Shown here piece after piece: positions 1 through 64,000 of a DNA stretch of 64,000 nt. Position numbers and translations under genes: made by a program. Origin of the DNA: Caldithrix abyssi DSM 13497 (GTDB lineage Bacteria > Electryoneota > AABM5-125-24 > Hatepunaeales > Hatepunaeaceae); contig CAMBDS010000003.1 of the NCBI GenBank assembly GCA_945865405.1, positions 143,436 to 207,435 on the forward strand. Reading direction: 5' to 3'. The notes under the pieces were generated by a model, which saw only the letters and a program-made list of their open reading frames with translations, was not told where the DNA came from and did not search any database. Position 1 is the stretch's first letter; each line of letters opens with the position of its first letter.

Positions 1-402
1 CTCGAACAACTCATTGCGCAATAAATTTATGGCAACATTGGAATTGTCGGATTGGGAGAGCGGTTTAGGGGCGAGCTTGATATGTTCGGTCAGCTTGAAA
101 TTGCCCGCGTCATATGTGACGACCGGGTCCATGCCGTGAGGGATCTCGATCATCATCGATGTCCCCGGCAGGTTAAGCCCTCCGGCGCTTCCAAACGTAA
201 CCTCGGATTGAATCTCTATCGATTTGAAAGTATTACCTTCGATAGTAACATCTACCAACTCAACAGGAGGCGTGGTCACCGTAACATTTATGCTGTTTTC
301 GTTATTCACAATGGAAGACGAAAATTGTGGCAGGGTCGATGCGGAGACGTTGACCGTGAACACCGCAAGTACGACAAAAACGAGAATCCGCACTGGACTC
401 AT
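1..402 (-). CDS. Secreted protein, N-terminal 134 aa only (3' part lies beyond the window start); signal peptide plus an N-terminal domain resembling those of the C25-like paralogs
   Basis: Own reading of the minus strand (edge ORF, not in the track). ATG at 402..400 is preceded by GAGGA. Translation: MSPVRILVFVVLAVFTVNVSAS, then ...PPVELVDVTIEGNTFKSIEIQSEVTFGSAGGLNLPGTSMMIEIPHG... No stop codon down to nt 1 (all 134 codons checked). The G.P.LPG...IP pattern mirrors the N-termini of the 26055 and 11374 proteins. Confidence 0.55.
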   Translation of the reverse strand, partial: MSPVRILVFVVLAVFTVNVSASTLPQFSSSIVNNENSINVTVTTPPVELVDVTIEGNTFKSIEIQSEVTFGSAGGLNLPGTSMMIEIPHGMDPVVTYDAGNFKLTEHIKLAPKPLSQSDNSNVAINLLRNELFE

Positions 403-601
403 TTCATTCCTCACTAAAGTTTTCTTACCAATGAGATGTTATACGAAGGATTCGATGATCCTTGCAGGGAAAGATAATCCGAAATTTCCAAAACTGTCTC
501 AAATTAGCTAATCGTTATGCTAATATACGAGACCTTGCATGTTTACGATAATTAATTATTCGGATACAGAAATCAGATTAATTTGTGGTGAGATCAACAT
601 T

Positions 602-645
602 ACTCTCTTCGACTTTTCGCACAGATATCTGCGCAAAAAGAGAGT
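602..645. promoter_or_regulatory. Imperfect 44-nt palindrome, possible operator upstream of the 402 gene
   Basis: actctctt(cgac)ttttcgcacagat | atctgcgcaaaaagagagt, with a perfect 10-nt core cagatatctg. It lies about 200 nt upstream of the ATG at 402. Confidence 0.2.
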
Positions 646-715
646 GATCCTAGGAGAATATTTCGTACGGTTATTGAGTTTGCGGTTCTATAAATTCTAA
701 CTACTTGTGAAAGCT

Positions 716-739
716 CTCCCCCCTAATTGTAGGGGGGAG
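716..739 (-). terminator. Hairpin downstream of the lipoprotein gene
   Basis: ctcccccc-taattgta-ggggggag: an 8-bp G/C stem beginning 25 nt past the stop at 764. No U-tract. Confidence 0.45.
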
Positions 740-763
740 TTTGGTGCTTATCAACCCTCTGTG

Positions 764-1096
764 CTACTTGCCCAGCCTTTCAGCCTCAGCTTCAAGAATA
801 TTCTGTCGTTCTTCAGCTTTGCGCTTGGCGTCATCAGCGATTACTTTCGCTTCGACAGCAGTCTGGCGAGCTTCGAGAATTTTGTTGTCTCGAGCCAATT
901 CCTGTGCTTTTATCAGCAACTCTTCCGCCTTCATGTAGTCATCCGAAGCGCTGGCATCTGCGCCAACTTCTAACGCGTCATTAAGAGCCTTCTCAGCTTT
1001 CTTCAGCTCAACATCGGCGTTCGTTTCACAACCTGTAAGTCCTGCTGAAAACGTGATAAGCAGTGCGAGAAGCATCGCTTTTAGGGGGAATTTCAT
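764..1096 (-). CDS. Small helical lipoprotein (DUF4398-like)
   Basis: MKFPLKAMLLALLITFSAGLTGC lipobox, then an Ala/Glu/Lys-rich helical region (KKAEKALNDALEVGADASASDDYMKAEELLIKAQELA...). I prefer the ATG at 1096 (AAGGAG upstream) over the track start at 1126. Confidence 0.6.
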   Translation of the reverse strand: MKFPLKAMLLALLITFSAGLTGCETNADVELKKAEKALNDALEVGADASASDDYMKAEELLIKAQELARDNKILEARQTAVEAKVIADDAKRKAEERQNILEAEAERLGK

Positions 1097-1199
1097 TCGG
1101 TAGATTCTCCTTTGGTTCTTTATCAAAAACGGAGGTCGTGGGTCACGGCATCTTTGACCCGGAGGCGACTCAGAAGTTAGTTGTGTTGTGCAAGTCTAT

Positions 1200-2450
1200 T
1201 TAGTGGCCCGTTGCTTGCTGGGCCATACTCATCATGTTCCACATCGGCAGGAAGATAGCGAGCGCGAGAACGATCACCATTGCTCCCATACCAACGGTTA
1301 GGATCGGCTCTATCATTCCGGTTAGACCTTCGACGGTTGACTGGACTTCACCATCGTAATACTCACCGATGTTGCCAAGCATTTCGTCGATAGCACCGGA
1401 ATCCTCACCAACAGCGATCATACGCACGACCAGCGGTGGAAACAGTCCGGTTTCGGCAAGTGATACTGCTACGCCACGACCGTGCTCGATCCCCTCTGAT
1501 GCTTTAAGTAGCGCATCTCCGAGAACCTTGTTTCCGATGGTTCGCGAGACGACTTCGAAAATTTGCAGGATCGGAAGTCCTGATCTGGAAAGAGTTTCGA
1601 ACATCTTGGTAAATCTTGTCATCGCCGTCTTCATGACAAGGGGCCCGAAGATCGGTAATTTAAGAAGCGTTCCGTCCCACCAATACTGTCCTTTTTCAGT
1701 GGCAAGGTATCGTTTGAGAAAATAAACTCCGCCACCAACAACAATAATAATCGCCCACCAGTAATTTTGCATTATGTTGGCAATACCGATCAACAATTTG
1801 GTTGGTAAAGGCAGCTCCATGTTTATCTGCTCGAATACCTTGGCGAACTTCGGTACGACAAAAGAAACCAACACAAGGAATGCTACCACCATACCGCTGA
1901 CGACGATAATCGGGTAACGAAGCGCTCCCTTGACTGATTTGCGAATCTCAAAGTCCCGCTGCATAACGCCCGTTAGCCTTGTCAATACTTCGTCGAGCAC
2001 ACCGCCAACCTCACCCGCTCGAACAGCGTTGCAATAGAGTTCGCTAAAGACTTTGGGGTGTTTATTCAGAGCGGCTGAAAAATCGTTACCTGCCGCGATA
2101 TCGGTTGCAACAGTGATAAGAGTCTCGCCAAATGCCGGGTTACCAGCTTGACCAGCGAGGGTCTCGAGCGAGGATAAAATCGGTACACCAGCCTTCAACA
2201 AAGTTACAAGCTGTTTTGTGAAGTCGATGATGTCGCGTTCGCTGACCTTTTTGCGCTTTGCCCCGGCATTCGTAGCAGGAAGGGCAATTTTAGCCGTATT
2301 CTTTCCCTTCGCATCGGACTGGCTGACGCGAAGCGGCATCAAGTCTTGTCCCTCGAGCAGTCGTTCTGCAGCGCTCTGATCTGCGGCGTCTATCGAGCCG
2401 GAAACCTCGCGCCCTTGCTCGTTAATCGCGGCGTAAGTGAAAGATGGCAT
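1200..2450 (-). CDS. Type II secretion / type IV pilus platform protein, GspF/PilC family
   Basis: 416 aa. Two T2SS-F repeats (FTKQLVTLLKAGVPILSSLETL...; FTKMFETLSRSGLPILQIFEVV...) and three TM segments, the typical PilC/GspF length and layout. No pilB/pilT/pilin gene is adjacent. Confidence 0.85.
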   Translation of the reverse strand: MPSFTYAAINEQGREVSGSIDAADQSAAERLLEGQDLMPLRVSQSDAKGKNTAKIALPATNAGAKRKKVSERDIIDFTKQLVTLLKAGVPILSSLETLAGQAGNPAFGETLITVATDIAAGNDFSAALNKHPKVFSELYCNAVRAGEVGGVLDEVLTRLTGVMQRDFEIRKSVKGALRYPIIVVSGMVVAFLVLVSFVVPKFAKVFEQINMELPLPTKLLIGIANIMQNYWWAIIIVVGGGVYFLKRYLATEKGQYWWDGTLLKLPIFGPLVMKTAMTRFTKMFETLSRSGLPILQIFEVVSRTIGNKVLGDALLKASEGIEHGRGVAVSLAETGLFPPLVVRMIAVGEDSGAIDEMLGNIGEYYDGEVQSTVEGLTGMIEPILTVGMGAMVIVLALAIFLPMWNMMSMAQQATGH

Positions 2451-2583
2451 GTTTGGGTTAGGTTCTGCTTTCTGTTAATTTTGTCGGGAATGCAAATTGT
2501 AAAATACTGTTTAATAGAGAGCTATATTCTTTACGATGTTACTTCGATTCACTGGTTAAGTAACCTCTCTTATTCAAAAGTTC

Positions 2584-2964
2584 CTAGATGTAACGGAAAG
2601 CACTCTCCGTTTGTACCATTGCCTCAGTAGCCACTTCAAAGGAAATTTCTCTCGAATCATCAGGATATCTTGAAGTCACTGCATAAGGAAAAAGGTTATT
2701 GGCAGTTTCAATAAAAATAGTGAGCTCCGGCTCTTCCACTATGCATTCTTCCAACAGAAATGGGAGATAGTGTGACTTGTGGATATGCTTAAGCCTCGAT
2801 ACAAGAACTGCCTTAAAACATTTTTCTATGCATTGCTGGCAATGGAATGTAGCCAATTCTGTTATTGGCGATACATCGTTCATGTCGTTCCGAGCAGACC
2901 GTAGGTCATGCTCAGCTTTTATCATCCATCGCATCACTAATTCTTGTAACTCGTCAGGCATCAA
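2584..2964 (-). CDS. HEPN domain protein (putative RNase toxin of an MNT-HEPN pair)
   Basis: 126 aa. Reads ...WMIKAEHDLRSA..., an Rx4H-type motif RLKHIH, HKSHYLPFLLEEC, and SRYPDD. Overlaps the upstream MNT gene by 11 nt. Confidence 0.8.
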   Translation of the reverse strand: MMPDELQELVMRWMIKAEHDLRSARNDMNDVSPITELATFHCQQCIEKCFKAVLVSRLKHIHKSHYLPFLLEECIVEEPELTIFIETANNLFPYAVTSRYPDDSREISFEVATEAMVQTESAFRYI

Positions 2965-3295
2965 TCAGACACCCTGTCTCGAAAACCTCACGTGCCAGAC
3001 TCATTGGAAGAAATTTGCGTCTATTAAATTCTACTGAACTCATTATAAATAAATCCATCGAAAAGTCATGCTTGGCAAAAGATCGGACGACTTTCATCTT
3101 GACCTCACTTTTGGGCAAAGGCCCGTCATAAATCACAAGAAAATCATAATCGCTTTCATCGTTCCAGGTTCCATCGGCTCGAGACCCGAAGAGGTAAATG
3201 CAACTTGGGCTTATTGCATTGATTATTGTCCGGACTATTCGCGCAAGAGTCGGATCTGAATCTGCTTTAATTTGTCGGATCGACTCAATGGGCAT
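2954..3295 (-). CDS. Minimal nucleotidyltransferase (MNT, antitoxin partner of HEPN)
   Basis: IYLFGSRADGTWNDESDYDFLVIY matches the GSx10-11(D/E)xD NTase motif. I prefer the start at MPIESIRQ (3295) over the track start at 3394, which would run 110 nt into the regulator gene. Confidence 0.8.
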   Translation of the reverse strand: MPIESIRQIKADSDPTLARIVRTIINAISPSCIYLFGSRADGTWNDESDYDFLVIYDGPLPKSEVKMKVVRSFAKHDFSMDLFIMSSVEFNRRKFLPMSLAREVFETGCLIDA

Positions 3296-4742
3296 TTCTG
3301 TGATCCTTAAAAGACAATCCGTGCTCTTCCATTTTCTTGTAGAGCGTCCCCCTTGCGATCCCCAGCCGCCTTGCCGCCAATGCAATGTTGCCATTGGTAG
3401 CTTCGATAGCCTGTTTTACAGCATCGCGTTCGATATCGGCAAGCGTCCGGATTGATTCGCCTCCCATCCCATCCGACAATTCCTGATCCTCATCGTCCAC
3501 TTCGAGGGTCGAAGGTATCGCCAGTTCCCTATGTAAGTCCTGCCAATCAGATTGCGATGGAAAATCCGATGGCTTCAATTCGATGCCATCACTTAAAAGT
3601 AACGCACGCTCAACCGCATTCTCTAACTCTCTGATATTGCCGGGCCATTGATACCTAAGCAATAGATCCAACGTATCGCTGTGGATGGCTCGCACCTGCC
3701 GGTTATTGCGAATTGCCGCGTCCATGAGGAAATTGTACGCCAATAGAATAGCATCTTCTCCGCGTTCACGCAATGGCGGAAGCTTAATTGGAAAAACATT
3801 TATCCGATAATAAAGATCGGTGCGAAACGATCCCGCCGCAACCATAGTCTCAAGATTTCGATGAGTAGCCGTAATCAGTCTGACGTCAACTTGAATCGAT
3901 TGTGATCCACCTACCCGCTCAAATTCCCCGTATTCTATTACTCGCAATAATTTAGCCTGCAACGAGGGCGTCATCTCGCCGATTTCATCGAGGAACAAAG
4001 TCCCGGTATGAGCCAGCTCAAACTTCCCGATAGACCTTTGAATAGCGCCTGTGAAAGCCCCTTTTTCATGCCCGAAGAACTGGCTCTCAAGTAAACCCTC
4101 CGGAACTGCCGCGCAATTAACCGTAATGAAAGGCTTCTTCGACCGCACAGATGTCGAGTGGATCATCCTTGCGACAAGCTCTTTCCCGGTACCTGATTCC
4201 CCGGTAATGAGCACCGGAACCTTGCTACCTACGACCCGTTTCAACCGCTCATGCACTTCACGCATCAGGGTATGATTGCTCAGAATTCTGTCGAAGCCAA
4301 AGTTCCTTATTAACTCTTCCCGCACCGATTTGGCGCGGCTCAACCACTGATTACCTTGCAAAATACTTAACGAGACGTGGATCAACTCGACCTCATCTTC
4401 CGGAAGCTGAAAGACACGCGGGTAGCCAAGATTGTACAGCTCGGCAGCATCCGATTCCGAGTCCCCCGTCGAAACTGCAAGCAGTGGTATCTCAGGACGC
4501 ACTTTCTTTAGCTTCGTCGCAAGGGCGATCCCACTGAAAAGCGGGAGTTTAAGCTGCGTAATTACAAGATCGACGCGTTGCAAAGCGATGATGTGAAGAG
4601 CTGTATCCCCCGAAGATGCCCGATCAATCGTGACCAACCCACCCAATCCTTTTTCGACCAGATTGCTTAACCTTTTCCCTGAATCGACCACAAGCACTTT
4701 GTTTACTTCCGGTCGTAAGATTGCTGGCTCAAATCGACTCAT
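3285..4742 (-). CDS. Sigma-54-dependent transcriptional activator (NtrC/Fis family) with an atypical receiver domain
   Basis: AAA+ core with GESGTGKE (Walker A), the GAFTGA loop (EKGAFTGA), DEIGEM (Walker B) and an RELEN sensor. C-terminal Fis-type HTH ([21 protein letters not shown]). In the N-terminal receiver-like domain, Gln sits at the phospho-acceptor position ([11 protein letters not shown]). Confidence 0.9.
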
Positions 4743-6466
4743 ATATCCCGTTCGGCCATTGCTCTAAACCCTGCCCTGATCGGGATCAGTAAGGCCAGAC
4801 AGTTAATTACAAGAATTGCCGCCAATGACGTCAACACCCTATCAAGCGGGAAAGGCGATCTACCAAGTAGATACAAGAAATAACCTCTTGCAGGCCAGGC
4901 CATCACTGCCACCATGATTCCAACATAAATCAACGATATTACAACCGTTAGGACTCCACCGGGAGTAGATGCTATCCGCATGGGAGACTCCTCCTTAAAG
5001 TCCGGGAATATCGCCCCCATACCAATTGCCAGACCGGTCAACGTTGCCCCCATCAGGAACGTCCCTGTCGTCATCAGAACCATCATCGCGCCGCGTACAT
5101 GCAGCACATGGCTCGATATATATACGATAAGTTCGCACAATCCCATAAACACTATGAAAGCAAGCGCAAATTTCTCAATAAATAACATCCTTGTAGTAAC
5201 CGGCGCCGCCTTAACAACCCAATACCCTTTCCCTTCAAGACTTACCAGAGGAAAGACAAACCTGACCGAAAGTGTCGCAAGTATGAAACCGGTAAAAGAG
5301 AAGTTCAGGAACAAAACCAGCGTCTTCCAATATGGAGCTTCGAAGTTAAATCGACTCGATACGTAAATCAGGTTCAGAAGGTAAATTATTAAAAAAGCGA
5401 TAAGGATCATAAACTGCGCCCACTGGCTAGGTGACCTTAAAAATTGCAGGAGATCCTTCCGCAACATCGCTCCGGCAGGATTGGGAAATAAGCCGTTCTG
5501 AAACTTGTTCGCCAGATGAGGAGGCTCACCTCTCTCCTTTTGGCCAATTATTTCACCGAAAGAAGTCCAGCTTTCATAATAGTACATCCCCGCAAACAGC
5601 CCTATCCAACGGAGCCATACAATGGAGGTCACTGTTAAAAGTCCAAGGAGAAAAATCGCTCGATTGGGATCGCCTCTGCTTACCGATTTCATAGCTGTCG
5701 TCAACCAGGTACTCGGCATCAACGGAACTCCGCCATCCCTCGAGAGCCCTGAAACATACCGCTCGATGGTAGAGGTTCGCGCCGCCCCTTCGACAATAAA
5801 CTGCCTGTTGCGATTAAGTGCTGTCAAAGCTATCGCACCGGCAACGAGTAACAGAACGACTCCCATTGCCACAGAGGAACTCGTCTTTCGAGCGATGTAG
5901 ATCAATCCCATCAACCCGACCGTTCCAATGATCGCCGAGATGACAATCATCGGCCATAAGCCGAGTAATATCGCCCCGATCACCCAAAGTGGGTTGACAT
6001 CGAATGTTGTCCCCCATGCAATGATGAGCGGCACACCCAACACCGCCAACGACCAGGAAGAGTACGCAAGATTATCGGAGAATTGGTTGAGAAATATCTT
6101 CCTTACAGGGATCGGACGAGTCATCATAAAGATGATCTCGTTCGACTTGTAAAGGGTTGCTATACCAGTGATCAAATTGCTGACGATCAGCATCGCAAAT
6201 ACTGTCGTCAACGTCATGCCGACCACCCGCCAGAGGAGCGGTTCGCCGATCCCCTCCAACTCGAGAAGGCTCTGAAACACTTTTTGAAAAAAGATCGTGG
6301 CTGCGACTGAAAAACCGACGATTATTACAAAAGCGATTAACTTGCCGACCCGGACACTCCAGCGGTCAAGCTTATAGCCTCCCCACAACGCCCGCAATCT
6401 CCAGCCAAGCTCTGACTTGGGAAAATTACTCAACTTCCGTGCCGGATTGATTGCGCCAAGACACAA
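4739..6466 (-). CDS. Polytopic ABC exporter permease (ABC-2-like / putative ABC exporter family)
   Basis: 575 aa with more than 12 hydrophobic segments. Lies 61 nt downstream of the ABC ATPase and overlaps the regulator gene by 4 nt. Confidence 0.6.
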   Translation of the reverse strand: MCLGAINPARKLSNFPKSELGWRLRALWGGYKLDRWSVRVGKLIAFVIIVGFSVAATIFFQKVFQSLLELEGIGEPLLWRVVGMTLTTVFAMLIVSNLITGIATLYKSNEIIFMMTRPIPVRKIFLNQFSDNLAYSSWSLAVLGVPLIIAWGTTFDVNPLWVIGAILLGLWPMIVISAIIGTVGLMGLIYIARKTSSSVAMGVVLLLVAGAIALTALNRNRQFIVEGAARTSTIERYVSGLSRDGGVPLMPSTWLTTAMKSVSRGDPNRAIFLLGLLTVTSIVWLRWIGLFAGMYYYESWTSFGEIIGQKERGEPPHLANKFQNGLFPNPAGAMLRKDLLQFLRSPSQWAQFMILIAFLIIYLLNLIYVSSRFNFEAPYWKTLVLFLNFSFTGFILATLSVRFVFPLVSLEGKGYWVVKAAPVTTRMLFIEKFALAFIVFMGLCELIVYISSHVLHVRGAMMVLMTTGTFLMGATLTGLAIGMGAIFPDFKEESPMRIASTPGGVLTVVISLIYVGIMVAVMAWPARGYFLYLLGRSPFPLDRVLTSLAAILVINCLALLIPIRAGFRAMAERDI

Positions 6467-6527
6467 CTATCATTAAGCGTTGCAAGGAGATCGAAGATCC
6501 TGAAATCAATACGATTATAATAATTTG

Positions 6528-7187
6528 TCAAAGAGCGTTCTCCCCTTGGGTCACAAACATATATGCCGCCTCAAGGTTTTCGCCCTCCCTCCTCACCTCA
6601 TCGAGTCTGCCACAAGCTACCAATTTGCCGCGGTGAATTATCCCGACACGGTCGCAAAGCTCCTCCGCATCGGTAAGGGTATGCGTCGAAAGAAACGCCG
6701 ATCCACCGGCATCGACAAAATCACGCAACACTTTTTTCACCATCCGCATCGCCGCCGGATCAAGTCCGATCATCGGTTCATCGACCAGAATAACCTTGGG
6801 GTCGTGAAGAAATGCCGAAGCCATCACAATCCGTTGCTTCATTCCATGCGAGTACTGCCCTGCTCGCCGGTCAGCCCAGTCGGTGATCTGAAACAGCGAC
6901 AGGAGATGGGCGACCTTATCGAGTGTCGTTTGCAAATCCATCTTGTAAAGCCCGGCACAGTAATGAAGAAACTCCCGTCCGGTTAAGGTTTCGTAGATAT
7001 ATGGATTATCGGGAATAAACCCCAGCAAATGCTTCGCAGCCAATGAATCACTCTGGATATCGTGTCCGCCAACCATCACCCGGCCCGATGAAGGCTTGAC
7101 CAGACCGGTGGCTAATTTCATCGCCGTCGTTTTTCCAGCACCATTAGGGCCAAGACAACCAAACAGTTCTCCGGGCGGAATCGTCAA
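6528..7187 (-). CDS. ABC transporter ATP-binding protein (the conserved N-terminus continues upstream to about 7253)
   Basis: Walker A GPNGAGKTT, Q-loop, signature YSHGMKQR, Walker B ILVDEP. The TTG at 7187 is the first canonical start. However, the in-frame upstream sequence ISIFFDHVSKNYNGVSALSDFS encodes the usual first beta-strands and the A-loop Tyr (see finding). Confidence 0.9.
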   Translation of the reverse strand: MTIPPGELFGCLGPNGAGKTTAMKLATGLVKPSSGRVMVGGHDIQSDSLAAKHLLGFIPDNPYIYETLTGREFLHYCAGLYKMDLQTTLDKVAHLLSLFQITDWADRRAGQYSHGMKQRIVMASAFLHDPKVILVDEPMIGLDPAAMRMVKKVLRDFVDAGGSAFLSTHTLTDAEELCDRVGIIHRGKLVACGRLDEVRREGENLEAAYMFVTQGENAL

Positions 7188-7416
7188 TGAGAAATCTGAA
7201 AGAGCACTTACGCCATTATAGTTCTTTGAGACGTGATCGAAAAAAATTGAAATTGAGTAGCCCCGCCTGTTTGCTGAAATCGAGAACGTTTAGGTAAAAC
7301 GCGGTTTGATCTGATTCACTGACCTAACTTGAGAATATACTGCTCAACTACCAAAAAGTCAACCGCCGATTATACCGTGATTTTACTGTGTGAAGGTGAA
7401 ATGAGAGGTACAAAGC

Positions 7417-7445
7417 TTGACGAGAGGCTAATCTGCCCATATATT
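7417..7445 (+). promoter_or_regulatory. Sigma-70-type promoter for the tRNA genes
   Basis: TTGACG (7417-7422), a 17-nt spacer, then TATATT (7440-7445), about 40 nt upstream of tRNA-His. Confidence 0.45.
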
Positions 7446-7486
7446 TATTTTTTTCGGGAGAGGCGCTTACGGACTTCGCCCGTCGA

Positions 7487-7562
7487 TGGTGGGTGTAGCT
7501 CAGTTTGGTTAGAGCGCCAGGTTGTGGCCCTGGAGGCCGTGGGTTCAAGTCCCATCACTCAC
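7487..7562 (+). tRNA. tRNA-His (anticodon GTG)
   Basis: Hand-folded cloverleaf. Encoded G-1, acceptor GTGGGTG/CACTCAC, D-arm GCTC/GAGC, anticodon stem CCAGG/CCTGG with loop TTGTGGC, T-arm GTGGG-TTCAAGT-CCCAT, discriminator C. CCA is not encoded. Confidence 0.9.
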
Positions 7563-7629
7563 CCGACTGCAGATTGCAGATTGAAGAGTGTCAATCTATT
7601 ACCTGCACGTTTTTTTGTTTTTCTGTTCT

Positions 7630-7700
7630 GGCCTCATCGTTCAGTGGTAGGACACGAGGTTTTCGACCTTGCGACGGGAGTTCAATTCTCCCTGGGGCCA
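7630..7700 (+). tRNA. tRNA-Glu (anticodon TTC)
   Basis: Acceptor GGCCTCA/TGGGGCC, 3-bp D-stem GTT/GAC, anticodon stem CGAGG/CCTTG with loop TTTTCGA, T-arm GGGAG-TTCAATT-CTCCC, discriminator A. CCA is not encoded. Confidence 0.85.
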
Positions 7701-7708
7701 CTCAATCT

Positions 7709-7736
7709 AAAACGCCCACCTTCCGGTGGGCGTTTT
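7709..7736. terminator. Bidirectional intrinsic terminator
   Basis: aaaacgcccacc-ttcc-ggtgggcgtttt. Sits between the convergent tRNA-Glu (+) and the 7757 gene (-), with A/T runs on both sides. Confidence 0.7.
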
Positions 7737-7756
7737 CTGCTCTAATGATCGACAAC

Positions 7757-8341
7757 CTATCGCGGATCTTGCTGACGAAGCTGAGCGATCAGCATCTGCT
7801 TCCGGTCAATCGGCAACGCCAGAACTCGCTTTATCAGCTCAAGCGCGACGGGGGATGTCTTAATCGCTTTCGGTTCTTCACCAATGCGAGCAAAAAGCGA
7901 AGTCGGGATGGAATGAGGTGAATCAGCCGGTCTCGGTGGAGGTGCAGGTTTTTCGCGGCGGAAGAACGTAACCTTGATTGTTTCACTCTTCTCGGAATGG
8001 AGACGGATCTGACGCGGCTTGCGCGGCTTCGATTCTTTGACAGGATCAATCTTTTTGACAGATTCGACGGGCTTTTGAACCTTCTTCTTCTGCTCTTCAA
8101 GAAGAGTTGTCATTTTGCGGAGTTCTTCGCCAATTATACCGTGATCTGTCATATACTTTTCGAAATGAGCCCGGTCAAACTTATGCAAAAGCGCGATAAA
8201 CATCGGTTCGGTGACCGGGTGCATCTGCTTGCGAGTGACATCGTGACCAAGATCGATCAGATAATCGATAATCTCAGGGGTGGAAATCTTAAGAATACGG
8301 GCAACTTCAAATACACGTTTCGGAGTATATTCATCGGACAT
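7757..8341 (-). CDS. Hypothetical protein with an IF-2 N-terminal-like domain and a Lys/Pro-rich middle
   Basis: 194 aa. The N-terminus RVFEVARILKISTPEIIDYLIDLGHDVTRKQMHPVTE resembles the small IF2_N helical domain. The rest is low-complexity (KKKVQKPVESVKKIDPVKESKPRKPRQ). Confidence 0.5.
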   Translation of the reverse strand: MSDEYTPKRVFEVARILKISTPEIIDYLIDLGHDVTRKQMHPVTEPMFIALLHKFDRAHFEKYMTDHGIIGEELRKMTTLLEEQKKKVQKPVESVKKIDPVKESKPRKPRQIRLHSEKSETIKVTFFRREKPAPPPRPADSPHSIPTSLFARIGEEPKAIKTSPVALELIKRVLALPIDRKQMLIAQLRQQDPR

Positions 8342-8468
8342 TCAGTTCATCCTATCAGGTAGTTAAAGGAAATTGAAATTGGTACTTTTGCCTAATTTAA
8401 CTCAATTCAACGGGAGTTGCAATGGGTTAGAATGCAATTCCTGAATTTTTGAGCATCGACGGATTGCA

Positions 8469-10934
8469 TTATGGCTTCCTATAGCTCTCGTCGGCCCACC
8501 ACTCCTGAAGTGTTCTTTGCAGATTGTTAAATAGCAAATCCCCTATCTCGTCCTCTTTGAATCCCTGATTGAGCAACTCTTCCACTAACGGAGCATCGGA
8601 AGGGATGCCGATCTGCTTCCATTCCGGTTTTCCACGGTACTTCTTCATCAGATCGATATCTCGAATCAACAGAAACCATCCATATCCAAGTAGTGGCTCG
8701 ACACCTTTTTGAGGAAGCCAATAATAGATGTTTGTTTGATAGACTGTTGTGAAATCACAAATGACCTGACTCCCCCATAACCTAGTGAACTCTTCTGGTA
8801 TTACAACTGGCCTATTGTTTGGATCTGGTGGCAACGAATTGATCCAGGGTCTGATTCCTGCTCGTCTTGCATTGTAGGCAACACTGCGTGCTCCCGGAAC
8901 GGTTTTGCTCCCATCTAAAACCGTATCATTCAACCATAATCCCTTGTCCCAGCTTTCATTTACTGGTAAACCGGTACGAATGAAACCGAGTCCTAACTCG
9001 GCAAGTGCCTTCACGACCAAGGAATCAGCCGGGAAATTTGATCTAGTTATCATGGAAGTGACCCCCCGAAAGGGATTACCATTGTATCCTTTCAGCGTAG
9101 AATCGGAAAGGTAAGGCGCTCCGTTCGATTTTGCCCATTCTCTTGAAAGCTCTATTGCCTGCAGGAAAGTACTTTCCATCACATCGTACTTTCGGGAATC
9201 CTCATCATGCTTAACAATGTTAAAAATCGTCATTGGTACGGTATATTCAACTCCTGACAATCTATCTTGTGGCTTCGAGTAGCTCATTCTATTGGCGTTA
9301 ACTTTATCACGATAGCTTTGAGCAGGCAACAAATGGTTCGGTATCCAGTTAATATCTTTGGTTGCGATTTCCATTTCACGTACCCCCCCATACTTATTCA
9401 CCAGCCACTGCCCCCTGCCGCTGAATGGCTTCAGCGTCGTCGGATAACTGGCAAGCGAGTTAGCACAATGGAACATCATGTCGCCAACCGCCTGCATCAC
9501 CTCCGGCTTGATGTTTGCCGCCGAGTCACCCGGCGTGTGGTAGTTGGGATGCGCTCCCAGAGCCCCGATCACGTATGACGAAATTCCCGCATCGCGGAAG
9601 CTGGCGTGGTCGCTCGCGTCGTACAAACCGTGAAACTCAATCGGCTTCAATGACGAGTCAGGCCACCCGGCGAACAGCGCCTCGCCAAGCACCGGATACT
9701 CGCTGATCCCACCTACTCCCAGCGAACAATTCCCCTGCCCGACCATATCCATGTTCAACATGGCAACGATTTCCATCCCTTTCGGCAGGCGCATCTCTTT
9801 CACGAACGCTTTCGACCCACACAACCCCTCTTCCTCCGCCGCAAACCCCATGAACATAATCGAACGTTTCGAGCGCAGCTTCTTTTCAGTGAAGACCCGC
9901 GCCAACTCCATCATCGTCGAGGTTCCCGACGCATTATCGTCGGCACCGGGATAAATATTCCCCGCCGGATCGACGCCATGATGATCCATATGCGCCCCAA
10001 CCACGACAATCTCGTTACGAAGGATCGGATCGCTGCCAAGGAGTAGCCCCGCAAGGTTTTGCGTCTTGCGCTTCGGGTAATACTTGCCCGAAACCTGCAT
10101 CTCTACCTCAACATCGAGAACTCTTGAGATCGGAGTTTTCAGCGAATCGACGAGTTGTTTCCACTGATCTTTAGTTTTGCCGGTTCCTTTAAGTAGCGTG
10201 TCGGCGAACGTCTTCGAGACCCAAACCGCCGGCAGCTCTTCCCGATAATAATCTTCGGTGATCGTTGCGAGCTTGGGAGGGTCATTTTCGCAAAAGACGA
10301 ATCCGATGGCACCTTTTGACAAGGCATTGGTTGACTTCCTGCCGCTGGCTCCCCAGCTTCCGAAACTCTTCCCCTCGATCTGAGGCGTCCCGCGCCACGC
10401 AAGAACAATCGCTCCCTTGACATCGACTCCGGCGTAGTCGTCCCAACCGTTCTCCGGCGAGCTTATCCCGTAGCCAACAAAGACCAGCTTGGCTCGCACC
10501 TTGCCGAAACCGGAGTACTTGAAGACGTTGATCTCCTGCCAGAAGTTGGCGGTATCGACCGAACCGTCGCCAAAATGAGCGACCAGTCCGCTCGGCATCA
10601 GGTATTCTCCCGCCCCGTAATTAAAGCGGTGCATGTACCCGTCGCGACCCCAGGGCGGCTCAAGCTTCAGATCGCTGAAATGTCCGCCGATGTAGAGGTT
10701 GGCTTTATCTGTGCCTTGGAAGCCGCTATAGCGACCCTTCAGGGAGTCCGACGCAAGAACCCGCACGTGCTGCATCGCCCTTTGGGCATCGAAGCCGGAG
10801 TCCCACCCGGGTTGACCGGGGAGAGGCGACGCGGAAAATGAGGTGGAAGAAATCGTTAAAAGCAGGGCGAGTGCGAGCGAAGCGGTGCGAAGGTTGAAGC
10901 GATTCGGCGATAGCCGGTGGTTTTCAGAGGGCAT
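8469..10934 (-). CDS. M28-family metallo-aminopeptidase with PA domain and a ~330-aa C-terminal extension
   Basis: Signal peptide. PA-like segment (VKGAIVLAWRG). M28 metal ligands in order: GAHMDHHG, DDNASGTSTMMELAR, FAAEEEGLCGS, LNMDMVG, HPNYHTPGD. Confidence 0.85.
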   Translation of the reverse strand: MPSENHRLSPNRFNLRTASLALALLLTISSTSFSASPLPGQPGWDSGFDAQRAMQHVRVLASDSLKGRYSGFQGTDKANLYIGGHFSDLKLEPPWGRDGYMHRFNYGAGEYLMPSGLVAHFGDGSVDTANFWQEINVFKYSGFGKVRAKLVFVGYGISSPENGWDDYAGVDVKGAIVLAWRGTPQIEGKSFGSWGASGRKSTNALSKGAIGFVFCENDPPKLATITEDYYREELPAVWVSKTFADTLLKGTGKTKDQWKQLVDSLKTPISRVLDVEVEMQVSGKYYPKRKTQNLAGLLLGSDPILRNEIVVVGAHMDHHGVDPAGNIYPGADDNASGTSTMMELARVFTEKKLRSKRSIMFMGFAAEEEGLCGSKAFVKEMRLPKGMEIVAMLNMDMVGQGNCSLGVGGISEYPVLGEALFAGWPDSSLKPIEFHGLYDASDHASFRDAGISSYVIGALGAHPNYHTPGDSAANIKPEVMQAVGDMMFHCANSLASYPTTLKPFSGRGQWLVNKYGGVREMEIATKDINWIPNHLLPAQSYRDKVNANRMSYSKPQDRLSGVEYTVPMTIFNIVKHDEDSRKYDVMESTFLQAIELSREWAKSNGAPYLSDSTLKGYNGNPFRGVTSMITRSNFPADSLVVKALAELGLGFIRTGLPVNESWDKGLWLNDTVLDGSKTVPGARSVAYNARRAGIRPWINSLPPDPNNRPVVIPEEFTRLWGSQVICDFTTVYQTNIYYWLPQKGVEPLLGYGWFLLIRDIDLMKKYRGKPEWKQIGIPSDAPLVEELLNQGFKEDEIGDLLFNNLQRTLQEWWADESYRKP

Positions 10935-11339
10935 AATCTTTTCTTAATTGGATTTAGTTTCGCTGGCAGACGGGACATCTGCCAGCACCAAACAGAATTT
11001 TGTTGTATTTATATTACTTTTGCTGTAGTGCCATATTTATCTTCACATCTTCACAATCGTCACAGGGCTTACTGGATTGGTGTTTGGGGCGTGATTTTGA
11101 GTTTCATTTCCGTCACCAACTTCACAGAATATGGTTAAGGATTAAGGTTCAATGGGATTCAACCTGAACGCAACCAATATACGACAATTTAGTCAAAAAA
11201 GCAAGTGGCTTATGGCAATATGTTGCTTATATTAAAATAAATTTTCGAGCAGGTACTCTTGCCCGCCCGATTCTAGTCCGGTAGTGCCGATTTAAATCGG
11301 CACTACCAAGACCTGCACTACCAAGCATGATTTTGGCAC

Positions 11340-11361
11340 GGGCGGACAAGAGTGTCCGCCC
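11340..11361 (-). terminator. Hairpin 13 nt downstream of the 11374 stop
   Basis: gggcggaca-agag-tgtccgccc, a 9-bp perfect stem with no U-tract. Member of the GGAGGGCGGAC hairpin family (see findings). Confidence 0.5.
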
Positions 11362-11373
11362 TCCAGGAATCTT

Positions 11374-14300
11374 TTACTTAATGCAGACTACCTTCATCCG
11401 ATGCGTCACTCCGCCAGCCTTGAATTGCACGGCATAGACCCCGGAAGGCAGGTCAGTCGCGTCGAACGTCAGCTCATGCCTGCCAGCCTGCTTGAAGTCG
11501 TTCGCCAGTCGCGTCAGCATCCTGCCGTGCAGATCATAGAGCGCCAGGTCGATGTTTCCCGCCGCGGGTAGTTCATACGCAACCCGGAACGACGCATTGA
11601 ACGGCGATGGATATGCCGAAAGCAGTGCCGCATTAACTGGCAGAATATCGCTCCCGTCGTGAACCTCCAGACCAATGACGCGCAACGAAACCGGTATCAC
11701 CAGCCGTTCACCAGCCGCGTTATGGGTAATGATAACGTCACCGGTGACCGTCCCTGAATCGAGTCCCGCCGTGTTCAATTCGATGATAAACTGGCTCGAA
11801 CTGTCTGCCAAAATTAACCCGCTCTCCTGCCGAAGTCCAAGCCATGTCGTCACGATCCCCAACTGATAAACGTCGATGTGGTCGCCGCCGTGGTTGTTCT
11901 GCATATCGTCTTTCAAAACAACCATCGACCAGTCGTAAACCGCGTAATCAGGGCTGATGTCAAGCCCCATCGGAGCCTCCGGTTCGTTCGGGATAAACTC
12001 CGAAACGTACATCGTATCGCTTCTGCCCGCAAGCGAGTATTTGTGTAGCAGTGACCTCGGGTTGTTCAAACTGTCATTTGCGGTGTGGAAGACGTAAAGG
12101 GGAAAGTCGTCGGGATCGTTGGGCCAGTACCCCAGCCCCGTGATCTGGAAACCGCGCTGACTTAATACGGAAAAGACCTGACCCGCCCGGTTACAGCCGT
12201 AAATGCCGTTATTCCTCTGCGATCCACTCACCCAAAGCAATTCACGTACAGGATCCCAGGCTATACCGACATTTTCAGCGTAAGGCCCAATAAACTGGCG
12301 CTGGATTCGACCATGTAGATCGAATCCATAGATGTTGCGCCCGCCGGCACCCCAAAGCAGCTCTCCGTCCCACGCAAGGTCTGGCATCGGCGCCATCAAT
12401 ACACCCGGCTGAGGGAAACTATCGACCAGTGCACCTCGCTCGTTAAACTCATAGAGTAGCGGCGTCCGGCCATCGTATCGTCCAGTCGCATAGAAGCGGT
12501 CACCAACATGCGCCACGCCGACCAACCCCAAATCGCCCGCCCGCCTTGCCGCCGGAAAACTGAATCTGCGATGGCCAATAGGCTCGCCTTCTCCTTCGAC
12601 GATCTTTTCGGCTTCCCACCTGAGCGGCCCGTTGCCTTCATTGTGCATCTGCAGTTCTATCAGCTCGGCTTCTCCGGCATCAAGAGTGCGCTCAATATCA
12701 TTAGCTGGGATCGAGAATTCGGGATGTGTCAGGCTGAAATCGACCGTGACGGTGTCGTTATGTTCAATGGCAATCCCTTCGCGTGACTGCTCGTTCCAAC
12801 CCTGTCCCTCAGCAGTAAGGATATAGCCTTCGCCAATCGCCAGATCGAGATAATAAAAACCGGCATTATCCGTGACGGTTCGCCCTCGCCGGTTGGCTTT
12901 GACGGTCACTCCGCTCGCTCCACGGCCTGTCTCAAGATCGGTCACTCGGCCTTTGGCAACCCCGGATAACACCTGCAACGTAGGCGAGAAGGTAATCGCC
13001 ATCCTGTCAGCAATCTCGCGCGCTCCGGCCGGGTATTGCGCCCAATAGGTGTATTCCAGCCCGCCGTCGTCCTCGAGGTTACCGATGCCGATCATGCAAA
13101 ACGGCAGGTCATTATGTGCAGGACGATTCTCGTTGGTGATGTCGAGGTATTGGAACGTGATAACCCCGTCACCGCTCGGCGTCGGCAAGGAGCTTTGGGC
13201 ATAGAGAATAATCTGGAAAGTTTCAGTTGCGCCCTGCCTGTCGTTCTCCAGCAGTCGCTTCATGCCACTCCACTCGATGATGAACTTGCCGCCGGCTTCG
13301 TCGTAGTAATAGTAAATTCCCGATCCGTTGGGCGTCACCAGATTGTCCCACCACGGGCAGAGTTGAGCGGAAGGTCCGAGCGCCTGTCCAACGTGAGTTT
13401 TCCGAAAATCCGCCAGTTCGCTCTGGTCTCCGAACGCCGCCCAACCATTCGTGCAGACGGTTATCTGGTCGAACTCTTCACCGTAGTACTTGAAAGCAAA
13501 CGGCAATTCGATCATCCGGCTCTTATCATCGTTGTCGCCGGTGTCGGTAATGTTAATGCGAGTTCCTTCGAAATCGCGACGCTGAGCATTCGGGTCGATC
13601 TCTATCCAGTCATAATCAGGAGCCATTGCCCACGATGTATCGTAGGAATCGAAACAAAGGTAGCCATATTTGTCAGGCCCGAACGGATCACGTAAGCCCG
13701 GTCTGCCAACCGTAATCATCGCCGAAGCGGTTGTGCTGGTATTATCGTCAAAGTCGATTTGCATTTCGAGCGGGAACTGCCGTCCCGGGACGATGTTGTT
13801 GTTCGTCGAGATGCGGAAGGGCTGGCTGATCTCCCACTGAGTGTCGCCGATGTCGAGGCCATCATAGCTTGCCTGATTCTGATGCACCGTCAAGTCGCGG
13901 TCGCGGCTGATCAACGTGGCCGTAAAGCCGACCGATGGGATTGAGCCGAAGTTGCTTAAGGAGTAGGAAATGTTACGGATGTCACCAGGGTTTAAGATCC
14001 CGCCGCCTTCGACTTGTAGCGCACCGACGGTGATGGCGGTTGCTCCGCTGACAGGTTCGATTGCCGAGACCCAACGTCTATTCCCGACGAATAAAGTTAT
14101 CTCGAGGCGATGCTTCACAAGGTCTGGGCAATCGGGGGTGACGCTGATTTGGTGGTTGACCTCAATGCTCTCGCCCGGTGCAGGTGCTTCACCCAAGTAG
14201 ATCGTGTCAGCCACAACATCGACCCACGGGGACATTGAAGCGATTTTGATCCCAATTCTTCCGTCGATTTGATCCGAGCCGCTGTTCACAACGGCAAAAG

Positions 14301-16344
14301 TCAACTCCACAACCTCCCCCGGGTTCAATAACCCATCTCCATCCCCATCCTCTATCCACCAATCATCGACTCCAAGAAATTCCACACGCTCCACAACGTC
14401 AGCCGAACCGAGATAAGGCCTGACGTTGTGCTTGGTGACGGTCACGAGAATCTCGCCTTCGCTCATTGCATTGGGGTCAAAGGAAAATTCAGCTATGCCG
14501 TCAGCGTTAGTGTAGGCTATCTCGTGGAGTTCATCACCCTTGTAAAGGCATACCAGTGCCGCTTCGACAGGCCCGCCATCTTCGTCGTCATTGGTGACCG
14601 AGACTGCATAGTGACTCTGCCCGATAGCAAGTGTGGCAGGATGGTCAACCTCTATCCGCGTCGGCAGTCCCGTCCAAAGGTGGGTTCCGGCGTCGCCCAT
14701 CAGATTGTTCCACTCCATGTGGGTAAGGAAATTGTTGTCGAACCCGGAGTAGGCTCGCCATAGCTCAAACTTACCAGCATTCAGCCCCCAACCGAAGGCG
14801 AAAAGATCGTCCTTGTAGATGCCTTTCCAGACGCCGCCAGCAACCAGATTGTTGTACTTGACGTTGGTGTTGGGTGTCGCAGTACCTATCGCCCCTACTG
14901 CCCCGAAGCGAGCGCGCAAGAAGTGCTCGGTATGGCCGTCCGTCTGCTGGGTGAAGTTTCCCGTTTCACAGGAGATCGCAAGGACAGCTGGCCAACGACC
15001 ATCAATGCCGGGAAGGTTGTCGATCACATTGACATTCAGGTTGTTCATCAAGTGAAACGCCCGGTAATGAAGTACGGAAATCCCCCAACGGAACCATTCG
15101 GCGAGAAAAGGCTGCTCGCCTCGTGCGTCGCCATTTTCAGGCCAGAAATACCCACGAACTTCCGAGAAGCCGAGGTTGTAGAGTTCCTTCCTGACATATT
15201 TGGCGACAAAGACTTCCGATATTCCGTTGATGCTGGAGCCTGCGACGACTCCACCATGCAGAAACCACTCTTCGTTGCCATCGAACGGATCAGCCTCGTA
15301 GGTAATAAGTTTATGCACAATCGTGTTTAACTCGGCGGTAGTTCGGCAGCTAAGTCTCCCGATAGCGAGATCGGCAAGGGCATCGTTGCCTTCTTGCAGA
15401 GTATATCCCCAATCCCCCTGTTGTGAGTAAGCTGGAATGTTGAATTCCCCGCGGGATGCGTCGCCGACGAGAGTGACAAACTCAACCGGCGGTTCAGCTC
15501 GATAAGCGTCGCGAATGATCGGTGCAATGACGTTCTGGTTGGCGTTGTTGGCCACGATAGTGACCACGACTTTGTGCCCCTGACGGCGACGCCACTCGAG
15601 CAGAGGCTGCATTGCGTCAATTGCACCTTCGTGATTGGGGATGATGTAGAGGTAACTGCCGGAGAGTTCGTTGTCGCGAGGTGGAGGTGGTGGGTTATCG
15701 ACGAGCGAGTTTAACAGCTTGTAGGCGTAGCGCGACGGACGTGGTCGGGCGGCATCTTCAACCGGATTGACTTCGTCGCCCTGGTATTCGAGCCGGAAGT
15801 CGAAGTTGTCATTATGGCGGACTTCACCGGTCGCGAGATTGACTTGCTCAGGGAACATCGTAACAGTGACGATCCTGTAACCCCGCATGATAGCTGGTTC
15901 GCCGATGATGACCTTTTGCTCGGGCCAGAAGCCGTCATCACCGGTCTCAAGCAACGTCTGCATCGCGTTATTGGCGTCAAGACCCGTCACCACAGACCTG
16001 AGAGTTCTCTCAAGACGGCTGTCGGCCTTGACATTCGCCAACCTGACCCCTCCCGTTGGGGGGATCAGCAGATTGCGCGAAATGAACGGTACCTCAGGCT
16101 TGTCATTCTGAGTAATAGTTGCAAAGCCGGGGATAGCCTCCGCCGCTTCGAGCGAGTTCTCGAACTCGAAGACCTCGGCTGGAATTTTCGCCTGGATGTG
16201 AAGGAATTGCGGCGTCGATTCGAGGATCTGTAACGATCCGGGGCTGACCGATTTCTCAAGTCTCTCTGCGGCGCCGATTGACGACGCGACGGATAATATT
16301 GCAATCCCTATGAAATATGCCACGCGTGAGCGCATCTTTTGCAT
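11374..16344 (-). CDS. Giant gingipain (peptidase C25)-like T9SS-secreted protein, paralog 1 (1656 aa)
   Basis: Signal peptide. C25-like core (YLYIIPNHEGAIDAMQPLLEWRRRQGHKVVV; VTLVGDAS; WPAVLAISCETGNF). Ig/CARDB-like repeats. GPDKYGY...NGW..F module. CarboxypepD_reg-like domain (GRVTDLETGRGASGVTVKA). Propeller-like repeats (LAWDGELLWGAG). T9SS C-terminal domain (YPSPFNASFRVAYEL...YDLHGRML...GVYAVQFKAGGVTHRMKVVCIK). Confidence 0.85.
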   Translation of the reverse strand: MQKMRSRVAYFIGIAILSVASSIGAAERLEKSVSPGSLQILESTPQFLHIQAKIPAEVFEFENSLEAAEAIPGFATITQNDKPEVPFISRNLLIPPTGGVRLANVKADSRLERTLRSVVTGLDANNAMQTLLETGDDGFWPEQKVIIGEPAIMRGYRIVTVTMFPEQVNLATGEVRHNDNFDFRLEYQGDEVNPVEDAARPRPSRYAYKLLNSLVDNPPPPPRDNELSGSYLYIIPNHEGAIDAMQPLLEWRRRQGHKVVVTIVANNANQNVIAPIIRDAYRAEPPVEFVTLVGDASRGEFNIPAYSQQGDWGYTLQEGNDALADLAIGRLSCRTTAELNTIVHKLITYEADPFDGNEEWFLHGGVVAGSSINGISEVFVAKYVRKELYNLGFSEVRGYFWPENGDARGEQPFLAEWFRWGISVLHYRAFHLMNNLNVNVIDNLPGIDGRWPAVLAISCETGNFTQQTDGHTEHFLRARFGAVGAIGTATPNTNVKYNNLVAGGVWKGIYKDDLFAFGWGLNAGKFELWRAYSGFDNNFLTHMEWNNLMGDAGTHLWTGLPTRIEVDHPATLAIGQSHYAVSVTNDDEDGGPVEAALVCLYKGDELHEIAYTNADGIAEFSFDPNAMSEGEILVTVTKHNVRPYLGSADVVERVEFLGVDDWWIEDGDGDGLLNPGEVVELTFAVVNSGSDQIDGRIGIKIASMSPWVDVVADTIYLGEAPAPGESIEVNHQISVTPDCPDLVKHRLEITLFVGNRRWVSAIEPVSGATAITVGALQVEGGGILNPGDIRNISYSLSNFGSIPSVGFTATLISRDRDLTVHQNQASYDGLDIGDTQWEISQPFRISTNNNIVPGRQFPLEMQIDFDDNTSTTASAMITVGRPGLRDPFGPDKYGYLCFDSYDTSWAMAPDYDWIEIDPNAQRRDFEGTRINITDTGDNDDKSRMIELPFAFKYYGEEFDQITVCTNGWAAFGDQSELADFRKTHVGQALGPSAQLCPWWDNLVTPNGSGIYYYYDEAGGKFIIEWSGMKRLLENDRQGATETFQIILYAQSSLPTPSGDGVITFQYLDITNENRPAHNDLPFCMIGIGNLEDDGGLEYTYWAQYPAGAREIADRMAITFSPTLQVLSGVAKGRVTDLETGRGASGVTVKANRRGRTVTDNAGFYYLDLAIGEGYILTAEGQGWNEQSREGIAIEHNDTVTVDFSLTHPEFSIPANDIERTLDAGEAELIELQMHNEGNGPLRWEAEKIVEGEGEPIGHRRFSFPAARRAGDLGLVGVAHVGDRFYATGRYDGRTPLLYEFNERGALVDSFPQPGVLMAPMPDLAWDGELLWGAGGRNIYGFDLHGRIQRQFIGPYAENVGIAWDPVRELLWVSGSQRNNGIYGCNRAGQVFSVLSQRGFQITGLGYWPNDPDDFPLYVFHTANDSLNNPRSLLHKYSLAGRSDTMYVSEFIPNEPEAPMGLDISPDYAVYDWSMVVLKDDMQNNHGGDHIDVYQLGIVTTWLGLRQESGLILADSSSQFIIELNTAGLDSGTVTGDVIITHNAAGERLVIPVSLRVIGLEVHDGSDILPVNAALLSAYPSPFNASFRVAYELPAAGNIDLALYDLHGRMLTRLANDFKQAGRHELTFDATDLPSGVYAVQFKAGGVTHRMKVVCIK

Positions 16345-16589
16345 GATCTCTCTCGATTCTGAGTCATAGTCTTCCCGTTATCAGCTATTGAGGTAACGGG
16401 GTTAAACTCATTGATTTCGGTAATTTTCGCTTCAATCGAATCCTTTATTCCGCATGGTTAAGGCGTAACAGGATTAAAATACGAACTCCAGACCTGCAAA
16501 AATACTTCCAAGTCGTTAAATAATTTTTCTGGCTCGATTTTTGAGGTGCGAGTATGGTAAAAATAGTTCGTCTGATCCTGGGCAATCTC

Positions 16590-16618
16590 TTGACAGAAGG
16601 GCAGATCTAAACTATCTT
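16590..16618 (+). promoter_or_regulatory. Sigma-70-type promoter upstream of the methyltransferase-like pair
   Basis: TTGACA (16590-16595), a 17-nt spacer, then TATCTT (16613-16618). Confidence 0.35.
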
Positions 16619-16712
16619 TAAGACGGTTCGGAGTCTCTCAACCAAGCAAATCGGGACGCACATCTCTCTCCAGAAGCCGGTTCGGCTCGACATAGGTTGC
16701 TCATATCACAAG

Positions 16713-17264
16713 TTGCCTGGCTGGCTTGGAGTCGATATTGAGCGTGGCGAAGATACCGACATCCTCGGCGATCTTCATACGATGCCGTTCAAAGATTCTT
16801 CGGTCGATGAGATCCACTCAAGGCACACCCTTGAGCACGTCCGCGAACCGCTCCTTTGCTTTGCCGAGATGTACCGCGTCGTGAAGGAAGGCGGCAGGAT
16901 CACGATCATCGTCCCGCACTATTCCAACAACGCCTACTGGTCGGACATGACGCATCTGAGGCCCTTTGGGGTGCGGGCATTCGAGTATTACGATCTCGAT
17001 CATGCCCGTCGTTCCGGATTCCCGATTTACCTTCCTCATGTTAACTTAAGGACTCGCCGGATCAGCCTGACGTGGTGGCCTGAGCGAATCTTAATTAATA
17101 AAAGTCCGTTGAAGCGAGGGCTCTTAAGATTTGCAAATGGAGTTTTCAGCGGTCTTGCCAATGCCAACCTTTTCCTCTGCGAGCGGTTCTGGTGCTATTG
17201 GGTGGGCGGCTTTTACGAGGTCACTTTTGAGCTTGAACCAGTGAAGGGGGGAAAAGATGCCTGA
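16713..17264 (+). CDS. Class I SAM-methyltransferase-like protein 1 (conserved N-terminus starts upstream at about 16662)
   Basis: GWLGVDI...GDLHTMPFKDSSVDEIHSRHTLEHV...VVKEGGRITIIVPH matches the Methyltransf_11/23-type layout. It is a paralog of the next gene. The in-frame upstream sequence encodes (I)SLQKPVRLDIGCSYHK, which aligns with MPDDKKHKLDIGPSYYK of the paralog. Confidence 0.6.
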   Translation: MPGWLGVDIERGEDTDILGDLHTMPFKDSSVDEIHSRHTLEHVREPLLCFAEMYRVVKEGGRITIIVPHYSNNAYWSDMTHLRPFGVRAFEYYDLDHARRSGFPIYLPHVNLRTRRISLTWWPERILINKSPLKRGLLRFANGVFSGLANANLFLCERFWCYWVGGFYEVTFELEPVKGGKDA

Positions 17265-17844
17265 TGACAAAAAGCATAAACTCGATATCGGCCCATCATA
17301 CTATAAAGCAAAAGATTTTATTGGCCTCGATATTCTTCGGTCAGACGGTGTCGATGTTGTTGGGGACGCACGATGTATGCCTTTGAAAACATCATCTATA
17401 GACGAAATTTATTCAAGTTATTGTTTAGAACATATCGATGACCAGCTTGCTGTGGTCAAAGAGGTTTTTCGTGTCTGTAAACCGGGAGCCATGATCCGGC
17501 TAATATTGCCCCACTTTTCCAATCCCGCCTTTTTTGACGACCTGACACACCAGCGCCTTTACAGCACAAGAAGCTTCGAGCATTATGATCACGATATGCA
17601 CGCCTTGACAGGCTATCCCAATTACCTACCGGAAGTGAACATCAAACTGATCAGCGCCGAGTTACGCTGGTGGCCGCCTCAAATTATCGCCAGAAAAGGC
17701 GTTGGAAAACGGCTGATTCTCAATACCTTGAATGGTATTGTAAACTGGCTGGCAAATGCTCATCCCTTCCTTTGCGAAAGAGTCTGGTGTCGGTGGATTG
17801 GTGGCTTTTACGAGGTTGATTACGTTATGAAAGTGGTTAAATAA
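17257..17844 (+). CDS. Class I SAM-methyltransferase-like protein 2 (tandem paralog)
   Basis: KLDIGPSYYKAKDFIGLDI...GDARCMPLKTSSIDEIYSSYCLEHI...VCKPGAMIRLILPH. Overlaps the previous gene by 8 nt. Both proteins share the C-terminal motif FLCER(F/V)WC(Y/R)W(V/I)GGFYEV. Confidence 0.6.
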   Translation: MPDDKKHKLDIGPSYYKAKDFIGLDILRSDGVDVVGDARCMPLKTSSIDEIYSSYCLEHIDDQLAVVKEVFRVCKPGAMIRLILPHFSNPAFFDDLTHQRLYSTRSFEHYDHDMHALTGYPNYLPEVNIKLISAELRWWPPQIIARKGVGKRLILNTLNGIVNWLANAHPFLCERVWCRWIGGFYEVDYVMKVVK

Positions 17845-17907
17845 GGCAATTTATTTTGCAATACAAGATTGAGATTTTGAATTTACTTAGCTACTCAGGA
17901 GGAAGAA

Positions 17908-20900
17908 ATGTGCTTTCATGCCAGATATTTGTTGATTTTTCTGGTGGTAGTTTTCTCGATAATTAAAGGCGTGGCTTTCGCTGTCGAAGTTCAGGGAGAT
18001 GTGCAGGGAGAGTGGACGCTTGAAAATTCGCCTTACATTGTAATTGACAATGTCCGCGTTCCTGCCCAACGAAATCTGACCATCGAGCCAGGTGTCGAAG
18101 TTCGGTTTAATGAAGCGTTGCGACTTGTGGTAAACGGGACAATAACGGCCGTCGGAAATGAGGATGCTCCTATCACATTTACATGGAATCATGAAGAACA
18201 AATGTGGCGGGGGATAAGAGTTATCGGGTCGAATGGTGAAAACACATTTCAATTTTGTCACTTCTTCCATAGCCTACAAACTGACAACTATCCGACAACT
18301 GATTCACGTGGCGGCGCACTTTATGGCGAGAGATCAAATGTTATCGTCAAAGATTGCCTTTTTCAGTTCAACAAATCGAGCGGAGAAGGTGGCGCTGCCT
18401 GCCTTTATAATTCTACGGGTGAGTTCACAAGAACTAACTTTATTGAAAACTTTGGTTACACGGAAATTGTCTGGCTTGAGCAATGCAATATCCCAGTTAC
18501 ATATTGCCTATTTGCAGACAATACAGGCAATTACTGTGCTGGACTTGAGTTTGAAGGTGGCGATGCACCAATTGAAAACAATGTCTTCGTCCGCAACAGA
18601 TCTATAGATATGAATTGGGGCAACGGTATCTATCTTGTTCATGGTGCCCGGCCTATTGTGCGAAATAACTTGATTGCTGATAATATCGGCGCCGGGGGGA
18701 TGTTTATCGGCTACGACGCTGAACCGCAAATTTTCTCCCAAAATACGATTATCAACAACACCGGCAGATGCGGCATCTTCATGGTGAATGGCGGTCGTCT
18801 GAATGCTGTTGACTGCATTATCCGCGATAACCAAGGCCCGGACATTGAGCTTTCCAACGGGAGTGCTTCTATTAGCTACTCCAACATTAGCCGAGTCGAT
18901 GGTTTCGATGTTGGCGAAGGAGTTATCGAAGATGACCCCCTCTTTACTGACCCCGAAAATGGTGACTACAGCCTCCAGTTAGAATCTCCCTGCCGCGATA
19001 CAGGTGACCCCAACTCCCCCGAAGACCCCGACGGAACTCGCGCCGACATGGGCGTTTTCTTTTCGTTGCCTGCACAATTCGAAATTTCTCGCGACACGAT
19101 CCTCTTTGAACCGGTCGGAATTGGCGGTCGAGCCGTCGAAGAATTCCAACTCGAATACCTCGATGGCGCTCATCGCGAGATTTTTCTCCAATTCAGGCCC
19201 GGCGAAGAAGACGATTTCTTTTTCGTAAGCCCTGGTGAAGAGACTATTGAGTTGGGCGATATACTCGACCTCAGTGTGATCGTTCAACCAGCTCGGGGAG
19301 ATGCAATCGGTGTCAGACACGGATCAATCGAAATCTTCTATGACGAACGACCAAACCCGTTTATTTTCATTCCGGTCGAATGTACAATTGTCGAAGGCTA
19401 CGGTCGGATTTACGGGCAGGCTATCGACGCTCAATCGATGAGGCCCGTTCCCGGAACAAGACTGCTATTGGAAGGCTTCCCTGAACATCCCTACGAAATA
19501 CTTGCTGATGAGAACGGAGAAATCGATCTTCCCAACATACCTTGTTGGAGCTATCTGGCTACAATCACCCACCCCGATTTCCAGACAATAGTCTCTGATT
19601 CGATTTTCCTCCAACCGGGCGAGGAGCTTGAATTAGACATGTTGCTCCGGTATTCTGCCGCAGTAATAGACATTGAGGAACTTGCTGTCGAAATCGAGGT
19701 AGATCACGATACCACCCGTCAACTGACACTGGGCAACACTGGCAGCGCCGACCTAACGTTTAACGTCAGCGTCACTTTTCCAGAAGTAGAAGATTTAGAA
19801 TATCTCGCATTGACCGAAACGGTCGGCATCGAGCAACTTCTTCAAGACTCACGCATCCAGGGGCTGGAAGTTGTCGGAGACAAACTTTACGTCTGCGGTG
19901 GCAACAATGGCGAAGGAACAGGTAAGGTTTACGTGCTTGATACTGACTATAATCTTCTCGAAGAGTTCTATCAATTTATGCCATCCAATTTCGGATTTCG
20001 TGACATGACGTGGGATGGGGAGTTACTTTGGGGTATAGATCAGGGGATCGTTTTTGGCTTTACTCGCGAGGGCCAGCTACTTCATCAATTTGACAGTCCT
20101 GCTGTTCCCGGTCGAAACATTACCTACGATATGGAGCAGAACCTTTTCTGGATCTCGGACGTTACTGCCGACTACTTTTCTGTAGATCGTGGAGGAAATG
20201 TGACTCAACGGATCCAACGTCCTGCTTCGAGAGTTTACGGGATCTCTTGTCTGCCTTCCGACCCTGACAGTGCCAGGCTCTACCTCTTTGCCAACGACCC
20301 GGGCCATCCCCACCAACTGAATAAGCTCAATACTGAAACCGGAGAAGTGACCTTAATTGGGGACCTCGATGCGGGAGGCTCAACCGCAGGAGCGACCTCT
20401 TTTTCAAGCAACTGGTCTCCGATAAATCTTCAATTTGTCGCTCTGTTGAAAAACGGGATCGATGGCGATGGTAACGACCAGATCGGTTTCTTTCATTTGG
20501 AAACACGAAAGGAATGGATAAAAGTCTCGCCAATGGAAGGCTTTGTCGCACCAGCCGACGAGTTCAACCTCGAGCTGACCTTCGACGCGACGAATTTCTC
20601 GGTGGCTCGCCTAAACGCGCTGGTGAATATCGCTCACAATGGACGTGGCGATACGTTGACAGTGCCAGTGGAGCTTACCATCCGACCCAACGACGTCGAT
20701 CGCTTCGACCCTCGTGCAGACATTCCCTCGAAATTCGCTCTTCATGCCGCCACCCCCAACCCGTTCAACAGCACGACTACGATCCGATTCGACGTGCCTG
20801 CGACGAGCGAAGTGTTGCTTCAAGTCTTCGACCTGCAAGGCCGTGTAGCGAGAACTCTGGTCAGCGGTAGGCGTCAAGCGGGCGTCTATCAAGCGATCTG

Positions 20901-20991
20901 GGAAGCTGGCGATGCTCCCGCCGGAACGTACATCTGCCGCATGGAGGCGGCCGGGTTCCAGAAGACTGTGAAGCTGATGCTGGTGAAATAG
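17908..20991 (+). CDS. Right-handed parallel beta-helix protein with propeller-like tail and T9SS sorting domain (1027 aa)
   Basis: AGGAGG SD, then a signal peptide. Beta-helix turns (IVKDCLFQFNKSSGEGGAA; IENNVFVRNRS; IVRNNLIADNIGAGG; FSQNTIINNTGRCG; CIIRDNQG). The tail is homologous to the C25 paralogs (MTWDGELLWGID...). The C-terminal domain reads TPNPFNSTTTIRFDV...FDLQGRV...GTYICRMEAAGFQKTVKLMLVK. Confidence 0.85.
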   Translation: MCFHARYLLIFLVVVFSIIKGVAFAVEVQGDVQGEWTLENSPYIVIDNVRVPAQRNLTIEPGVEVRFNEALRLVVNGTITAVGNEDAPITFTWNHEEQMWRGIRVIGSNGENTFQFCHFFHSLQTDNYPTTDSRGGALYGERSNVIVKDCLFQFNKSSGEGGAACLYNSTGEFTRTNFIENFGYTEIVWLEQCNIPVTYCLFADNTGNYCAGLEFEGGDAPIENNVFVRNRSIDMNWGNGIYLVHGARPIVRNNLIADNIGAGGMFIGYDAEPQIFSQNTIINNTGRCGIFMVNGGRLNAVDCIIRDNQGPDIELSNGSASISYSNISRVDGFDVGEGVIEDDPLFTDPENGDYSLQLESPCRDTGDPNSPEDPDGTRADMGVFFSLPAQFEISRDTILFEPVGIGGRAVEEFQLEYLDGAHREIFLQFRPGEEDDFFFVSPGEETIELGDILDLSVIVQPARGDAIGVRHGSIEIFYDERPNPFIFIPVECTIVEGYGRIYGQAIDAQSMRPVPGTRLLLEGFPEHPYEILADENGEIDLPNIPCWSYLATITHPDFQTIVSDSIFLQPGEELELDMLLRYSAAVIDIEELAVEIEVDHDTTRQLTLGNTGSADLTFNVSVTFPEVEDLEYLALTETVGIEQLLQDSRIQGLEVVGDKLYVCGGNNGEGTGKVYVLDTDYNLLEEFYQFMPSNFGFRDMTWDGELLWGIDQGIVFGFTREGQLLHQFDSPAVPGRNITYDMEQNLFWISDVTADYFSVDRGGNVTQRIQRPASRVYGISCLPSDPDSARLYLFANDPGHPHQLNKLNTETGEVTLIGDLDAGGSTAGATSFSSNWSPINLQFVALLKNGIDGDGNDQIGFFHLETRKEWIKVSPMEGFVAPADEFNLELTFDATNFSVARLNALVNIAHNGRGDTLTVPVELTIRPNDVDRFDPRADIPSKFALHAATPNPFNSTTTIRFDVPATSEVLLQVFDLQGRVARTLVSGRRQAGVYQAIWEAGDAPAGTYICRMEAAGFQKTVKLMLVK

Positions 20992-21022
20992 TTTTCACGG
21001 CCGCCTAGCTGTCAAAACATTG

Positions 21023-21048
21023 TAGGGGCGCATTGCAATGCGCCCCTA
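21023..21048. terminator. Perfect 26-nt palindrome between convergent genes
   Basis: taggggcgcattgcaatgcgccccta is its own reverse complement. It lies between the 20991 stop (+) and the 21072 stop (-). Confidence 0.6.
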
Positions 21049-21071
21049 TTCATTTCTACGTATTGCCCCCC

Positions 21072-21926
21072 CTACTCCACACGCTTCATATAAACATTGA
21101 TCGACTTCCTCGAAATGCCTGAGAAAATCCCTAACCCGCCATGGATATTGCAGATGGGCCTGTCAGCCATCCCCTGCCGGATCCTGAACGAGCTGAAAAG
21201 GTAATCGTAGTAACTCTTTGAGACGGCTTGTAGTTCGATGCGCGTCGGGCCCTCCCATTGGAAGAAAATCCACGCTATCGAAATCCTCCGCTGATCTTCA
21301 CGCATCACTGTAAAGTTGGCACGCTGACGCTCCTCCATCTTTACCGAGTCTGTCGCCGCGTCCCAATCCGGGTCGAGCGGCACCAAACTATCACGGTCAG
21401 TCAAAGCCACAATCGTTCCGGCATAACCTCCCGCTGATTCGGTGGCGGGCCACTCCCAGAACATGAGCGGGTCTTCACGAGTCAATGTGTCGCCATCCTG
21501 CACATCGTAGCGCTGTCCGGGAACGTCCATCAAGTACACGTCGAGGTCGGTGAAGGTGTCAGGAACAACCGTCTCCGCCCAGAGGAATTCATTCGACGGA
21601 GTCATCGCCTCGATACGATAGTTGACCCTACCGCGAGGGATTAGAAACTGATTAGCCTCGGGGATGTAACGCCCGTGGAAGCCCGGGTCTTCAACCATGT
21701 TCAGCGTATCTCCCCCGCCCATAATGCGTATTGAGGCGTTCCTGATGCCAGCATTTTGCGGGTCGTAGGCAGGATTGAACGTCGCGATGCGCTCCAGATA
21801 GACTGCCTCGACTGGTTCACCATTGTAGAGGTAGGCGCTAAACACTGGTTCGGGGGTGTAGCGAGCAACCTCAGTCGGAGTGTTTTCGCAACCAATGAAA
21901 AGAGTAACGATAGCTATGAATGCCAT
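21072..21926 (-). CDS. Lipoprotein partner of the TonB-dependent receptor (DUF4249-like by synteny)
   Basis: MAFIAIVTLFIGC lipobox at the internal ATG 21926. The track start at 22013 adds 29 aa (MNYELRITNYECNDRITNCEL...) that are encoded by a heptamer repeat. The gene sits directly downstream of a CarboxypepD_reg TonB receptor. Confidence 0.5.
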   Translation of the reverse strand: MAFIAIVTLFIGCENTPTEVARYTPEPVFSAYLYNGEPVEAVYLERIATFNPAYDPQNAGIRNASIRIMGGGDTLNMVEDPGFHGRYIPEANQFLIPRGRVNYRIEAMTPSNEFLWAETVVPDTFTDLDVYLMDVPGQRYDVQDGDTLTREDPLMFWEWPATESAGGYAGTIVALTDRDSLVPLDPDWDAATDSVKMEERQRANFTVMREDQRRISIAWIFFQWEGPTRIELQAVSKSYYDYLFSSFRIRQGMADRPICNIHGGLGIFSGISRKSINVYMKRVE

Positions 21927-21950
21927 TGAAGACTTCAGATAGCGCCAAAC

Positions 21951-22010
21951 TAATTCGCAATTCGTAATTCTATCATTACATTCGTAATTCGTAATTCGTA
22001 ATTCGTAATT
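21951..22010 (-). repeat. Heptanucleotide tandem repeat (AATTACG)n
   Basis: The minus strand reads ATG-(AATTACG)x4-AATGTAATGATAG-AATTACG-AATTGCG-AATTAG. The four perfect copies are at 21983..22010. Confidence 0.85.
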
Positions 22011-22012
22011 CA

Positions 22013-24286
22013 TTAAAATTTCACCTCATAGCTGGCAAGTGGAAGGATCGGGAGGAGCTTGACGTAGTCTGTCTCCATCTTAAACGTATCGACGCTGTAA
22101 AGCCAATAGCTCCTGCGGCTGTACAAATTGAATATCGACATGTTCACTTTTGCCGGGTGGCCGAAGAAGGTGTGGTTGTAAGTTAAAGTTACATCGAGCC
22201 GGTGATCGTCGGGGAAGCGGTAGTTGTGCTTCGATCCGGGAAGGCTCATGCGTCCCTCGTCAGCGAAGTCGTACGGATCCATTCCTGCGTAGTACATAGT
22301 ATAAACACCTTTGGTTTGGGTAAAGCCCTGGCCGGTATTGTAGCGCCACGAACCCGCCATCTCCCATCGCTCGTTAAAAGCGTAATTCCCGACCGCGATA
22401 AAGTCGTGCCGACGATCCCACTTCGGATAAAACCATTCACCCTGATTAATCTGCGATTCCGGGAACCGTCGCTTGGTCCACGACAGCGAATACCCCGCCC
22501 AACCTGTCACCCTCCCGAGCTTTTTCATCAGCATCGCCTCCCAACCATAAGCAACACCGTGACCGATAACGAATGCGTCTTGAGCAGAAATGCTTTTGTC
22601 GGTCATGGCGTCGAAGCTGGTGATGTTCTTCATCTCGGTGTAATAGGCTTCGGTTGTCAACTCCAACCCGTCCTCGCGGTCCCATTCACAGCCGATTATA
22701 TACTGATCGGCTCGCGAAGGCTCCATTGACTCATCAACAGGGATCCAGAGGTCGAAGTTGGTGAAGCCTTCGCCAAAAGTGATCAGATTCATCCACTGTG
22801 TATATTGCCCGGCAGTGAATTTGAACCTAAGCCTTGGGTCATAGTGAAAGACTGTGCTGAGGCGGGGATCGAGGGCGGAATGTTTACCAGCCTCGTGGTA
22901 GTAGGCCCTGACGCCCGGTTGCAACTCCCAGAACGATCCGACGCGCCATGAGTCCTGAACGTATGCGGAATAATTGTTGGTAGTCTCATCGACATCGACG
23001 AAGGTGAGGTCTTCGTTGCCCTCAATGAAACGGATATCGTAGCGGCTGATCCAGTATCCGACCTTGATCTTGTGACCTTCGATCCCGTGGTATTCGGCGT
23101 CGCCTTTCAACGATAAGTCCCGCATTTCATCCTGCCCATCGTCCAGTAGCACATCTTCGGTGCCAACGCGCCAGTGCGAGTTGTACTTGCTGATCGCGAC
23201 CGATCCTGAGACATAAAGATCGCGGTTCATTGCGTGGCGGAGCCTTGCCGAAAGTGTCTTGTTGCCCCACTCCAAGCTGAACTTAAGCCGCTCGTCGGAA
23301 GGCCCAAAACCGAAGTCCAATACATCGTCGCCAAAGTAACCCGCGACGGTCAGTGTAGTGCGGTCGCTGATATCGAGGTTGATTTTGCCGTTAGCATCGT
23401 AGAAGAAATAGTCAGGCAGATCGGTGTCGAGCGAACTCCTCATTGCCGCAAGCATCGGGTCGAAGTAGGTGCGTCTGCCAGAAAAGGCGTACGAACCGCG
23501 ACCACCCGGCAAAGGTCCCTCGTAAGCGGCTTTGGCGGAGACAACGCCAATCGAGACCAAACCCTGACGCTTTTTACGGTTGCCTTCGTTGGTGACGACC
23601 TCCAGAACCGAGCCGCTTCTGCCGCCATACTCGGCGGGAAAGCCACCCTTGATAAGCTCAAGATGTTTGACCGCATCAGCGTTGAAGGTGCTGAAGATGC
23701 CGAACATGTGGGAAGGATTATAGACTACGTTGTGATCCATCAGGATCAACGTCTGCTCAGGTGAACCACCTCGAACATAGAGTGCCGAGGAGATGTCAGA
23801 TGATGCTTTCACGCCCGGAATCGTCTGCAAGGCACGCATGACATCCATCTCCGCACCGAGAGATGGCATCGACTTGATGAGCTTGCCATCGACCGGGACG
23901 GTTGAGACACGGGGTGAATTGCGCCGGTCGTCGGTCTGTTCCCGCTTGGTTGTGACGACTGATTCAGCCAGGATAAGTCCCTTGCGGACAAGTTCGACCC
24001 GAAGCGGCTTCTGATCTCCGCCAGTTTTGGCATTTAGCGTCGTGGTTTCGTAGCCGAGATAGGTGACGCTGAGGCGACATGTGCCCTCTTTCAGGTTGGT
24101 CAGGACAAAGTAACCATCAAGGTTGGTCGTTGCGCCAATATCGGTACCTTCGACCATGACGGAAGCCACCGGGAGTGGCTCGGAGGATGCCGCATCGATT
24201 ACGAAGCCGCGGATCTGGGCGGCTTCGGCGAAGGTGCAAGAGAGTAGCACCAATATCGTTATGACTATGAAGCGAACCTGTTTCAA
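22013..24286 (-). CDS. TonB-dependent outer-membrane receptor with N-terminal CarboxypepD_reg domain
   Basis: Signal peptide. IRGFVIDAASSEPLPVASVMVEGTDIGATTNLDGYFVLTNL. Plug domain (MDVMRALQTIPGVKASSD...LYVRGGSPEQTLILMDHNVVYNP...IELIKGGFPAEYGG). C-terminal ...ASYEVKF. Confidence 0.9.
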   Translation of the reverse strand: MKQVRFIVITILVLLSCTFAEAAQIRGFVIDAASSEPLPVASVMVEGTDIGATTNLDGYFVLTNLKEGTCRLSVTYLGYETTTLNAKTGGDQKPLRVELVRKGLILAESVVTTKREQTDDRRNSPRVSTVPVDGKLIKSMPSLGAEMDVMRALQTIPGVKASSDISSALYVRGGSPEQTLILMDHNVVYNPSHMFGIFSTFNADAVKHLELIKGGFPAEYGGRSGSVLEVVTNEGNRKKRQGLVSIGVVSAKAAYEGPLPGGRGSYAFSGRRTYFDPMLAAMRSSLDTDLPDYFFYDANGKINLDISDRTTLTVAGYFGDDVLDFGFGPSDERLKFSLEWGNKTLSARLRHAMNRDLYVSGSVAISKYNSHWRVGTEDVLLDDGQDEMRDLSLKGDAEYHGIEGHKIKVGYWISRYDIRFIEGNEDLTFVDVDETTNNYSAYVQDSWRVGSFWELQPGVRAYYHEAGKHSALDPRLSTVFHYDPRLRFKFTAGQYTQWMNLITFGEGFTNFDLWIPVDESMEPSRADQYIIGCEWDREDGLELTTEAYYTEMKNITSFDAMTDKSISAQDAFVIGHGVAYGWEAMLMKKLGRVTGWAGYSLSWTKRRFPESQINQGEWFYPKWDRRHDFIAVGNYAFNERWEMAGSWRYNTGQGFTQTKGVYTMYYAGMDPYDFADEGRMSLPGSKHNYRFPDDHRLDVTLTYNHTFFGHPAKVNMSIFNLYSRRSYWLYSVDTFKMETDYVKLLPILPLASYEVKF

Positions 24287-24401
24287 TTATTGCTACCTGA
24301 TTTTGATAAGGGGCTGAAATTGGTCAGTTAAATTTATGAAAAAATTAGGCAATCTACCAATGGGAAATTATAAACCATTATCTTTGGTGACAAAATAGAA
24401 T

Positions 24402-25622
24402 TCACTTCATGGCTTTCAATTCTTTAGCCCAAATCAACCCGATCAGCCCGCACAATCCTCCGCCGATGCCGATGCTGAAAAAGAGGATTCTCGCTCCGTA
24501 CAGATCAAGCGCTACCCCGGCAAGTCCTGCCGAAATCGCCGACATACCGACGACGGCGATGTTCACCAACGCGAAAATCTGCCCCGTCATTTCGCGAGGG
24601 ACGAGAGACTGAATAATCGACGCGCGACTTACCGTCAACATCGGAATCGCAAGCGAGTGGATGATGATCGTTATCTCCAGCGCCAACAGAGACTGAACCC
24701 AGAAGATCGGGATAAATGTAATCCCGTCCAACACCATTCCCACCAATAATACCTTCCCTTTGGGTAGATTTTTCCCCAACCATAACAGCAACCCTATCCC
24801 GATCAGCATACCGATAGCGTAACAACCTTCGATCAGGGCGAACGAGTCTGCGCCGAGTCCAAGATCGTGCTTGATGAATACAGGCGTGCCGACAATCGCA
24901 GGGCCCATTATGAAGATATTGTCGGCGATGGTGATCAATAATAACGGGCCGATAACCTTGTCTTTGGCGGCGAAGCGAAGACCGTGAAGGATGTCGGACC
25001 AACGATTACGGGGATGGTGGACATCTGTAGGTCGGTCAGCTGGCACCACCCTCATTGCAAGTATAGTCCCCAGCGAGAAAGCATAAGTTGCCGCGGCGGC
25101 CCAAAAAAGCGGGATCTTGCCGAAATAAAAGAGTACCCAACCGGCAATCCCTGGCCCGATCAACATCGATAGCTGCCACGATGTCTGGATCAACGAATTT
25201 GCGCGAACAAGGCCTGATTCTGGCACGATCTGTGGCACAATAGCATCACGAGCCGGATTAAAAAACGTCGCCGCTATCGCTATTGCAAACGCGTTTAACC
25301 CCAAAAATAGAGGCGTTATGCCATCTGTCAATGCCAACAGCGGAACCGCCAACACCAACAGCAGTCTTGCGCTATCAGCAACAATCATAACTCGCAGCCG
25401 GTTGTGCCGGTCGGCGATCACTCCAGCAAGCAAGCTGAAGATTACCGCAGGTAGGTATGACGCCATCGCAACGAGACCGGTCGCTGTCTCCGACCCGGTC
25501 AACTCAAGCGTGATCCAGAGCAGTCCGATCTGGTAAATCGAATCGCCGCTCTGCGACGCCATCTGTCCGAGCCAAAGGAACGTCAGATTGCTATTTTGAA
25601 AAATCCGTTTAAGCAGTGGCAC
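24402..25622 (-). CDS. MFS transporter
   Basis: 406 aa with about 12 hydrophobic helices. N-terminal FLWLGQMASQSGDSIYQIGLLW and a DRHNR loop, typical of the MFS_3/enterobactin-exporter-like group. GTG start. Confidence 0.85.
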   Translation of the reverse strand: MPLLKRIFQNSNLTFLWLGQMASQSGDSIYQIGLLWITLELTGSETATGLVAMASYLPAVIFSLLAGVIADRHNRLRVMIVADSARLLLVLAVPLLALTDGITPLFLGLNAFAIAIAATFFNPARDAIVPQIVPESGLVRANSLIQTSWQLSMLIGPGIAGWVLFYFGKIPLFWAAAATYAFSLGTILAMRVVPADRPTDVHHPRNRWSDILHGLRFAAKDKVIGPLLLITIADNIFIMGPAIVGTPVFIKHDLGLGADSFALIEGCYAIGMLIGIGLLLWLGKNLPKGKVLLVGMVLDGITFIPIFWVQSLLALEITIIIHSLAIPMLTVSRASIIQSLVPREMTGQIFALVNIAVVGMSAISAGLAGVALDLYGARILFFSIGIGGGLCGLIGLIWAKELKAMK

Positions 25623-25624
25623 CT

Positions 25625-25710
25625 TCTTCTTGGAGGGCGGACTTTTAGTCCGCTCTCGCGTAGGATAAGCGTCTCGCTTGTCTTCTCGGAGGATGGATTT
25701 TAATCCGCTT
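25625..25710. repeat. Two diverged copies of a ~30-nt hairpin unit
   Basis: tcttcttggagggcggacttttagtccgct (25625-25654) versus tcttctcggaggatggattttaatccgct (25681-25709). Stem pair C42-G48 in copy 1 becomes T98-A03 in copy 2. Confidence 0.65.
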
Positions 25711-25736
25711 GTTTAGCTGAAGCGAGCATCAGATGT

Positions 25737-25763
25737 TCCGTCAGGTCTTAAAGACCTGACGGA
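25737..25763. repeat. Near-perfect 27-nt palindromic hairpin
   Basis: tccgtcaggtctt-a-aagacctgacgga. Located in the divergent MFS / C25-paralog-2 intergenic region. Confidence 0.65.
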
Positions 25764-26054
25764 GCCCATAACAAAACTAAACTATTACTTTACCACCCAA
25801 AATATAGCATCGGAAAGTGACTAAATAAGTTGACAAAAGCTCATAATTATGGTTATTTTATTTGGTTATAGACTGGAACAATAAATTCCAGTTCCATACT
25901 CGCGTACCGTCTTTTCAAGCAGATTTTCCGAACCGAAATATACGAGATTTTTCCATACAAAAACCGACGATCCGACGTATCACCTTATCACCATACCAAT
26001 TACTCAACAGCGCTGGCTGTCAATTTCACTACAAGTCAACCATTTGGGAGAGAA

Positions 26055-29000
26055 ATGAGAGCAACGATACTGCTTACATTGATGCTTTTAGTTACAACAA
26101 TCGCCTTCGGGTCGCCAAGTTTCGAACAAAACGCGACCATTTCCCGAGCCAAGTTGCTCGCCTCAAGTCCGACCTCTGTTAAGATCAGCTACGATCTGGC
26201 AGAGATTAATCCGGAGACTGTCGAAATAGAAGGGGCTGAACTCTCGAGCTTCTCGCTCCCCGGCGAAGGCGTTATTGTCCAGAACGGAATGCCAGCTCTC
26301 CCCGGCATCAGCCGCTACGTCGTAATCCCACCCAAATCGGCAGTTGAATTAATTGTTACCGAAGATGGCACTCCCCGCAGGACTCGAGCCGAAAATCCTC
26401 CTCTCCTTACGAATGAACCGTCCATTGGTGAGCCAACAGTTTTCCCCAACGAAGGTGGTCTTTTTCCGCCAAATATGGCTGAACTTTCGGAGCCAATCGT
26501 CGTTCGTGGTGTCCGCTGTGTGCTGGTCACAATTTACCCAATTCAGTATGACCTCAATTCCGGTGAGTACGTCCATCACCAAAATCTGCAAGCCGAAGTC
26601 AGGCCTTGCGACGGCGAAGTCATCAATCCGGTTATATTCCCTGAAAGACGTGGAAGAAGCCGCGAATTCCTGAAGATGATTAGTCTGTTTGCGATCAATG
26701 GTGATGAGGTCGGTCGCGACGACCCCGACCGCGATGCCTTACCCCGATACAACGGCCATTACTTGGTTATTGCCCATGAGTCACTTCTCAGATTTGCTGG
26801 CACTTTTATCGAGTGGCGACGCAAAGCCGGATACAAGGTCGATCTACTTTCCGTCCCTAATGGAAATGCAACTGATGATAGTTGGATTCTGGCAAGAATT
26901 CGTGAAAAGTACAACGCCTATTTGAACGCAGGTCAGGACCCATTCGAATACGTTCTAACGATAGGTGATCGAAGTGGTTATTATGAGATGGGGAATCCCG
27001 GCGCAGTCCTCGAATCCCCACAAGGAGCGAACGTTTTTGGTGCCAAACATGGTGACTGGCTCTACGGTTGTGTAGAAGGCAACGACGAAGTCCCCGACAT
27101 CGCGACAGGACGCTGGCCAGGCGGTAATTCTGACCTTGTAGGCTTAATGGTCGGACGAACACTTGCCTATGAAGCCACTCCCGATATGGAAGACCCAAGC
27201 TGGTTCACTCGTGGTGGAGCCGTTTCGCAACACTGGGGTAATAGTCAGGAGACGGCATACCATGTTACCAATCCGTCGATGGTCCGCTGGGGGGAGTCTG
27301 TCCTTCGTAATCTAAATTATCGCGATATTCGCACACATGAACTTTTGAATTGGGATCAGTACGGACGCGAATCGGGGCCTGTCTTCAGACGCCTCCTGAA
27401 CGACGGCGCTAATGCCGTATTGGCACGGTCGGAAAATTACTTCTGGTGTACACGCAATCCACAGCGAAACTATTTCGATCAGGATATTCAGACCAATACT
27501 TCTTTCCCGTTCCGCTTGAACGCTTCAGGACACGGCGAATGGTCAGCCGAGATGGAGTTTCGAACCGGTTCCACAAACCAACTCAGAGGCTGGGTGGCGG
27601 TGACTTTCAGCTGGAATGGGCCGTTAACCGGTGCTTCGACCAGCCTCTGGTCAGATGAAGTACAAGCTGTAATGCTACACGACCTTCCGCTTGGCTGGGG
27701 ATATTCTTATGCTCAAGCACATATACCTGCCAACATCCACAACGATGGGATGATGCCGTACTATCGTACTGATCACAACTTCTTCGGCGATCCAGGCCTG
27801 AAGCACTGGCGAGGTGTCCCGCGTGAGGTTGAGATCGAAGGTCCTGCGTCTATTTCGACCAAAACCCGCCTTGTCGAAGTCGTTGTTCACCAGCCTGATA
27901 GCGACACTCCCGTCGCGAATGCAATCGTCAGTTTCTATGCGCCGGGGAATATACCCGCATTTGACAACGCCGGTTATGCCACTTATACCAGGATGTGGGT
28001 CAAGAACACCCGCTCAGACGCCGATGGTATCGCCCGTGTGGTTCTCGAATCGACCGACACTCTCATCAACCAGACTAATCTCTTCGTTACCGTTACCGGA
28101 CCCGACATCGTTCCTTGTTTCCATCAAGCCCGAATCGGAGCACAAAATTCCCTTGTGGAATTGCGCACTGTCGGTTATCAGGAAGAGCAAGGCAATGGCG
28201 ACGAACGACTAAATCCGGGTGAAGCATTCTCGGTCTCGTTATCGGCACAAAACCTTGGTCAGGATGTTGCTCCCGGAACTGTGGCAACAATTTCCACCTT
28301 TTCCGAATACATTGAGGTCATCGGCGAAAATACAATCACCTTCGACGATATCGCCGCAGGTGAGACAAACGCTGGCAATTCAAGCGTTGTGCTCTCTATT
28401 CTCCCTCACTGCCCAGACGCATTAGCTCGACCAGTGCTGAAACCTTCCATTAAGGTCGAATTCACCTCTGACGATAATGTCTGGAAATCAGCTTTTAATC
28501 TCGACGTCTGGGCTCCTCATCTCGAGTTCCGCTCAGTAGTGGGAGGCATCGAAATCCCTGACTCAGCAACCTCGATCAACGTCGAAATAGCCAACATCGG
28601 ACGCGTCAACTCCGGGGCAATCGCGGTTGATCTGCATAGCATGGGCCAAGGCGTCACCGTCATCGATGGCAGTTCAACCTTCCCGGCGATAGTCCCAGGG
28701 CGGACGGCGCGGCTCGACGGAGGCCCGTTTGATATCAGTGGCAACAAAGTCGTCGTCCCCGGCTCTCGCTCACCACTTTACATGGTCTTCGCGACCGAAT
28801 CGGGGTTTGTCGATACCAGTTTCTTCGAGTTACAGATTATGCACCCGCGCACGCGAGCCCCGATTGGTCCCGATAAATACGGCTACATATGTTTCGATAA
28901 TACTGATACTCTATGGGATAACGCGCCTGTCTATGACTGGGAAGAGATCAATCCGAACGATCAGCAATGCGAATTCGAAGGTTCCGCCCTCAACTTCCGC

Positions 29001-31538
29001 GGACAATCGGAGCGTGACCTCGGTGAAGCGATTGTCGTGCCGCTCGGATTCACCACCCAGTTTTATGGTCGTGAGTTCGACACAATTACCGTCGCCTCGA
29101 ACGGTTTTATCACGATGGGTAACCACCCACGAATGACCAACCATCACAACTATCCGCTCGATTCTGGAATCGGCGGCGTCGGGATGATTGCTCCTTTCTG
29201 GGACGACCTCCGGTTTAACCAAAACTCGCGTATCTTAATTTATCGGGACCGGGAAGACAGCCGGACTATCGTCGAGTGGCACCGTCTCAGACCTGCCACC
29301 GGAGATGCTGACTTAACTTTTCAAGCTATCCTATACGACAAAGATGTCTGGATCACCCAGTCTGGCGATCCGAACATTCTCATCCAGTACAAGGCTGTCA
29401 GGGACTCAATCGAGAATATCCGTAATGGCGATGCTGCCGAAACGACCAATAACCCCTATGCCTCTGCCGGTATCTGTAGCCCCACCGGCGAAACCGGCAT
29501 CAACTACATGTCCTTCAATCGTTATGCTGTCGGTGCAGCTCCCCTTGAGCCGAACAGAGCCCTGCTATTCTCAACTTCCGTCAAGTTTAGGGCGGGTATC
29601 CTTTATGGCAGGGTTACTGACGCCGCTACCGGTGAGGGCATCCCCGGAGCGACAGTCTATACAAAACACGGATTTGTGGCGACCACAGAAGATGACGGCT
29701 ACTGGCGAATTGCCGAAGCCTTGGCCGACATTCTCTTCGACATTACAGCTCACAAACAAGGCTATAACGACTCAACTTTCTTGGCAGATGTTGACAGCTT
29801 GATTATCCCGGAGGGTGATTCTCTCGAAATCAACTTTGACTTGTTGCATCCCGAGTTCTCCCCTTCGACTTACGACCTGTCAGCACGGCTTGACCCCAAC
29901 CGCTCTATCGATATTGGATTTTCCCTCTTCAACAGCGGCAACGGACCAATGGATTGGACCGCCGACAAACGACTCCTCGGCGATGCAAACGCAGAGCCTT
30001 GGCAATTAAGACGCGCTTACAATGTCAGCGACACGGTCGAAGACCTTCGCATCGAAGGCGTCCTCTTCGCCCAAGAGATGTTCTTTCTTTCTGGCGCGAA
30101 CGAAGCTGCAAACGTAGATGATAACCTTATCTACAAGCTTGATCGTGATGGAGCTTTGATCGATACATTCCTCCAAACCGGTTCATCTCGCTACGGCTAT
30201 AAGGATATGGATTGGGACGGCGAGTACATCTGGGCGGTTGGTCAGGACAGCGTTTATGCCTTAACGACTTGGGGTGAGGTAGCAATAAGATGGGCTCTGC
30301 CAATGCAAAATCCAGCCCCATACATCGCTTACAATTCGGACGATGGAATCCTATATATCAGCGGGACAACTTCCAATATCTTCCGCTTTGACAGGGACGG
30401 CAATCGTCTTGAAGGCGACCTCGACAATCTCGAATTAAAGACTTATGGTCTCTCTTATTGGCCCGAAGACCCAGATGGGCACAATCTTTACATCCTGAAC
30501 AAACCAAGTAATATAGAAAATCGTACAGTAGTCACCAAAATGGATGTCAACACCGGCGATACGCTTTCCGCCTTCGAGATTCCCCAACAGGAAGGATCAA
30601 CTGGCCAAATCGGCGGCTGGATAACCAACGAGTTCGACGTTTACAGCTGGGTCTTCATGAGTCTACAAAACGTTTCCGCCAATGGCGGAGGCGACAAATT
30701 GCAGATTCATCAGCTTGACGCACGCAAGGATTGGATGAACCTCGATGTCTGGGGTGGCAGGTTGGAGACGGGTGAAACACAGGAATTGGTGCTGACCCTC
30801 AACTCAGCAGCCCTTCCCGACACCTTATTCCAAGGCGAGATATTCTTCGTCCACAATGCCGATAGCGGTGTCGCTCATATCGCCATTTCACTCGATGTTA
30901 TCGGCCCCGAAAGGCCTTCCAATTTCGATCTGCTGACTCCTGTCGATGGTGACACTTTGCGAGCCCTCCCGTCACGAGCCGACTCGCTTCGATTGGCTGA
31001 ACTCCGGTTCTCCTGGATGCCGTCGTTTGACGCCAACTTTGACGATAATGTAACCTATATCCACTGCCTGCAAACCGGTGACCAAAAAGTCAGCTTTGCC
31101 GTCGCTGATACTGCCAATACCTTAAGCCTCGATACACTCGATCTGCCACTCTGGTTTGACACCCCGTTGATCTGGTGGGTGCAAGCCGTCTCCGGGCAGG
31201 ATACTGTCGAGAGCAACGCCCGGTTTACGTTGCAGATCGTCCCCAACAGTCTTGACCCGGTCGAAGTGATCCCTGTCGAATTCGGTTTACAATCAGCATT
31301 CCCGAACCCGTTCAACGGTCGCACCGCCATCCGCTTCGGAGCTGATCTTCGTCAGCAGACGACGCTAATCGCCTACGACCTCGCCGGACGTGAAGCCGCC
31401 CGGCTCTTCGATGCTGTACCCGAAGTAGGCTACCACACCGTTGCCTGGAATGCCGACCGACTTCCAACCGGAATTTATGTCCTCCAATTGAAGTCAGCCG
31501 GACGGACAAGAGTTGCTAAACTCGCTCTAATTAAGTAA
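26055..31538 (+). CDS. Giant gingipain (C25)-like T9SS-secreted protein, paralog 2 (1827 aa), catalytic Cys apparently absent
   Basis: GGGAGAG SD, then a signal peptide. C25-like core (YLVIAHESLLRFAGTFIEWRRKAGYKVDL; VLTIGDRSG), but FPFRLNASGHGEWS at the Cys strand. GPDKYGYICFD module. CarboxypepD_reg-like (GRVTDAATGEGIPGATVYT). Propeller-like repeats (MDWDGEYIWAVG). C-terminal domain FPNPFNGRTAIRF...YDLAGRE...GIYVLQLKSAGRTRVAKLALIK. Confidence 0.85.
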   Translation: MRATILLTLMLLVTTIAFGSPSFEQNATISRAKLLASSPTSVKISYDLAEINPETVEIEGAELSSFSLPGEGVIVQNGMPALPGISRYVVIPPKSAVELIVTEDGTPRRTRAENPPLLTNEPSIGEPTVFPNEGGLFPPNMAELSEPIVVRGVRCVLVTIYPIQYDLNSGEYVHHQNLQAEVRPCDGEVINPVIFPERRGRSREFLKMISLFAINGDEVGRDDPDRDALPRYNGHYLVIAHESLLRFAGTFIEWRRKAGYKVDLLSVPNGNATDDSWILARIREKYNAYLNAGQDPFEYVLTIGDRSGYYEMGNPGAVLESPQGANVFGAKHGDWLYGCVEGNDEVPDIATGRWPGGNSDLVGLMVGRTLAYEATPDMEDPSWFTRGGAVSQHWGNSQETAYHVTNPSMVRWGESVLRNLNYRDIRTHELLNWDQYGRESGPVFRRLLNDGANAVLARSENYFWCTRNPQRNYFDQDIQTNTSFPFRLNASGHGEWSAEMEFRTGSTNQLRGWVAVTFSWNGPLTGASTSLWSDEVQAVMLHDLPLGWGYSYAQAHIPANIHNDGMMPYYRTDHNFFGDPGLKHWRGVPREVEIEGPASISTKTRLVEVVVHQPDSDTPVANAIVSFYAPGNIPAFDNAGYATYTRMWVKNTRSDADGIARVVLESTDTLINQTNLFVTVTGPDIVPCFHQARIGAQNSLVELRTVGYQEEQGNGDERLNPGEAFSVSLSAQNLGQDVAPGTVATISTFSEYIEVIGENTITFDDIAAGETNAGNSSVVLSILPHCPDALARPVLKPSIKVEFTSDDNVWKSAFNLDVWAPHLEFRSVVGGIEIPDSATSINVEIANIGRVNSGAIAVDLHSMGQGVTVIDGSSTFPAIVPGRTARLDGGPFDISGNKVVVPGSRSPLYMVFATESGFVDTSFFELQIMHPRTRAPIGPDKYGYICFDNTDTLWDNAPVYDWEEINPNDQQCEFEGSALNFRGQSERDLGEAIVVPLGFTTQFYGREFDTITVASNGFITMGNHPRMTNHHNYPLDSGIGGVGMIAPFWDDLRFNQNSRILIYRDREDSRTIVEWHRLRPATGDADLTFQAILYDKDVWITQSGDPNILIQYKAVRDSIENIRNGDAAETTNNPYASAGICSPTGETGINYMSFNRYAVGAAPLEPNRALLFSTSVKFRAGILYGRVTDAATGEGIPGATVYTKHGFVATTEDDGYWRIAEALADILFDITAHKQGYNDSTFLADVDSLIIPEGDSLEINFDLLHPEFSPSTYDLSARLDPNRSIDIGFSLFNSGNGPMDWTADKRLLGDANAEPWQLRRAYNVSDTVEDLRIEGVLFAQEMFFLSGANEAANVDDNLIYKLDRDGALIDTFLQTGSSRYGYKDMDWDGEYIWAVGQDSVYALTTWGEVAIRWALPMQNPAPYIAYNSDDGILYISGTTSNIFRFDRDGNRLEGDLDNLELKTYGLSYWPEDPDGHNLYILNKPSNIENRTVVTKMDVNTGDTLSAFEIPQQEGSTGQIGGWITNEFDVYSWVFMSLQNVSANGGGDKLQIHQLDARKDWMNLDVWGGRLETGETQELVLTLNSAALPDTLFQGEIFFVHNADSGVAHIAISLDVIGPERPSNFDLLTPVDGDTLRALPSRADSLRLAELRFSWMPSFDANFDDNVTYIHCLQTGDQKVSFAVADTANTLSLDTLDLPLWFDTPLIWWVQAVSGQDTVESNARFTLQIVPNSLDPVEVIPVEFGLQSAFPNPFNGRTAIRFGADLRQQTTLIAYDLAGREAARLFDAVPEVGYHTVAWNADRLPTGIYVLQLKSAGRTRVAKLALIK

Positions 31539-31648
31539 ATTGTCATAAGAATATGCTTAGCGGCAAGCATCCCTGATTTGACGCGTAAGAATCCCCGCTA
31601 ACGATACGTCGAGCAATCGACGCGTCGATCCTGAAGCTTGTGATCCTT

Positions 31649-31680
31649 CTGCGCCCATCAGGTTAGCCTCATGGGCGCAG
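31649..31680 (+). terminator. Hairpin between the tandem C25 paralogs
   Basis: ctgcgcccat-(12 nt)-atgggcgcag. It lies 110 nt after the 31538 stop and 100 nt before the 31783 start. No U-tract. Confidence 0.35.
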
Positions 31681-31782
31681 TCACGTATGATCCAAAGTGT
31701 ATGCACTGCCGGATCACCTTTATTTATTCCGGAGTTACCTGACCGTAATTCCAATTCACCTGAAATCAACCGTCAAAGAGTA

Positions 31783-34700
31783 ATGCGCACAACTACAATT
31801 TCCTCGATCATAACCCTTTTCTTCGCCGCGACGCTATCGCTCGCTTCTGCATCTGCCGATTCCCAACCAGGCGCTCTTGAGCGTTTTGCCCCCGCAGCGA
31901 CCTTCGATGTCTCGAGCAGCGCCTCTAGTCTCGACCTTCGTATCGAAATCGAATCGGGGGACGCATCGAAGCTATTGAAAGAGGCGAGTCTCCAATCTTG
32001 GGACGGCTCACTTCCCGAAGCGCTCATTCGTTGGGTGGTTTTGCCGGATCACGGAAATGCCGAAGTTCACGTCAGCAACGTCGAAGCTACCCGCTCCGGT
32101 GAATCGTCGAACGATTTGCGGTCTACCCGGTTGAGTTCATCCGAGTTGAGCCAATTCACGTCGCTCGGTGCCCCCCAGACAATGCGTGGCATCCGGATGG
32201 TGCCATTGGCAGTAAGGTCGATGATCGTTGACAGCAAAGGCAAGACAATCGTCGCCAGCCGCCTCGATGTACAGGTTGAGTTTACGGGTGGTCAAGGCTT
32301 AAACGAGGTTGTCCATCCTTCACCAGTCACGGAAGGGTTCGCAAGTCTTATCCGCAACATGACCCTTAATCCTCCTGCAGAGTTTCCGCACCGCGACCCT
32401 GCCGCCGCCTATTCTTCGCGAATGTTGATCCTTCGACCTTCATCTCTTGCAAATCAAGCCGCCCTAAACAGCCTGAGCGCCTTCGCCGACTGGAAGCGTC
32501 AGCAGGGATTTGAAGTCACCCTGACCAGCGTAAATACCGCCAATACAACTCCTGTCCAGATCCGTGACCTTATCAGCGACGGCTACCCCGAAGATCCCTA
32601 CGACTATGTCCTGATCGTCGGCTGGTACTACTCATATTTGGATACCCTTAGGCCCGACGCAACCCTGGAATTCCCTGCGTTTGAGGTGGAAGACGATGAA
32701 TCCATACGTCCCGGTGACCTTTTCTATGCTACTCTTGACAACGAAGGCGATGAGACCGACGATTGGCTGCCTGATGTGATGATCGGACGAATGGTCGCTC
32801 ACAGTCCTGCTGACCTTCAAGCAGTCCTCAACCGCTCTATTCGATACGAGAGAGATCCGTATTCAGGTCCAAATGGTGATGGAGCTTGGTATCATCGAGC
32901 AGTTCACTGCGAAGATGGCGTAGATGCCGATTCATTGCTCAAGGATTCAGATTTCGAAATGGCTCGTTGGGTTGGTAATTTGCTCGCCAGAAAAAGTATG
33001 ACTACCTCTGTTTATATGGGCGGCAGGAATGATACTGAAGCAGATGAACGTACATCGCTGGAGGAAGGAGTCTCGATCGCTTCAGCCGATGGTTACCTCT
33101 TTGGAATGGCAGTAGGGACAGATGAAGGCGATTGGGACGAGGCCAACACAGGGAGGATGCATCCGTTTGTTATTGCCAATGCACATTACTACGACTATCC
33201 ACGGCTATTCCCGTTCTTCAGCTCAGGGACACTAAACGATCCCAACGGACCCATTGGTGCTGTAGGATTTGCCTTTGGCCATTGGGATCGCATATCGCGA
33301 CCCTTTGTCGCTGGCGCTCTCAGGGCGATAATTAATGGCGACGACAAAACCATTTCTAACTTCTGGTTGGGTAGCGCGCTCAACGTAATGGGAAATTTGG
33401 TGACAATACATCCTGACAGTTCGCTTGCCATTTTAGAGTTGAAACAAAAATTGTCACAAGTAATCATGCTGGGAGATCCGACCGTAAATCTCTTTCTCGA
33501 TCTTCCAAAAACACTTGCCACCGACTTGCCGGAAACACTCTACCCCGGCACCACGGTTCTCGCTTTCAAGTTGACTGATGCAGATAACCAGCCCGTCTCC
33601 GGTGCAACCGTCGCAATCAGTCAGTCTAATCGCATACACCTCGTCGCGTGGACAGATGAATCAGGTAACGTCGCGATCTCCATCCCCAACGGAATCGCAG
33701 AAGGAAACGTTCAGTTGACCGTTAGCAAGCAAGGCTACCAGCCGGTCTTTCTTGCAAACTTGCCCGTCGAATATCCCCCGGTCAATCTTGTCCTGCAAAA
33801 TTTTACGCTCGATCCCGACCCGCTTGTCAACGGCACCTCCTCAGCATTGGGTTTGACCATCGAAAATGATGGTGAAAATGACGCAGAGGAAGTCGATGTC
33901 GAATTCAAGTCCGACTCACCGTTCCTCACTTTCTCGCGCAACAGCGCGGCTCTCGACAATATCGCATCGGGTGAAAATGGCGGGCTCTCCTCGGAGGTCA
34001 ATCTGATTCTCTCGCCTTCCTGCCCCGGCGGGACAATCGTTCAAGTCTTGCTCAACATGTCCTCCAGAAATGACGCCTGGCAAGCCGCTTTCGAGTTCAC
34101 CACATCAGGTCCTCATTACGATGCTCCCTCCGTAGTCGTCTATGAAAATGTCCGCCCCGGCGCCGAAGGAACAGTCTCGCCACGACTCGTCAATAGCGGC
34201 GACCGCGCCGGAATTGCCCTCAATGCGACGCTTGTCAGTCTGACCGAACATGTCAGAATCGTGGAGGGCAACCGTAATTACGGTGCCATTGCCACAGGCG
34301 ACACAGGTATGCCCAACAGCGCCTTCAGAGTCGCAGTCGATACGCTCTTCGTTCCGGGACAGTGGGCTGAGTTTGAGCTAAGGCTCACCGGCGAAGGGAA
34401 CGTCGCCACCGCCCTTCGATTCCGCAAAGTCATTTCCCAAGCCGATGTCAACGACCCGATAGGCCCCGACAATTACGGCTACTACGCCTTCGATAGCCGC
34501 GATGCAGGCTGGGCACAAGCCCCGACATTTGATTGGATCGAAATCAATCCCGATTACGAGGCTGGTAACGACTTTGATGGCGTTCGACTCGATCTTCAAG
34601 ACGAAGGTGATCGAGGCGGATCATCGACGCTTATCGATTTGCCATTCTCATTCAGATACTACGGCAAGGACTACGACCAGCTCGTCATCTGTTCGAATGG

Positions 34701-36867
34701 TTGGGTCTCATTCGATACTCTGTCCCTCGATTATCACAGTCCGAACAATGAAGGAATGCCCGCGATTGGCCCGGCTCCCGATGCCCAACTCGCTGTCTGT
34801 TGGCAGGACATTTTCAATTTTTATCCTTGGAAAAACGGTATCTACACCCATTCAGATACAGAGAATGGCATAGTTGTGATCGAATGGAGCGACCTTCAAT
34901 TGGAGCAAGCCCAACAGGTTGCCGATTCTGCTCAGTTTCAGATAATACTTTACGATCCCGCCAAGTATCCGACTCGCACTGGTGACGGTGAAATCAAGTT
35001 TCAATACCGCCGGTTCAGCGAAGTCAGTGGCAAGGTCGATTACCACTGGTACTCTACCATCGGCATCCGTAACCCAGACGGAACCGACGGTATCCAGTAT
35101 CGCCACGCCCTTGGCTACAATGAACTTGCCAATCCGGTCGAGAACGGCTTTGCGATAATGTTCACTCCCTCGCTCTCGAATACTTATGGAACCGTGAGCG
35201 GCAGGTTTGCGAGGCTTGAAAACCAACAATTGGCTCTCCCCGACGTTCAGATATTCAGCTACCGGGGTATCGACGTTGTCAGTGCTCAGGACGGAAGTTT
35301 CCAGTTCTCCGCCCGCCCGGGACATTACGAAAACGTTTCCGCCACCCTCCGCCATTTCAACGACATGACGCTGACGTTCGATGTCCGTGAAGGCGAAGTG
35401 ACCAATCTCGGCAACCTCCTGATGGTTCACCCCGAGATCTCCCAAGTCCCTGAACGCGTCACGACAGGTCTTCAGCCCGGCTTCCCGACCCAACAACCGG
35501 TCTTTTTCAACAACTCAGGCAATGGCCAGCTCGACTACACAACATCCATTGTCCGTGCAGATGGTCAACGGGCAACCTTTGAGATCCTCGACACCTTTCG
35601 CATCGGCACTATTCTTGGTGATAACTCTACGACCTCGCCTGTCTATGTTGATCAAGTGCTCTTCTTTCCTCGCAACAACGGTGGCAATGGCGCACAGGTT
35701 ATGACTGCTGTCGGCCTGAACGGTGCGCGAACTGGCGAGGAAGTGCCACTTCCAGGGCGGGATTCGCTGGATGCTATTCCGCAAAGTGTCACATCGGACG
35801 GAGCTGATTTCTGGGGAAGTTTCAGGTATTTGGATAGCCCCGTTAATGATATTATCGAATTTAATCGTCAGGGTGCTATACAACGGCGCTTTATTTCCCC
35901 TTTCAATAGTCAGACCATTAATGCTATCATTACGTATTCCCCTGCTCGAAATTCGCTCTTTGCCATCCAACCCGAAGATGAGCTAATTGTTGAACTTGGT
36001 TTGGACAGCGCCCATTTTGGCGAGATAATCAACAGTTGGGAAGTCTCCTTCCCTACTGAGGAATTGATTCCCACGGGCATTGGCTGGAATTCTTACGACA
36101 CAGATAATATGCCCCTCTATCTTATACTCAAAAATTGGGCAACGCTCCCAGATGGTGTTCGCGGCCAACGTATTGTTCGCTTCGATCCCGAGTCAGGGAA
36201 TTTCGAAATTTTCACCTATATTAGAAATATCAACCTGCCAACAGTCGATGGAGTCGATCGCTCCAGCTTCGGCCTTGCCTTCATTCCGGGCCATAAAGGC
36301 GCAAACGTCGCAATGGTTCTTAACGAAAATGTGAACCCCGTCCGCAACGACATCCTCAAAATCGTCGAAATCGGCCCCTACGTCCCCTTTGTCTCTGGCA
36401 GATTGATCCATACCCCCGGCTCAGTTCCCGCCGGAGGCCAAGGCTTCTTCACCATTCCGTTCGACGCGACCGGGTTGGAGGAAAGCGACTACTCCTTCGG
36501 CGTCAAGCTCTTCCACAACGCCCTCGGCGACAGCGTCTTCATTCCAATTACCCTAAATGTCAATGACACCAACGGTGTCGGCGACGATCCAGTCACCCTC
36601 CCAATCGATTTCGGCATCACCAGACTTTACCCGAACCCCTTCAACTCACGCATCGGCATCGACTTTGTCATGCCCATCGGTGAGAGGTCTGTCCTCAAGG
36701 TATTCGATCTCGCAGGTCGTGAGGTCGCCACCCTCTTCGACGGTCGCTCCGTTAGCGGCAGCGAGAGGCTCTTCTGGGACGCCGCCAATTTCTCGACCGG
36801 CGTCTATATTGTCAGGCTTGAGTCCGGCGACCGGGTCGTCACCCGCAAAGCCGCCCTGATCAAATAG
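31783..36867 (+). CDS. Giant gingipain (C25)-like T9SS-secreted protein, paralog 3 (~1694 aa), catalytic Cys apparently absent
   Basis: I prefer the start at MRTTTISSIITLFFAATLSLASA (31783) over the track start at 31687. C25-like core (MLILRPSSL...FADWKRQQGFEVTL; VLIVGWYYS), but HPFVIANAHYYDYP at the Cys strand. GPDNYGYYAFD module. C-terminal domain YPNPFNSRIGIDF...FDLAGREV...GVYIVRLESGDRVVTRKAALIK. Confidence 0.85.
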   Translation: MRTTTISSIITLFFAATLSLASASADSQPGALERFAPAATFDVSSSASSLDLRIEIESGDASKLLKEASLQSWDGSLPEALIRWVVLPDHGNAEVHVSNVEATRSGESSNDLRSTRLSSSELSQFTSLGAPQTMRGIRMVPLAVRSMIVDSKGKTIVASRLDVQVEFTGGQGLNEVVHPSPVTEGFASLIRNMTLNPPAEFPHRDPAAAYSSRMLILRPSSLANQAALNSLSAFADWKRQQGFEVTLTSVNTANTTPVQIRDLISDGYPEDPYDYVLIVGWYYSYLDTLRPDATLEFPAFEVEDDESIRPGDLFYATLDNEGDETDDWLPDVMIGRMVAHSPADLQAVLNRSIRYERDPYSGPNGDGAWYHRAVHCEDGVDADSLLKDSDFEMARWVGNLLARKSMTTSVYMGGRNDTEADERTSLEEGVSIASADGYLFGMAVGTDEGDWDEANTGRMHPFVIANAHYYDYPRLFPFFSSGTLNDPNGPIGAVGFAFGHWDRISRPFVAGALRAIINGDDKTISNFWLGSALNVMGNLVTIHPDSSLAILELKQKLSQVIMLGDPTVNLFLDLPKTLATDLPETLYPGTTVLAFKLTDADNQPVSGATVAISQSNRIHLVAWTDESGNVAISIPNGIAEGNVQLTVSKQGYQPVFLANLPVEYPPVNLVLQNFTLDPDPLVNGTSSALGLTIENDGENDAEEVDVEFKSDSPFLTFSRNSAALDNIASGENGGLSSEVNLILSPSCPGGTIVQVLLNMSSRNDAWQAAFEFTTSGPHYDAPSVVVYENVRPGAEGTVSPRLVNSGDRAGIALNATLVSLTEHVRIVEGNRNYGAIATGDTGMPNSAFRVAVDTLFVPGQWAEFELRLTGEGNVATALRFRKVISQADVNDPIGPDNYGYYAFDSRDAGWAQAPTFDWIEINPDYEAGNDFDGVRLDLQDEGDRGGSSTLIDLPFSFRYYGKDYDQLVICSNGWVSFDTLSLDYHSPNNEGMPAIGPAPDAQLAVCWQDIFNFYPWKNGIYTHSDTENGIVVIEWSDLQLEQAQQVADSAQFQIILYDPAKYPTRTGDGEIKFQYRRFSEVSGKVDYHWYSTIGIRNPDGTDGIQYRHALGYNELANPVENGFAIMFTPSLSNTYGTVSGRFARLENQQLALPDVQIFSYRGIDVVSAQDGSFQFSARPGHYENVSATLRHFNDMTLTFDVREGEVTNLGNLLMVHPEISQVPERVTTGLQPGFPTQQPVFFNNSGNGQLDYTTSIVRADGQRATFEILDTFRIGTILGDNSTTSPVYVDQVLFFPRNNGGNGAQVMTAVGLNGARTGEEVPLPGRDSLDAIPQSVTSDGADFWGSFRYLDSPVNDIIEFNRQGAIQRRFISPFNSQTINAIITYSPARNSLFAIQPEDELIVELGLDSAHFGEIINSWEVSFPTEELIPTGIGWNSYDTDNMPLYLILKNWATLPDGVRGQRIVRFDPESGNFEIFTYIRNINLPTVDGVDRSSFGLAFIPGHKGANVAMVLNENVNPVRNDILKIVEIGPYVPFVSGRLIHTPGSVPAGGQGFFTIPFDATGLEESDYSFGVKLFHNALGDSVFIPITLNVNDTNGVGDDPVTLPIDFGITRLYPNPFNSRIGIDFVMPIGERSVLKVFDLAGREVATLFDGRSVSGSERLFWDAANFSTGVYIVRLESGDRVVTRKAALIK

Positions 36868-36879
36868 ATTATCATCTCT

Positions 36880-36905
36880 GCAGGCAGACGTCCTCGTCTG
36901 CCTGC
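36880..36905 (+). terminator. Hairpin 13 nt after the 36867 stop
   Basis: gcaggcagacg-tcct-cgtctgcctgc, an 11-bp perfect stem followed by ttct. Confidence 0.6.
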
Positions 36906-37032
36906 TTCTAACACCATTCGTTGCAATAGTGTCAAAAGAGTGTTGCCGCAGCCATTTCAATTCATTACTTTTCACTCCGACTGATTTCAACAAATTACCC
37001 TTTTCGATCTAACATATTACTCCAATTTCAAA

Positions 37033-37623
37033 ATGACTGATACCGAACCTCGAACCGAAAATAGTCCCGATAAATCACTAAACACAGTTTCCAATATTCC
37101 ACTCCGCAAACAAATCCGTGCCCGAGTCGATGAACTTGAGGCACAGGTCGGAAATCTGACAACCGAAGTCGAAGCCGAGCGTGACAAACGTCTGCGCCTC
37201 GCCGCCGAATACGATAACTACCGCCGTCGCACAGCCTCCGAGTATCGCCATCTTGCCGACACTGCCGGCGAGCGCATCCTGCTGAAACTTCTGCCCGTCT
37301 TGGATGACTTCGACCGGATGATGGCTCACGCCGACGCCGATCCAGTAGCCATGCGGCAAGGCTCCGAGATGATCTTCCGAAAGCTTCAGTCCCTCTTCGA
37401 TTCCGAAGGTCTCGTCGCTATTCCCTCTGTCGGTAAAACATTCGACTCTCTGCTCCATGAAGCTGTCGCTCAAGTTCAGGTGCCAAACAGCGAAAACGGC
37501 ACCATCATCGCTGAAGTTGAACGAGGTTATCGCCTCCGCGATAAGATCATCCGCCATTCCAAAGTAATAGTCTCCCAAGCCGCCGATCAGGCATCAGATA
37601 CCGATGGAGCGCAGAATGGCTAA
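37033..37623 (+). CDS. grpE: Nucleotide exchange factor GrpE
   Basis: 196 aa. Coiled-coil N-terminus, then [16 protein letters not shown]...[10 protein letters not shown]...[16 protein letters not shown]. Confidence 0.9.
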
Positions 37624-38761
37624 GCGCGACCTCTACGAAGTCCTCGGCGTCGAGAAAAACGCCGCTGCCGAAGACATCAAAAAAGTCTATCGCAAACTGG
37701 CAATGAAATATCACCCCGACCGTAACCCCGGTGATAAATTTGCCGAAGAGAGTTTCAAGGAAATCGGCGAAGCTTACTCTGTCCTTTCCGACCCTCAAAA
37801 GCGAGCCAAGTACGACAAATTCGGCCACGACGCGCCAAACGTAGGAGCAGGTCCCGGCGGGTTCCAGGGCCAGGATTTTGGGGAAGGCTTCAACCCCTTC
37901 GACATTTTCGAGTCTGTCTTCGGTGGCAGATTTAGTGGTGACGTCTTCGGTCAACGTGGCGGACATGGCGGCAAACGTACTGCTCCCCGCGGCGGCGACC
38001 TTTCCATCGAACTGAAGCTGACATTAGAGGAAATTACCGAAGGTACGACCAAAAAGGTGAAGGTCAAGGTGCTCGCGCCCTGTGACACCTGCAACGGTTC
38101 TGGCTCGAAGTCGAACGCAACCGAAGCCTGCACGAGATGTAACGGCACTGGCGAAGTCCGTCAAGCCGCCGACTCAATCTTTGGCCGCATCGTCAACATC
38201 ACAGCCTGCCCGAACTGCAACGGCGAAGGAAAGGTTGTCAAGGATCGTTGCTCCGATTGCAACGGCTCTGGAGTCGATAGGACAGAAAAAACAATCACCC
38301 TAAACACCCCGCCCGGCGTTTCAAGCTCTAACTTTCAACGGCTTGAAGGCGAAGGGAATGCAATCCGGGGCGGATTGCCCGGTGACATTATCGTACACTT
38401 TGCCGAGCTTCCCCACGATCTCTTCACGCGTCACGGCGACGATGTGTTCTACGAGATGGAAATAACTTACCCTCAGGCGGTTCTCGGTGCTGCGATAGAG
38501 GTTCCGACCATATCTGGTCTGGTGAAGCTAACAATCCCGGCAGGTACCACCCCCGGTAAGCTATTCCGCCTCAGAAACAAAGGCATCCCCCACCTTAACG
38601 GGCAGGGTCAAGGCGATCAGCTCGTACGGGTCACAATCTTCGTTCCCAAAAAGGTCGGTCCACGCGAAAGGAAACTTCTGGAGGAACTTGACGAAGGTGA
38701 CAACACCAAATCAACCGCCGAAAAGCCAATCTTCCGAAAAATCAGAGACTTCTTCAACTAA
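37616..38761 (+). CDS. dnaJ: Molecular chaperone DnaJ
   Basis: J-domain [12 protein letters not shown]...[16 protein letters not shown], a G/F-rich region, and four CxxCxGxG zinc motifs ([32 protein letters not shown]). The track start at 37604 adds MERR. Confidence 0.95.
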
Positions 38762-38762
38762 G

Positions 38763-39200
38763 TTGGCCCTATCGAAGATCGTGTTCTGGTTGCGTCAACA
38801 AAGGAAAAGTTGGGGATTTACGATCCACGAACGCCGGGTTCTCTGGTTGCTGATGGCACTTGTCTTGATCGGTTCTTCTGTTCGGTACTATCAAAATCGG
38901 AAAATGAATCGCCGGATCGAGGTATGGAACAATCATACTTCTCGTAACGATTCTCTTGCGCTGAGTAGGATGTCGGCTGCATTATTGAGCCCTCTCGATC
39001 TTAACTCTGCTAATGAATTTGAGTTACAGCGCTTGGAAGGTATAGGTCCCGCGCTTGCCGGACGAATTCTCGATTATCGCAAAGAAAACGGTGACTTCAA
39101 AGACGTCTCTGATCTTGAAAAGATCAAAGGCATCGGCCCCGTGTTGATCACCAAAATTCACGACAAAATAACCGTTCATCCGGCTCCGAATCCCAAATAA
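38763..39200 (+). CDS. comEA: ComEA-family helix-hairpin-helix DNA-binding protein
   Basis: N-terminal TM (VLWLLMALVLIGSSV), then LDLNSANEFELQRLEGIGPALAGRILDYRKENGDFKDVSDLEKIKGIGPVLITKI. The start is uncertain (TTG 38763 or a later codon). The track start at 38688 lies inside dnaJ. Confidence 0.7.
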   Translation: MALSKIVFWLRQQRKSWGFTIHERRVLWLLMALVLIGSSVRYYQNRKMNRRIEVWNNHTSRNDSLALSRMSAALLSPLDLNSANEFELQRLEGIGPALAGRILDYRKENGDFKDVSDLEKIKGIGPVLITKIHDKITVHPAPNPK

Positions 39201-39497
39201 CTCTTGGGAGAGGACGGACATTGCTTTGTAGCGTTCCGCTCTTGTCTATCACATTGCGCCTCCGCTGCCGACCCGCCGCGGTTGGCAGCAATGTCAATTT
39301 GGAGGGTGGCTCTCCCTGTCCGCCCGTAACGCCACCGTCTCGGTGGCCTCCGCAATCAGAAGCGTACCCATTCCAAAAAATTCTCATCACCACGTTAGTT
39401 TTGTGTTAAATACCGTAACCTGCTTGGGAGTTGGAGTAAATTGCTTATATTAGAGTGAAATTTTATCTGGAGCGAACCGCGCTAAACGGAGGCCATA

Positions 39498-40865
39498 TTG
39501 GCTGAAATACTCGCAGTCACCTGGGGTGAACAAGATCTCGCACTGCGCCGCGTTCCATCCGAGGGAATCTGGAACAAAGACGCCAAATTACTGAAGCGCG
39601 TCTCTCTGCAACGCCCGACCCGTGCTGGCCGTCTCACACACCCCGAAATAGGTGGTGCTCTCGGCAGTGCCCTAACCGAACTCTTTGCTGACGTCGATGT
39701 CAACGTCCCGTGCTGGTTGCTCCTGCCAAATAACTGGATTCTCCGGTTCGTCTCCGAACCTCCCGACCTCAAAAGCCAGGAATTAACGCTCAACCAACTC
39801 CGCTGGGAATCGATCCAAAGAATTTCCGGCGACCCAGCCGACTACAAGATTTCCGCCGCTCTGATGATGGGCGGCTCCCGTTATTACATCTGCATAACTC
39901 GCTCTGAGGTTATCCAGCGCTGTCTTAATGCTGCCGAAACCGCCGATCTCGAGCTTGCCGGCATCGGGCTTGAGCCTGACCCTAACGAAAACTACACCTT
40001 CGAGCACCCGCTCGATTTGCGCGACGCTTTACCGTTGGAACTCGAAAATACCCCCGGAAAATCGGTCGGCAAAAAAAAGACCTCCCCCGCACTTATTGGG
40101 ATCTTCATCGTCATAGTCGCTGCCGTCGGTGGCTACCTCTACTATTCCTCCCAACCGGCTCCGGTGAAAAAACCGGTAGCTCAGCGCGCGACTCAGAAGC
40201 CTATGAGCGCAACCGAAGCGATCACCCCCCCGACAACCGAATTGCTCGCAACCGCTTCGAGCGATACTCTTGCAGCCAAACCGGAATCACAGACCGAAGC
40301 TCCTGTTACTACTCCCGAAGTTCAAGAGAAGGTTGCCGAGACTCCGGCTAAAGTTGCCGAAACAATACCTGCCCCGAAGGAATCACCCCTTGTCGAGAGA
40401 TCAGTTCCTGCAACCCATACCAGAACAGTTTCAACAGGAAGCTCGATCATCCGTTCGCTCTTTATCGGGTTACCCGCCGGATCTAAGGCCGAGATGGTGA
40501 TCCTCTCGCCCGTCGATCTGAAAATCGAGGCGAGCGGAGTCGGTAATCCTGAGCAGTGGGTTGCGACGTTGAAAAAACAGAGTGGTTGGGGCAATGTGAA
40601 GTTAGTGGCGAATTACGAAACGGTCGTGGGTAAGGTCGTCTCGGTGCGGGTCGAAAATCCTGGCTGGGGCGTCGTAGAAGGCAAGCCGTCAGCGAAGTGG
40701 CAGGAGCTTGCCAAATCGGCAGGAATGTCGGTGAGGGATCATACTGCAACCGGAAAACTGGAATCAGCCCTCACACTGATTGACCAATTGTGGAAAGATT
40801 CCAACGGTCTTTCCAAGATCTATCTCACTCCTGTCGGCGATAACTGGCAAGTCGTCGTTCAATGA
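39498..40865 (+). CDS. Bitopic membrane protein of unknown function
   Basis: 455 aa. A soluble N-terminal region of about 195 aa, one TM (ALIGIFIVIVAAVGGYLYY), a Pro/Thr/Ala/Glu-rich linker, and a C-terminal domain of about 130 aa. I recognise no motif. Confidence 0.55.
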   Translation: MAEILAVTWGEQDLALRRVPSEGIWNKDAKLLKRVSLQRPTRAGRLTHPEIGGALGSALTELFADVDVNVPCWLLLPNNWILRFVSEPPDLKSQELTLNQLRWESIQRISGDPADYKISAALMMGGSRYYICITRSEVIQRCLNAAETADLELAGIGLEPDPNENYTFEHPLDLRDALPLELENTPGKSVGKKKTSPALIGIFIVIVAAVGGYLYYSSQPAPVKKPVAQRATQKPMSATEAITPPTTELLATASSDTLAAKPESQTEAPVTTPEVQEKVAETPAKVAETIPAPKESPLVERSVPATHTRTVSTGSSIIRSLFIGLPAGSKAEMVILSPVDLKIEASGVGNPEQWVATLKKQSGWGNVKLVANYETVVGKVVSVRVENPGWGVVEGKPSAKWQELAKSAGMSVRDHTATGKLESALTLIDQLWKDSNGLSKIYLTPVGDNWQVVVQ

Positions 40866-40870
40866 CGTTC

Positions 40871-40898
40871 TTCTGCCGCCCCCCCGTGGTCGGCAGAA
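40871..40898 (+). terminator. Hairpin 5 nt after the 40865 stop
   Basis: ttctgccg-(12 nt, C-rich)-cggcagaa. Confidence 0.5.
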
Positions 40899-40902
40899 AT
40901 CT

Positions 40903-40971
40903 GTACTCTGGAGTGTGCAGGCCTGCCTACGCCGTTCCTTATCCGGTCTGTCAGGAGGACAGGGCTCAGTA
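40903..40971 (-). ncRNA. Candidate structured RNA with an SRP-RNA domain-IV-like motif (weak)
   Basis: The minus strand reads CCUGUCCUCCUGACAGACCGGAUAAGGAACGGCGUAGGCAGG. Compare E. coli 4.5S: CUCUGUUUACCAGGUCAGGUCCGGAAGGAAGCAGCCAAGGCAGA. The flanking helix CCUG(U)CCU/AGGCAGG is conserved. However, the apical loop is GGAUAA rather than GGAA, and two normally invariant loop bases differ. Confidence 0.2.
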
Positions 40972-40991
40972 CCCGTCCGATGCTCCTTGGA

Positions 40992-41017
40992 GCGCGGGAT
41001 TTCAGCCCGCGCGTTTT
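40992..41017 (+). terminator. Rho-independent-type terminator
   Basis: gcgcggg-atttcag-cccgcgc followed by gttttc. Confidence 0.45.
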
Positions 41018-41085
41018 CAGTCCGCTATTATTTTTCAACAATTTCAGCACTCACCTATTGTCCGTGAGTGCATTCTGGATCAAAA

Positions 41086-41712
41086 ATGCCACGCATCGTA
41101 GGCGGCGACGCTAAAGGACGCCGGCTTAAGACTCCCAAAGGGGATGTCCGCCCGGCGACAGCGCGCGCCAGAACAGCACTTTTTGACTATCTGAGTCAGG
41201 TGACGCCCGGCTCAAATATCCTCGATCTCTACTGCGGATCGGGAGGCCTCGGGATCGAAGCCTTATCGCGCGGAGCAAATTCGTGCCTCTTCGTCGATCT
41301 TTCGCCCAAAGTTATTAATGTCGTCCGCGACAACGTCAGGATGTGCGGATATTGGGAGAAGGCGGCGTTCGAAATCCGCGATGTCTTCCGCTTTCTGCAC
41401 AACAGACCCGAGGTTATCGTCGGCGCAATCGATATAGTGTTGGCGGCTCCACCCTACAAGATCGCCGAACCGCTCAGGCTGTTAGACATCATCGACTCAT
41501 CTGGCGTTCTGGCAGATGGCGGGATCGTCTGCCTTGAGTATCCACGTCACACGGAGGCACCCAAGCCCTCGTTTTTCACTCTCGCAAGAAGGAAAATTTA
41601 TGGAGAAACCGTTATCGAAGTCTGGGATAAAGGTGGAACCGAAGGTGGGGGATCTCAGGAGGTTACGGAGGATCAGGAAACTGCGGCGGTTACGGAAAGT
41701 TCAGATCTTTAA
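41086..41712 (+). CDS. rsmD: 16S rRNA (guanine966-N2)-methyltransferase RsmD family
   Basis: MPRIVGGDAKGRRLKTPKGDVRPATARARTALFDYL...ILDLYCGSGGLGIEALSRGA...IVLAAPPY. Has an acidic C-terminal tail. Motif IV reads AAPPY instead of DPPF/Y. Confidence 0.8.
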   Translation: MPRIVGGDAKGRRLKTPKGDVRPATARARTALFDYLSQVTPGSNILDLYCGSGGLGIEALSRGANSCLFVDLSPKVINVVRDNVRMCGYWEKAAFEIRDVFRFLHNRPEVIVGAIDIVLAAPPYKIAEPLRLLDIIDSSGVLADGGIVCLEYPRHTEAPKPSFFTLARRKIYGETVIEVWDKGGTEGGGSQEVTEDQETAAVTESSDL

Positions 41713-43363
41713 GAAATAGTGATCCGGATGGTGGTACGGTGATTGAGTATCTCTGTAGGTCTGACTCTCCATCTGACCCGATTCCAATTGAGTAATTTCC
41801 GTACTCCAAATTGACAAATTTTGCGTATCCATTTTCAAATTTTGCCCGCCGAAAATACTCCCTCCCGTCACTCCCCATTCCCACACTCGCAAAGTATTGG
41901 TTTGAATTAACTTTCGTTTTTGAGAGGAGGATCGTAATGGAGGGAAAATTGACAGCCTCCACTGCGTCCACCATCCCATACCCACACCCGTCGTCCGGCA
42001 TGTAGCTTTGTGATGCGGTCATGCGCAAAGCTTGAACGACCTTGCTTCCGGGCCATTCGGGGTGCGCTTCGATCACCAGTGCCGCCACGCCAGCGACAAT
42101 CGGGCAAGCGAGTGATGTCCCGTTCCATCTCGTATACTCATTGGTACTCAAAGGCTTAACGCACACGACTTGCCTTCCCATCGCGGCAATGTCTGGCTTT
42201 ACCCGCCCGTCCGATGAAGGGCCCCGCGAAGAAAAATTGGTCAATCTGCCTGACGAATCGACTGCCGCAACCGCCAATATCCCCGCCGCATCAGCCGGCG
42301 CGCCAATCGTAATTGCCCCGGGCCCCGCATTGCCTGCCGATATGCAGATCACCATTCCAAGTTCAGCCGCTCGCTCTGCCGCTCGTGAAATTGGCGACCG
42401 CCCGTCGTACTCTTCTATGTTATACCAATCTCTGTAACTTAGCGAGCTCGAAACTACATCCGCACCCAACTCCTCCAGCCACTCAAGTGCCTCAATCCAG
42501 TAATCTTCTTCAATCGCAGTTTCCGACCGGACGTCTTCGGTTTTCCCCAATGCAAAGCTTGCCCGAGGCGCTATACCGACAAGCCTCGCCGGGTCGTAAC
42601 CCCCGATCACCGAGAGGCATGCGGTTCCGTGACCAGCTTGACCGCTGGCGTCGGTTCGTGGGTCATAAGATGGGTCGGAGTCATGATTAATAAAATCGTA
42701 TTGCGCGATTAAATCAAGGCCTGCAAACGCACAATGGTCGAGTTGGAAGCCAGTGTCGAGCACGCCGATCAAGACTCCCTTCCCCATTCCACCCTTCCGG
42801 TGAACTTCATTGGCTCTCGCAAGTTCAGCCTGGCGATACGAAAACCCGTAAGCGCCCAATGGAGTTGCCTCATTGACCGGTAACGAAGCATTCGCAATAG
42901 CTGTGAACTGCTCGTCACGCGAAGCTTCATCCCTTCGGAGAGATTGAACCGCAGTCACACTCATTACGAATGGTAGTTTCTTAATTGCAATAAGTTGTGC
43001 TGAATTTGCTTCAACCGAAATTGCTGAAAGCCAACGCGATTGACATACGAGTTTCGCTCCAGTTTGAGTAATTTCGGTGATCAGAGAGGGTTCTAATGGT
43101 AGGTCATTTACGCTATATCCACATCCATTCTTCCTCCTCCTTGCCGATGATCGCTCAGGCCAAATGTGCTCGAGATTGCTTATCTGAGTCTCTGTTTCAT
43201 AATGATTTCTGTTTAAGCGTTGAACGATTATCCAGTAACGTGAGGAAGGCGCGGATCGGGTCGGATGTTGTTGAGCAGTTAAAATCGGAGAAACTGATAG
43301 GAAGAGTATTAAGAATATAGCAATACGAATTTGCGGCTTATAATTCATAGAAATGTCAATCAT
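41690..43363 (-). CDS. Subtilisin-like serine peptidase (S8 family)
   Basis: Signal peptide. Catalytic triad in order: GVLDTGF (Asp), HGTACLSVIGG (His), NGTSLACPIVAGVAAL (Ser). The 3' end overlaps convergent rsmD by 23 nt. Confidence 0.9.
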   Translation of the reverse strand: MIDISMNYKPQIRIAIFLILFLSVSPILTAQQHPTRSAPSSRYWIIVQRLNRNHYETETQISNLEHIWPERSSARRRKNGCGYSVNDLPLEPSLITEITQTGAKLVCQSRWLSAISVEANSAQLIAIKKLPFVMSVTAVQSLRRDEASRDEQFTAIANASLPVNEATPLGAYGFSYRQAELARANEVHRKGGMGKGVLIGVLDTGFQLDHCAFAGLDLIAQYDFINHDSDPSYDPRTDASGQAGHGTACLSVIGGYDPARLVGIAPRASFALGKTEDVRSETAIEEDYWIEALEWLEELGADVVSSSLSYRDWYNIEEYDGRSPISRAAERAAELGMVICISAGNAGPGAITIGAPADAAGILAVAAVDSSGRLTNFSSRGPSSDGRVKPDIAAMGRQVVCVKPLSTNEYTRWNGTSLACPIVAGVAALVIEAHPEWPGSKVVQALRMTASQSYMPDDGCGYGMVDAVEAVNFPSITILLSKTKVNSNQYFASVGMGSDGREYFRRAKFENGYAKFVNLEYGNYSIGIGSDGESDLQRYSITVPPSGSLFLKDLNFP

Positions 43364-44328
43364 TTGACGCGAGATAAAATCTGAATTCCGCCACCGGTTA
43401 TGTTACACACCACCTTTTCTTGAGTAGGATGAAGATCAGGATTTTCTCCATAATTCGAAATTTGCGTATCCACTCCATCGATATTTATCCATATTCCTAA
43501 CCATGTTGACCCGCCGTTGCGAGAAAATACGACCTGATTACCTGTACGATTGGTTGAAGAATTAACTACATAGGCTGTCAACGAGTCCAAGATAGCGGGG
43601 TTATCTCCATGAATTCGCCATAAGCTGCCCCGCACAAAGCCGCTTGTGTAATTGTTTATAACAACAAAAAGATACCTTCCGTCTGCAGACCAATCCCAAT
43701 GCAAAGCCCCGACTGGCGACGCCTCTACCGGGTTCGTGCCTTCACTCGATATCCAAAGCTTGCCGGCAATTAGCCCATCCGCATAGGCAACCTGATTGGA
43801 AAGCGGGCGACCCTGCGGCTTCAAACCTCCGCCTGCAATTAATCGGGCGAGGGTATCACCTACGGTTACCGCATAAATTCCAGGCGGACCTGTTACTGGA
43901 TTTTCAATGTGAAAATAGAGGGCATTTCCGGAATCACCCCATGAGACATCACGGCCCCGATCATATATCCTTGACAGATCATGTGTTGCAACTGTTACCA
44001 TCCAGACACCACTTAACGAATCGCCTGACCCGGCAGGTGAAGTGAAAGCGATTTTTGCGCCATCGGGTGACCAGCAGTAATCCCAATTGTGAGGCGGCAA
44101 ATTCGGAATCAATTCTGGTTGAGAATTTTCACCCATAATCGCAATTCCGAGTGAGCCGGGACGATCATCGCCAAAAGCGATCTTTATCCCGTCAGGACTC
44201 CAGCGAGGCACAAGTCCGTAATTGATCGATTGAGCAACTGACCACTCCTCCGGCTCAACCTCTGTCCCGCCACAACCGACCGCGATTAACAGAAGCAACG
44301 AGAGCCAAACTGGGAACGATTTCGACAC
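43360..44328 (-). CDS. TolB-like beta-propeller lipoprotein (PD40 repeats)
   Basis: LLLIAVGCGG lipobox. Repeated W(S)PDG.KIAF-type motifs (WSPDGIKIAF, WSPDGAKIAF, WSADGRYLF). Confidence 0.65.
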   Translation of the reverse strand: MSKSFPVWLSLLLLIAVGCGGTEVEPEEWSVAQSINYGLVPRWSPDGIKIAFGDDRPGSLGIAIMGENSQPELIPNLPPHNWDYCWSPDGAKIAFTSPAGSGDSLSGVWMVTVATHDLSRIYDRGRDVSWGDSGNALYFHIENPVTGPPGIYAVTVGDTLARLIAGGGLKPQGRPLSNQVAYADGLIAGKLWISSEGTNPVEASPVGALHWDWSADGRYLFVVINNYTSGFVRGSLWRIHGDNPAILDSLTAYVVNSSTNRTGNQVVFSRNGGSTWLGIWINIDGVDTQISNYGENPDLHPTQEKVVCNITGGGIQILSRVK

Positions 44329-44331
44329 GCC

Positions 44332-44814
44332 TTAAAGACCCTCAGAGCGATTAATTTCTTCAACCTTCAGGTTTAAGATCCCTGAAGGGACATCGATGGT
44401 TACAACTTCACCGACTTTTTTGCCCAACAGTCCCGATCCAATCGGTGATTGAACTGAGATCAACTTAAGGGAGGGATTCGATTGCATCGGATCGACCAGT
44501 GTATATTCGAAAACTGTCCCGTTCGACATATTTTTCAGCTTGACTTTGCTCAAGATTCGTACTTCATCGGTCGCCATATCGCTTTGATCGATGATCTGAA
44601 CGCGCGAAAGTTTTTCCTGCAAGTCTCCGATCCGACGGTCGATATCGCCGAGCTTTTCCTTTGCTGCGTCATATTCAGCATTTTCCGACAGGTCGCCATG
44701 CGCACGGGCGACCGCGAGCTGGTGGACTGCCTCAGGACGGTGCTCTTTTACCAGCAATTCCAGTTCTTTTCTCTGTTTTTCAAGACCTTCGCGGGTTAAA
44801 TAAACTTTTTCCAT
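44332..44814 (-). CDS. greA: Transcription elongation factor GreA
   Basis: 160 aa. LTREGLEKQRKELELL...ARAHGDLSENAEYDAAKE...SPIGSGLLGKKVGEVV. Confidence 0.95.
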   Translation of the reverse strand: MEKVYLTREGLEKQRKELELLVKEHRPEAVHQLAVARAHGDLSENAEYDAAKEKLGDIDRRIGDLQEKLSRVQIIDQSDMATDEVRILSKVKLKNMSNGTVFEYTLVDPMQSNPSLKLISVQSPIGSGLLGKKVGEVVTIDVPSGILNLKVEEINRSEGL

Positions 44815-44827
44815 TGATCTTTGTTTT

Positions 44828-46279
44828 TTAGCGGCCTCGGTGTATCAGCCGTTCGTGTACGAATGATGTTATGCCTTTTTCGACGGCTCTCGCCAGTCGG
44901 TCGGGGTAATCCTCTCTGCCAATCAGCATTTCCTGATCCGGCAGCATCAAATAAGCGGTTTCCAGCAAAATTGCCGGTTGTGCGGTCGGACGAACGACCG
45001 CCAGATCGTTGTAATAAATTCCTTCATCGTAGAGACCAAGCTCTCTTACCACCTCGCGTTGCACTGCAAGAGCAAGTTCACGACTTTGGGGGCGGTAAAA
45101 GTAGGTTCCGGTACCAAAATCACCGAAAGGATTGACGCCATCGGGCAACGCATTGTGGTGGAGGCTTACAAAGAGATCAGCATTAAACTGTTCAGCCAGT
45201 GCTGTACGTTCTGGCAAGCCGAGCGCAGAATCGTGATCCAATGTCAACAGGACGGTTGCTCCTGACTTCTCAAGACGCTCGACCAAGACTTTGGCGCAGA
45301 CGAGATTGGCACTCTTTTCTTTCAAACGGGTGGGGCCAATTGCCCCGTCCTGTTGCCCGCCATGACCGGGATCGACGGCGATGCGCAACCCCTCCAGCCG
45401 CCTTCCGACAGCGGGTGACGACCTGAACTTCAGACGGTAGCCTTTCTCTTCCCAACGACCGGAATAGCCCCACAACTGCCCTGCAAGCCGCACGTCGATC
45501 TCTATGCAAGCATCTCCGGTCTGTGCCCAGGTCACCTCTTCGATAAATTCTGTGCCGGGTGGGTAGGAAACTTTATCAATGTGGGATACTGCGCCAAATA
45601 GTTCGATCAAAATCCTGTCGCCGTCAGAGTCGTCGGCAAGCCTGACTAACAATTTACGGTCAACGGGAATGAAAAGTGAGACGCCGTTGCTTTCTTTCTC
45701 GACTTCGATCTTCCATATAGCAACCGGATCGGGTGGCAAAGCTTTGGCGAGATCGGTGCGAATAGTTCTGCCTTCGACCCACGCTGACCTGCCTGTCGTC
45801 AAGTCAAGGCGGTAATATCCTGCCGAATAACCGGATGCAAGAGCGCGAGTCCCAGCCGTCGGAAAGATGAAGTAAGTCCCACGTGGATCAGTTCGCAGCG
45901 GTTGCCCCGAAAGCTCAATCATTCGTGGAAACTCTCCTGTCGGAGAAGATGCACCTGCCGGAGTTGGTAACGGCTTGGTCGTAAAGCGAACCTCGTGTAA
46001 GGTTGTATCCAGTCCGGCAGTTGCGACCAGAGAGTACCGCTTCCCAACCCAATCGACCGGCTGAAACACGAGAAACGAGCCGTTGCTGTTCAGCCTCGCT
46101 TCGATCCCGTTTATCCAGAGACGCGAACCGGCTGGCTGAACCGAGCCGAACACGAAGTTACTGTCAACCTTATTGATGTAGGGTATCGTGTCTCCGGGGG
46201 CGATCCTCGGATAGACGACATCTACTATCGGGGCGGTCTGAACCGCCACCCAAATCACCAGAAACCCAAGCGTCGTCAC
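44828..46279 (-). CDS. N-acetylmuramoyl-L-alanine amidase (Amidase_3) with N-terminal extension
   Basis: IAVDPGHGGQQDGAIGPTRLKEKSANL...ADLFVSLHHNA...LLETAYL in the C-terminal third. Confidence 0.85.
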   Translation of the reverse strand: MTTLGFLVIWVAVQTAPIVDVVYPRIAPGDTIPYINKVDSNFVFGSVQPAGSRLWINGIEARLNSNGSFLVFQPVDWVGKRYSLVATAGLDTTLHEVRFTTKPLPTPAGASSPTGEFPRMIELSGQPLRTDPRGTYFIFPTAGTRALASGYSAGYYRLDLTTGRSAWVEGRTIRTDLAKALPPDPVAIWKIEVEKESNGVSLFIPVDRKLLVRLADDSDGDRILIELFGAVSHIDKVSYPPGTEFIEEVTWAQTGDACIEIDVRLAGQLWGYSGRWEEKGYRLKFRSSPAVGRRLEGLRIAVDPGHGGQQDGAIGPTRLKEKSANLVCAKVLVERLEKSGATVLLTLDHDSALGLPERTALAEQFNADLFVSLHHNALPDGVNPFGDFGTGTYFYRPQSRELALAVQREVVRELGLYDEGIYYNDLAVVRPTAQPAILLETAYLMLPDQEMLIGREDYPDRLARAVEKGITSFVHERLIHRGR

Positions 46280-47040
46280 GATTGGCTCGCCTCATATCGG
46301 GCAAACTCGGCAATCCCTTCGAGAGTCAGATGGGCGTGGTAATCGATGATATTTTTGCTCAGTTCGGCGAAAATTCTCCCGTTTCCGCCGGTCGCAATAG
46401 CTGGAATGGGCAGACAAAGGGAAGCCTCTACCCGCTCGATCAGGCCATCTACGAGTTCAACCAGACCATAAGTTACACCGGAGGCAATCGATTCGGCTGT
46501 CGATTTACCGATGGGTGACGGAGGAAAATCGACGGTGATCTCCGGTAGCTGACCCGTTCCACCAGCAAGTGTCTTCATCATCAGGTCGGAACCGGGGGCG
46601 ATGACGCCGCCGAGAAATACACCCTCTTCGTTGACAATGTTCAGGGTTACTGCCGTACCAAAATCTACGATAATTAGTGGCCCACCAAATCTGTCAAAGC
46701 CACCGAGCGCATCGGCCAACCGATCACTGCCAAGAGTTTCAGGTGTCGAGTAGTCAATCCCGTAAGGGTAGTTATCCGCACAGACCTTCGTGACGGGAAT
46801 TCCGCGATATTGACGCTCCAGCCAGGCTTCAAGCAAGGGCTTGGCGGCAGGGACAACGCAAGACCAGGCAATCCAATCAAACCCGCCAGCCCCAGTCGAT
46901 ATTTGGAGCGAAAACTGATTCCATCCTGTCGGCATAAGAAGTTGTGCGGTAGCTTCACTTACTGAGAAAAGCAAGTCCTCGTCGTCGAAAATGCCTACTT
47001 TGGTTCTGCTGTTGCCGATGTCGATAGCCAGAATCTTCAT
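46276..47040 (-). CDS. coaX: Type III pantothenate kinase
   Basis: MKILAIDIGNSRTKVGIF...GSDRLADALG...IIVDFGTAVT... Classic coaX position next to birA. Confidence 0.9.
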   Translation of the reverse strand: MKILAIDIGNSRTKVGIFDDEDLLFSVSEATAQLLMPTGWNQFSLQISTGAGGFDWIAWSCVVPAAKPLLEAWLERQYRGIPVTKVCADNYPYGIDYSTPETLGSDRLADALGGFDRFGGPLIIVDFGTAVTLNIVNEEGVFLGGVIAPGSDLMMKTLAGGTGQLPEITVDFPPSPIGKSTAESIASGVTYGLVELVDGLIERVEASLCLPIPAIATGGNGRIFAELSKNIIDYHAHLTLEGIAEFARYEASQS

Positions 47041-47780
47041 GACGATAACTCGCCGGATCTGACGGTACGCCTGACGCCACGCCCCAAATTTAGCACGAGT
47101 GCTCCATCGACGCGGATCTCCTCGACAATCCCGGCAATGCGTTGGTTTCCATCTGCAACTTCGACATGTTCACCTGTTAAGCCTGAGCATTCGATCCATT
47201 CGCGGGAGACCCATGACCAGCCTTCTGTCTCAAGCCTGTCAAGGTAAAATCCGATTGATTGCAAGAAAGTTGGCAGGAGCTTCGCCGGAGAACTCCTTTT
47301 TCCGGTTATCATGTGAAGCGAAGTCGCTGGAGTCCGAAAGTCGCCTTCGAAATCGGCAGTTGTCTGGTTGACGTTGAGGCCGATACCGGCGATGGTCAGC
47401 TTTTTATCGTCATCGGAATGGGTTGACTCGCAGAGAATGCCGGATAATTTTTTGTTATCATAAAGAATGTCATTCGGCCAGCGCAATTTAAGCTGGGAAG
47501 TGTCGCCGATTTCTTTGGCGATTCCGTCGAACATGCCGAGCGAGATCAATAAACCGATCAGCGGCAGAAGTGACTCCGGTAGCAATGGCTCCAACAACAT
47601 CGAGAACATCAGACCGTCCTCTGACTTCGACTCCCACTTGCGCCCAAGTCGCCCGCGTCCATCCGATTGAAAATTCGCCTGTACAACAGCACCCGGTTTG
47701 ATGAAACCTTGGACGGCGTTCTGTTTCAGCCAATTATTAGTCGAATCGAGAGAATCGAAATGATAAACCTGAAATTCCAA
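47037..47780 (-). CDS. birA: Biotin-[acetyl-CoA-carboxylase] ligase (class I, no HTH)
   Basis: 247 aa. QSDGRGRLGRKWES, KWPNDILYDNKKLSGILCE, GIGLNVNQ. No N-terminal DNA-binding domain. Confidence 0.9.
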   Translation of the reverse strand: MEFQVYHFDSLDSTNNWLKQNAVQGFIKPGAVVQANFQSDGRGRLGRKWESKSEDGLMFSMLLEPLLPESLLPLIGLLISLGMFDGIAKEIGDTSQLKLRWPNDILYDNKKLSGILCESTHSDDDKKLTIAGIGLNVNQTTADFEGDFRTPATSLHMITGKRSSPAKLLPTFLQSIGFYLDRLETEGWSWVSREWIECSGLTGEHVEVADGNQRIAGIVEEIRVDGALVLNLGRGVRRTVRSGELSS

Positions 47781-47857
47781 CCACGTCTCTTCGTTTGACC
47801 GTTAACTGGCTTCGACAACACTTGACAATTGCCATGAAGTAATCTTAGGTTGATACT

Positions 47858-49777
47858 GTGTCAAGCAAAATTCTAACATTACTGCCAAGCCCCGCGTTAG
47901 CCATTGCCCTCGGACTGGCGACTGCCGTGAGGGTGATTTACTGGCTTGCAGTTGCTGATCAGCCGTGGTTTCAGACGCCGGGCATGGACCCGGAGTTTTA
48001 CCGAACTTGGGCATCGGCGATTCTTGCCGGGCATGGGGCGGAATACATCCCGTTCCCCCGCGCGCCACTCTACTCCTATCTGCTTGCCGGCATCCTGAAA
48101 CTTTCAGGATCCGCTTGGCTTCTTCCCCGCCTTTTCAACCTGATCTTCGACCTCGTCACTGTTGGCGCGATCTGGTCAATCGGGAAAAAGATTGGTGGCA
48201 ATCGAGCAGGGTTCATAGCCGCTCTATTGTTCGCGCTCTGCGGAATGGCAATCTATCAGAGCGGGGAGCTGTTGATGACGTCGCTCGAAATGGCACTCGC
48301 GGCACTCTACCTTCTAATGTTCATCCGGACGTTGGAGTCCGGTAAAATCAGTTCAGCGGCGGCTTCCGGGCTGCTTTTGGGACTCTTCGCGCTCTGTCGC
48401 CCAAATGCGCTGGTACTGATGTTGTTAGCACCATTGGTGCTGGTTCTGTTCTGGCGCAAAGAGCTACATCGGGGGCTGATTTTAGCACCAGTGATGGCGA
48501 CAATCGGGCTGTTGGTAATCGCACCGGCGACCTACCTTAACTATGTGGCGACCGCGAAACTTGTTCCGGTCGCCACACAAGGCGGGGTAAATTTTTTCAT
48601 CGGTAATGCCCGAGGTGCCAACGGCTGGGCTTCATCACTTCCCGGAGTCGGGTCCGATTGGGTCGATGCCGACGCCGAAAGAATCACCGAGCTTGATGCG
48701 GGAAAGCCGCTGGAAACCTACCAGGAGTCCCGCCAGCTATGGAAAATGGGGCTCGCTGAAATTAAGGCAGATCCGGTTGCATGGACCGCTCTGATGGCGC
48801 GAAAGTTTTTGCTGTTAAACAACATTCGCGAGATTGGCAACAACCGCCCGTTGGCACTACCCATCGAGGCTGCGCCATTTCTGCGCTTGTTGTTCCTGAT
48901 CTCTGTCGGTGGACTCCTGCCCTTCGCAATCGTCGGATTCGTTCAAACGCGAAAGAATCGAGCTTTCGCGATAGGAAGCCTGACGTTTATCATGATCTAC
49001 GGCGGAAGCCTGTTACTCTTTTTCATCTCGAGTCGCTACCGGATGCCGTTGATGCCAATAGTGGCGGTACTGGCGGGGGTCGGGGTTACTTATCTATTTG
49101 CCAACCTTGCCAACCTGTTGCGAAGAAGCAGTTTGATTGCACTGACGGTTGGGTTGGTGATTGCAGTGCCTCCATGGGGAGGAACAAAGTTTGAGAACCC
49201 GGCCCAGGGATACTTCGTCGTCGGTAACGCGTTGCAAAAGCAGGGTCGTTACGCCGAAGCGATGCAATACTACGCTCGATCTGCTTCACTCGAACCGGGT
49301 TACCCCAAATTGCACCTGAACATGGGCGTAGCGTTGATGGCGAGCGGAGACACATTAGTGGCCGCCCAAGAGTTTCAGATAGAATTGTCGCTAAGTCCAG
49401 AGCGAGGCGAGGCGCTGAACAATCTGGCCGTTATCGCCGAAAGTCGTGGTGATCTAACACTCGCCAAAGAGTATTATCGACGGGCATCCGAAATGGAGTA
49501 TGGCGGTCAAGAGGCACTCGAGAACCTAATCCGTGTGGTGTTAAAGCAAGGTGACGACCTGTTTCAGCACGGGAATCTTGAGTCGGCAACATCTATTTAT
49601 CAGGAGGCTTCTTCGACGTCACTTACTGATCCGAGACCCTTATACCGCATGGCGTTGATAGCGGCAACCAAAGGAGAATTCCAGGAAGCGAGAGGCTTGG
49701 CAAGGGAAGCGCTTATCCGGGATCGGGAATATCAACCGGCTTCGAAGCTTCTTGCGGAACTTCCCCTGGAGGAATAA
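47858..49777 (+). CDS. ArnT/PMT-like (GT39/GT-C) membrane glycosyltransferase fused to C-terminal TPR repeats
   Basis: About 11 TM segments with an early periplasmic loop (PFPRAPLYSYLLAG). The C-terminal 200 aa are TPR repeats (GYFVVGNALQKQGRYAEAMQYYARSASLEPGY..., GEALNNLAVIAESRGDLTLAKEYYRRA). Confidence 0.7.
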   Translation: MSSKILTLLPSPALAIALGLATAVRVIYWLAVADQPWFQTPGMDPEFYRTWASAILAGHGAEYIPFPRAPLYSYLLAGILKLSGSAWLLPRLFNLIFDLVTVGAIWSIGKKIGGNRAGFIAALLFALCGMAIYQSGELLMTSLEMALAALYLLMFIRTLESGKISSAAASGLLLGLFALCRPNALVLMLLAPLVLVLFWRKELHRGLILAPVMATIGLLVIAPATYLNYVATAKLVPVATQGGVNFFIGNARGANGWASSLPGVGSDWVDADAERITELDAGKPLETYQESRQLWKMGLAEIKADPVAWTALMARKFLLLNNIREIGNNRPLALPIEAAPFLRLLFLISVGGLLPFAIVGFVQTRKNRAFAIGSLTFIMIYGGSLLLFFISSRYRMPLMPIVAVLAGVGVTYLFANLANLLRRSSLIALTVGLVIAVPPWGGTKFENPAQGYFVVGNALQKQGRYAEAMQYYARSASLEPGYPKLHLNMGVALMASGDTLVAAQEFQIELSLSPERGEALNNLAVIAESRGDLTLAKEYYRRASEMEYGGQEALENLIRVVLKQGDDLFQHGNLESATSIYQEASSTSLTDPRPLYRMALIAATKGEFQEARGLAREALIRDREYQPASKLLAELPLEE

Positions 49778-51449
49778 GCTCAAGCAGTGAGTGCTTATAA
49801 ATGACGTGACCCTTGAGAAATATATCCACCTTGGTCGCCCTAATACCAAACTCCTCAAACGAGGCATCTGAACTATATCGGGGGCTCTCAAAGTAGTGGA
49901 TTTTCCGAGCGTCTTTTGCCCTGAGCTCTTTTATCAACCCTGACATCGACTCACCTTTACGCAACACAAACCACGGCTGGTTATAGCTTGCAATGGCACA
50001 ATCGCCAGGAAGCCACCAGTTTCTTGTAATTACAAAATCATCCTCACATTTAGCCGTCCACTCATTCAAAAATTTGTTAATTATAGTATGACGGAATTCC
50101 AAAAAGAATGATACAAACTGATTCATCACAGAGAGACTTGCCAGAATGATAATTATCGCCCGCATCTCAGCGCGCCTCTGCCACCAACGTTGTAATCTAA
50201 CGCTTGCCAATAACAGGACAATTGGATAGATCATCAATAGGTGACGTGGCCCCCAATGCACGCCTTTTACAGCAGGACTGATGGCTGCAAGAAGCACAAT
50301 GGTCAGCAAACTCCCCTTCCACATCAACTGCCAAAACTTTCTTCGTTCTCCACTGAGCGGCATAAAGGCCAAGGCGATAATAGGTGAAATCCAGATCATT
50401 CCACCCGACTCGGCGGTATAGGCGATCATATTCTTTGACTTAAAAATCGAGAACAGATAAATCATTCCAACCATCGCTACGCTAGCGGAGATGTAAGGGC
50501 CAAGTTTATTTTCATCACGCCATAGAGGTCTTAACACGGCCAATGCAATAGGAATAAAGCAAAGCAAAGATAATACATTAGACGGAAATCCTTGAAGTAA
50601 CAGGATGTAGATATTCTGCAACCTGGTTATTACCAACTCTACTATACTTGAAGGAGGTCGTGCAATTAGATTGGCGAGAATGTGCATCGGGTAAGGAACA
50701 GTCGTTTGCCAGAAGTTTATCAGTGCGATTGCCAACAACCCTGCGGTAATTCCGAATATAAATCTCAACATCGATGGTAGTTGTCGCCCGGTATCCTTCC
50801 AAAATACCACAAGAATCACTGCCCACAAAATTACTTCGCTTCGAAGCCCTGAAGCTATGGCTATCAATAGTCCGGCTGGAAAAATTCCTTTCGCATCGCT
50901 CGACTTAACCTTGACGGAATGCGGTGGAAATAGCAATACAATAGCAAATACAAATAGAGCCGTCGCGAGAGTGTGTTCCCACAATGCCATTGTATAAAAT
51001 AAAATTGGAGAACCAACTCCAATAAGTCCAAGAAATACTCTGGCATCGTGATTTTGGCGTTGATTTCGCCACAATTGCCATGATCCAAACAGAACTCCCC
51101 ATCCGCCTATTAGCGGCAACAAGTATGGACCCCAATCGCCAAACACTTTAATTAGTAGTCCACCGAGTACCATAAAAAGTGGTGAAAATACAGGAATTTG
51201 TCCGGTTGCGGTAGCTAAACCGAAGGGCGGCTGTAACGGACGGAATTTGGAGTCGATACCAAATTCGATGCCCCGATTTGGCAAGACAATGCTTCCTGTC
51301 TCAGCAAAAGCCTTCATTCCCTGGAATTTGAACCCATTGTCAAGTCCCCAGAAAGACGGCTTTGGAATTGTCAGCCAAAATAAAAGATACAGCGCCGCGA
51401 GACTGAATACTACGTATGCTTCGCGGCGCCGTGTAGGAGAGGATATCAT
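49713..51449 (-). CDS. Polytopic membrane protein, GT-C/ArnT-like (tentative)
   Basis: 578 aa with about 13 hydrophobic segments and a soluble tail of about 140 aa. Noticeably AT-richer than its neighbours. The 3' end overlaps the convergent gene by 65 nt. Confidence 0.45.
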   Translation of the reverse strand: MISSPTRRREAYVVFSLAALYLLFWLTIPKPSFWGLDNGFKFQGMKAFAETGSIVLPNRGIEFGIDSKFRPLQPPFGLATATGQIPVFSPLFMVLGGLLIKVFGDWGPYLLPLIGGWGVLFGSWQLWRNQRQNHDARVFLGLIGVGSPILFYTMALWEHTLATALFVFAIVLLFPPHSVKVKSSDAKGIFPAGLLIAIASGLRSEVILWAVILVVFWKDTGRQLPSMLRFIFGITAGLLAIALINFWQTTVPYPMHILANLIARPPSSIVELVITRLQNIYILLLQGFPSNVLSLLCFIPIALAVLRPLWRDENKLGPYISASVAMVGMIYLFSIFKSKNMIAYTAESGGMIWISPIIALAFMPLSGERRKFWQLMWKGSLLTIVLLAAISPAVKGVHWGPRHLLMIYPIVLLLASVRLQRWWQRRAEMRAIIIILASLSVMNQFVSFFLEFRHTIINKFLNEWTAKCEDDFVITRNWWLPGDCAIASYNQPWFVLRKGESMSGLIKELRAKDARKIHYFESPRYSSDASFEEFGIRATKVDIFLKGHVIYKHSLLELIPPGEVPQEASKPVDIPDPG

Positions 51450-51500
51450 TTATTGAGAGACCAGTTAACTAAAACAGAGAAACTCTCACGACTGTTTGGG

Positions 51501-53417
51501 TTAGTGCGCGAAGGGATAAAAGAACCAGTCGAGCATTCCGTTGAACATCTCAGTGACAGGACCTTCTGTATGTCCAACCTCACCGCTGTCGCTCAAGAAA
51601 TAGAGCGGGAAAGTGAATATCGCAACCCGATAGCGAACCTCGAATGCACCACCAGGTTTTTCAACCACCTTCTCGTAGCGGATAGCTACTGGCTTCCGGT
51701 GAAAATCTGAAGATGGTTGGAACTCGTAATCGACCTCAATCGAATCGTCCACACTCCAGGGTTCACCAAACTCATAGCTGATGCGAACAATCGTCTGGGT
51801 GCCACCAACGTTGTTGGTAAGTGATTGAACCTGTCCCAAGGCACCTCTGGTAACGTTCAGCACACGGTGAACGTGCAAGACTCGTCTGCGGTCTATTTCG
51901 ATCAGACAGTTGACCGAAGTGGGCGGGAAGTTGATCGTATCGACACTGACCTTTACAAATGCCTGCTCATTCCGAACGTCACCTGAGGCTGTATCGGTAT
52001 ATGATTCGAACGTATAGACAGTTTCTGCACCACTTCCGGCCGTCATAACATCGACAGACGGCAGACAGGGATAAAGATCGTAGCCACCACGCCAGAACGG
52101 ACGATAGGCTGTACCTGTTTTACTGGTATCAATAGATAGAGATGGCAAGTCCCGCACACTGGAGATAGCACCGGTAAACTCAGCAGAAATTGACGGTGCG
52201 GATACTGCTACCGGCTGGGCCGGGTAACTCGATTCAGCAAGCGCAATGGTCGTGTCGCTTGTCCACGACCGTACAAAGGCTCCCGCAACCCAAAGCCTTC
52301 CGCCAGCTCGAACATATTCACGCAGCCTCCCTTCAAATGGTGCGCTTACACGATCCCTGTTTTCAGAGAACCAGACTACCAGCTTGAATCTGCCGAGGAA
52401 CGCTTTGAAAGGCTGAATCGTGTCGGTAACTGCAGTATAATGGTGATAATGTGTATCAGGATATCGCGAGGCTAACTGGCGGTAAAACTCACCAATTTGA
52501 GTTCCGGGCTGGATATTACCTTGCGCTCCTCCGCCTTCACGCGTTGTATTGAGTAGCAGTATCGACTGCTCGAATGTCGGCTGATAGACATCGAAGCTTG
52601 CCGTCGCCGGTCGCTCGGAAATCTCATAGCCGTCATCGCGCGCCCAAACCGTTAATGTATAATGTCCCGATTCCAGCCCAGAAAGCACCAGATCCTGTCG
52701 CGTTGTCCAGCCCTGTGAGACCCATTGCCAGATTGTGTCGTGAGGAACTTTCTCAAGATAATACTTGAATTCCAGCGGAATTCGATAAAGCTCCTTATCG
52801 TCAGGGTCGGATGATCTCCAGTTGAAACCTATCCCGGGCCACGATTCGGTCACTGCACTGAGTGAATACGAGGTATCAATGATTGTAATTCGCTCGTCGA
52901 ATGAACCATCAGGAGCCGTGAACCACTTAATCTCAGGAACACGCGGCGGTCGGTTTGACCTAAAAAATGTCCTGTAAATTACGGCAGACTCAGTCTCGCG
53001 GTCATCGACGCACTTCAAGTAAAAAACGTGTTCGGTGACCTTACCGGAAGAAGTGAGCAAATAGACCGTGTCGGATGTCGCTTGTGTACGAATCCAGGCG
53101 TCTTCCGGGATAAACGGGATGTAATATGCTGGATCGAGCAACGCCGTGGAGTCGATCACGTCGGCATACATATATTCCTCGACAAACCCGTCGGGGTCGC
53201 GCCCTTTCCAGTGAATGACCGGTGCAAAGGAAAAGGTGTCGTTATTGGCAGGAATATTCGTGTATTCGACGATAGGCAATTGGTTCATTGTCACATCGCC
53301 GTCAAGTGACCCGCAACCGGTCATTATTCCAGCAGTCATTGCGAAAATGACCAGCAGGAGAGTCAGAATGAGGCGTTCGCCGGTTTTAGATACGATTCGA
53401 ATGTTTTTTTCAGCCAT
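51501..53417 (-). CDS. Lipoprotein of unknown function (Ig-like N-terminal part, alpha/beta C-terminal part)
   Basis: AGIMTGCGS lipobox. Contains a Y_Y_Y-like segment (GHYTLTVWARDDGYEISERPATASFDV) and a later segment KLVVWFSEN...LREYVRAGGRLWVAG. Overlaps the upstream gene by 8 nt. Confidence 0.55.
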   Translation of the reverse strand: MAEKNIRIVSKTGERLILTLLLVIFAMTAGIMTGCGSLDGDVTMNQLPIVEYTNIPANNDTFSFAPVIHWKGRDPDGFVEEYMYADVIDSTALLDPAYYIPFIPEDAWIRTQATSDTVYLLTSSGKVTEHVFYLKCVDDRETESAVIYRTFFRSNRPPRVPEIKWFTAPDGSFDERITIIDTSYSLSAVTESWPGIGFNWRSSDPDDKELYRIPLEFKYYLEKVPHDTIWQWVSQGWTTRQDLVLSGLESGHYTLTVWARDDGYEISERPATASFDVYQPTFEQSILLLNTTREGGGAQGNIQPGTQIGEFYRQLASRYPDTHYHHYTAVTDTIQPFKAFLGRFKLVVWFSENRDRVSAPFEGRLREYVRAGGRLWVAGAFVRSWTSDTTIALAESSYPAQPVAVSAPSISAEFTGAISSVRDLPSLSIDTSKTGTAYRPFWRGGYDLYPCLPSVDVMTAGSGAETVYTFESYTDTASGDVRNEQAFVKVSVDTINFPPTSVNCLIEIDRRRVLHVHRVLNVTRGALGQVQSLTNNVGGTQTIVRISYEFGEPWSVDDSIEVDYEFQPSSDFHRKPVAIRYEKVVEKPGGAFEVRYRVAIFTFPLYFLSDSGEVGHTEGPVTEMFNGMLDWFFYPFAH

Positions 53418-54054
53418 TGACTCGTCTCAGTCTCTCGATTTCGTCCAGCAGTTCGTGGCGACCTGCCGGTTTGGTAATATCTGCTTCGAACAAGGGATTC
53501 AAATAATTGACTACTGTAGAGTAACTCGATGCAAAGTCACCCAAATTGTAGTGCGCCGCCGCCTTCAACAACTGTACGTCGTCGTCGTTGAGAGTCGCCT
53601 CATGAAGAAACCGCCAGCCCGGACGACGATGCAGAAGCGAATCGCTCTTTTGGATGGCGCTCGACCAACTGCCAAGCTGATAGGCGGCAAACGCCCAACC
53701 GCCAATAGCATCGTAACGGGTTGTATCGATCTGAAGCGCACGCGCAAAGCACACCGGAGCGTCATCCAATCTGTCAGGCAGTTTTCCGAGAGTCCAGCCT
53801 TTACCGTTCCATGCGTCGGAAAGCGAAGCGTCCCGCCCGATTGCGCCTTCGAACTCTTGAAGTGCTTTGGTGTACTCACCTTCCTCATAGTATGTCCACC
53901 CTTGACCAACCTGTTGCGCCGGGCTGAGATTAGCGCCAGAAGTCGGTGAGTCGTCTTCTTTACTGCACCCTGCGCTGATAACGGTTACAAGCCCAATCAG
54001 CAGGAAGGTCTTTGGGTGCCAGTTGGTTCCGTTTTTTTTCGCGATTACGATCAT
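53410..54054 (-). CDS. TPR-repeat lipoprotein
   Basis: VISAGCSKEDD lipobox. TPR-like repeats (GWTYYEEGEYTKALQEFEGAIGRDASLSDAWNGKGW...). Confidence 0.7.
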   Translation of the reverse strand: MIVIAKKNGTNWHPKTFLLIGLVTVISAGCSKEDDSPTSGANLSPAQQVGQGWTYYEEGEYTKALQEFEGAIGRDASLSDAWNGKGWTLGKLPDRLDDAPVCFARALQIDTTRYDAIGGWAFAAYQLGSWSSAIQKSDSLLHRRPGWRFLHEATLNDDDVQLLKAAAHYNLGDFASSYSTVVNYLNPLFEADITKPAGRHELLDEIERLRRVNG

Positions 54055-54061
54055 CTGAAGG

Positions 54062-57000
54062 TTACCTCACCAATAGCAGTTTGATGGAACGGACGCCTTG
54101 TCCTGATGTCAATTTCGCCCAATAGATACCGCTCGGCAGCGGGCTTCCGCCACTAACACCAGCATCCCAATGCACTTCATGCCTGCCCGCCTTGAAGTTC
54201 CCGGCGGTTAGTGTTTCGATCTGACGGCCGGATAGGTCGTGAACTGTCAGAGTGACATTTCTTGTTTCAGAAAGGTCAAAGGCGATAGTAACTCCACCGT
54301 TGAACGGATTGGGAAAGGCTTCGATAAGTTCGGCTGACAGCGGCACAATCGGGCTGGAAGATCGTTCATCTCCGATTGCAAGTACATACTCGCCGTCACC
54401 TTCGATTTCGGCATTCAACCAGCCTTGTTCGTAGTGACCTGCAACAATTTGCCAACCGATACCGTTGCGTTGATAAAGACTCAAGCCTTTGACTTCGGCA
54501 AGTGCAGAAGCAAAGGTCGGGATCTTGATGAGAGCCTTTCCGGACAGTCCCGAAATCAAAGTCGAGCCGCTGGCGGGCAGGAAAGCTGGTTCAGGCTTGA
54601 TGGATGACTCGCCAACAGTTGCCATGACAAGGCGATTTTGCGAGTTTTGATGACCCGGTAAAATCAACTCGCCGCCCAGATCTGCCAGATATATTGTGCC
54701 GTCACTGGTATTGGCGAGCTTCACTTCGAATGTCCTGCCAACTTTCATCGACGAACCTGCTCCGACCTGACCGTTCGAGGTGAGAAAAATCGTCCCTTCT
54801 TCCGGCACTTCAATGCTACCGCGGTAGGCTGACCCATCGATCTGACCAAGTGTTACTGACCGCATCGGGCCAGACGAGAACTCAACAGAGCAGACAGGAG
54901 CTGACGTGAAGCCCTCTTCGCTCGAAACGATCACGTCACACCAGCGCGGGAAGGCGGGATTCTGGAATAGATTGATCGAAATGTCGGTCATCCCCCAGCC
55001 GCCACCGAGAGGGCCTCCATAAGCACCAATGTCGTTGCGGGAAGTCATTTGTGCTGGCGGGAAGAAAAAGTCGCGGTAAGCCGACTCAGGGTTGCCTTTA
55101 TCGAGCAAGGGCGAGTTACTGGCAAGTTGATATGGCATGGCCCCGGTGCCGACAAAACCTGGATTGACAGCGAGATTCTTATTCACGACCGCATCACCGG
55201 GGTAATCAGAGTAAGTGACGAGAGCGTTGCTTTGATCTTGTAAATCGAAGGGCTCTGTGTTACCCCAGATGATAGAGTTTATCACCGCCGGAAGGGAGCT
55301 GTCGGTAACCTTGATACCGATGCCACTGTTATCGGCGATTGTGCAGTTGACGATTCGAGGCGCGGATCGATCAGAAACGGTAATAGTCGAAAAGCCGTTT
55401 GGAGCGGTGTTGTGATCGATGATGAGACTCTGGTACAAACCACCGGTTAAAAACTTGACGTAAATTGCCGCACCGTCATTAGCGCTGTTGTTGCGGATAG
55501 TGCAGTTGGCAATGGTCGGCTTGGAGTTGACTATATAAGCTCCGCCGCCCAGTGCAGCTCGGTTGCCTTCGATCAGGCAGCTGATAATCTCGGCTCCGCT
55601 GTTCTCGATGCGAAGTGCACCGCCGCGACTGGTGCCACGAGCGGTGGTGGTCGAATCGCCGTTGTTGGTGATCGTTGAGAATTCAATTCTCGGTGAAGCC
55701 TCGCTAATAACAAGCCCCGTCCTACTTGATTTAATCGAACAGTAGGAGAGTCTGCTGGCGTCAACGACGGATAGTTCTATGCCTTTCCAGCGGGCAGCCT
55801 GAGAACCGGAATTGTCACGCGGGAGGAAGTAAATCGAGTCGGTCGGAGTACCCACTGCACGAACTTCGCCTTCAGCAATGAATGCAGCGCCTGGCTCGAA
55901 CAGAATGCGAGCACCAGCCTCGATCTTCAGTCGCTGATTAATCGGGACGTAAACCGAGTCGAGAACGATATAATCGTCATGTCCATCGAACCAGTCCCAG
56001 ACGCCACTCACATGCCCGAACACGTACCTTCCCGGCTCTGCCATACCTCTACCAGAAAGCCGGACAACTTGTGATTCGGGGTAATTAGAGCTTATCGTGA
56101 CCCGACTGTTGCGAACCTGATTGGCAATCGGTGGGTGGAACCTGATAACAAGCTCGCCGGTCGATCCGGGTGCGATAACCAAACCGCCGTTGGGAAGAAG
56201 GGTACTGAACGCGACCGTGTCGGCAACTTGCGCTGAGTTGATGACGAGATTTTCGTCGCCTTCGTTGCGGATTGCAATTGATGAAACTGCCGTGTCACCA
56301 TTGACATAGACGTAGCCGAGGAATCTCATCGAAGTATCGGGCAGAACCAGTTTGGGTCCGTATCCTCTACCGAGCAGATAGATGAAGAGGTCGCGGTCGT
56401 TGGTGTCAAATCCAGCGGAAACTGAATACGATTCGGGAAGTGATGGCGAAAATGTGAACTGCACCTCGCCAGAGTCACCACGTGCGATGTTAGCATCAAC
56501 GACGATGGCCGAGAATGCATCACCTTGAATAGGGTTTCGCTCGAGAGTCAGGTTGCTTCGTCCGGTATTCTTGACCCAGACTGACTTGGTTCTCTCGCTT
56601 CCAATAGCGGTACGTTCAAACGTCAATGAGTCTACCATTACCGCGACCGGATCGATACCGGTTCCGTTCAAGGTTAATACTGGAACCTGCGTGATTGAGT
56701 CGTTGGTGACAATCGTCAAGGTTTCCTGATAGGCGCGGATATCATTGGGACGGAAAAAGATCGTGTATTTTGCAGACTCACCAGGCTCAATTGGAGCGGC
56801 AAGGTAGGATGGGATCAAGCCGCTGTCGCCTTCGGTAGAGTCTGTATAAAAGGCTCGATTGGAGAATTGGAAGTCGCTGATAATCAGACGGTAATGACCG
56901 CGATTCTCTATCTTGATCTCTTTGGGTGTCGCAGCATTTAAGCGGAAGTTGCCAAAATTCAACGCATTAAAGTTGACCCTGACGACCGGCACGGAAAGCG

Positions 57001-58078
57001 TTGCCTCCTCCGTGCCGCCATAAGCCCCGACATCGATCCGGTTGACAAGCTGATCCGGCTCTGCAGTCGCGTTATATTTGGGGTCACCGCCATCGACATC
57101 AGGCGAGAAGGTGCTCAAGTGAAAATCAAGCGGCGGAACAAGACTCATGAACTCCGGGTCGAGATAAATGTTGCCAGACCCGGGAAATGGCGAAAGAGGT
57201 ACCATTCCAACGTTGCTGAAACTTACTGAGGCTCGCGCAGATTGCGCCCGCCCCAAATCACGGGTGTAGTTGTCTCCTGGCCCAAGATCTCCGCCCCAGA
57301 GTTGGTGTACGTTGTGTGTCACAATCGAGTTGACGATCGTCGGTCGTGACTCGGCCCCTGCAAAGATACCGCCACCCCAAGCACCAGCTGTATCGAGGGC
57401 TATGGTGCAGTTGATGATCTCTGGGCTGGAATAGGAAAAAAAGAGAGCGCCGCCAAAGTTCCTTGCGTAGTTGCTATGGAAGAGGACGTTGGTGATACTT
57501 GCATTGGCAAACCAACTAAAATAAGCGCCACCGTCTGCATCGGCACGATTACCAAAAATCTCACTTCTGGTGATGGTCGGATTGCAACTCTCTGCATAAA
57601 TTCCGCCGCCACAGTTTCTCGGCCATGCTCCACGAGCCCAGCCATTAGTGATGCGCACAAAACTTAATTTACAGCCGTTGCTCGCCTCAACGAATCGAAT
57701 CCCACCCCAGCGCATCGAATCAGGTGAACCAGCTACCGAAGTGAAGGTCACCATATCGTCTTTGGTGCCAATGGCGCTGAGCCAGCCGTGAACAACAAAG
57801 ACATAAGGGCCGGCAAATTCGACTCTGACGCCTGGTTCAATGCGTAAACTGTCGAGTGCCCCCAATTCGATGTCGCCAGTTACGATATACGGGCTGTCCC
57901 CTACCCGCCAGGTGCCGCCCGCAAGCATACCGTTGACATTCAATGCCGAAACAGGCGCTGCAAACATCCCCAGCACCAACAGTGCAACTATCAGGGGAAA
58001 AGTCATGGGAAGGCTCTTCACGCTTTGAACTCCAAATTGTACTCGACCATTCCGGTTCATCATATTTTGCCTCACCAT
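54062..58078 (-). CDS. Giant double parallel-beta-helix protein with Ig-like (choice-of-anchor-D-like) middle and T9SS sorting domain (1338 aa)
   Basis: Two beta-helix blocks (ITRSEIFGNRADADGGA, IINCTIALDTAGAWGGG; IISCLIEGNRAALGGGA, IANCTIRNNSANDGAA, IVNCTIADNSG). Between them are four Ig-like repeats (LNFGNFRLNAATPKEIKIENRG..., LTFERTAIGSERTKSVWVKNTG...). C-terminal domain FPNPFNGGVTIAFDL...HDLSGRQI...GIYWAKLTSGQGVRSIKLLLVR. Confidence 0.85.
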   Translation of the reverse strand: MVRQNMMNRNGRVQFGVQSVKSLPMTFPLIVALLVLGMFAAPVSALNVNGMLAGGTWRVGDSPYIVTGDIELGALDSLRIEPGVRVEFAGPYVFVVHGWLSAIGTKDDMVTFTSVAGSPDSMRWGGIRFVEASNGCKLSFVRITNGWARGAWPRNCGGGIYAESCNPTITRSEIFGNRADADGGAYFSWFANASITNVLFHSNYARNFGGALFFSYSSPEIINCTIALDTAGAWGGGIFAGAESRPTIVNSIVTHNVHQLWGGDLGPGDNYTRDLGRAQSARASVSFSNVGMVPLSPFPGSGNIYLDPEFMSLVPPLDFHLSTFSPDVDGGDPKYNATAEPDQLVNRIDVGAYGGTEEATLSVPVVRVNFNALNFGNFRLNAATPKEIKIENRGHYRLIISDFQFSNRAFYTDSTEGDSGLIPSYLAAPIEPGESAKYTIFFRPNDIRAYQETLTIVTNDSITQVPVLTLNGTGIDPVAVMVDSLTFERTAIGSERTKSVWVKNTGRSNLTLERNPIQGDAFSAIVVDANIARGDSGEVQFTFSPSLPESYSVSAGFDTNDRDLFIYLLGRGYGPKLVLPDTSMRFLGYVYVNGDTAVSSIAIRNEGDENLVINSAQVADTVAFSTLLPNGGLVIAPGSTGELVIRFHPPIANQVRNSRVTISSNYPESQVVRLSGRGMAEPGRYVFGHVSGVWDWFDGHDDYIVLDSVYVPINQRLKIEAGARILFEPGAAFIAEGEVRAVGTPTDSIYFLPRDNSGSQAARWKGIELSVVDASRLSYCSIKSSRTGLVISEASPRIEFSTITNNGDSTTTARGTSRGGALRIENSGAEIISCLIEGNRAALGGGAYIVNSKPTIANCTIRNNSANDGAAIYVKFLTGGLYQSLIIDHNTAPNGFSTITVSDRSAPRIVNCTIADNSGIGIKVTDSSLPAVINSIIWGNTEPFDLQDQSNALVTYSDYPGDAVVNKNLAVNPGFVGTGAMPYQLASNSPLLDKGNPESAYRDFFFPPAQMTSRNDIGAYGGPLGGGWGMTDISINLFQNPAFPRWCDVIVSSEEGFTSAPVCSVEFSSGPMRSVTLGQIDGSAYRGSIEVPEEGTIFLTSNGQVGAGSSMKVGRTFEVKLANTSDGTIYLADLGGELILPGHQNSQNRLVMATVGESSIKPEPAFLPASGSTLISGLSGKALIKIPTFASALAEVKGLSLYQRNGIGWQIVAGHYEQGWLNAEIEGDGEYVLAIGDERSSSPIVPLSAELIEAFPNPFNGGVTIAFDLSETRNVTLTVHDLSGRQIETLTAGNFKAGRHEVHWDAGVSGGSPLPSGIYWAKLTSGQGVRSIKLLLVR

Positions 58079-59178
58079 AACAGTGCGGCGAGTTTATAAC
58101 CGACCGTGAAGCGATGCGCTCCACCAAGCGTACCCATGCCAGCCCAAGCATAATCGACAGTGACGCCCGCTTCTGGAAGATTCAGCCCCAAACCTGCCGA
58201 GAAGCCGTCCAGCGACAAGCCGCCATCTTCGTTGATTAAAGGAAACTCAACGAACGGATCTTTCTGCTGGTCATTCTGGTAGTCTTCCCATGAATCGCGG
58301 GTGAAGGCGTTGATCCGTTTGCCAAGGCGGAAACTGACCATCTTCATTGCTGTAAATTCAGCACCGATGTGATAGAATTCGATGTTGTCGTTTGGGTGAA
58401 GGAACTCTCCAGCTAACAAAATCGAGTAGAGCGGAGTCTCCCAGGCATACATCGAAGCGCCAAATTTGAAGCTGATCGGCAACGGAAACGGAGTCGATTC
58501 AAACTTCATATCAGGGCCGAAATTCTGGATCACCATACCGATGCTGATGTTCTTCCAGCCTGTCGTGTAGAAAGTCCCGACATCAGCCGACCATCCGGAC
58601 GCATTCTTGTCGGCTAATCTTTCGTTCAACATCTTGAACGTTCCACCAACCGAAAATTTGTCTGTAAGTCGATGACAATACGTTACTCCAGCCGCGAAAT
58701 CACTGGCAGTGAACGTCCGACCGGTACCGTATGGGTTGCCGGGTGTCGTCTCTACCATATCGTCGGTGAAGAGGCTTGTCACTTGCAAGCCGATCACTCC
58801 GGGAGTCCCTTGAAGCGGTATTGCGCCACCGATATAGACAAACTTCACTCCCGCCACGTAATCGATCAGTGTGAAGAATGCTTCCGGCTTCGAAAGCTGG
58901 ATCAGTCCGCCCGGATTATAATAGAGGGCAGAAACGTCGTTGGCGACTGCGGTGAAGGCGTCACCCATTGAGGTGGCACGAGCACCCGGACCGACCTTCA
59001 GGAACTGAAGCCCGGCAGTGCCGACCTTCGCCTGTCCAAAAGCCATTGGACTCGTACAGGCAAGTAAAACGAACGCAAGGAGGACTCCAATCAGCCTCTG
59101 CATCGGTCGGGCTCCTATCTTTACGACTCCGAAAATCGAATCAGATTGATATGTCGGACGAATTGCGGACTTGCTCAT
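58072..59178 (-). CDS. porV: PorV/PorQ-family T9SS outer-membrane beta-barrel protein
   Basis: Signal peptide, then the family-typical N-terminus GTAGLQFLKVGPGARATSMGDAFTAVANDVSALYYNPGGL. Alternating beta-strand pattern, aromatic-rich C-terminal strand. Overlaps both neighbours (4 nt and 7 nt). Confidence 0.8.
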   Translation of the reverse strand: MSKSAIRPTYQSDSIFGVVKIGARPMQRLIGVLLAFVLLACTSPMAFGQAKVGTAGLQFLKVGPGARATSMGDAFTAVANDVSALYYNPGGLIQLSKPEAFFTLIDYVAGVKFVYIGGAIPLQGTPGVIGLQVTSLFTDDMVETTPGNPYGTGRTFTASDFAAGVTYCHRLTDKFSVGGTFKMLNERLADKNASGWSADVGTFYTTGWKNISIGMVIQNFGPDMKFESTPFPLPISFKFGASMYAWETPLYSILLAGEFLHPNDNIEFYHIGAEFTAMKMVSFRLGKRINAFTRDSWEDYQNDQQKDPFVEFPLINEDGGLSLDGFSAGLGLNLPEAGVTVDYAWAGMGTLGGAHRFTVGYKLAALLW

Positions 59179-62100
59179 CGGATCACCACAAATTTACCGG
59201 TTTCCATTTCGCTACTGCCACCCGCTGTAAGGTCTTCCACCGTATATAGGTACAATCCGGCGACTACTTGCTGGTGGTTGCGTGAATTCAGATCCCAGCT
59301 CTCCGCGTAGTCGGCACTCCAGCCCTGATTATCGTCGCCATCGACGTTGTGGGGAACGATATCGACCAGATCGCCGGAGACCGTATAAATTCTGACCAGG
59401 CACTCTTTCGGCAGGTTGTAGAAGTAAATTCGCCTGTCAGTCTGCGGGAAAAAGTCTGGCGTCCCGTCATCGCGGTTTTCCCATGAAACACCACCGTGCA
59501 GTTCGCGATAGTCGGCATTTGCCCGGTAGGGGTTCGGCACAACGCCAACCTTCTTATTGTCTGTTCCGGAAGGCGCGATATAGACAGCGTTGGCAATTTT
59601 GGCAGTCTCTAGCGGCTGTGTACCGGTCTTATAATCGCCATAATCATACGCTGTCACCGCATAGTAACGGGGGACCATCGGATGGGCGTTATTGATGACG
59701 TAATAATAGGTCCAATCGTCCTCGTTCGAGGTTGAATCGATCACCATTTGATCGAACCCAAGAACACCTGTATTTTTTCGCACAGGTTTGAGGTAAAATC
59801 GTTCGCCACTATACGAAATCTCGCGTGGCATTCCCGTCGTATCGGTTATAGGCTTGGTGGCAAGTGAGTCGGTGATGCTGAAGTAGGCGTAATCTTCTAT
59901 ATCAAATTCGTCAAGGAACGAAAAATCCTTTTCGGAATTGGAGTTTGAGACGTAGATGCGATAACCTTCGAAGTCACGTTCGCGAGAGAAAGGGTCTTTG
60001 TACCCCGCGTCTTCAGTCGGCGATTGTGTCCAACTCAAGACGACATTTTCGGTCAGGAACTCGTCAGAAAAAACCGTCTCGCCATCTGTACCACGGTTCA
60101 CCACAACAGGCTCGTCAACATGTGACAGGAAGGGAGCAGGTGGCGGCGGTGGACCTTGAAAGTCCGGGTGCCCATCACCAAAGTCAAGTTGCTGATTAAA
60201 ACGGGTATAATCAAGATATTCGGGACGTTCAAGGATATCCTCGGTCGCCAGATCGACGTGCCCATCGTTCTCTGTTCCGTCTGCGTCGGGCCCAGGATAG
60301 ATTCTCGTCTCTCGCTGGCCACCAATCCAAACATAGCAAACATCGCCGGGATATAACCCAAATAACCCATCGGTACCGACATCTTCCCCGAACCAACCAT
60401 CACCAGTGTCAAGAACCCCATCATTTTCAGAGTTGTCGCGGTCACCAGTTCCAGGCTGATGGTCGTTGCCCCAATCGTTGATAGGTGTGTCGATCATCGG
60501 GTTATCGTAAACGCGTGCTGCCCAGTCTGAGTTATATCGCAGGCTACCGAAATTGAACAGGTTTGGATCGATGATTTCGTTATCGATTTGCGCCCGATTT
60601 CGATCATGGAAATTGTCTCCGGCGACATAAGCAATCGTCATAGAAAACTTTTCGCCGGGATTGAGGCGATAGATTCGATTGCCTTCTATATCGACATGAT
60701 CGAAAATGCCCAGCGGCCCCCACGACAACAGGTATCGCGTGTCGAATCCGTTCGCAAGATCGTTCACGAGGTTTTGAGGTGTATCGTCCGGTTGAACGCC
60801 CGGAACTTTAAAGTTGTGGGCAGGCTCGGTGAATTGCCCCGGCTCAAGACGGTTGGGAAATTCTTGCGGATTGTTTCCAATGTAAATCGGATCGTTGACA
60901 TAAGTCTGGTCGTAGTCGAATTCACGATTTTTTAAGACGAAATACTTTCGAACGTCACCCATCGGAGTTCCATACGCGCCTGTCCAGCCACCCGGAGCGC
61001 CATCATCATCCCATGACGGCCCGAAGTCGAGATTGGCAGCTCCGTTCGAAACCCACCAGTTAAAGCTGGTTTTGAGGCTCGGATTGGGTGCTCTAACTAC
61101 CCTGACGCCCGTTACGCCGGGTGACGTGAAATCGTTACCCGCCGCAGTGTTCCTCGGACGTCCATCGTTATCAGCAATCCAGGCTGTATTGATTATGGAC
61201 GAGTCAGGCTCGCCGTCCTGCCGGGTGTAGTAGTACCATTGCTGGAAGCCGCAGATATCATCATCGTACCAATTTTGTTCGCCCTGCCAACCTACATCTG
61301 CGTCGATATAGAGCCCTACGTAGAGATTTTTCAGGTAGTTACCGGCTATGTTCTCGATTTCCCAGTCGATAATGATGAAGTTCTGCGCATAGTTGTAGGT
61401 CCAGGCGTAGGTCTTCTGCGTAATCTTAATTCCGAGTGGGATATGAGGGCCGTCGATCGGGTCATCCTTGACCCAAAAATCTTCGGTGAGGGTGTCGGCG
61501 TAACTGGTGACGAAATCTTGCTCGGATATAGCAGATTCCCGGAAGGAGCCGATGTAGTTGCCGAGGCAGTCGTAGTCGATAGGAAGTGTGGAACGTTCGA
61601 CGAAACCGTTGGTCTGGGAGTTCGTCGCGCCTTCACCGGGATTAAACTCATTGATGCCGGGGTTGCCGATCCAGCCATCGGTACCGACCGAGACGCGAGG
61701 ATACTCATAACCCTCAGCGCGGATCAGAGCTCCTAACCAAAGTGCGCCTTGAAAAAGATACTGAACCTGTGAGCCGCCGGGAAATTCACATTGCGGTGCC
61801 CATTCACCCGGTCGGCACGGATCGTCGATTGCGGCGGACGAGCCGGGACTGCTATTTCCGAAATAACCGTAGTTGGTGAAGTTCATCCAGATGTTTGACC
61901 GTCTTGAAACGCGGTTCATCTGGTTGAGCTGAGAAATGTCGATGCGCTCCGGGCCGACTCGCTTGCCACCCTCCACCGTTGACCCGTCAAATGCGGCGAA
62001 CGCGGGCTGTGATGTGAGCAACAACAGCCCTAATAACATTGCTACAAGAGAACAATAGAAATTGAGCGATGCCCGCAATGATGTTAGTCCGCCATGATCC

Positions 62101-62213
62101 GCTGAACTGTCGAATCTCCTGCGCAAAGCTGCCCCTGTATCTTGTGAAGTGCGCAAGCCTGCTTGCGCTTCCTGACCGTTAGCTGAAGAATGATTCAGCA
62201 CACCAAATTTCAT
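59175..62213 (-). CDS. Large secreted protein of unknown function with a sorting-domain-like C-terminus (~1012 aa)
   Basis: I prefer the start at MKFGV (62213), downstream of the upstream gene's stop, over the track start at 62309. Hydrophobic signal-like segment (LVAMLLGLLLLTSQPAFAAF). Asp-rich Ca-binding-like runs (DTGDGWFGEDVGTDGLFG; PDADGTENDGHVD). C-terminus ...IYFYNLPKECLVRIYTVSGDLV...AGLYLYTVEDL...GKFVVIR. No C25 motif seen. Confidence 0.7.
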   Translation of the reverse strand: MKFGVLNHSSANGQEAQAGLRTSQDTGAALRRRFDSSADHGGLTSLRASLNFYCSLVAMLLGLLLLTSQPAFAAFDGSTVEGGKRVGPERIDISQLNQMNRVSRRSNIWMNFTNYGYFGNSSPGSSAAIDDPCRPGEWAPQCEFPGGSQVQYLFQGALWLGALIRAEGYEYPRVSVGTDGWIGNPGINEFNPGEGATNSQTNGFVERSTLPIDYDCLGNYIGSFRESAISEQDFVTSYADTLTEDFWVKDDPIDGPHIPLGIKITQKTYAWTYNYAQNFIIIDWEIENIAGNYLKNLYVGLYIDADVGWQGEQNWYDDDICGFQQWYYYTRQDGEPDSSIINTAWIADNDGRPRNTAAGNDFTSPGVTGVRVVRAPNPSLKTSFNWWVSNGAANLDFGPSWDDDGAPGGWTGAYGTPMGDVRKYFVLKNREFDYDQTYVNDPIYIGNNPQEFPNRLEPGQFTEPAHNFKVPGVQPDDTPQNLVNDLANGFDTRYLLSWGPLGIFDHVDIEGNRIYRLNPGEKFSMTIAYVAGDNFHDRNRAQIDNEIIDPNLFNFGSLRYNSDWAARVYDNPMIDTPINDWGNDHQPGTGDRDNSENDGVLDTGDGWFGEDVGTDGLFGLYPGDVCYVWIGGQRETRIYPGPDADGTENDGHVDLATEDILERPEYLDYTRFNQQLDFGDGHPDFQGPPPPPAPFLSHVDEPVVVNRGTDGETVFSDEFLTENVVLSWTQSPTEDAGYKDPFSRERDFEGYRIYVSNSNSEKDFSFLDEFDIEDYAYFSITDSLATKPITDTTGMPREISYSGERFYLKPVRKNTGVLGFDQMVIDSTSNEDDWTYYYVINNAHPMVPRYYAVTAYDYGDYKTGTQPLETAKIANAVYIAPSGTDNKKVGVVPNPYRANADYRELHGGVSWENRDDGTPDFFPQTDRRIYFYNLPKECLVRIYTVSGDLVDIVPHNVDGDDNQGWSADYAESWDLNSRNHQQVVAGLYLYTVEDLTAGGSSEMETGKFVVIR

Positions 62214-62235
62214 CGTTTTGCCAGTTACAGTGCTG

Positions 62236-64000
62236 TTATCGTGCACCTGGTCCGCCGAAAGCTCCCATATCACTCCTGCTACCATTGGGATCCAGAATCG
62301 CCGGATCACCGGCGTCTATGCAGAGCGAACCGGCCTTGAGCCAATACTCTTCGTAAGCTGTTCCAGCGGCACCTACAAATGACGGGTCGGTAATGATGTT
62401 GGTAGCCATGTTGAGTGTTGTGTCCGATGAAATCGAGACTGGCGAGACCGGGTTGCCCCAAAAGTCATTATAGGTAATCTGTGGGAATGAGGAGTTCTCG
62501 GCGAAAATTCCTCTTCCTCCACGAAGCACACTACCGTTGCGGTAGAAAATGTTGTTAGTGACTACTGGCGACGAGTTGTTCGAGCAAACAAGTCCGAAAT
62601 AGCCGTTGCTGGCAAAGACGTTGTTGACGATTTCGGCGTTGGAAAGGTTCTCAATCCGCATTCCGTCGGTTCCATTGAAGCAGATCACGTTGTTCTTCAC
62701 TTCCGGTCGAGATGAGCCTGCGGCATGAATGCCGTAGCCCTGCCCGCCATAGATGAAGTTACCGGAAATCGTCGGCGAACTGTTAAACCGGCAAATGATC
62801 CCTGCGATAGAGTTTCTAATGAAGCGACAATTTTCGATGGTCGGATTGGAGATGTTGTCGCAATAGACGCCGACCGAGTCTGTATCCATGAACGTGCAGT
62901 TGACGATCCTGATGTCTTGTCCGATCAACTTGACACCCCAGCGAGCATGGGAGATCTCAGTGTAGGATAGGACGCTTGAGGGGTCGCCGCCGCTATCGAA
63001 GATTAGCCCAAGCCAATCTCCTTTTATCGGCGATAATGAAGCCGATTTAATCCTGACAGGATTTGCCGAAGTTCCGGATGAAAGGATGCGCCCTTTGGCG
63101 CGGATCGTGAAGCGTCCTTCAACCCTTATCTCGACACCGGCATCGATATTAAGGTTTTGGCCTGACGGCAGATAGATGTCGCTGGAGAGGGTGTAGGGGC
63201 TTCCCGCCGCAGTCAAGGTTCCCACCGTGAACAACCGGCGAATTTCGCCGGGCCGGTAGGTGTAAGAGTAAACGCCAAGGTCAAGTCGCGTTCCGTCGCC
63301 ATCGAGTGATGTTCCCACAGGTCCCGCATCGATTGCCGATGACCATGGGTTTAAATGGAAGTCCCAACTGGTGCCGTTCTTAATCTTGGATGCGTTGACA
63401 AATTCGGGATTGAGTCGAAGATTAAACTTGTAGTCGCAGCTATCGAGATTGCCGTTTGCCCCGGCGATTCTGCCGAGCCTGACTGGAGCCTGGAGGTTAA
63501 ACTCGCCCGAAAAGTTCTCGATGACGATGTTATAGCTGACATTGACGTCATCGCGGCGTTCTTCGGTCGGCATGGCGCAGAAAACGCCGTAGTCGTCATT
63601 TTCGGCGATAATATTGTATCTGATGTTCGGGTTAGCGCCAGATTCGATATAAACACCATTTCCAGCGTTGTCAAAAAACACCGATCTCTGGATAACCGGG
63701 TCGGACGTCGAATCGCAGTAAACACCGTGAAATCCACTGGCGAGAAACCACGAATGGGATACTGTGGGGCTCGAGTTCAACAGAGTCAGACAGCCATACT
63801 CGATTCTGGTGCTATCAAGCTCGCCATTGGTGGTGTCATACGAGAAGTGCCGCCCAAATTTCGCGCCGTAGATGAAGCGGCAATACTCAAAGACGGAGGC
63901 TGGGTCGGCCGAATTGAGCCATATTCCATCCCAATCCCCACGAGTCGGATTGCGAGATCCTGATGTGAAAGTGATCGGGGCGATTTCGTTCCCTCTCGCA
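62236..64000 (-). CDS. Parallel beta-helix repeat protein, 5'-truncated by the window end
   Basis: Beta-helix turns (IENCRFIRNSIAGI, ISGNFIYGGQGYG, VKNNVICFNGTDG, IVNNVFASNGYFG, VTNNIFYRNGS). My own translation shows the frame stays open from the track start (TTG 63780) to nt 64000: ...ITFTSGSRNPTRGDWDGIWLNSADPASVFEYCRFIYG... Confidence 0.8.
   Translation of the reverse strand, partial: ARGNEIAPITFTSGSRNPTRGDWDGIWLNSADPASVFEYCRFIYGAKFGRHFSYDTTNGELDSTRIEYGCLTLLNSSPTVSHSWFLASGFHGVYCDSTSDPVIQRSVFFDNAGNGVYIESGANPNIRYNIIAENDDYGVFCAMPTEERRDDVNVSYNIVIENFSGEFNLQAPVRLGRIAGANGNLDSCDYKFNLRLNPEFVNASKIKNGTSWDFHLNPWSSAIDAGPVGTSLDGDGTRLDLGVYSYTYRPGEIRRLFTVGTLTAAGSPYTLSSDIYLPSGQNLNIDAGVEIRVEGRFTIRAKGRILSSGTSANPVRIKSASLSPIKGDWLGLIFDSGGDPSSVLSYTEISHARWGVKLIGQDIRIVNCTFMDTDSVGVYCDNISNPTIENCRFIRNSIAGIICRFNSSPTISGNFIYGGQGYGIHAAGSSRPEVKNNVICFNGTDGMRIENLSNAEIVNNVFASNGYFGLVCSNNSSPVVTNNIFYRNGSVLRGGRGIFAENSSFPQITYNDFWGNPVSPVSISSDTTLNMATNIITDPSFVGAAGTAYEEYWLKAGSLCIDAGDPAILDPNGSRSDMGAFGGPGAR

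Follow-up and report, generated by a model that had tools for sequence, protein, structure and literature searches.

Giant gingipain-related proteins with altered active sites and predicted T9SS export, including two probable pseudo-peptidases

Three very large proteins are encoded within the window, that is, within the whole 64,000-nucleotide stretch of DNA that was analysed. Their N-terminal heads are true homologs of the gingipain prodomain and catalytic domain, and in none of them does a His stand in the catalytic His column. We consider it probable that these proteins, here called P1, P2 and P3, are surface-anchored giants of a single family exported by the T9SS, that P2 and P3 are pseudo-peptidases, and that the chemistry of P1 is uncertain and non-canonical.

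Gene set and domain architecture

The open reading frames were confirmed at 11374..16344 on the reverse strand (P1, 1656 aa) and, on the forward strand, at 26055..31538 (P2, 1827 aa) and 31783..36867 (P3, 1694 aa). The longest open reading frame of P3 begins at an in-frame ATG at 31687, but its signal peptide starts only at 31783 and the upstream ATG is therefore not the start; public collections hold a 1694-aa protein identical to P3. Pairwise BLASTP aligned the proteins collinearly over nearly their full length, with 27% identity between P1 and P2 (E 7e-157), 25% between P1 and P3 (E 3e-108) and 23% between P2 and P3 (E 4e-65). Along with the domain matches, this bears out an earlier sequence-only reading of the region, which had described three full-length collinear paralogs with a shared architecture. 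All of the strings quoted in that reading (WPAVLAISCETGNF, HYRAFH, FPFRLNASGHGEWS and HPFVIANAHYYDYP) were found in the translations.

Each protein opens with a signal peptide, read straight from the sequence, and a gingipain prodomain. These are followed by a C25 core, Ig-like repeats, a NIDO-like module, a CarboxypepD_reg domain, a tail and a T9SS type A C-terminal domain (CTD). The order of parts in P2 and P3 is that of P1, and the tail of P2 is about 100 aa longer. The prodomains of P1 and P2 lie at 15670..16344 on the reverse strand (aa 1-225) and 26055..26744 on the forward strand (aa 1-230), and that of P2 scores above the Propeptide_C25 cut-off (26.9 bits).

The part that every copy has, and the best conserved among the paralogs with 31-40% identity in a per-module comparison, is the NIDO-like module (GPDKYGY...PWWDNL in P1), which corresponds to the conserved module of about 235 aa already recognised in the sequence-only reading. 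It occupies 12985..13704 on the reverse strand in P1, and 28842..29573 and 34438..35166 on the forward strand in P2 and P3. The Pfam NIDO profile (PF06119) just reaches its cut-off of 25 in P2, with 25.0 bits (E 2.1e-5) over profile positions 2-56 only; it gives no match in P1 or P3, whose modules are 31-40% identical to one another and to that of P2. CarboxypepD_reg is above cut-off in P1 and P3. The tail had been called propeller-like; it gave no Pfam or PDB match, and comparing its profile with itself revealed no internal repeats.

The CTDs lie at 11377..11634 (reverse strand, P1), 31278..31535 (forward, P2) and 36607..36864 (forward, P3). Against a cut-off of 23, TIGR04183 scores 30.5 in P1, 35.2 in P3 and 22.6, just below, in P2, whose CTD is 41% identical to that of P3 (E 2e-18). 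All three thus combine an N-terminal signal peptide with a C-terminal sorting domain, as T9SS type A cargo (TIGR04183/PF18962) does, and are predicted to be secreted and anchored; by analogy with such cargo, anchoring at the surface would probably follow cleavage of the CTD.

A probable fourth family member runs off the window at 1..402 on the reverse strand, where a signal peptide and a prodomain-like region can be seen. The relationship of this N-terminus to the family had been proposed earlier and now finds weak support: the Propeptide_C25 match (E 0.0024) is below cut-off, and hhalign pairs the region with the family prodomain at a probability of 88.8% (E 2.5e-6).

Homology to gingipains and predicted fold

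Pfam Peptidase_C25 (PF01364), the check proposed with the sequence-only reading, is significant in all three proteins against a cut-off of 23 bits, and all three are C25 homologs. In P1 the core spans 14665..15669 on the reverse strand (aa 226-560; 99.8 bits, 2.6e-28), in P2 26745..27818 on the forward strand (aa 231-588; 57.6 bits, 1.7e-15) and in P3 32407..33504 on the forward strand (aa 209-574; 98.4 bits, 6.7e-28). On its own, P2 covers just positions 1-157 of the Pfam profile, but the profile of its orthologs reaches RgpB residues 7-374 (2.2e-11). The P3 subfamily profile matches RgpB at 4.2e-25. For P1, the fold assignment comes from a profile of P1-like proteins, which matches mature RgpB at 3.5e-50 and prodomains at 1e-26.

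AF2 models were searched with Foldseek for the other two. The P3 model (pLDDT 80, pTM 0.83) matches mature RgpB with a TMt of 0.66 (E 4e-15) and Kgp with a TMt of 0.63. The P2 model has a pLDDT of 64.5, falling below 50 precisely at residues 479-494; it matches the RgpB prodomain with a TMt of 0.71 and RgpB with 0.50-0.52, and its E values against the RgpB and Kgp catalytic domains range from 1e-7 to 1e-8. The gingipain fold is thus kept in P2 and P3, as had been supposed.

Active-site residues

The RgpB dyad (H211 and C244) was placed on the window proteins by four agreeing methods: phmmer/hmmsearch, a MAFFT alignment of 173 cores with verified RgpB numbering, hhalign, and the DSSP strand ends of the AF2 models. 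The active-site strand had been correctly assigned in the earlier reading, and a Cys occupies the C244 column in P1 only. In the column of the catalytic His, which lies in the motif Y-x-[GA]-H-G, the residue is F430 in P1 and Y438 in P3, and P2 shows either E460 or a gap.

The active-site stretch of P1, VLHYRAFHLMN...AISCETGNFTQ, lies at 14947..15075 on the reverse strand according to the phmmer/hmmsearch and MAFFT alignments, with codons at 15061-15063 (R428), 15055-15057 (F430), 15052-15054 (H431) and 14968-14970 (C459, the C244 column). The His in HYRAFH, previously taken as catalytic, is H431, one residue away from the H211 column. It is very improbable that P1 works through C459 and H431, whether as a conventional protease of the gingipain type or as a T9SS sortase resembling PorU. 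The Cys does stand in the right column and the His one residue past the catalytic column, and the closest orthologs (P0017 and P0018) carry a His two residues past it. However, the position of H431 is not conserved: its counterpart is Gln in the nearest ortholog and Tyr or Ile in other orthologs, and varies across the 94 cores of the P1 type described below. RgpB, Kgp and PorU all keep Y-x-[GA]-H-G. The proposed sortase identity also fails on the PorU model NF033707, whose cut-off is 420 bits and on which P1 scores 16.4, and on an architecture that is giant, cargo-type and unlike that of PorU.

In P2 the remodelled site, NAVLARSENY...FPFRLNASGHGEWSA, lies at 27411..27548 on the forward strand, with codons at 27426-27428 (R458), 27432-27434 (E460), 27525-27527 (S491) and 27531-27533 (H493). 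The loss of the Cys had been read correctly, but as a change to Gly: it is S491 that falls in the Cys column and not G492, in an alignment that requires a one-residue gap. The spacing from Arg458 to Ser491, 33 residues, equals that from H211 to C244 in RgpB. We also considered whether the near-invariant GHGEW of P2 might be the gingipain His motif (YTGHGSETAW), with the His kept and the Cys lost. This was rejected because the strand falls at the Cys strand in MAFFT, in hhalign and when the ortholog profile is aligned to RgpB.

The eroded site of P3, VSIASADGYLFG...HPFVIANAHYYDYPR, lies at 33070..33204 on the forward strand. D436 (codon 33088-33090) takes the place of the family Arg, and Y438 (33094-33096) that of the His. 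The change from Cys to His proposed for this protein holds in the MAFFT alignment, where H468 (33184-33186) occupies the Cys column, but not with hhalign, which sets the CxTG motif against a four-residue gap. The absence of the upstream His from P2 and P3 had been noted before and agrees with the Glu or gap and the Tyr found here. The ortholog alignment shows that the dyad losses of both proteins are kept in their orthologs.

Conservation of the site across the family

P1 is a typical member of a large family, with proteins of about 1,700 aa with the motif YRG[W/Y/F] ... TCxTG, in which the Arg and Cys are invariant and the canonical His is absent. An exhaustive search of representatives at 50% identity yielded 1,052 relatives with E<=0.001. 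Searching for homologs of the P3 core by word index gave only two weak matches, and P3 alone, searched against species-representative genomes, found only two distant loci, in Ignavibacteriaceae and Bacteroidales. Site states were counted in 161 aligned cores from one search seeded with P3, which biases the proportions: 94 cores combine an aromatic residue with Cys, 10 have the His/Cys pair, 16 (the P2 clade included) have Glu with Ser, Cys or Ala, and a further 25 outside the P2 type have no Cys. About a quarter of all cores are without it. The P2 and P3 clades are each contiguous in a neighbour-joining tree.

The clan-CD dyad is not kept in the family, and P1, P2 and P3 each show the site in a different state. 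The state of P1 is that of the majority, in which an invariant Arg-Gly-aromatic replaces Thr-Gly-His alongside an invariant Cys (Arg and Cys each in 94 of 94 aromatic/Cys cores). Such invariance argues for some chemistry, and that of P1 may be Cys-based, though not by way of the canonical gingipain or PorU mechanism. No alternative His is universally conserved in the Cys-bearing cores; the best candidate, which could serve as a displaced base, is the His of a ‘THT’ loop, found in 79 of 126 such cores and replaced by Asn in P1.

P2 has lost both the aromatic/His position and the need for Cys, and has fixed a new motif, R-A-E ... [S/C/A]-G-H-G-E. R458, E460, G492, H493, G494 and E495 each occur in 14-15 of the 15 members of its clade, with the Arg, His and both Glu residues in every one, while the Cys column holds Ser in nine, Cys in four and Ala in two. 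In P3, Arg, His and Cys have all been lost with no conserved replacement: its clade has D, E, N or Q in the Arg column and N (five), E (five), L (three), S (three) and others in the Cys column, the site is variable, and the invariant residues are almost exclusively Gly, Pro or Trp.

The P2-P3 gene pair

P2 and P3 are on the same strand, separated by 244 bp (31539..31782, forward strand) in which no terminator-like site was found. Their tandem order recurs in three related metagenome contigs. In the first (L008), a 1827-aa ortholog of P2 with 54% identity and the motif TSGHGEW lies directly 5' of a P3 ortholog. The second (L007) has a P2-like gene, called as two open reading frames of 411 and 1437 aa, 5' of a P3-like gene. 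In the third (L005), the position of P2 is taken by a 1168-aa protein that lacks a C25 head and aligns with P2 residues 1173-1618 at 40% identity (E 5e-93). The pairing of P2 and P3 is old and conserved, not the product of a recent duplication, and the two probably work together.

It is barely credible that P2 and P3 are duplicates in decay, or pseudogenes, that have no independent function, even though the dyad is lost and the P2-like gene of the second contig is split. Both open reading frames are intact, and identical proteins occur in independent assemblies. Orthologs at 36-54% identity share the length and architecture, gene order is conserved, and the two subfamilies comprise 15-23 clusters at 50% identity, whose members, 25-54% identical, still measure about 1,650-1,830 aa with intact open reading frames. 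The host is an uncultured bacterium, probably one of the Calditrichota, a placement taken solely from the P2 orthologs, which carry the names Calditrichota and Electryoneaceae.

Pseudo-peptidases or rewired enzymes

Because their sites have lost the dyad, we infer that P2 and P3 are pseudo-peptidases that do not carry out proteolysis. The earlier description of these two as pseudo-proteases survives as regards the lost dyad and the retained fold; it does not survive for P2 as a simple dead copy, the site of which is remodelled and almost invariant. From this conservation pattern, R458, E460, H493 and E495, with Ser or Cys in the nucleophile column of 13 of the 15 clade members, would fit a functional and possibly catalytic site.

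It has therefore to be asked whether the heads are still enzymes, those of P2 using Ser/Cys491, His493 and Glu460, and those of P1 being Cys enzymes that work through Arg428 and/or a displaced His. We judge this unlikely. In its favour, the P2 clade conserves more polar residues (H332, D334, Q392 and H393) besides those just named, and in P1-type cores T493, N498 and N499 are conserved, in a loop aligned to the RgpB pocket region, along with the invariant Arg and Cys. However, two members of the P2 clade have Ala in the nucleophile column, and a natural headless protein occupies the P2 position in the third contig (L005). The G-x-G-[DE]-aromatic pattern after the Cys is also ancestral (VNGDF in RgpB), so that only H493 and E460 are new in P2, and the reading is inapplicable to P3. 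The more general proposition, that the gingipain fold has been rewired and not inactivated, with YRG[W/Y/F]...TCxTG heads acting as Cys enzymes that dispense with the clan-CD His and P2 possessing a new Glu460-His493-Ser/Cys491 centre, is quite improbable. Were it true, P2 and P3 would form a two-protein surface machine, in which a remodelled catalytic or ligand-binding head is joined by an inert partner head. Under the preferred reading of P2 and P3 as pseudo-peptidases, their heads would most likely be binding or scaffold modules carried on a stalk of Ig-like repeats.

Significance

C25 ‘gingipain’ open reading frames are routinely tallied as extracellular peptidases when protein degradation is estimated for sediments and uncultured phyla. 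Since the standard His-Cys pair is present in none of P1, P2 and P3, such genes should not be tallied as ordinary proteases. With only 10 His/Cys cores among the 161 of the biased, P3-seeded sample and about a quarter of them lacking Cys, annotation at the domain level therefore overstates the proteolytic capacity of these proteins. In one example of such counting, C25 figures as one of the abundant families of secreted peptidases, and Calditrichaeota are cited as protein degraders (PMC6365825). No paper that our literature searches found deals with C25 pseudo-peptidases or with the giant family. A single genome here offers a natural series of a Cys-only, a remodelled and an eroded site, with a headless relative elsewhere, through which one could study the role of a protease fold that is no longer a protease.

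Comparison with known systems

The closest known counterparts are the gingipains RgpB and Kgp (MEROPS C25; PDB 1CVR, 4IEF and 4RBM), in which an N-terminal prodomain is likewise followed by an alpha/beta catalytic domain and then an Ig-like domain, and which also carry a T9SS CTD. P1 shares with RgpB the Cys of the C244 column. The window proteins differ from both gingipains in that the canonical His is absent from all three and the Cys from P2 and P3, and Thr209 of RgpB corresponds to the invariant Arg of their family. In place of the haemagglutinin/adhesin domains of gingipains, about 1,100 residues follow the head (CARDB/Ig-like repeats, the NIDO-like module, CarboxypepD_reg and the tail), and the host belongs to an environmental lineage outside the Bacteroidota.

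PorU (PDB 6ZA2) likewise has a C25-type catalytic domain, and the P1-like core profile matches its residues 546-786 (E 5e-22). Unlike the window proteins, it keeps the canonical dyad (LLNYAGHG...TATCD); its Cys/His dyad (PMC10202324) and C690 (PMC5121618) have been described. P3, at 19.6 bits, is like P1 below the NF033707 cut-off, P2 gives no match, and the architecture of PorU is a different one.

A further parallel is found in the pseudo-orthocaspases of cyanobacteria and alphaproteobacteria (clan CD, C14), in which His/Cys has become Tyr/Ser while the fold and gene have long been conserved (PMC6426788). They belong to C14 and not C25, are small and intracellular where the window proteins are giant and predicted to be secreted, and do not occur as paired genes. 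The substitutions themselves are alike: the His column of P3 holds a Tyr, and the Cys column of P2 a Ser.

Gene organisation and domain content

The three giant gingipain (C25)-like proteins P1, P2 and P3 are encoded by long open reading frames at 11374..16344 (-; 1656 aa), 26055..31538 (+; 1827 aa) and 31687/31783..36867 (+; 1694 aa from 31783), where the sequence-only reading had placed them. The start of P3 was set at 31783, since a signal peptide begins at that ATG and an identical 1694-aa protein occurs in public assemblies. Exact sequences of all three proteins are recorded in ENA, Logan and NCBI assemblies, and they are thus not assembly artefacts. Their proposed status as collinear paralogs was upheld by BLASTP, which joined each pair in a single collinear alignment of nearly full length (P1/P2, 27% identity, E 7e-157; P1/P3, 25%, E 3e-108; P2/P3, 23%, E 4e-65).

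The Pfam profile search suggested along with that reading found Peptidase_C25 significant in P1, P2 and P3 (99.8, 57.6 and 98.4 bits, respectively; cut-off 23). Propeptide_C25 was above its cut-off in P2, as was CarboxypepD_reg in P1 and P3, and NIDO scored exactly its cut-off in P2. The T9SS type A sorting domain (TIGR04183) was above cut-off in P1 and P3 and 0.4 bit short in P2, the C-terminus of which is 41% identical to that of P3. With module boundaries taken from the three-way alignment, the best-conserved part of the proteins is the NIDO-like module (GPDxYGY ... FWDD; 31-40% identity, versus 23-27% for the C25 core). The tail had been called propeller-like, a label that could not be confirmed: profile searches matched it to nothing in Pfam or the PDB, and self-comparison detected no repeats within it. 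At 473 aa, the tail of P2 exceeds those of P1 and P3 (360-389 aa) by ∼100 aa, and the extra segment (30912..31277, +; aa ∼1620-1741), directly before the T9SS C-terminal sorting domain (CTD), has no Pfam match. GC content is 0.53-0.55 across P1 (10001..16000) and 0.48 in the stretches on either side of it (8-10 kb and 16-20 kb).

Catalytic columns and fold of the heads

MAFFT L-INS-i was used to align 172 family cores with RgpB residues 7-374, which had been reassembled from printed alignments and in which E152, D163, H211 and C244 were confirmed on the expected letters. The columns of the catalytic dyad H211 and C244 (the His and Cys columns) are occupied by Phe430 and Cys459 in P1 (VLHYRA[F]HLMN ... 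AIS[C]ETGNF), Glu460 and Ser491 in P2 (AVLARS[E]NYFW ... RLNA[S]GHGEW) and Tyr438 and His468 in P3 (IASADG[Y]LFGM ... IANA[H]YYDY). Phmmer of P1 against RgpB gave identical columns, and the family profile aligned unambiguously, with 'nYRGyl' on 'NYTGHG' and 'liTCnTGdf' on 'DVACVNGDF'. A profile of P2 orthologs placed Ser491 on C244 (hmmsearch), while hhalign (prob 99.2%) paired R458 with the family Arg, S491 with the Cys and H493 with the CxTG Thr. For P3, hhalign (prob 99.6%) aligned D436 and Y438 with the Arg and His columns, respectively, and left a four-residue gap opposite the CxTG motif. The column residues lie 2-4 positions past the ends of strands 454-458 and 486-489 in the AlphaFold2 model of P2, and of strands 432-436 and 462-464 in that of P3; the position just past these strand ends is the expected site of the clan-CD dyad. 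The active-site strands had thus been correctly assigned by eye in all three proteins, and the Cys of P1 is indeed kept, although the His noted upstream of it, His431, is one residue past the catalytic column, and the Cys column of P2 is held by Ser491 and not by the Gly first reported. The GHGEW of P2 was also considered as a His motif and ruled out by the profile alignments and by the Arg458-Ser491 spacing of 33 residues, equal to that of H211-C244 in RgpB.

Homology of the heads (prodomain plus C25 core) to gingipains was supported for each protein. A P1-like profile of 36 proteins matched mature RgpB (3.5e-50), Kgp (1.6e-32), two gingipain prodomains (∼1e-26) and PorU (6ZA2; 1.3e-11); the P2-ortholog profile matched the RgpB prodomain (2.9e-16) and mature RgpB residues 7-374 (2.2e-11); and the P3-subfamily profile matched RgpB (4.2e-25). 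The model of the P3 head (pLDDT 80.3, pTM 0.83) matches RgpB (TMt 0.66, E 4e-15) and Kgp (TMt 0.63). That of the P2 head is weaker (pLDDT 64.5, pTM 0.67) and unreliable at residues 479-494; it matches the RgpB prodomain (TMt 0.71, E 2.6e-11) and the catalytic domains of RgpB and Kgp (TMt 0.36-0.52, E 1e-7 to 1e-8). These matches of both predicted heads show that P2 and P3 retain the gingipain fold, as had been anticipated.

Divergent sites in the P2 and P3 clades

P2 has clear orthologs (38-54% identity), and those that are named carry the name Calditrichota or Electryoneaceae. All 15 members of the clade have the Arg, Glu in the His column, a His two residues past the Cys column and the Glu that follows it; the Cys column itself holds Ser in nine, Cys in four and Ala in two. 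The G-x-G-[DE]-aromatic pattern that follows the Cys is an ancestral trait (VNGDF in RgpB), and the newly fixed residues are E460 and H493 and, in other parts of the domain, H332, D334, Q392 and H393. The P2 site is a remodelled surface under selection rather than a product of decay. Across the 23 members of the P3 clade, the Arg column holds D/E/N/Q, the Cys column varies (N5 E5 L3 S3 and others), and Gly, Pro and Trp make up nearly all of the residues that are invariant in the core: the P3 site is eroded within a maintained fold. The losses in P2 and P3 are thus of two distinct kinds. In an RgpB-rooted neighbour-joining tree, built without bootstrap, each clade is contiguous and the P3 clade adjoins a Cys-bearing 'SRGW...ITCLS' clade.

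That P2 and P3 are decaying pseudogenes is poorly supported and highly improbable. The main rival explanation, which we consider unlikely, is that the sites are rewired, not dead. In P2 this would entail a Glu-His-Ser/Cys centre, for which the invariant Glu and His would be available, along with Ser or Cys in all but the two Ala-bearing orthologs.

Conservation of the P2-P3 gene pair

P2 and P3 lie on the same strand, separated by a 244-bp spacer in which no terminator-like site was found. On one related metagenome contig (L008), a 1827-aa P2 ortholog (54% identity, IGRAENY ... TSGHGEW) is followed directly by a P3 ortholog (P0024), and on another (L007:4364-9875, +; ENA ERZ24794644 NODE_502) a P2-like gene precedes the P3-like P0030. 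The latter P2-like gene was called as two overlapping ORFs (411 + 1437 aa) split within the C25 core, so that the gene is frameshifted or a pseudogene there, or else the contig is misassembled. A third contig, L005, shares with the window an MFS gene upstream of the P2 position. That position is taken there by a 1168-aa T9SS protein without a C25 head (L005:6102-9608, +; ENA ERZ27250635 k141_1574263), 40% identical to P2 residues 1173-1618 (E 5e-93), with the P3 ortholog P0025 downstream. The P2-P3 pair is old and conserved, and the occurrence of a natural headless protein in the P2 position is an argument for placing the essential role of P2-type proteins in their C-terminal modules.

Genomic neighbourhood

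A fourth related N-terminus had been suspected at 1..402 (-), and this fragment, which runs off the left edge, carries a signal peptide and a prodomain-like N-terminus (Propeptide_C25 E 0.0024; hhalign prob 88.8%); it is a probable fourth family member. Large secreted proteins with right-handed beta-helix/NosD repeats are encoded at 17908..20991 (+), 54062..58078 (-) and 62236..63780 (-); with T9SS sorting domains on two of the three, T9SS cargo is abundant in the window. At 21072..24286 (-), between the first of these genes and the P2-P3 pair, is a TonB-dependent receptor whose N-terminal domain is CarboxypepD_reg, and a DUF4249 protein comes after it. An M28 peptidase with a PA domain (8469..10934, -) and an S8 subtilase (41690..43363, -) look like conventional peptidases by Pfam match, in contrast to the non-canonical C25 heads.

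P1 and the wider family

An exhaustive search with the P3 head, a seed that biases the resulting sample, recovered 1,052 relatives (E<=0.001) among 50%-identity representatives, and most of the top 150 are 1,200-1,900 aa. Among the 161 cores with letters in both columns, 94 combine W/Y/F in the His column with Cys, 16 another non-His residue with Cys, 10 His with Cys, and 16 Glu with Ser, Cys or Ala (a class that includes the P2 clade); the remaining 25 are without Cys. The aromatic/Cys cores have Cys and, two positions before the His column, Arg in 94/94 (Thr209 in RgpB), with Gly next in 92/94 and a T-x-T-x-x-N-N loop 85-94% conserved. P1 is a typical member (R428, F430, C459, T493, N498, N499), but in P0017, its closest ortholog at 53% identity, Gln stands opposite His431, and other orthologs have Tyr or Ile in that column.

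No universal His was found in the 126 Cys-bearing cores. The best candidate, in a 'T-H-T' loop of 79 of them, could be a displaced general base; the loop is aligned with RgpB residues 286-288, close to the S1 pocket, and the column of this His in P1 is N494 (14863..14865, -). In P1 and its closest ortholog that residue is Asn, and a His instead adjoins the canonical His column. Rewiring of P1-type heads would take the form of a Cys-Arg or displaced-His centre. The suggestion that P1 is a conventional protease or PorU-like sortase draws on the retained Cys, yet with Phe430 in the His column and only 16 bits against the PorU model (cut-off 420), P1 fits neither the canonical gingipains nor PorU, and this poorly supported alternative is very unlikely. 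The invariant Cys and Arg suggest a working site.

Homology, fold, residue states, conservation and synteny are shown by these comparisons, and the functions are inferred from them. Our preferred reading, held with moderate confidence, is that P1-P3 would leave the cell by way of Sec and T9SS and be displayed on its surface, where the heads of P2 and P3 would cut no peptide bonds and serve as binding or scaffold modules, the two proteins acting as a pair, and P1 might carry out Cys-dependent chemistry unlike the gingipain mechanism.

Comparison with known systems

Neither C25 pseudo-peptidases nor this giant family turned up in the literature searches made. These proteins matter chiefly because extracellular proteolysis in sediment metagenomes is gauged by C25 matches (PMC6365825). 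Gingipains are the closest family, having in common with P1-P3 the prodomain, catalytic domain, Ig-like domain and T9SS CTD. PorU shares the catalytic domain but, unlike P1-P3, keeps the Cys/His dyad (PMC10202324), with C690 as its catalytic Cys (PMC5121618); in our alignments, Y-x-[GA]-H-G and the Cys are kept in RgpB, Kgp and PorU. The closest analogy for the losses is provided by the pseudo-orthocaspases of clan CD, in which Tyr and Ser stand in place of His and Cys (PMC6426788).

Follow-up and report, generated by a model that had tools for sequence, protein, structure and literature searches.

The C-terminal tail shared by four proteins of Caldithrix abyssi DSM 13497 consists of a CarboxypepD_reg domain, which is a beta-sandwich, a single ASH domain split by an inserted propeller, and a T9SS type-A CTD. 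The ASH domain is a HYDIN/VesB/CFA65-like, PapD-like Ig domain, and the WD40-like propeller, ~245 residues long, enters it past strand 3. Some members have extra domains between this nested unit, ASH[propeller], and the CTD. All four proteins are encoded within the 64,000-nucleotide stretch of DNA analysed here (the window). The module is genuine, of old origin and found widely across Calditrichota, and is without a name in domain libraries; it would serve as a non-catalytic unit for binding or display, with one face conserved and the other variable.

An ASH domain split by an inserted propeller

In ORF C, the protein named in the initial annotation, a CarboxypepD_reg-like domain (29604..29843, +; residues 1184-1263, with a partial PF13715 match over 1184-1222) adjoins the cassette. 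The cassette opens with a three-stranded N-terminal ASH part carrying HPEF and NSGNGP (29844..29993, +; AF2 strands 11-16, 21-29 and 36-44), continues with the propeller (29994..30728, +; protein residues 1314-1558) and closes with a five-stranded C-terminal ASH part bearing W..P..G...PG and HNA.G (30729..30911, +). ORF A has the same layout on the other strand, with a CarboxypepD_reg domain (12727..12954, -; PF13620 46.5 bits), an N-terminal ASH part mapped via alignment A2 (12583..12729, -), a propeller placed by profile and alignment (11848..12582, -) and an aligned C-terminal ASH part (11665..11847, -). The CarboxypepD_reg-like domain of ORF B (19408..19647, +) was placed by aligning B 499-935 to C 1181-1629, its PF13620 score of 24.3 bits lying under the 32.3-bit cut-off; the unit common to B and C thus begins at this domain (B 499 ~ C 1181), ~80 aa before the cassette as first delimited. 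It is followed by an N-terminal ASH part in which TGSADL replaces NxGNG (19648..19797, +; Cep192_D3 profile 5-40 at B 588-623), the propeller (19798..20511, +; by profile and alignment, with weak Kelch and DUF6923 matches) and the C-terminal ASH part (20512..20691, +; PF22544 profile 39-93 at B 863-917). ORF D has an N-terminal ASH part with HPEI and NSGNGQ (35425..35571, +), a diverged propeller with insertions (35572..36384, +) and a C-terminal ASH part (36385..36573, +), both ASH parts being placed by alignment.

The region had originally been parsed as an Ig-like domain, a repeat region and a second Ig-like domain. Three independent domains in a row, with no nesting, would agree with the order of motifs along the chain and with the presence of Ig-type Pfam matches on either side of the core of ORF B. 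Those matches are however complementary halves (profile positions 5-40 before the propeller, 39-93 after it), and the N-terminal piece, with 45-50 residues and three strands against five in the C-terminal piece (AF2, DSSP), is too small for an Ig domain. Excising the propeller from 24 sequences gave matches to BACON_2 (PF19190) in 16, to OCRL ASH (PF21310) in eight and to PF22544 in eight, and only after this removal did a whole-domain match to ASH profiles appear: native ORF B reached 25.4 bits against the 25.5-bit cut-off of PF22544, in its C-terminal half only, and native ORFs A, C and D gave no PF22544 match. Moreover, the spliced profile (3-99) aligned along its length, junction included, to single HYDIN ASH domains (HYDIN 568-660) and matched seven unsplit domains, 86-113 aa long, from the same genome (best E 3e-14), behaving as one domain against both. 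We conclude that the two pieces are parts of one ASH-type domain holding the propeller; a row of separate domains is very improbable. The domain differs from usual ASH domains in being broken by a whole propeller, and intact sequences score at or below the cut-offs of the ASH Pfam profiles. ASH[propeller] behaves as a single evolutionary unit that is duplicated whole, many relatives having a second copy as 'head', and such head copies (for example P0014) keep the order of N-half, propeller and C-half. A propeller inside an Ig domain, inherited as a unit, is a clean example of domain nesting.

The propeller-like nature of the core, proposed from its repeat motifs, was borne out by AF2 models of the whole cassette (pLDDT 92.7, pTM 0.89) and of the propeller alone (pLDDT 93.5, pTM 0.91), which also supplied the blade number that the initial annotation had left to structure prediction. 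Their DSSP strings contain 20 strands, grouped as 4+4+4+4+(3+1) with an N-terminal velcro strand completing the fifth blade, and together with the strand topology they predict a five-bladed beta-propeller. The top Foldseek matches were propellers without exception, with query-normalised TM-scores of 0.61-0.63 for phage tail-spike and baseplate proteins, the best being 0.63 for the phi11 RBP (5efv), and of ~0.5 for seven-bladed WD40 proteins. Likeness in blade sequence is to the Nostoc punctiforme WD40-like protein 2ymu and the WRAP-T designs built on it, extending over about four consecutive blades and including the [DN]R[DN]G hairpin. Cassette profile A2, in which both ASH pieces are included, matched 2ymu blade for blade (E 1e-28) through profile positions 50-207, within the propeller part; these rings nevertheless have seven blades rather than five, and their Foldseek TM is only ~0.5.

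Library searches left the core without a name. Pfam and NCBIfam searches of the tails alone (E up to 10 and 1) returned the CTD and scattered weak matches but no model for the core, and phmmer with the tail against PDB sequences gave no useful match. The sole Pfam family to recur on the propeller was DUF6923 (PF21959; cut-off 27 bits), always below threshold: it appeared at E<=0.05 in nine of 30 paralogs (best 4e-6) and four of 38 relatives (best 6e-7), scored 12.9 bits on ORF B and had no match on the propeller of ORF C. Some paralogs and relatives thus match this repeat family but most members do not, and we treat the propeller as a putative remote relative, not filed as a member; since DUF6923 is without known function, the name adds nothing on mechanism. 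The other sub-threshold matches on propellers were isolated (Kelch, DUF5074, Mala_s_1-like, Reg_prop and SdiA-regulated).

The T9SS sorting domain recognized earlier at the end of the tails proved to be a type-A CTD in all four proteins, each exceeding the TIGR04183 cut-off of 23 bits: A at 11401..11613 (-; 32.2 bits), B at 20755..20976 (+; 30.3 bits), C at 31299..31523 (+; 24.7 bits) and D at 36625..36849 (+; 36.7 bits). Against PF18962 (cut-off 27) A and D scored 31.3 and 34.3 bits, and C fell below the cut-off (20.1 bits for the whole protein, 22.1 bits for the tail alone). An extra domain of ~125 aa (30912..31289, +), with no Pfam match, separates cassette and CTD in ORF C and is absent from A, B and D in the alignment; 22 of 149 relatives also have a post-cassette length of 160-220 aa, as in C, and the genome encodes two further paralogs of this length class. 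PorU is encoded as well (NF033707 608.5 bits, cut-off 420, at G000:C34). CTD matches in the 2.8-Mb genome number at least 149; the module is present in ~30-31 of the genome's ORFs, or roughly 20% of these CTD cargos, including most of its large C25 peptidases, and ~120 other cargos are without it. Because about a fifth of at least 149 T9SS proteins carry a module that domain libraries do not name, annotation misses much of the cell surface.

Heads, homology and age of the tails

ORF C (26055..31538, +; 1827 aa) comprises a putative signal peptide, a C25 propeptide and C25-like domain, a NIDO-like region and the tail. ORF A (11374..16344, -; 1656 aa) and ORF D (31687..36867, +; 1726 aa as listed) are likewise C25 giants, D having the most diverged cassette, and ORF B (17908..20991, +; 1027 aa) has a putative signal peptide, a right-handed beta-helix head (PF13229 56 bits) and the tail. 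These ORF and tail coordinates agree with those first given. The true start of ORF D is probably at 31783, 32 codons further downstream: the protein collection contains a 1694-aa form (P0007) but not the exact 1726-aa sequence. By eye, the N termini of A, B, C, and of D from Met33, are hydrophobic with an Ala-rich end. ORF A is paralogous to C and D over its full length; A and C are collinear end to end (27% over 1714 aa, E 2e-156), as is D. With A, C and D forming one C25 family, paralogous over their entire length, the number of head types in the window is two and not the four that had been claimed, the beta-helix head of B, correctly recognized at the outset, being the only different one. 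All three C25 heads exceed the PF01364 cut-off of 23 bits (A 99.8, C 57.6, D 98.4). Relative to the catalytic dyad (RgpB His211 and Cys244), the Cys aligns in ORF A (ISCETGNF vs VACVNGDF) with the His one position off, and in ORF D a Tyr stands opposite the catalytic His in a weak alignment; inspection of ORF C by eye found SGHGEW and a Ser at the expected Cys position. Genes nearby encode an M28/PA peptidase, a TonB-dependent receptor with DUF4249 and an MFS transporter.

That the four tails are homologous and collinear, as first proposed, was supported by BLASTP of the cassette without CTD for four of the six pairs (A-C 1e-39, B-C 1e-25, A-B 1e-19, A-D 3e-5), C-D and B-D giving no significant match in this comparison, and for all four by an independent profile built solely from the genome's 26 other paralogs. 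This profile matched each cassette over its full length, at 409 bits for C, 293 for A, 293 for B and 122 for D (E 2e-36). The motifs reported earlier are present (HPEF/HPEI, NxGNG(P/Q), TGSADL in B, WDGE(L/Y)(L/I)W, RDGAL(V/I)D and YG(L/I)..DPD..LY) except that D is degenerate at several, with SDG in place of WDG (SDGADFW for WDGE) and DTDN for DPDG.

The tails had been described as strongly different at the DNA level and as products of old shuffling rather than recent duplication, and both statements held. No likeness was found among the four by blastn (word 7, E<=1e-3), paralogs share 17-30% protein identity, and even the two closest paralogs show saturation at synonymous sites, which supports an old origin of the tail copies as judged from sequence. 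A candidate for recent cassette exchange or gene conversion was ORF C with its paralog on contig C2, where 75-87% of residues are in common in the propeller and 30-50% in the head. Third-position identity in conserved G/A/V/T/P codons is however 0.27-0.33 in all regions; since third positions are equally diverged throughout, exchange was rejected and the contrast between propeller and head ascribed to uneven constraint. Nor does the propeller stand out in general as the most conserved part, its identity over 55 pairs of giants being 24.8% against 25.3% for the C25 region.

Of 79 Calditrichota genomes, 68 contain the module, and 838 protein clusters match it at E<=1e-30. Each of the 16 genomes of the window's family carries 17 or more copies, the number being at least 26 in 14 genomes; paralogs number in the dozens per genome (>=26), some in tandem arrays. 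CarboxypepD_reg (PF13620) accompanies the module in 38/38 sampled relatives and the CTD in 36/38, but ~45% of relatives have ~280 more residues between cassette and CTD, so adjacency to the CTD is not obligatory. The survey of related genomes suggested in the initial annotation revealed several head classes: C25, beta-helix, PA14/BACON, lectin-like and FG-GAP, in addition to a duplicate of the module itself. In a FastTree phylogeny of 177 cassettes, which has several long branches, ORF D among them, head types cluster, but the well-supported branches can be reconciled only with a minimum of 4-6 changes in each head class, indicating that head swapping really occurred. The module therefore belongs to an old paralog family, much expanded in one Calditrichota family, that has recombined several times with various heads. 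In the literature searched we found no paper pairing Calditrichaeota with type IX secretion and no description of an ASH[propeller] module. Once recognized, the module would allow better annotation of no fewer than 838 protein clusters (E<=1e-30), for which a Pfam-type model must accommodate the split Ig domain, and it provides a defined, well-folding target of ~350 aa for studies of T9SS enzyme-substrate tethering outside Bacteroidota.

Propeller faces and a proposed role at the cell surface

The two faces of the propeller differ in conservation. Column entropy is 1.7-2.0 bits in the A-B and C-D loops and 2.4-2.8 bits in the B-C and D-A loops, which also have more indels. Going by strand topology in the models, the conserved A-B/C-D face, with its WDG, RDG and DPDG turns, would join the ASH domain, and the variable, indel-prone B-C/D-A face would be directed away from it. 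The gap between faces is moderate, a loop on the 'variable' face (Q111...G118..D121) being among the most conserved stretches.

We consider it moderately probable that the nested ASH[propeller] of this old, recombining family forms a surface stalk with a distal, non-catalytic ligand-binding face, the functional part of this account being inferred from architecture. Sec and T9SS would export the proteins and the CTD/PorU pathway would keep them on the cell surface, with the ASH domain taking the place of the Ig domain normal before a T9SS CTD and acting as the stalk. The distal face of the propeller would then offer a non-catalytic ligand-binding surface that tethers either the head, be it enzymatic or adhesive, or the cell as a whole to particles or polymeric substrates, much as a CBM or lectin does, or the five-bladed platforms of phage receptor-binding proteins. 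The Staphylococcus phage phi11 RBP (5efv) has been described as a five-bladed propeller (PMC4901313). Together with predicted phage tail-spike and baseplate proteins it is the closest structural neighbour (TM 0.61-0.63, rmsd 4-5 A), and its platform has the same blade number and is non-catalytic on a surface-recognition protein. However, identity to the phage propellers is ~12-14% with no relation at the sequence level, a TM of ~0.6 is only moderate, and phi11 RBP belongs to a trimeric phage fibre whereas the module belongs to a T9SS cargo. An extension of this reading that we put forward only tentatively makes ASH[propeller] a diversifying receptor scaffold, its conserved face seated on the Ig stalk and its distal face giving each paralog a specific ligand. 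Were this true, one Calditrichota family would possess a large surface 'binding repertoire' for detrital polymers or particles, a cellular counterpart of the phage five-bladed receptor-binding platforms, with C25, beta-helix and lectin heads as interchangeable effectors plugged on. Calditrichota are, according to PMC6365825 and its reference 63, abundant protein degraders of marine sediments.

The module could instead have no external ligand and serve the secretion or anchoring pathway itself, either as a rigid spacer raising heads over the outer membrane or as a docking unit whose conserved face meets a common partner (PorV/PorU-like, a lipopolysaccharide anchor or an S-layer-like lattice). 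This corresponds to the docking half of the shared docking or ligand-binding module suggested in the initial annotation, an idea that is plausible. Its position is what such a pedestal would occupy: always in the C-terminal part of the protein, after CarboxypepD_reg and before the CTD in the relatives sampled above, and on about a fifth of the genome's CTD cargos irrespective of head. One propeller face and several turns are moreover conserved over the 177 members, and an Ig-like domain ahead of the CTD is commonly required by T9SS cargos, as in the gingipain IgSF-CTD (PMC4804311). In that tandem (RgpB, Kgp, PPAD; Peptidase_C25_C with PF18962/TIGR04183) cargos with C25 or other heads likewise have an Ig-like sandwich directly ahead of the type-A CTD, and PorU is found in the present genome. 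The Ig domain here is, in contrast, of the ASH/HYDIN-VesB type with a 245-residue propeller inside and CarboxypepD_reg before it, and the Peptidase_C25_C-like Ig domain of A and D lies far upstream, at residues ~560-690. Furthermore, ~120 CTD cargos of the same genome manage without the module, ~45% of relatives interpose further domains before the CTD, and many relatives consist of two modules and no enzyme, which is odd for a mere adaptor. A common partner should also have kept the paralogs closer than 17-30% identity with a variable face. On balance we regard the pedestal or docking role as doubtful.

A catalytic propeller of the lactonase, DFPase, virginiamycin B lyase or SMP-30 type, working beside the head, would account for weak profile matches to an exported gluconolactonase (3dr2, E 2e-4), Vgb lyase and DFPase, and Vgb lyase is also among the Foldseek matches. 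These profile matches span only one or two blades, though, and no hydrolase or lyase family occurs among the sub-threshold Pfam matches. We rejected this reading, to which we give hardly any credence, on further grounds: propellers of these enzyme types have six or seven blades against the five predicted here; the near-invariant positions, occupied by Gly, Asp, Trp and Tyr in turns and by a single Gln, form no His/Glu/Asn metal set; and the face that would hold the active site is the variable one.

A tail common to four proteins

Four ORFs in the window, A (11374–16344, − strand, 1656 aa), B (17908–20991, + strand, 1027 aa), C (26055–31538, + strand, 1827 aa) and D (31687–36867, + strand, 1726 aa as listed), share a C-terminal tail made up of a cassette of ~350 aa and a T9SS type-A C-terminal sorting domain (CTD). 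All four exceed the TIGR04183 cut-off and carry a Por_Secre_tail match at the extreme C terminus (Pfam). The initial annotation had proposed that the four tails are homologous, which was borne out by pairwise BLASTP and by a profile from other paralogs. When cassettes were compared without the CTD, BLASTP gave E-values of 1e-39 (A–C), 1e-25 (B–C), 1e-19 (A–B) and 3e-5 (A–D); C–D and B–D were not significant by pairwise BLASTP alone. An independent profile, built solely from 26 other paralogs of the window's genome with A–D left out, matched all four at full length (C 409, A 293, B 293 and D 122 bits). The sequence motifs quoted for the tails were also found, D being degenerate at several of them, and the strong nucleotide-level divergence ascribed to the copies was confirmed, no DNA similarity being detected among the four tails. 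The common stretch is real but begins ~80 aa upstream of the boundary first drawn, at a CarboxypepD_reg domain; between B and C it runs from B residue 499 (aligned with C 1181) through to the C terminus (BLASTP, Pfam).

Pfam identified Peptidase_C25 in A (99.8 bits), C (57.6 bits) and D (98.4 bits), and a right-handed beta-helix as the head of B (56 bits). It had been supposed that different heads sit on one tail, but BLASTP aligns A, C and D collinearly from end to end (A–C, 27% over 1714 aa, E 2e-156; A–D, E 2e-107) and only B differs. A, C and D are paralogs of a single giant C25 protein. Some of their heads may be inactive. In weak alignments, the head of A (14689–15651, −) has the catalytic Cys aligned with RgpB and the His one residue off, that of D (32440–33520, +) has Tyr opposite the His, and that of C (26745–27900, +) has SGHGEW and apparently Ser at the expected Cys position. 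The start listed for D (31687–31782, +) probably lies too far upstream: the protein collection lacks the 1726-aa product but contains a 1694-aa form with an identical cassette (P0007, a representative from the cassette-profile search), and a typical signal peptide, MRTTTISSIITLFFAATLSLASA, follows Met33.

A propeller and its flanking Ig-type pieces

We predicted the structure of C residues 1264–1619 by AF2 from an alignment of 30 cassette copies of the window's genome (17–78% identity to C), obtaining a mean pLDDT of 92.7 and pTM of 0.89 for the whole cassette, and 93.5 and 0.91 for the propeller only. The DSSP string contains four consecutive blades of four strands each and a fifth in which three C-terminal strands are completed by LRRAYN from the N terminus in a 1+3 'velcro' closure. 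Foldseek matches were propellers only. The top query-normalised TM scores were to the phi11 receptor-binding protein (5efv; 0.63), whose platform is a five-bladed propeller (PMC4901313), and CJ1041c (0.60); the best predicted viral structures, phage tail-spike and baseplate proteins, reached 0.61–0.63 and seven-bladed WD40 proteins about 0.5. At sequence level, the profile gave a blade-by-blade match to 2ymu, a repetitive propeller from Nostoc (E 1e-28). The core, propeller-like but of a fold that the initial annotation could not name, is a five-bladed WD40-like propeller in the predicted model, the count coming from the strand pattern and the structural neighbours; on the same grounds an NHL, YncE or SMP-30 six- or seven-blader was rejected. 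A curated model of the propeller family was found in neither Pfam nor NCBIfam. The sole Pfam offering for the propeller, DUF6923 (sub-threshold in 9 of 30 paralogs), appears to be a remote relation that mostly stays below threshold.

The order first described was an Ig domain, repeats and a second Ig domain. Strand counts, complementary Pfam halves and a splice test argue instead that the two 'Ig domains' are one ASH-type domain with the propeller inserted. In the predicted model only three strands, in about 45 residues, precede the propeller and five follow it, and in B the two pieces match Cep192_D3 positions 5–40 and PF22544 positions 39–93, respectively, which are complementary halves (Pfam). 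We excised the propeller from 24 paralogs and fused the sequence on either side (about 112 aa in all); the spliced sequences matched BACON_2 (16/24), OCRL-like ASH (8/24) and the HYDIN/CFA65/VesB Ig family (8/24). Positions 3–99 of the spliced profile span the junction in matches to single ASH domains of HYDIN (residues 568–660; whole-protein E 3e-38), and the profile matches seven contiguous unsplit domains of 86–113 aa in other proteins of the window's genome, down to E 3e-14. Given this evidence for a single split domain, the tail would read CarboxypepD_reg, an ASH domain enclosing the five-bladed propeller, optional extras and CTD. In the wider family, the head type seen most often is itself made of N-half, propeller and C-half in that order (as in the representative P0014), so the nested unit has been duplicated whole. 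The component kinds are known already (T9SS CTD cargo, ASH-type Ig, WD40-like propeller); in the literature searched, no account turned up of an ASH domain that regularly carries a nested propeller ahead of the CTD.

Between its ASH domain and its CTD, C carries a further domain of ~125 aa (30912–31289, +) to which Pfam gives no match. Among the best 149 representatives of the wider search, the length from cassette to end is 90–120 aa (CTD only) in 40, 160–220 aa (C-like) in 22 and 360–400 aa in 67, the last with about 280 extra residues before the CTD; the C-like class also occurs in two other giants (full-length C25-headed paralogs) of the genome.

Abundance and descent of the cassette

Profile searching placed the cassette in about 31 ORFs of the window's genome (2.76 Mb, about 90% complete). 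By BLAST and Pfam these include 11 full C25 giants, two or three incomplete giants at contig ends and 11 beta-helix proteins; the others are a PA14+BACON protein, two proteins with a second nested module (ASH-N, propeller, ASH-C) as head, a short headless protein and a 2948-aa protein with two cassettes. The latter (G000:C12:26769–35615, −) has them at residues 880–1256 and 2176–2454, the ASH N-terminal part of the second being missing from the profile match. The genome also encodes PorU, and its type-A CTDs number at least 149, which puts the cassette on roughly a fifth of the CTD cargos; this many sorting domains represents a very large coding share for surface and secreted proteins.

A search of a representative library of 1.84 billion proteins with the cassette profile returned 7750 matches at E≤1e-3, 2798 at E≤1e-10 and 838 at E≤1e-30. 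CarboxypepD_reg was present in all 38 sampled matches and the CTD in 36. The survey of heads in relatives, which the initial annotation had suggested, found several types, those in the sample including C25, beta-helix, Laminin_G_3, FG-GAP, PA14, legume-lectin-like and GLEYA domains. Heads of 100 aa or more were present in 133 of the best 149 representatives: a second nested module (~40), full C25 (25), beta-helix (24), the giants' non-catalytic rear part (16), PA14 (1) or other (27). Named genome records with the cassette are Calditrichaeota/Caldithrix MAGs and Candidatus Hatepunaea (Ca. Electryoneota, FCB group). The cassette, structurally clear in the predicted model, is very abundant in one phylum, the window's own, where it occurs in 68 of 79 species genomes. 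Within the window's family, each of the 16 genomes has at least 17 copies, and 14 have 26 or more; other families of the phylum range from none to at least 26, mostly one to eight. Two relatives in the family have long tandem arrays of double nested module proteins of ~1170–1200 aa, spaced about 3.6 kb, with at least nine (G009:C57:9931–39794) and at least seven (G010:C42:9587–35598) among the matches listed. First-look counts in family relatives reach 332–493 unconfirmed candidates per genome.

In a FastTree tree built from 177 cassettes, the number of changes required by the three main classes of head is 16, against 53.5 when labels are shuffled, and none of 200 shuffles came as low; the cassettes have therefore mostly diverged along with their heads. 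Well-supported branches nevertheless force at least four to six changes per head class, and the sequences point to a history of both vertical descent and head shuffling. The earlier proposal of old domain shuffling is supported in that the tail copies are old and head changes did occur, on a background of mostly joint descent of cassette and head. In the nearest pair, C and G000:C2:60308–65827, the propeller is 75–87% identical and the C25 head 30–50%. Third-codon identity is at the random level (0.27–0.33) everywhere in this pair, which marks even these two copies as old and rules out recent gene conversion as the source of the propeller conservation. Over all 55 giant pairs propeller divergence equals that of the C25 region, and constraint on the propeller in the nearest pair is far stronger than family-wide.

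A candidate binding face and its genomic setting

T9SS cargos are described (PMC4804311, PMC8545088) as being exported, relieved of their CTD by PorU and fixed to the surface, commonly with an Ig-like domain before the CTD. Proteins of the A–D type would by extension be exported, cut by PorU and surface-fixed, with the ASH domain in place of the usual pre-CTD Ig-like domain. In an antiparallel four-stranded blade, the loops between strands A–B and C–D lie on one face and those between B–C and D–A on the opposite one. Strand topology suggests that the A–B/C–D face would bear both ASH connections, where the velcro strand begins and where the last strand ends. Its loops are more conserved (column entropy 1.7–2.0 bits; WDG, [DN]R[DN]G and DPDG turns), and the B–C/D–A loops are more variable (2.4–2.8 bits) and hold most of the indels.

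By analogy with a CBM, a lectin or a phage receptor-binding platform, we infer that the propeller may provide a non-catalytic binding face, with the Ig domain as a stalk near the anchor. The main alternative, in which the cassette is a pedestal or docking part of the secretion and anchoring pathway, strikes us as less likely. A binding face is favoured because many relatives consist of two nested modules and nothing else, because no conserved catalytic residue set was found in the propeller, and because the locus encodes an M28 peptidase with a PA domain, a TonB-dependent receptor with a DUF4249 protein, and an MFS transporter.

These genes are interleaved with the cassette genes, the non-cassette genes lying at 8469–10934, 21072–24286 and 24402–25622, all on the − strand. 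The receptor has an N-terminal CarboxypepD_reg domain and the DUF4249 protein comes next after it; the layout looks like that of a protein/peptide harvesting locus. Two small adjacent, overlapping ORFs on the + strand (16713–17264, 183 aa; 17257–17844, 195 aa) each match only the C-terminal half of Methyltransf_11, near their own N terminus, and may represent two short methyltransferases in tandem, or one gene that is split or has a wrongly called start.

Follow-up and report, generated by a model that had tools for sequence, protein, structure and literature searches.

The closest described counterparts of the locus analysed here come from the T9SS attachment complex of Porphyromonas gingivalis. 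They are PorU-PorV and PorZ-PorQ, in which, as predicted for this locus, a T9SS-exported protein with a C-terminal sorting domain (CTD) is encoded together with a 14-strand barrel of the PorV/PorQ family; here, the barrel would presumably hold its partner in the same way. The principle of a barrel acting as carrier and anchor is published (PMC10202324; PMC10994853; PMC9143113). The likeness to type B CTD cargo with PorP/SprF-like barrels (e.g., SprB-SprF) is that of a dedicated carrier, encoded beside its own cargo and serving as a surface anchor (PMC9143113; PMC10994853). A further likeness is to the SusC/SusD (RagA/RagB) pairs and utilisomes of Bacteroidota polysaccharide utilisation loci (PULs), in which a receptor with CarboxypepD_reg-plug-barrel architecture comes first, followed by surface lipoproteins and secreted carbohydrate-binding-type folds.

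The window is the whole 64,000-nucleotide stretch of Caldithrix abyssi DSM 13497 DNA that was analysed, of which positions 51501 to 64000 had been flagged in a sequence-only reading as a porV locus whose porU slot was taken over by an unrecognisable protein. The six minus-strand ORFs described there were verified at their coordinates, and the gene order, overlaps, Asp-rich runs and sorting-like tail were all present. The flagged genes are co-directional as described, but the predicted operon is longer than was supposed, with around eight genes over 18.5 kb, and it extends past the flagged span on both sides, to a receptor gene upstream and a GT-C gene downstream that had been missed. The order is TonB-dependent receptor, bh673, 967-aa protein, PorV-like barrel, (p1338, TPR214), p638 and the GT-C glycosyltransferase GT578, with features as follows.

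47858..49777, plus strand: TPR-fused PMT_2/ArnT-like GT-C glycosyltransferase, 639 aa (PF13231 PMT_2 and TPR matches), converging on the operon end
49713..51449, minus strand: GT578, 578-aa polytopic GT-C-like putative glycosyltransferase of the LA_3751/LA_3752 family (NF047440), last operon gene
51501..53417, minus strand: p638, lipoprotein with lipobox IMTG-C; FN3/Ig-like, alpha/beta and beta-sandwich folds predicted (AF2 and Foldseek)
53410..54054, minus strand: TPR214, small TPR-like lipoprotein with lipobox ISAG-C and weak TPR matches
54062..58078, minus strand: p1338, double right-handed beta-helix with Ig-like domains and T9SS type A CTD (Pfam/NCBIfam)
58072..59178, minus strand: PorV/PorQ-family outer-membrane barrel, 368 aa (NF033709), candidate private carrier/anchor
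59175..62078, minus strand: large protein, 967 aa, of an uncharacterised family
59178..59552, minus strand: predicted divergent T9SS sorting domain of the 967-aa protein, aa 843-967 (hhalign, own-genome HMM)
60252..60410, minus strand: Asp-rich, Ca-binding-loop-like runs of the 967-aa protein, as read from the sequence
62236..64000, minus strand: bh673, 3' 587 codons of a 673-aa beta-helix lipoprotein with lipobox IVAG-C (PF13229, PF05048)
C3:207852-211673, outside the window: predicted TonB-dependent receptor, 1273 aa, preceding bh673 (plug and barrel models)

Within the operon, p638 and TPR214 overlap by 8 nt, TPR214 and p1338 are separated by 7 nt, p1338 and the barrel overlap by 7 nt (58072..58078), the barrel and the 967-aa protein overlap by 4 nt, and 22 nt lie between the bh673 stop and ATG 62213 of the large protein. 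GT578 follows p638 co-directionally after 51 nt, and the 3' ends of GT578 and the convergent 639-aa GT-C gene share 65 nt. The operon adjoins an isocitrate dehydrogenase gene, and no degradative enzyme or known CAZyme was recognised in it with Pfam or NCBIfam.

The gene at 58072 does belong to the PorV/PorQ family, as had been proposed, with 178.1 bits on NF033709 PorV_fam (cut-off 90) over model positions 1-325 of 326. It fails, however, as PorV (NF033710 equivalog, 54.5 bits vs. a cut-off of 250, positions 15-230 of 367), as PorQ (NF033711 equivalog, 99 bits vs. 220, positions 4-220 of 335) and as PorV2 (equivalog, 67.9 bits vs. 325), and only PorV/PorQ-type models matched it in NCBIfam, with no match to the PorP/SprF models. 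It is one of nine PorV-family paralogs in the genome, and is distinct from the genome's own PorV. A canonical porU was found on another contig, C34 (608.5 bits vs. a cut-off of 420). The next gene downstream is the best PorV-family member, which reaches 207.6 bits on the PorV equivalog (NF033710, cut-off 250) over model positions 9-365. This porU-porV pair (C34:6643-11734) is followed by an M6-like T9SS-associated gene, and SprA was also found in the genome. As the real porU-porV pair sits on that other contig, the flagged genes are not a porV locus lacking its porU; the window barrel is a paralog, the gene upstream of it has no C25/PorU match, and the notion of an occupied porU slot falls.

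The large protein had been given as ~1012 aa. The ORF is present, but a length of 967 aa from TTG 62078 is likelier, as homolog alignments begin there and this start yields a signal peptide, MRASLNFYCSLVAMLLGLLLLTSQPAFA; ATG 62213 and GTG 62309 are alternative starts. The predicted layout is a signal peptide, a supersandwich of ~480 aa, an Asp-rich region, an Ig/FN3-like region and the C-terminal sorting domain. Searches of Pfam and NCBIfam (at E<=0.01) and of PDB sequences gave no match. The family, with more than 947 homologs, all unnamed, is represented in 78 of the 79 phylum genomes (Calditrichota-type MAGs). That it is not a PorU/C25 sortase, as had been noticed, was borne out by searches of Pfam and NCBIfam, with no Peptidase_C25 match, and by its absence from the genome-wide match list of NF033707 T9SS_sortase. 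Neither is it a PorZ, having no PF21544 match and no beta-propellers; in Foldseek, PorZ (5m11) ranked only 21st against its AF2 model (E 4e-3, TM ~0.1). In that model (pLDDT 80.4, pTM 0.78) the N-terminus instead resembles a galactose-mutarotase-like supersandwich, a carbohydrate-binding-type fold, the Foldseek matches being GH94 phosphorylase N-domains and aldose 1-epimerases, to which the similarity is partial (TM 0.15-0.19 on the query). The Asp-rich runs DTGDGWFGEDVGTDGLFG (60357-60410) and PDADGTENDGHVD (60252-60290) appear Ca-binding-loop-like, and G560-D571 and D599-E604 are near-invariant in the family alignment.

The tail of this protein, with the motif AGLYLYTVEDL...GKFVVIR (59178-59261), had been called sorting-domain-like, and profile comparisons indicate that it is a divergent T9SS CTD. 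With hhalign, it aligned to 97 type A CTDs from its own genome at 93% probability (E 3e-7), a CTD HMM built from the same genome matched 42 of 42 family members, and relatives of a paralog on contig C1 carry PF18962 or PF13585. The AF2 model has 6-7 terminal strands, and comparison with the CTD motifs of p1338 showed a conserved 32-aa insertion after the PNPY motif. The thresholds of the curated Pfam and NCBIfam sorting-domain models (TIGR04183, PF18962) were not reached by the tail. A type B CTD was rejected, with CHU_C at 14.6 bits (cut-off 27, E 0.036) and an adjacent barrel that matches only PorV/PorQ-type models. Identity in the CTD and in the body is 66% vs. 59% for the 967-aa protein and 41% vs. 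35% for the ordinary cargo p1338; conservation does not single out the sorting domain of the former.

Of 80 related loci, 49 carry the cassette, with large-protein identity as low as 45%, and in 46 of the 49 the barrel and the large protein are neighbours. A single copy of the barrel ortholog is present in 73 of the 79 genomes of the phylum; it abuts a large-protein copy in at least 55 of the 79, and lies ~5 kb away, with the p1338 gene between, in 7 more. An insertion of p1338 between the two genes was seen in one lineage. The pair stays adjacent phylum-wide, even where rearrangements have occurred or the large protein is tandemly duplicated, and the operon order is inherited across the phylum. 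Given this conserved pairing, the large protein can fairly be read as a lineage-specific PorV-family partner. A diverged paralogous cassette on contig C1 holds a receptor, a homolog of the large protein, a PorV-like barrel and a p638-like lipoprotein, with no GT-C gene.

Among the neighbours, p1338 matches PF13229 Beta_helix, PF05048 NosD, PF22544, NF012200 and PF18962, with choice-of-anchor-D Ig domains, and its sorting domain is type A outright (TIGR04183, 37.9 bits vs. a cut-off of 23). It occurs in 28 of the 49 cassette loci, and TPR214 in 23, nearly always those with p1338. The earlier description of TPR214 as a TPR lipoprotein stands for its lipobox, whilst its TPR matches are all under Pfam cut-offs. 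There is no Pfam or NCBIfam match for p638, which has Foldseek matches to tandem FN3 and cadherin-like domains (AF2 mean pLDDT 83.8), is remotely homologous to the C1-cassette lipoprotein (E 3e-6) and is found at 39 of the 49 loci. The suggestion that these two lipoproteins share a complex with the pair is supported to the extent that they travel with it. The beta-helix gene that had been read as truncated at more than 587 aa is, in full length from contig C3, the 673-aa lipoprotein bh673, which extends to window-equivalent position 64257, matches PF13229 (136 bits) and PF05048, and is present in 46 of the 49.

The gene upstream of the window is predicted to encode a TonB-dependent receptor with CarboxypepD_reg, plug (PF07715, 35.5 bits vs. 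23.9) and 22-strand barrel (PF00593, 87.4 bits vs. 27), and occurs in 37 of the 49 loci. A SusC/SusD polysaccharide utilisation locus was rejected, as the receptor has no match to the SusC/RagA model TIGR04056 and no PF07980 (SusD) match exists anywhere in the genome. At the other end, GT578 scores 145.5 bits on NF047440, under the cut-off of 200, and keeps its position in 18 of the 49 loci, down to 23-27% identity; a homolog of the 639-aa GT-C gene holds the same convergent position in 17 of the 49, a count bounded by flank length.

With the receptor and the GT-C gene GT578 at the operon ends, the likeliest function shifts from a variant of T9SS attachment to a receptor-centred surface complex. 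The reading favoured here, by a modest degree, is that the conserved operon builds an outer-membrane surface complex around the TonB-dependent receptor, in which a T9SS-exported partner is held by a dedicated PorV-like carrier, for TonB-powered import of a ligand. It draws on the canonical porU-porV pair and SprA elsewhere in the genome, the conserved synteny, the sorting-domain comparisons, the recurrence of such pairs in this genome (the C1 cassette included), the carbohydrate-binding-type fold of the N-domain, the lack of SusD and the published carrier/anchor principle. The 967-aa protein would use the SprA translocon to cross the outer membrane, leave it with the sorting domain bound to its private carrier, and stay anchored on that barrel with the domain uncut, just as PorV retains PorU, PorQ retains PorZ and PorP-like barrels retain type B cargo. 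Its supersandwich and Ca-loop region would thereby lie alongside receptor and surface lipoproteins, and the complex, standing in for the SusD-type partners that this genome lacks, may capture a ligand that is probably glycan-like. Several observations weigh against this reading: the two conserved GT-C glycosyltransferases point to envelope glycosylation, and a stand-alone second copy of the large protein, with the same tail and no barrel of its own, exists in most genomes. The sorting domain's failure of the curated thresholds, its unexceptional conservation and the partial nature of the fold similarity count against it as well, as do the ways in which the operon departs from substrate-specific uptake loci.

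An unlikely alternative, though the strongest, is that the large protein and barrel belong to the housekeeping machinery of the envelope or of T9SS attachment, as a lineage-specific PorZ-PorQ counterpart that acts on surface glycans or LPS together with both GT-C glycosyltransferases, the receptor-like barrel serving that end and not nutrient import. Single-copy presence in 73-78 of the 79 genomes, high sequence conservation, a fixed place beside a housekeeping gene, the two conserved GT-C genes and the absence of degradative enzymes would all agree with this, a carbohydrate-binding-type N-domain would suit LPS handling, and the sole PorZ-like gene is weak (20.4 bits vs. a cut-off of 27). That gene, however, is a 756-aa candidate with a sorting tail, in a genome that already has porU-porV and the M6-like gene, whereas the large protein has no propellers and little similarity to PorZ, and the C1 cassette repeats receptor, partner, barrel and lipoprotein without any GT-C gene.

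Somewhat less probable again is that the large protein is ordinary T9SS cargo, processed by PorU and then released or LPS-linked, next to an independent barrel (e.g., a FadL-like channel) with which it is only co-regulated. The stand-alone paralog, the unexceptional conservation of the sorting domain relative to p1338, and the FadL fold of PorV-family barrels are consistent with this, as is a weak Toluene_X match of the C1 barrel paralog (E 9e-5); against it are the phylum-wide adjacency, the 5 of 9 PorV-family genes in this genome that come immediately after one whose product has a sorting-domain-like tail, and the far better fit of the window barrel to the PorV/PorQ family model than to FadL-type models. 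It is very improbable that the receptor-like barrel works outwards, in the manner of Oar, the TonB-dependent transporter that Myxococcus xanthus needs to secrete PopC; the cassette would then be a small device to export or display its own beta-helix proteins and lipoproteins. The receptor, long and with an N-terminal CarboxypepD_reg, resembles Oar in architecture and has a ~270-aa Asp/Asn-rich extracellular insertion unusual for importers, and export through such a transporter has a published precedent (PMC6434023). With T9SS sorting domains on two of the cassette proteins and a full SprA translocon in the genome, however, no extra exporter is needed.

No published description of such an operon was found. 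As a more tentative proposal, Calditrichota-type bacteria, and possibly other SusD-less relatives of the Bacteroidota, could have a core outer-membrane uptake machine of undescribed design, in which a TonB-dependent receptor with a large Ca-loop extracellular hub is paired with a ~1000-aa protein of a new superfamily, the remaining parts being surface lipoproteins and GT-C glycosyltransferases.

Set against the described systems, the locus differs from SusC/SusD in its receptor, which falls outside the SusC/RagA model, in the absence of SusD from the genome, and in a partner that would be delivered by the T9SS and is not a lipoprotein. Unlike those PULs, the operon is single-copy, near-universal and without known CAZymes, and these properties, together with its place beside isocitrate dehydrogenase and the lack of a recognisable degradative enzyme, make it unlike substrate-specific uptake loci. 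From type B cargo with PorP/SprF-like barrels it is separated by a barrel of the PorV/PorQ family and by a tail nearer to the type A domains of its own genome, with CHU_C sub-threshold. The PorZ-PorQ and PorU-PorV pairs differ in that the window barrel fails their equivalogs, its partner has neither a C25 domain nor beta-propellers, and the window pair lies inside a TonB-receptor operon with the canonical pair elsewhere in the genome; the order of CTD protein then barrel, however, is that of PorU-PorV, and is the same in the window and on C34.

The six co-directional minus-strand ORFs that the sequence-only reading had placed in the flagged span were found again at the same coordinates, and the close spacing and overlaps claimed for them agree with the sequence on re-reading. 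An 8-nt overlap joins the lipoprotein genes p638 and TPR214, a gap of 7 nt separates TPR214 from p1338 (a 1338-aa double beta-helix T9SS cargo), p1338 shares 7 nt (58072..58078) with the gene for a PorV/PorQ-family barrel, the barrel and large-protein genes overlap by 4 nt, and 22 nt separate the stop of the beta-helix gene (bh673) from the ATG at 62213. This block is part of a longer operon extending on both sides, with the edge-truncated bh673, read beyond the window, encoding a 673-aa lipoprotein, and GT578, a 578-aa GT-C-like glycosyltransferase, lying 51 nt downstream of p638 on the same strand. The main genes are:

58072..59178, minus strand: the barrel, a 368-aa PorV/PorQ-family outer-membrane protein
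59175..62078, minus strand: the large protein, ~967 aa, with a putative C-terminal sorting domain at aa 843-967
C3:207852-211673 (L020:2853-6674), just past the window's right edge: TonB-dependent receptor of 1273 aa with CarboxypepD_reg, plug and barrel domains, preceding bh673

Between its plug and recognisable barrel, the receptor carries an Asp/Asn-rich insertion of ~270 residues with ~10 DxNGNGxWD-type Ca-loop-like repeats, and isocitrate dehydrogenase is encoded upstream of it. A scan for promoters and terminators returned fewer sites than in shuffles and is therefore uninformative; the sequence was found in lake-water DNA metagenomes only, with no RNA runs containing it. A TPR-fused PMT_2/ArnT-like GT-C gene (PMT639) converges on GT578, the two sharing 65 nt of coding 3' ends (window 49713-49777), and this convergent pair is kept beside the cassette of receptor, lipoproteins, large protein and barrel in many lineages. 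Three very large ORFs (1656-1827 aa) occupy 11374-16344, 26055-31538 and 31687-36867 of the window, the first and third with PorU-model matches of 17-20 bits in the C25 region; as these matches are only weak and partial, the two ORFs look like C25-type T9SS cargo, not sortases.

Assignment of the barrel to the PorV/PorQ family holds (178.1 bits on NF033709, cut-off 90), and it scores below the equivalog cut-offs for PorV (54.5 vs 250), PorQ (99 vs 220) and PorV2 (67.9 vs 325). The idea that an unrelated protein has taken over the porU slot of porV is not borne out, as a canonical porU-porV pair is found on another contig of the source genome (2.76 Mb, 90% complete, from a lake-water metagenome), in which the window occupies C3:143436-207435. 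The PorU model search gave one true match genome-wide, C34:7910-11095, at 608.5 bits (cut-off 420), directly upstream of C34:6652-7644, which is the best of nine PorV-family genes (277 bits), reaches 207.6 bits over the whole PorV equivalog model and is followed by an M6-like T9SS-associated gene:

C34:357-11734 (L021): canonical T9SS attachment cluster of porU (1285 aa), porV (370 aa), an M6-like inactivated metalloprotease (1072 aa) and a 1022-aa protein

The M6-like protein scores 397 bits on NF052323, under the cut-off of 600, and the 1022-aa protein combines HExxH and a TolB-like propeller with a barrel-like end (...ILFDFL). SprA is also present, and a 756-aa gene on C16 with a sorting tail is a weak PorZ-like candidate. 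Because of the C34 pair, the T9SS of this genome has its own shuttle and sortase, and the window barrel is a paralog rather than a porV deprived of porU. This corrects an easily made annotation error, in that a "PorV/PorQ family" gene need not be the T9SS shuttle. Elsewhere in the genome, a 538-aa sorting-tailed protein is followed by two PorV-family barrels of 335 and 290 aa (C10:57822-62293), and one of 2836 aa by a 321-aa barrel (C13:34882-44369).

For the large ORF, starts at GTG 62309 (1044 aa) and ATG 62213 (1012 aa) are available, but alignments with homologs begin near residue 77. Read from TTG 62078, the product is 967 aa long and opens with a clean signal peptide of 28 residues (MRASLNFYCSLVAMLLGLLLLTSQPAFA), so that this TTG is likely the start. 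The reported absence of a C25 motif was upheld, as at E<=0.01 neither Pfam nor NCBIfam gave a match, C25 and PorU included. PorU/C25 identity is thus rejected on zero matches, and PorZ on fold. More than 947 homologs were found, all nameless and without Pfam domains, in Calditrichota-type MAGs, among them Ca. Hatepunaea, Ca. Electryonea, Ca. Tariuqbacter and others labelled LCP-89 or KSB1. Among public protein clusters the family profile matches 4882 representatives at E<=0.001 (639 of them at E<=1e-30), which share mostly the ~500-aa N-domain, in many architectures; against PDB sequences it gave a chance SH3-like match only (E 0.2). An AlphaFold2 model from the family alignment (pLDDT 80.4, pTM 0.78) folds the first ~480 residues as a beta supersandwich, for which the best PDB fold matches are GH94 phosphorylase N-domains and aldose 1-epimerases (E ~3e-5, TM 0.15-0.19 on the query), so the predicted N-domain is of a carbohydrate-binding type, with no enzyme assignment. 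The chain continues with Asp-rich loops, a stretch of polyproline and Ig/FN3-like sandwiches, and it ends in a terminal sandwich of 6-7 strands; the Asp-rich runs lie where they had first been noticed.

The sorting-domain-like tail (AGLYLYTVEDL...GKFVVIR) is likewise at the position first described, and four lines of evidence point to a T9SS sorting domain, though a divergent one. Compared profile to profile with the source genome's 97 type A domains, it reaches 93% probability (E 3e-7); an HMM built from these 97 matches 42/42 family members; relatives of a paralog on C1 bear PF18962 or PF13585 or are named "T9SS type A sorting domain-containing protein"; and the motif order VVPNPY ... RIYFYNLP ... 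GLYLYTVED ... GKFVVIR parallels FPNPF ... VTIAFDLSE ... GIYWAKLTS ... IKLLLVR in p1338. The tail lies under curated Pfam and NCBIfam thresholds, and C-terminal pieces scanned alone gave only sub-threshold CHU_C and Por_Secre_tail matches. After PNPY there is a 32-residue insertion (window 59433-59528, aa 851-882), which at 64-82% identity in the comparisons made ranks with the family's best-conserved stretches, yet is predicted to be disordered in the AlphaFold2 monomer, as would be expected if it folds on a partner. The sorting domain is more conserved than the rest of the large protein (66% vs 59% identity), but as p1338 shows the same ratio (41% vs 35%), this does not discriminate in favour of retention.

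The pairing of large protein and barrel is kept across the phylum when tested from both genes. The family profile finds the large protein in 78/79 phylum genomes, typically in two full-length copies alongside shorter paralogs that share the first ~520 positions. The barrel ortholog is single-copy in 73/79 genomes, abutting a large-protein copy in at least 55 by coordinate comparison and lying ~5.1 kb off in 7 more; the remainder are at contig edges or have large-protein matches outside those listed. Ca. Hatepunaea has the identical order in an independent gene call. Among 80 related loci with 10-kb flanks, 49 hold the cassette and the other 31 a stand-alone large-protein copy without any cassette neighbours.

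Components in the 49 cassette loci (most misses are contig or flank ends)
bh673: 46/49
PorV-like barrel: 46/49
p638: 39/49
TonB-dependent receptor: 37/49
p1338: 28/49
isocitrate dehydrogenase: 25/49
TPR214: 23/49
GT578: 18/49
convergent GT-C (PMT639): 17/49

Variants lack p1338 and TPR214, place p1338 between large protein and barrel, or (L049, L051, L065, L088) carry tandem duplicates of the large protein with a single barrel. The source genome has a second, diverged cassette on C1, with a receptor, a 793-aa large-protein homolog and a PorV-like barrel (177 bits), as well as two lipoproteins, one small and one remotely related to p638. Its stand-alone second copy (C40:2973-5861, L018), 63% identical to the large protein and behind a PDZ/esterase-like gene, ends in the same tail and lacks an accompanying barrel, as in 31 related loci. 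In the family tree, read without branch support, cassette and stand-alone copies form sister clades per lineage rather than two deep clades, which suggests, as a lead only, repeated duplication or gene conversion, and would be compatible with both copies having to suit one barrel.

According to published accounts, T9SS substrates are bound to a carrier barrel as they leave the SprA translocon, PorU and PorZ retain their sorting domains and stay on PorV and PorQ, and PorP-like carriers anchor type B cargo (PMC10202324; PMC10994853; PMC9143113). Together with the five of nine PorV-family genes in the source genome that come directly after a gene whose product has a sorting-type tail, porU-porV included, this principle points to three steps, in which the T9SS would export the large protein, its private barrel would collect it, and the barrel would then keep it anchored next to the receptor, bh673 and p638. 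We infer from this that the large protein binds the barrel, keeps its tail uncleaved and serves in import. Since SusD is absent genome-wide and the receptor has no SusC match, the large protein may have, for this receptor, the function that in Bacteroidota falls to SusD-type lids and surface glycan-binding proteins. Of the other products, p1338 combines a pair of beta-helix blocks with choice-of-anchor-D Ig domains and scores above cut-off for a type A sorting domain; with this ordinary tail it would be handled by PorU. TPR214 shows a lipobox and sub-threshold TPR matches only; p638 has a lipobox, no Pfam or NCBIfam match, and a model (pLDDT 83.8) of an FN3-stalked lipoprotein, for which fold search returned only generic FN3 and cadherin-like tandem domains.

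The sub-threshold tail, its conservation no more striking than in p1338 and the barrel-less paralog with the same tail weaken this reading, as does a search upstream of the receptor, where no riboswitch or other RNA element marking a substrate was found. The operon is single-copy, near-universal, poor in enzymes and tied to two GT-C glycosyltransferases, which suits a housekeeping envelope role no less well than a locus for substrate-specific uptake; that nearly every genome of the phylum has it suggests a core role in physiology. Anchoring of the large protein beside the receptor, if true, would extend the cognate-carrier-barrel principle to equipping a TonB-dependent receptor with a surface partner in SusD-less phyla, and a large uncharacterised family gains a context and a testable role.

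No description of the cassette was found in the literature searched, and the only receptors named in the Caldithrix abyssi genome paper are of BtuB and thiamine type. The closest known systems are SusC/SusD utilisomes, which occupy an equal operon position with different parts, type B cargo with PorP-like carriers, and the PorZ-PorQ and PorU-PorV pairs, which share their principle with the large protein and barrel but differ in partner fold, barrel subfamily and operon.
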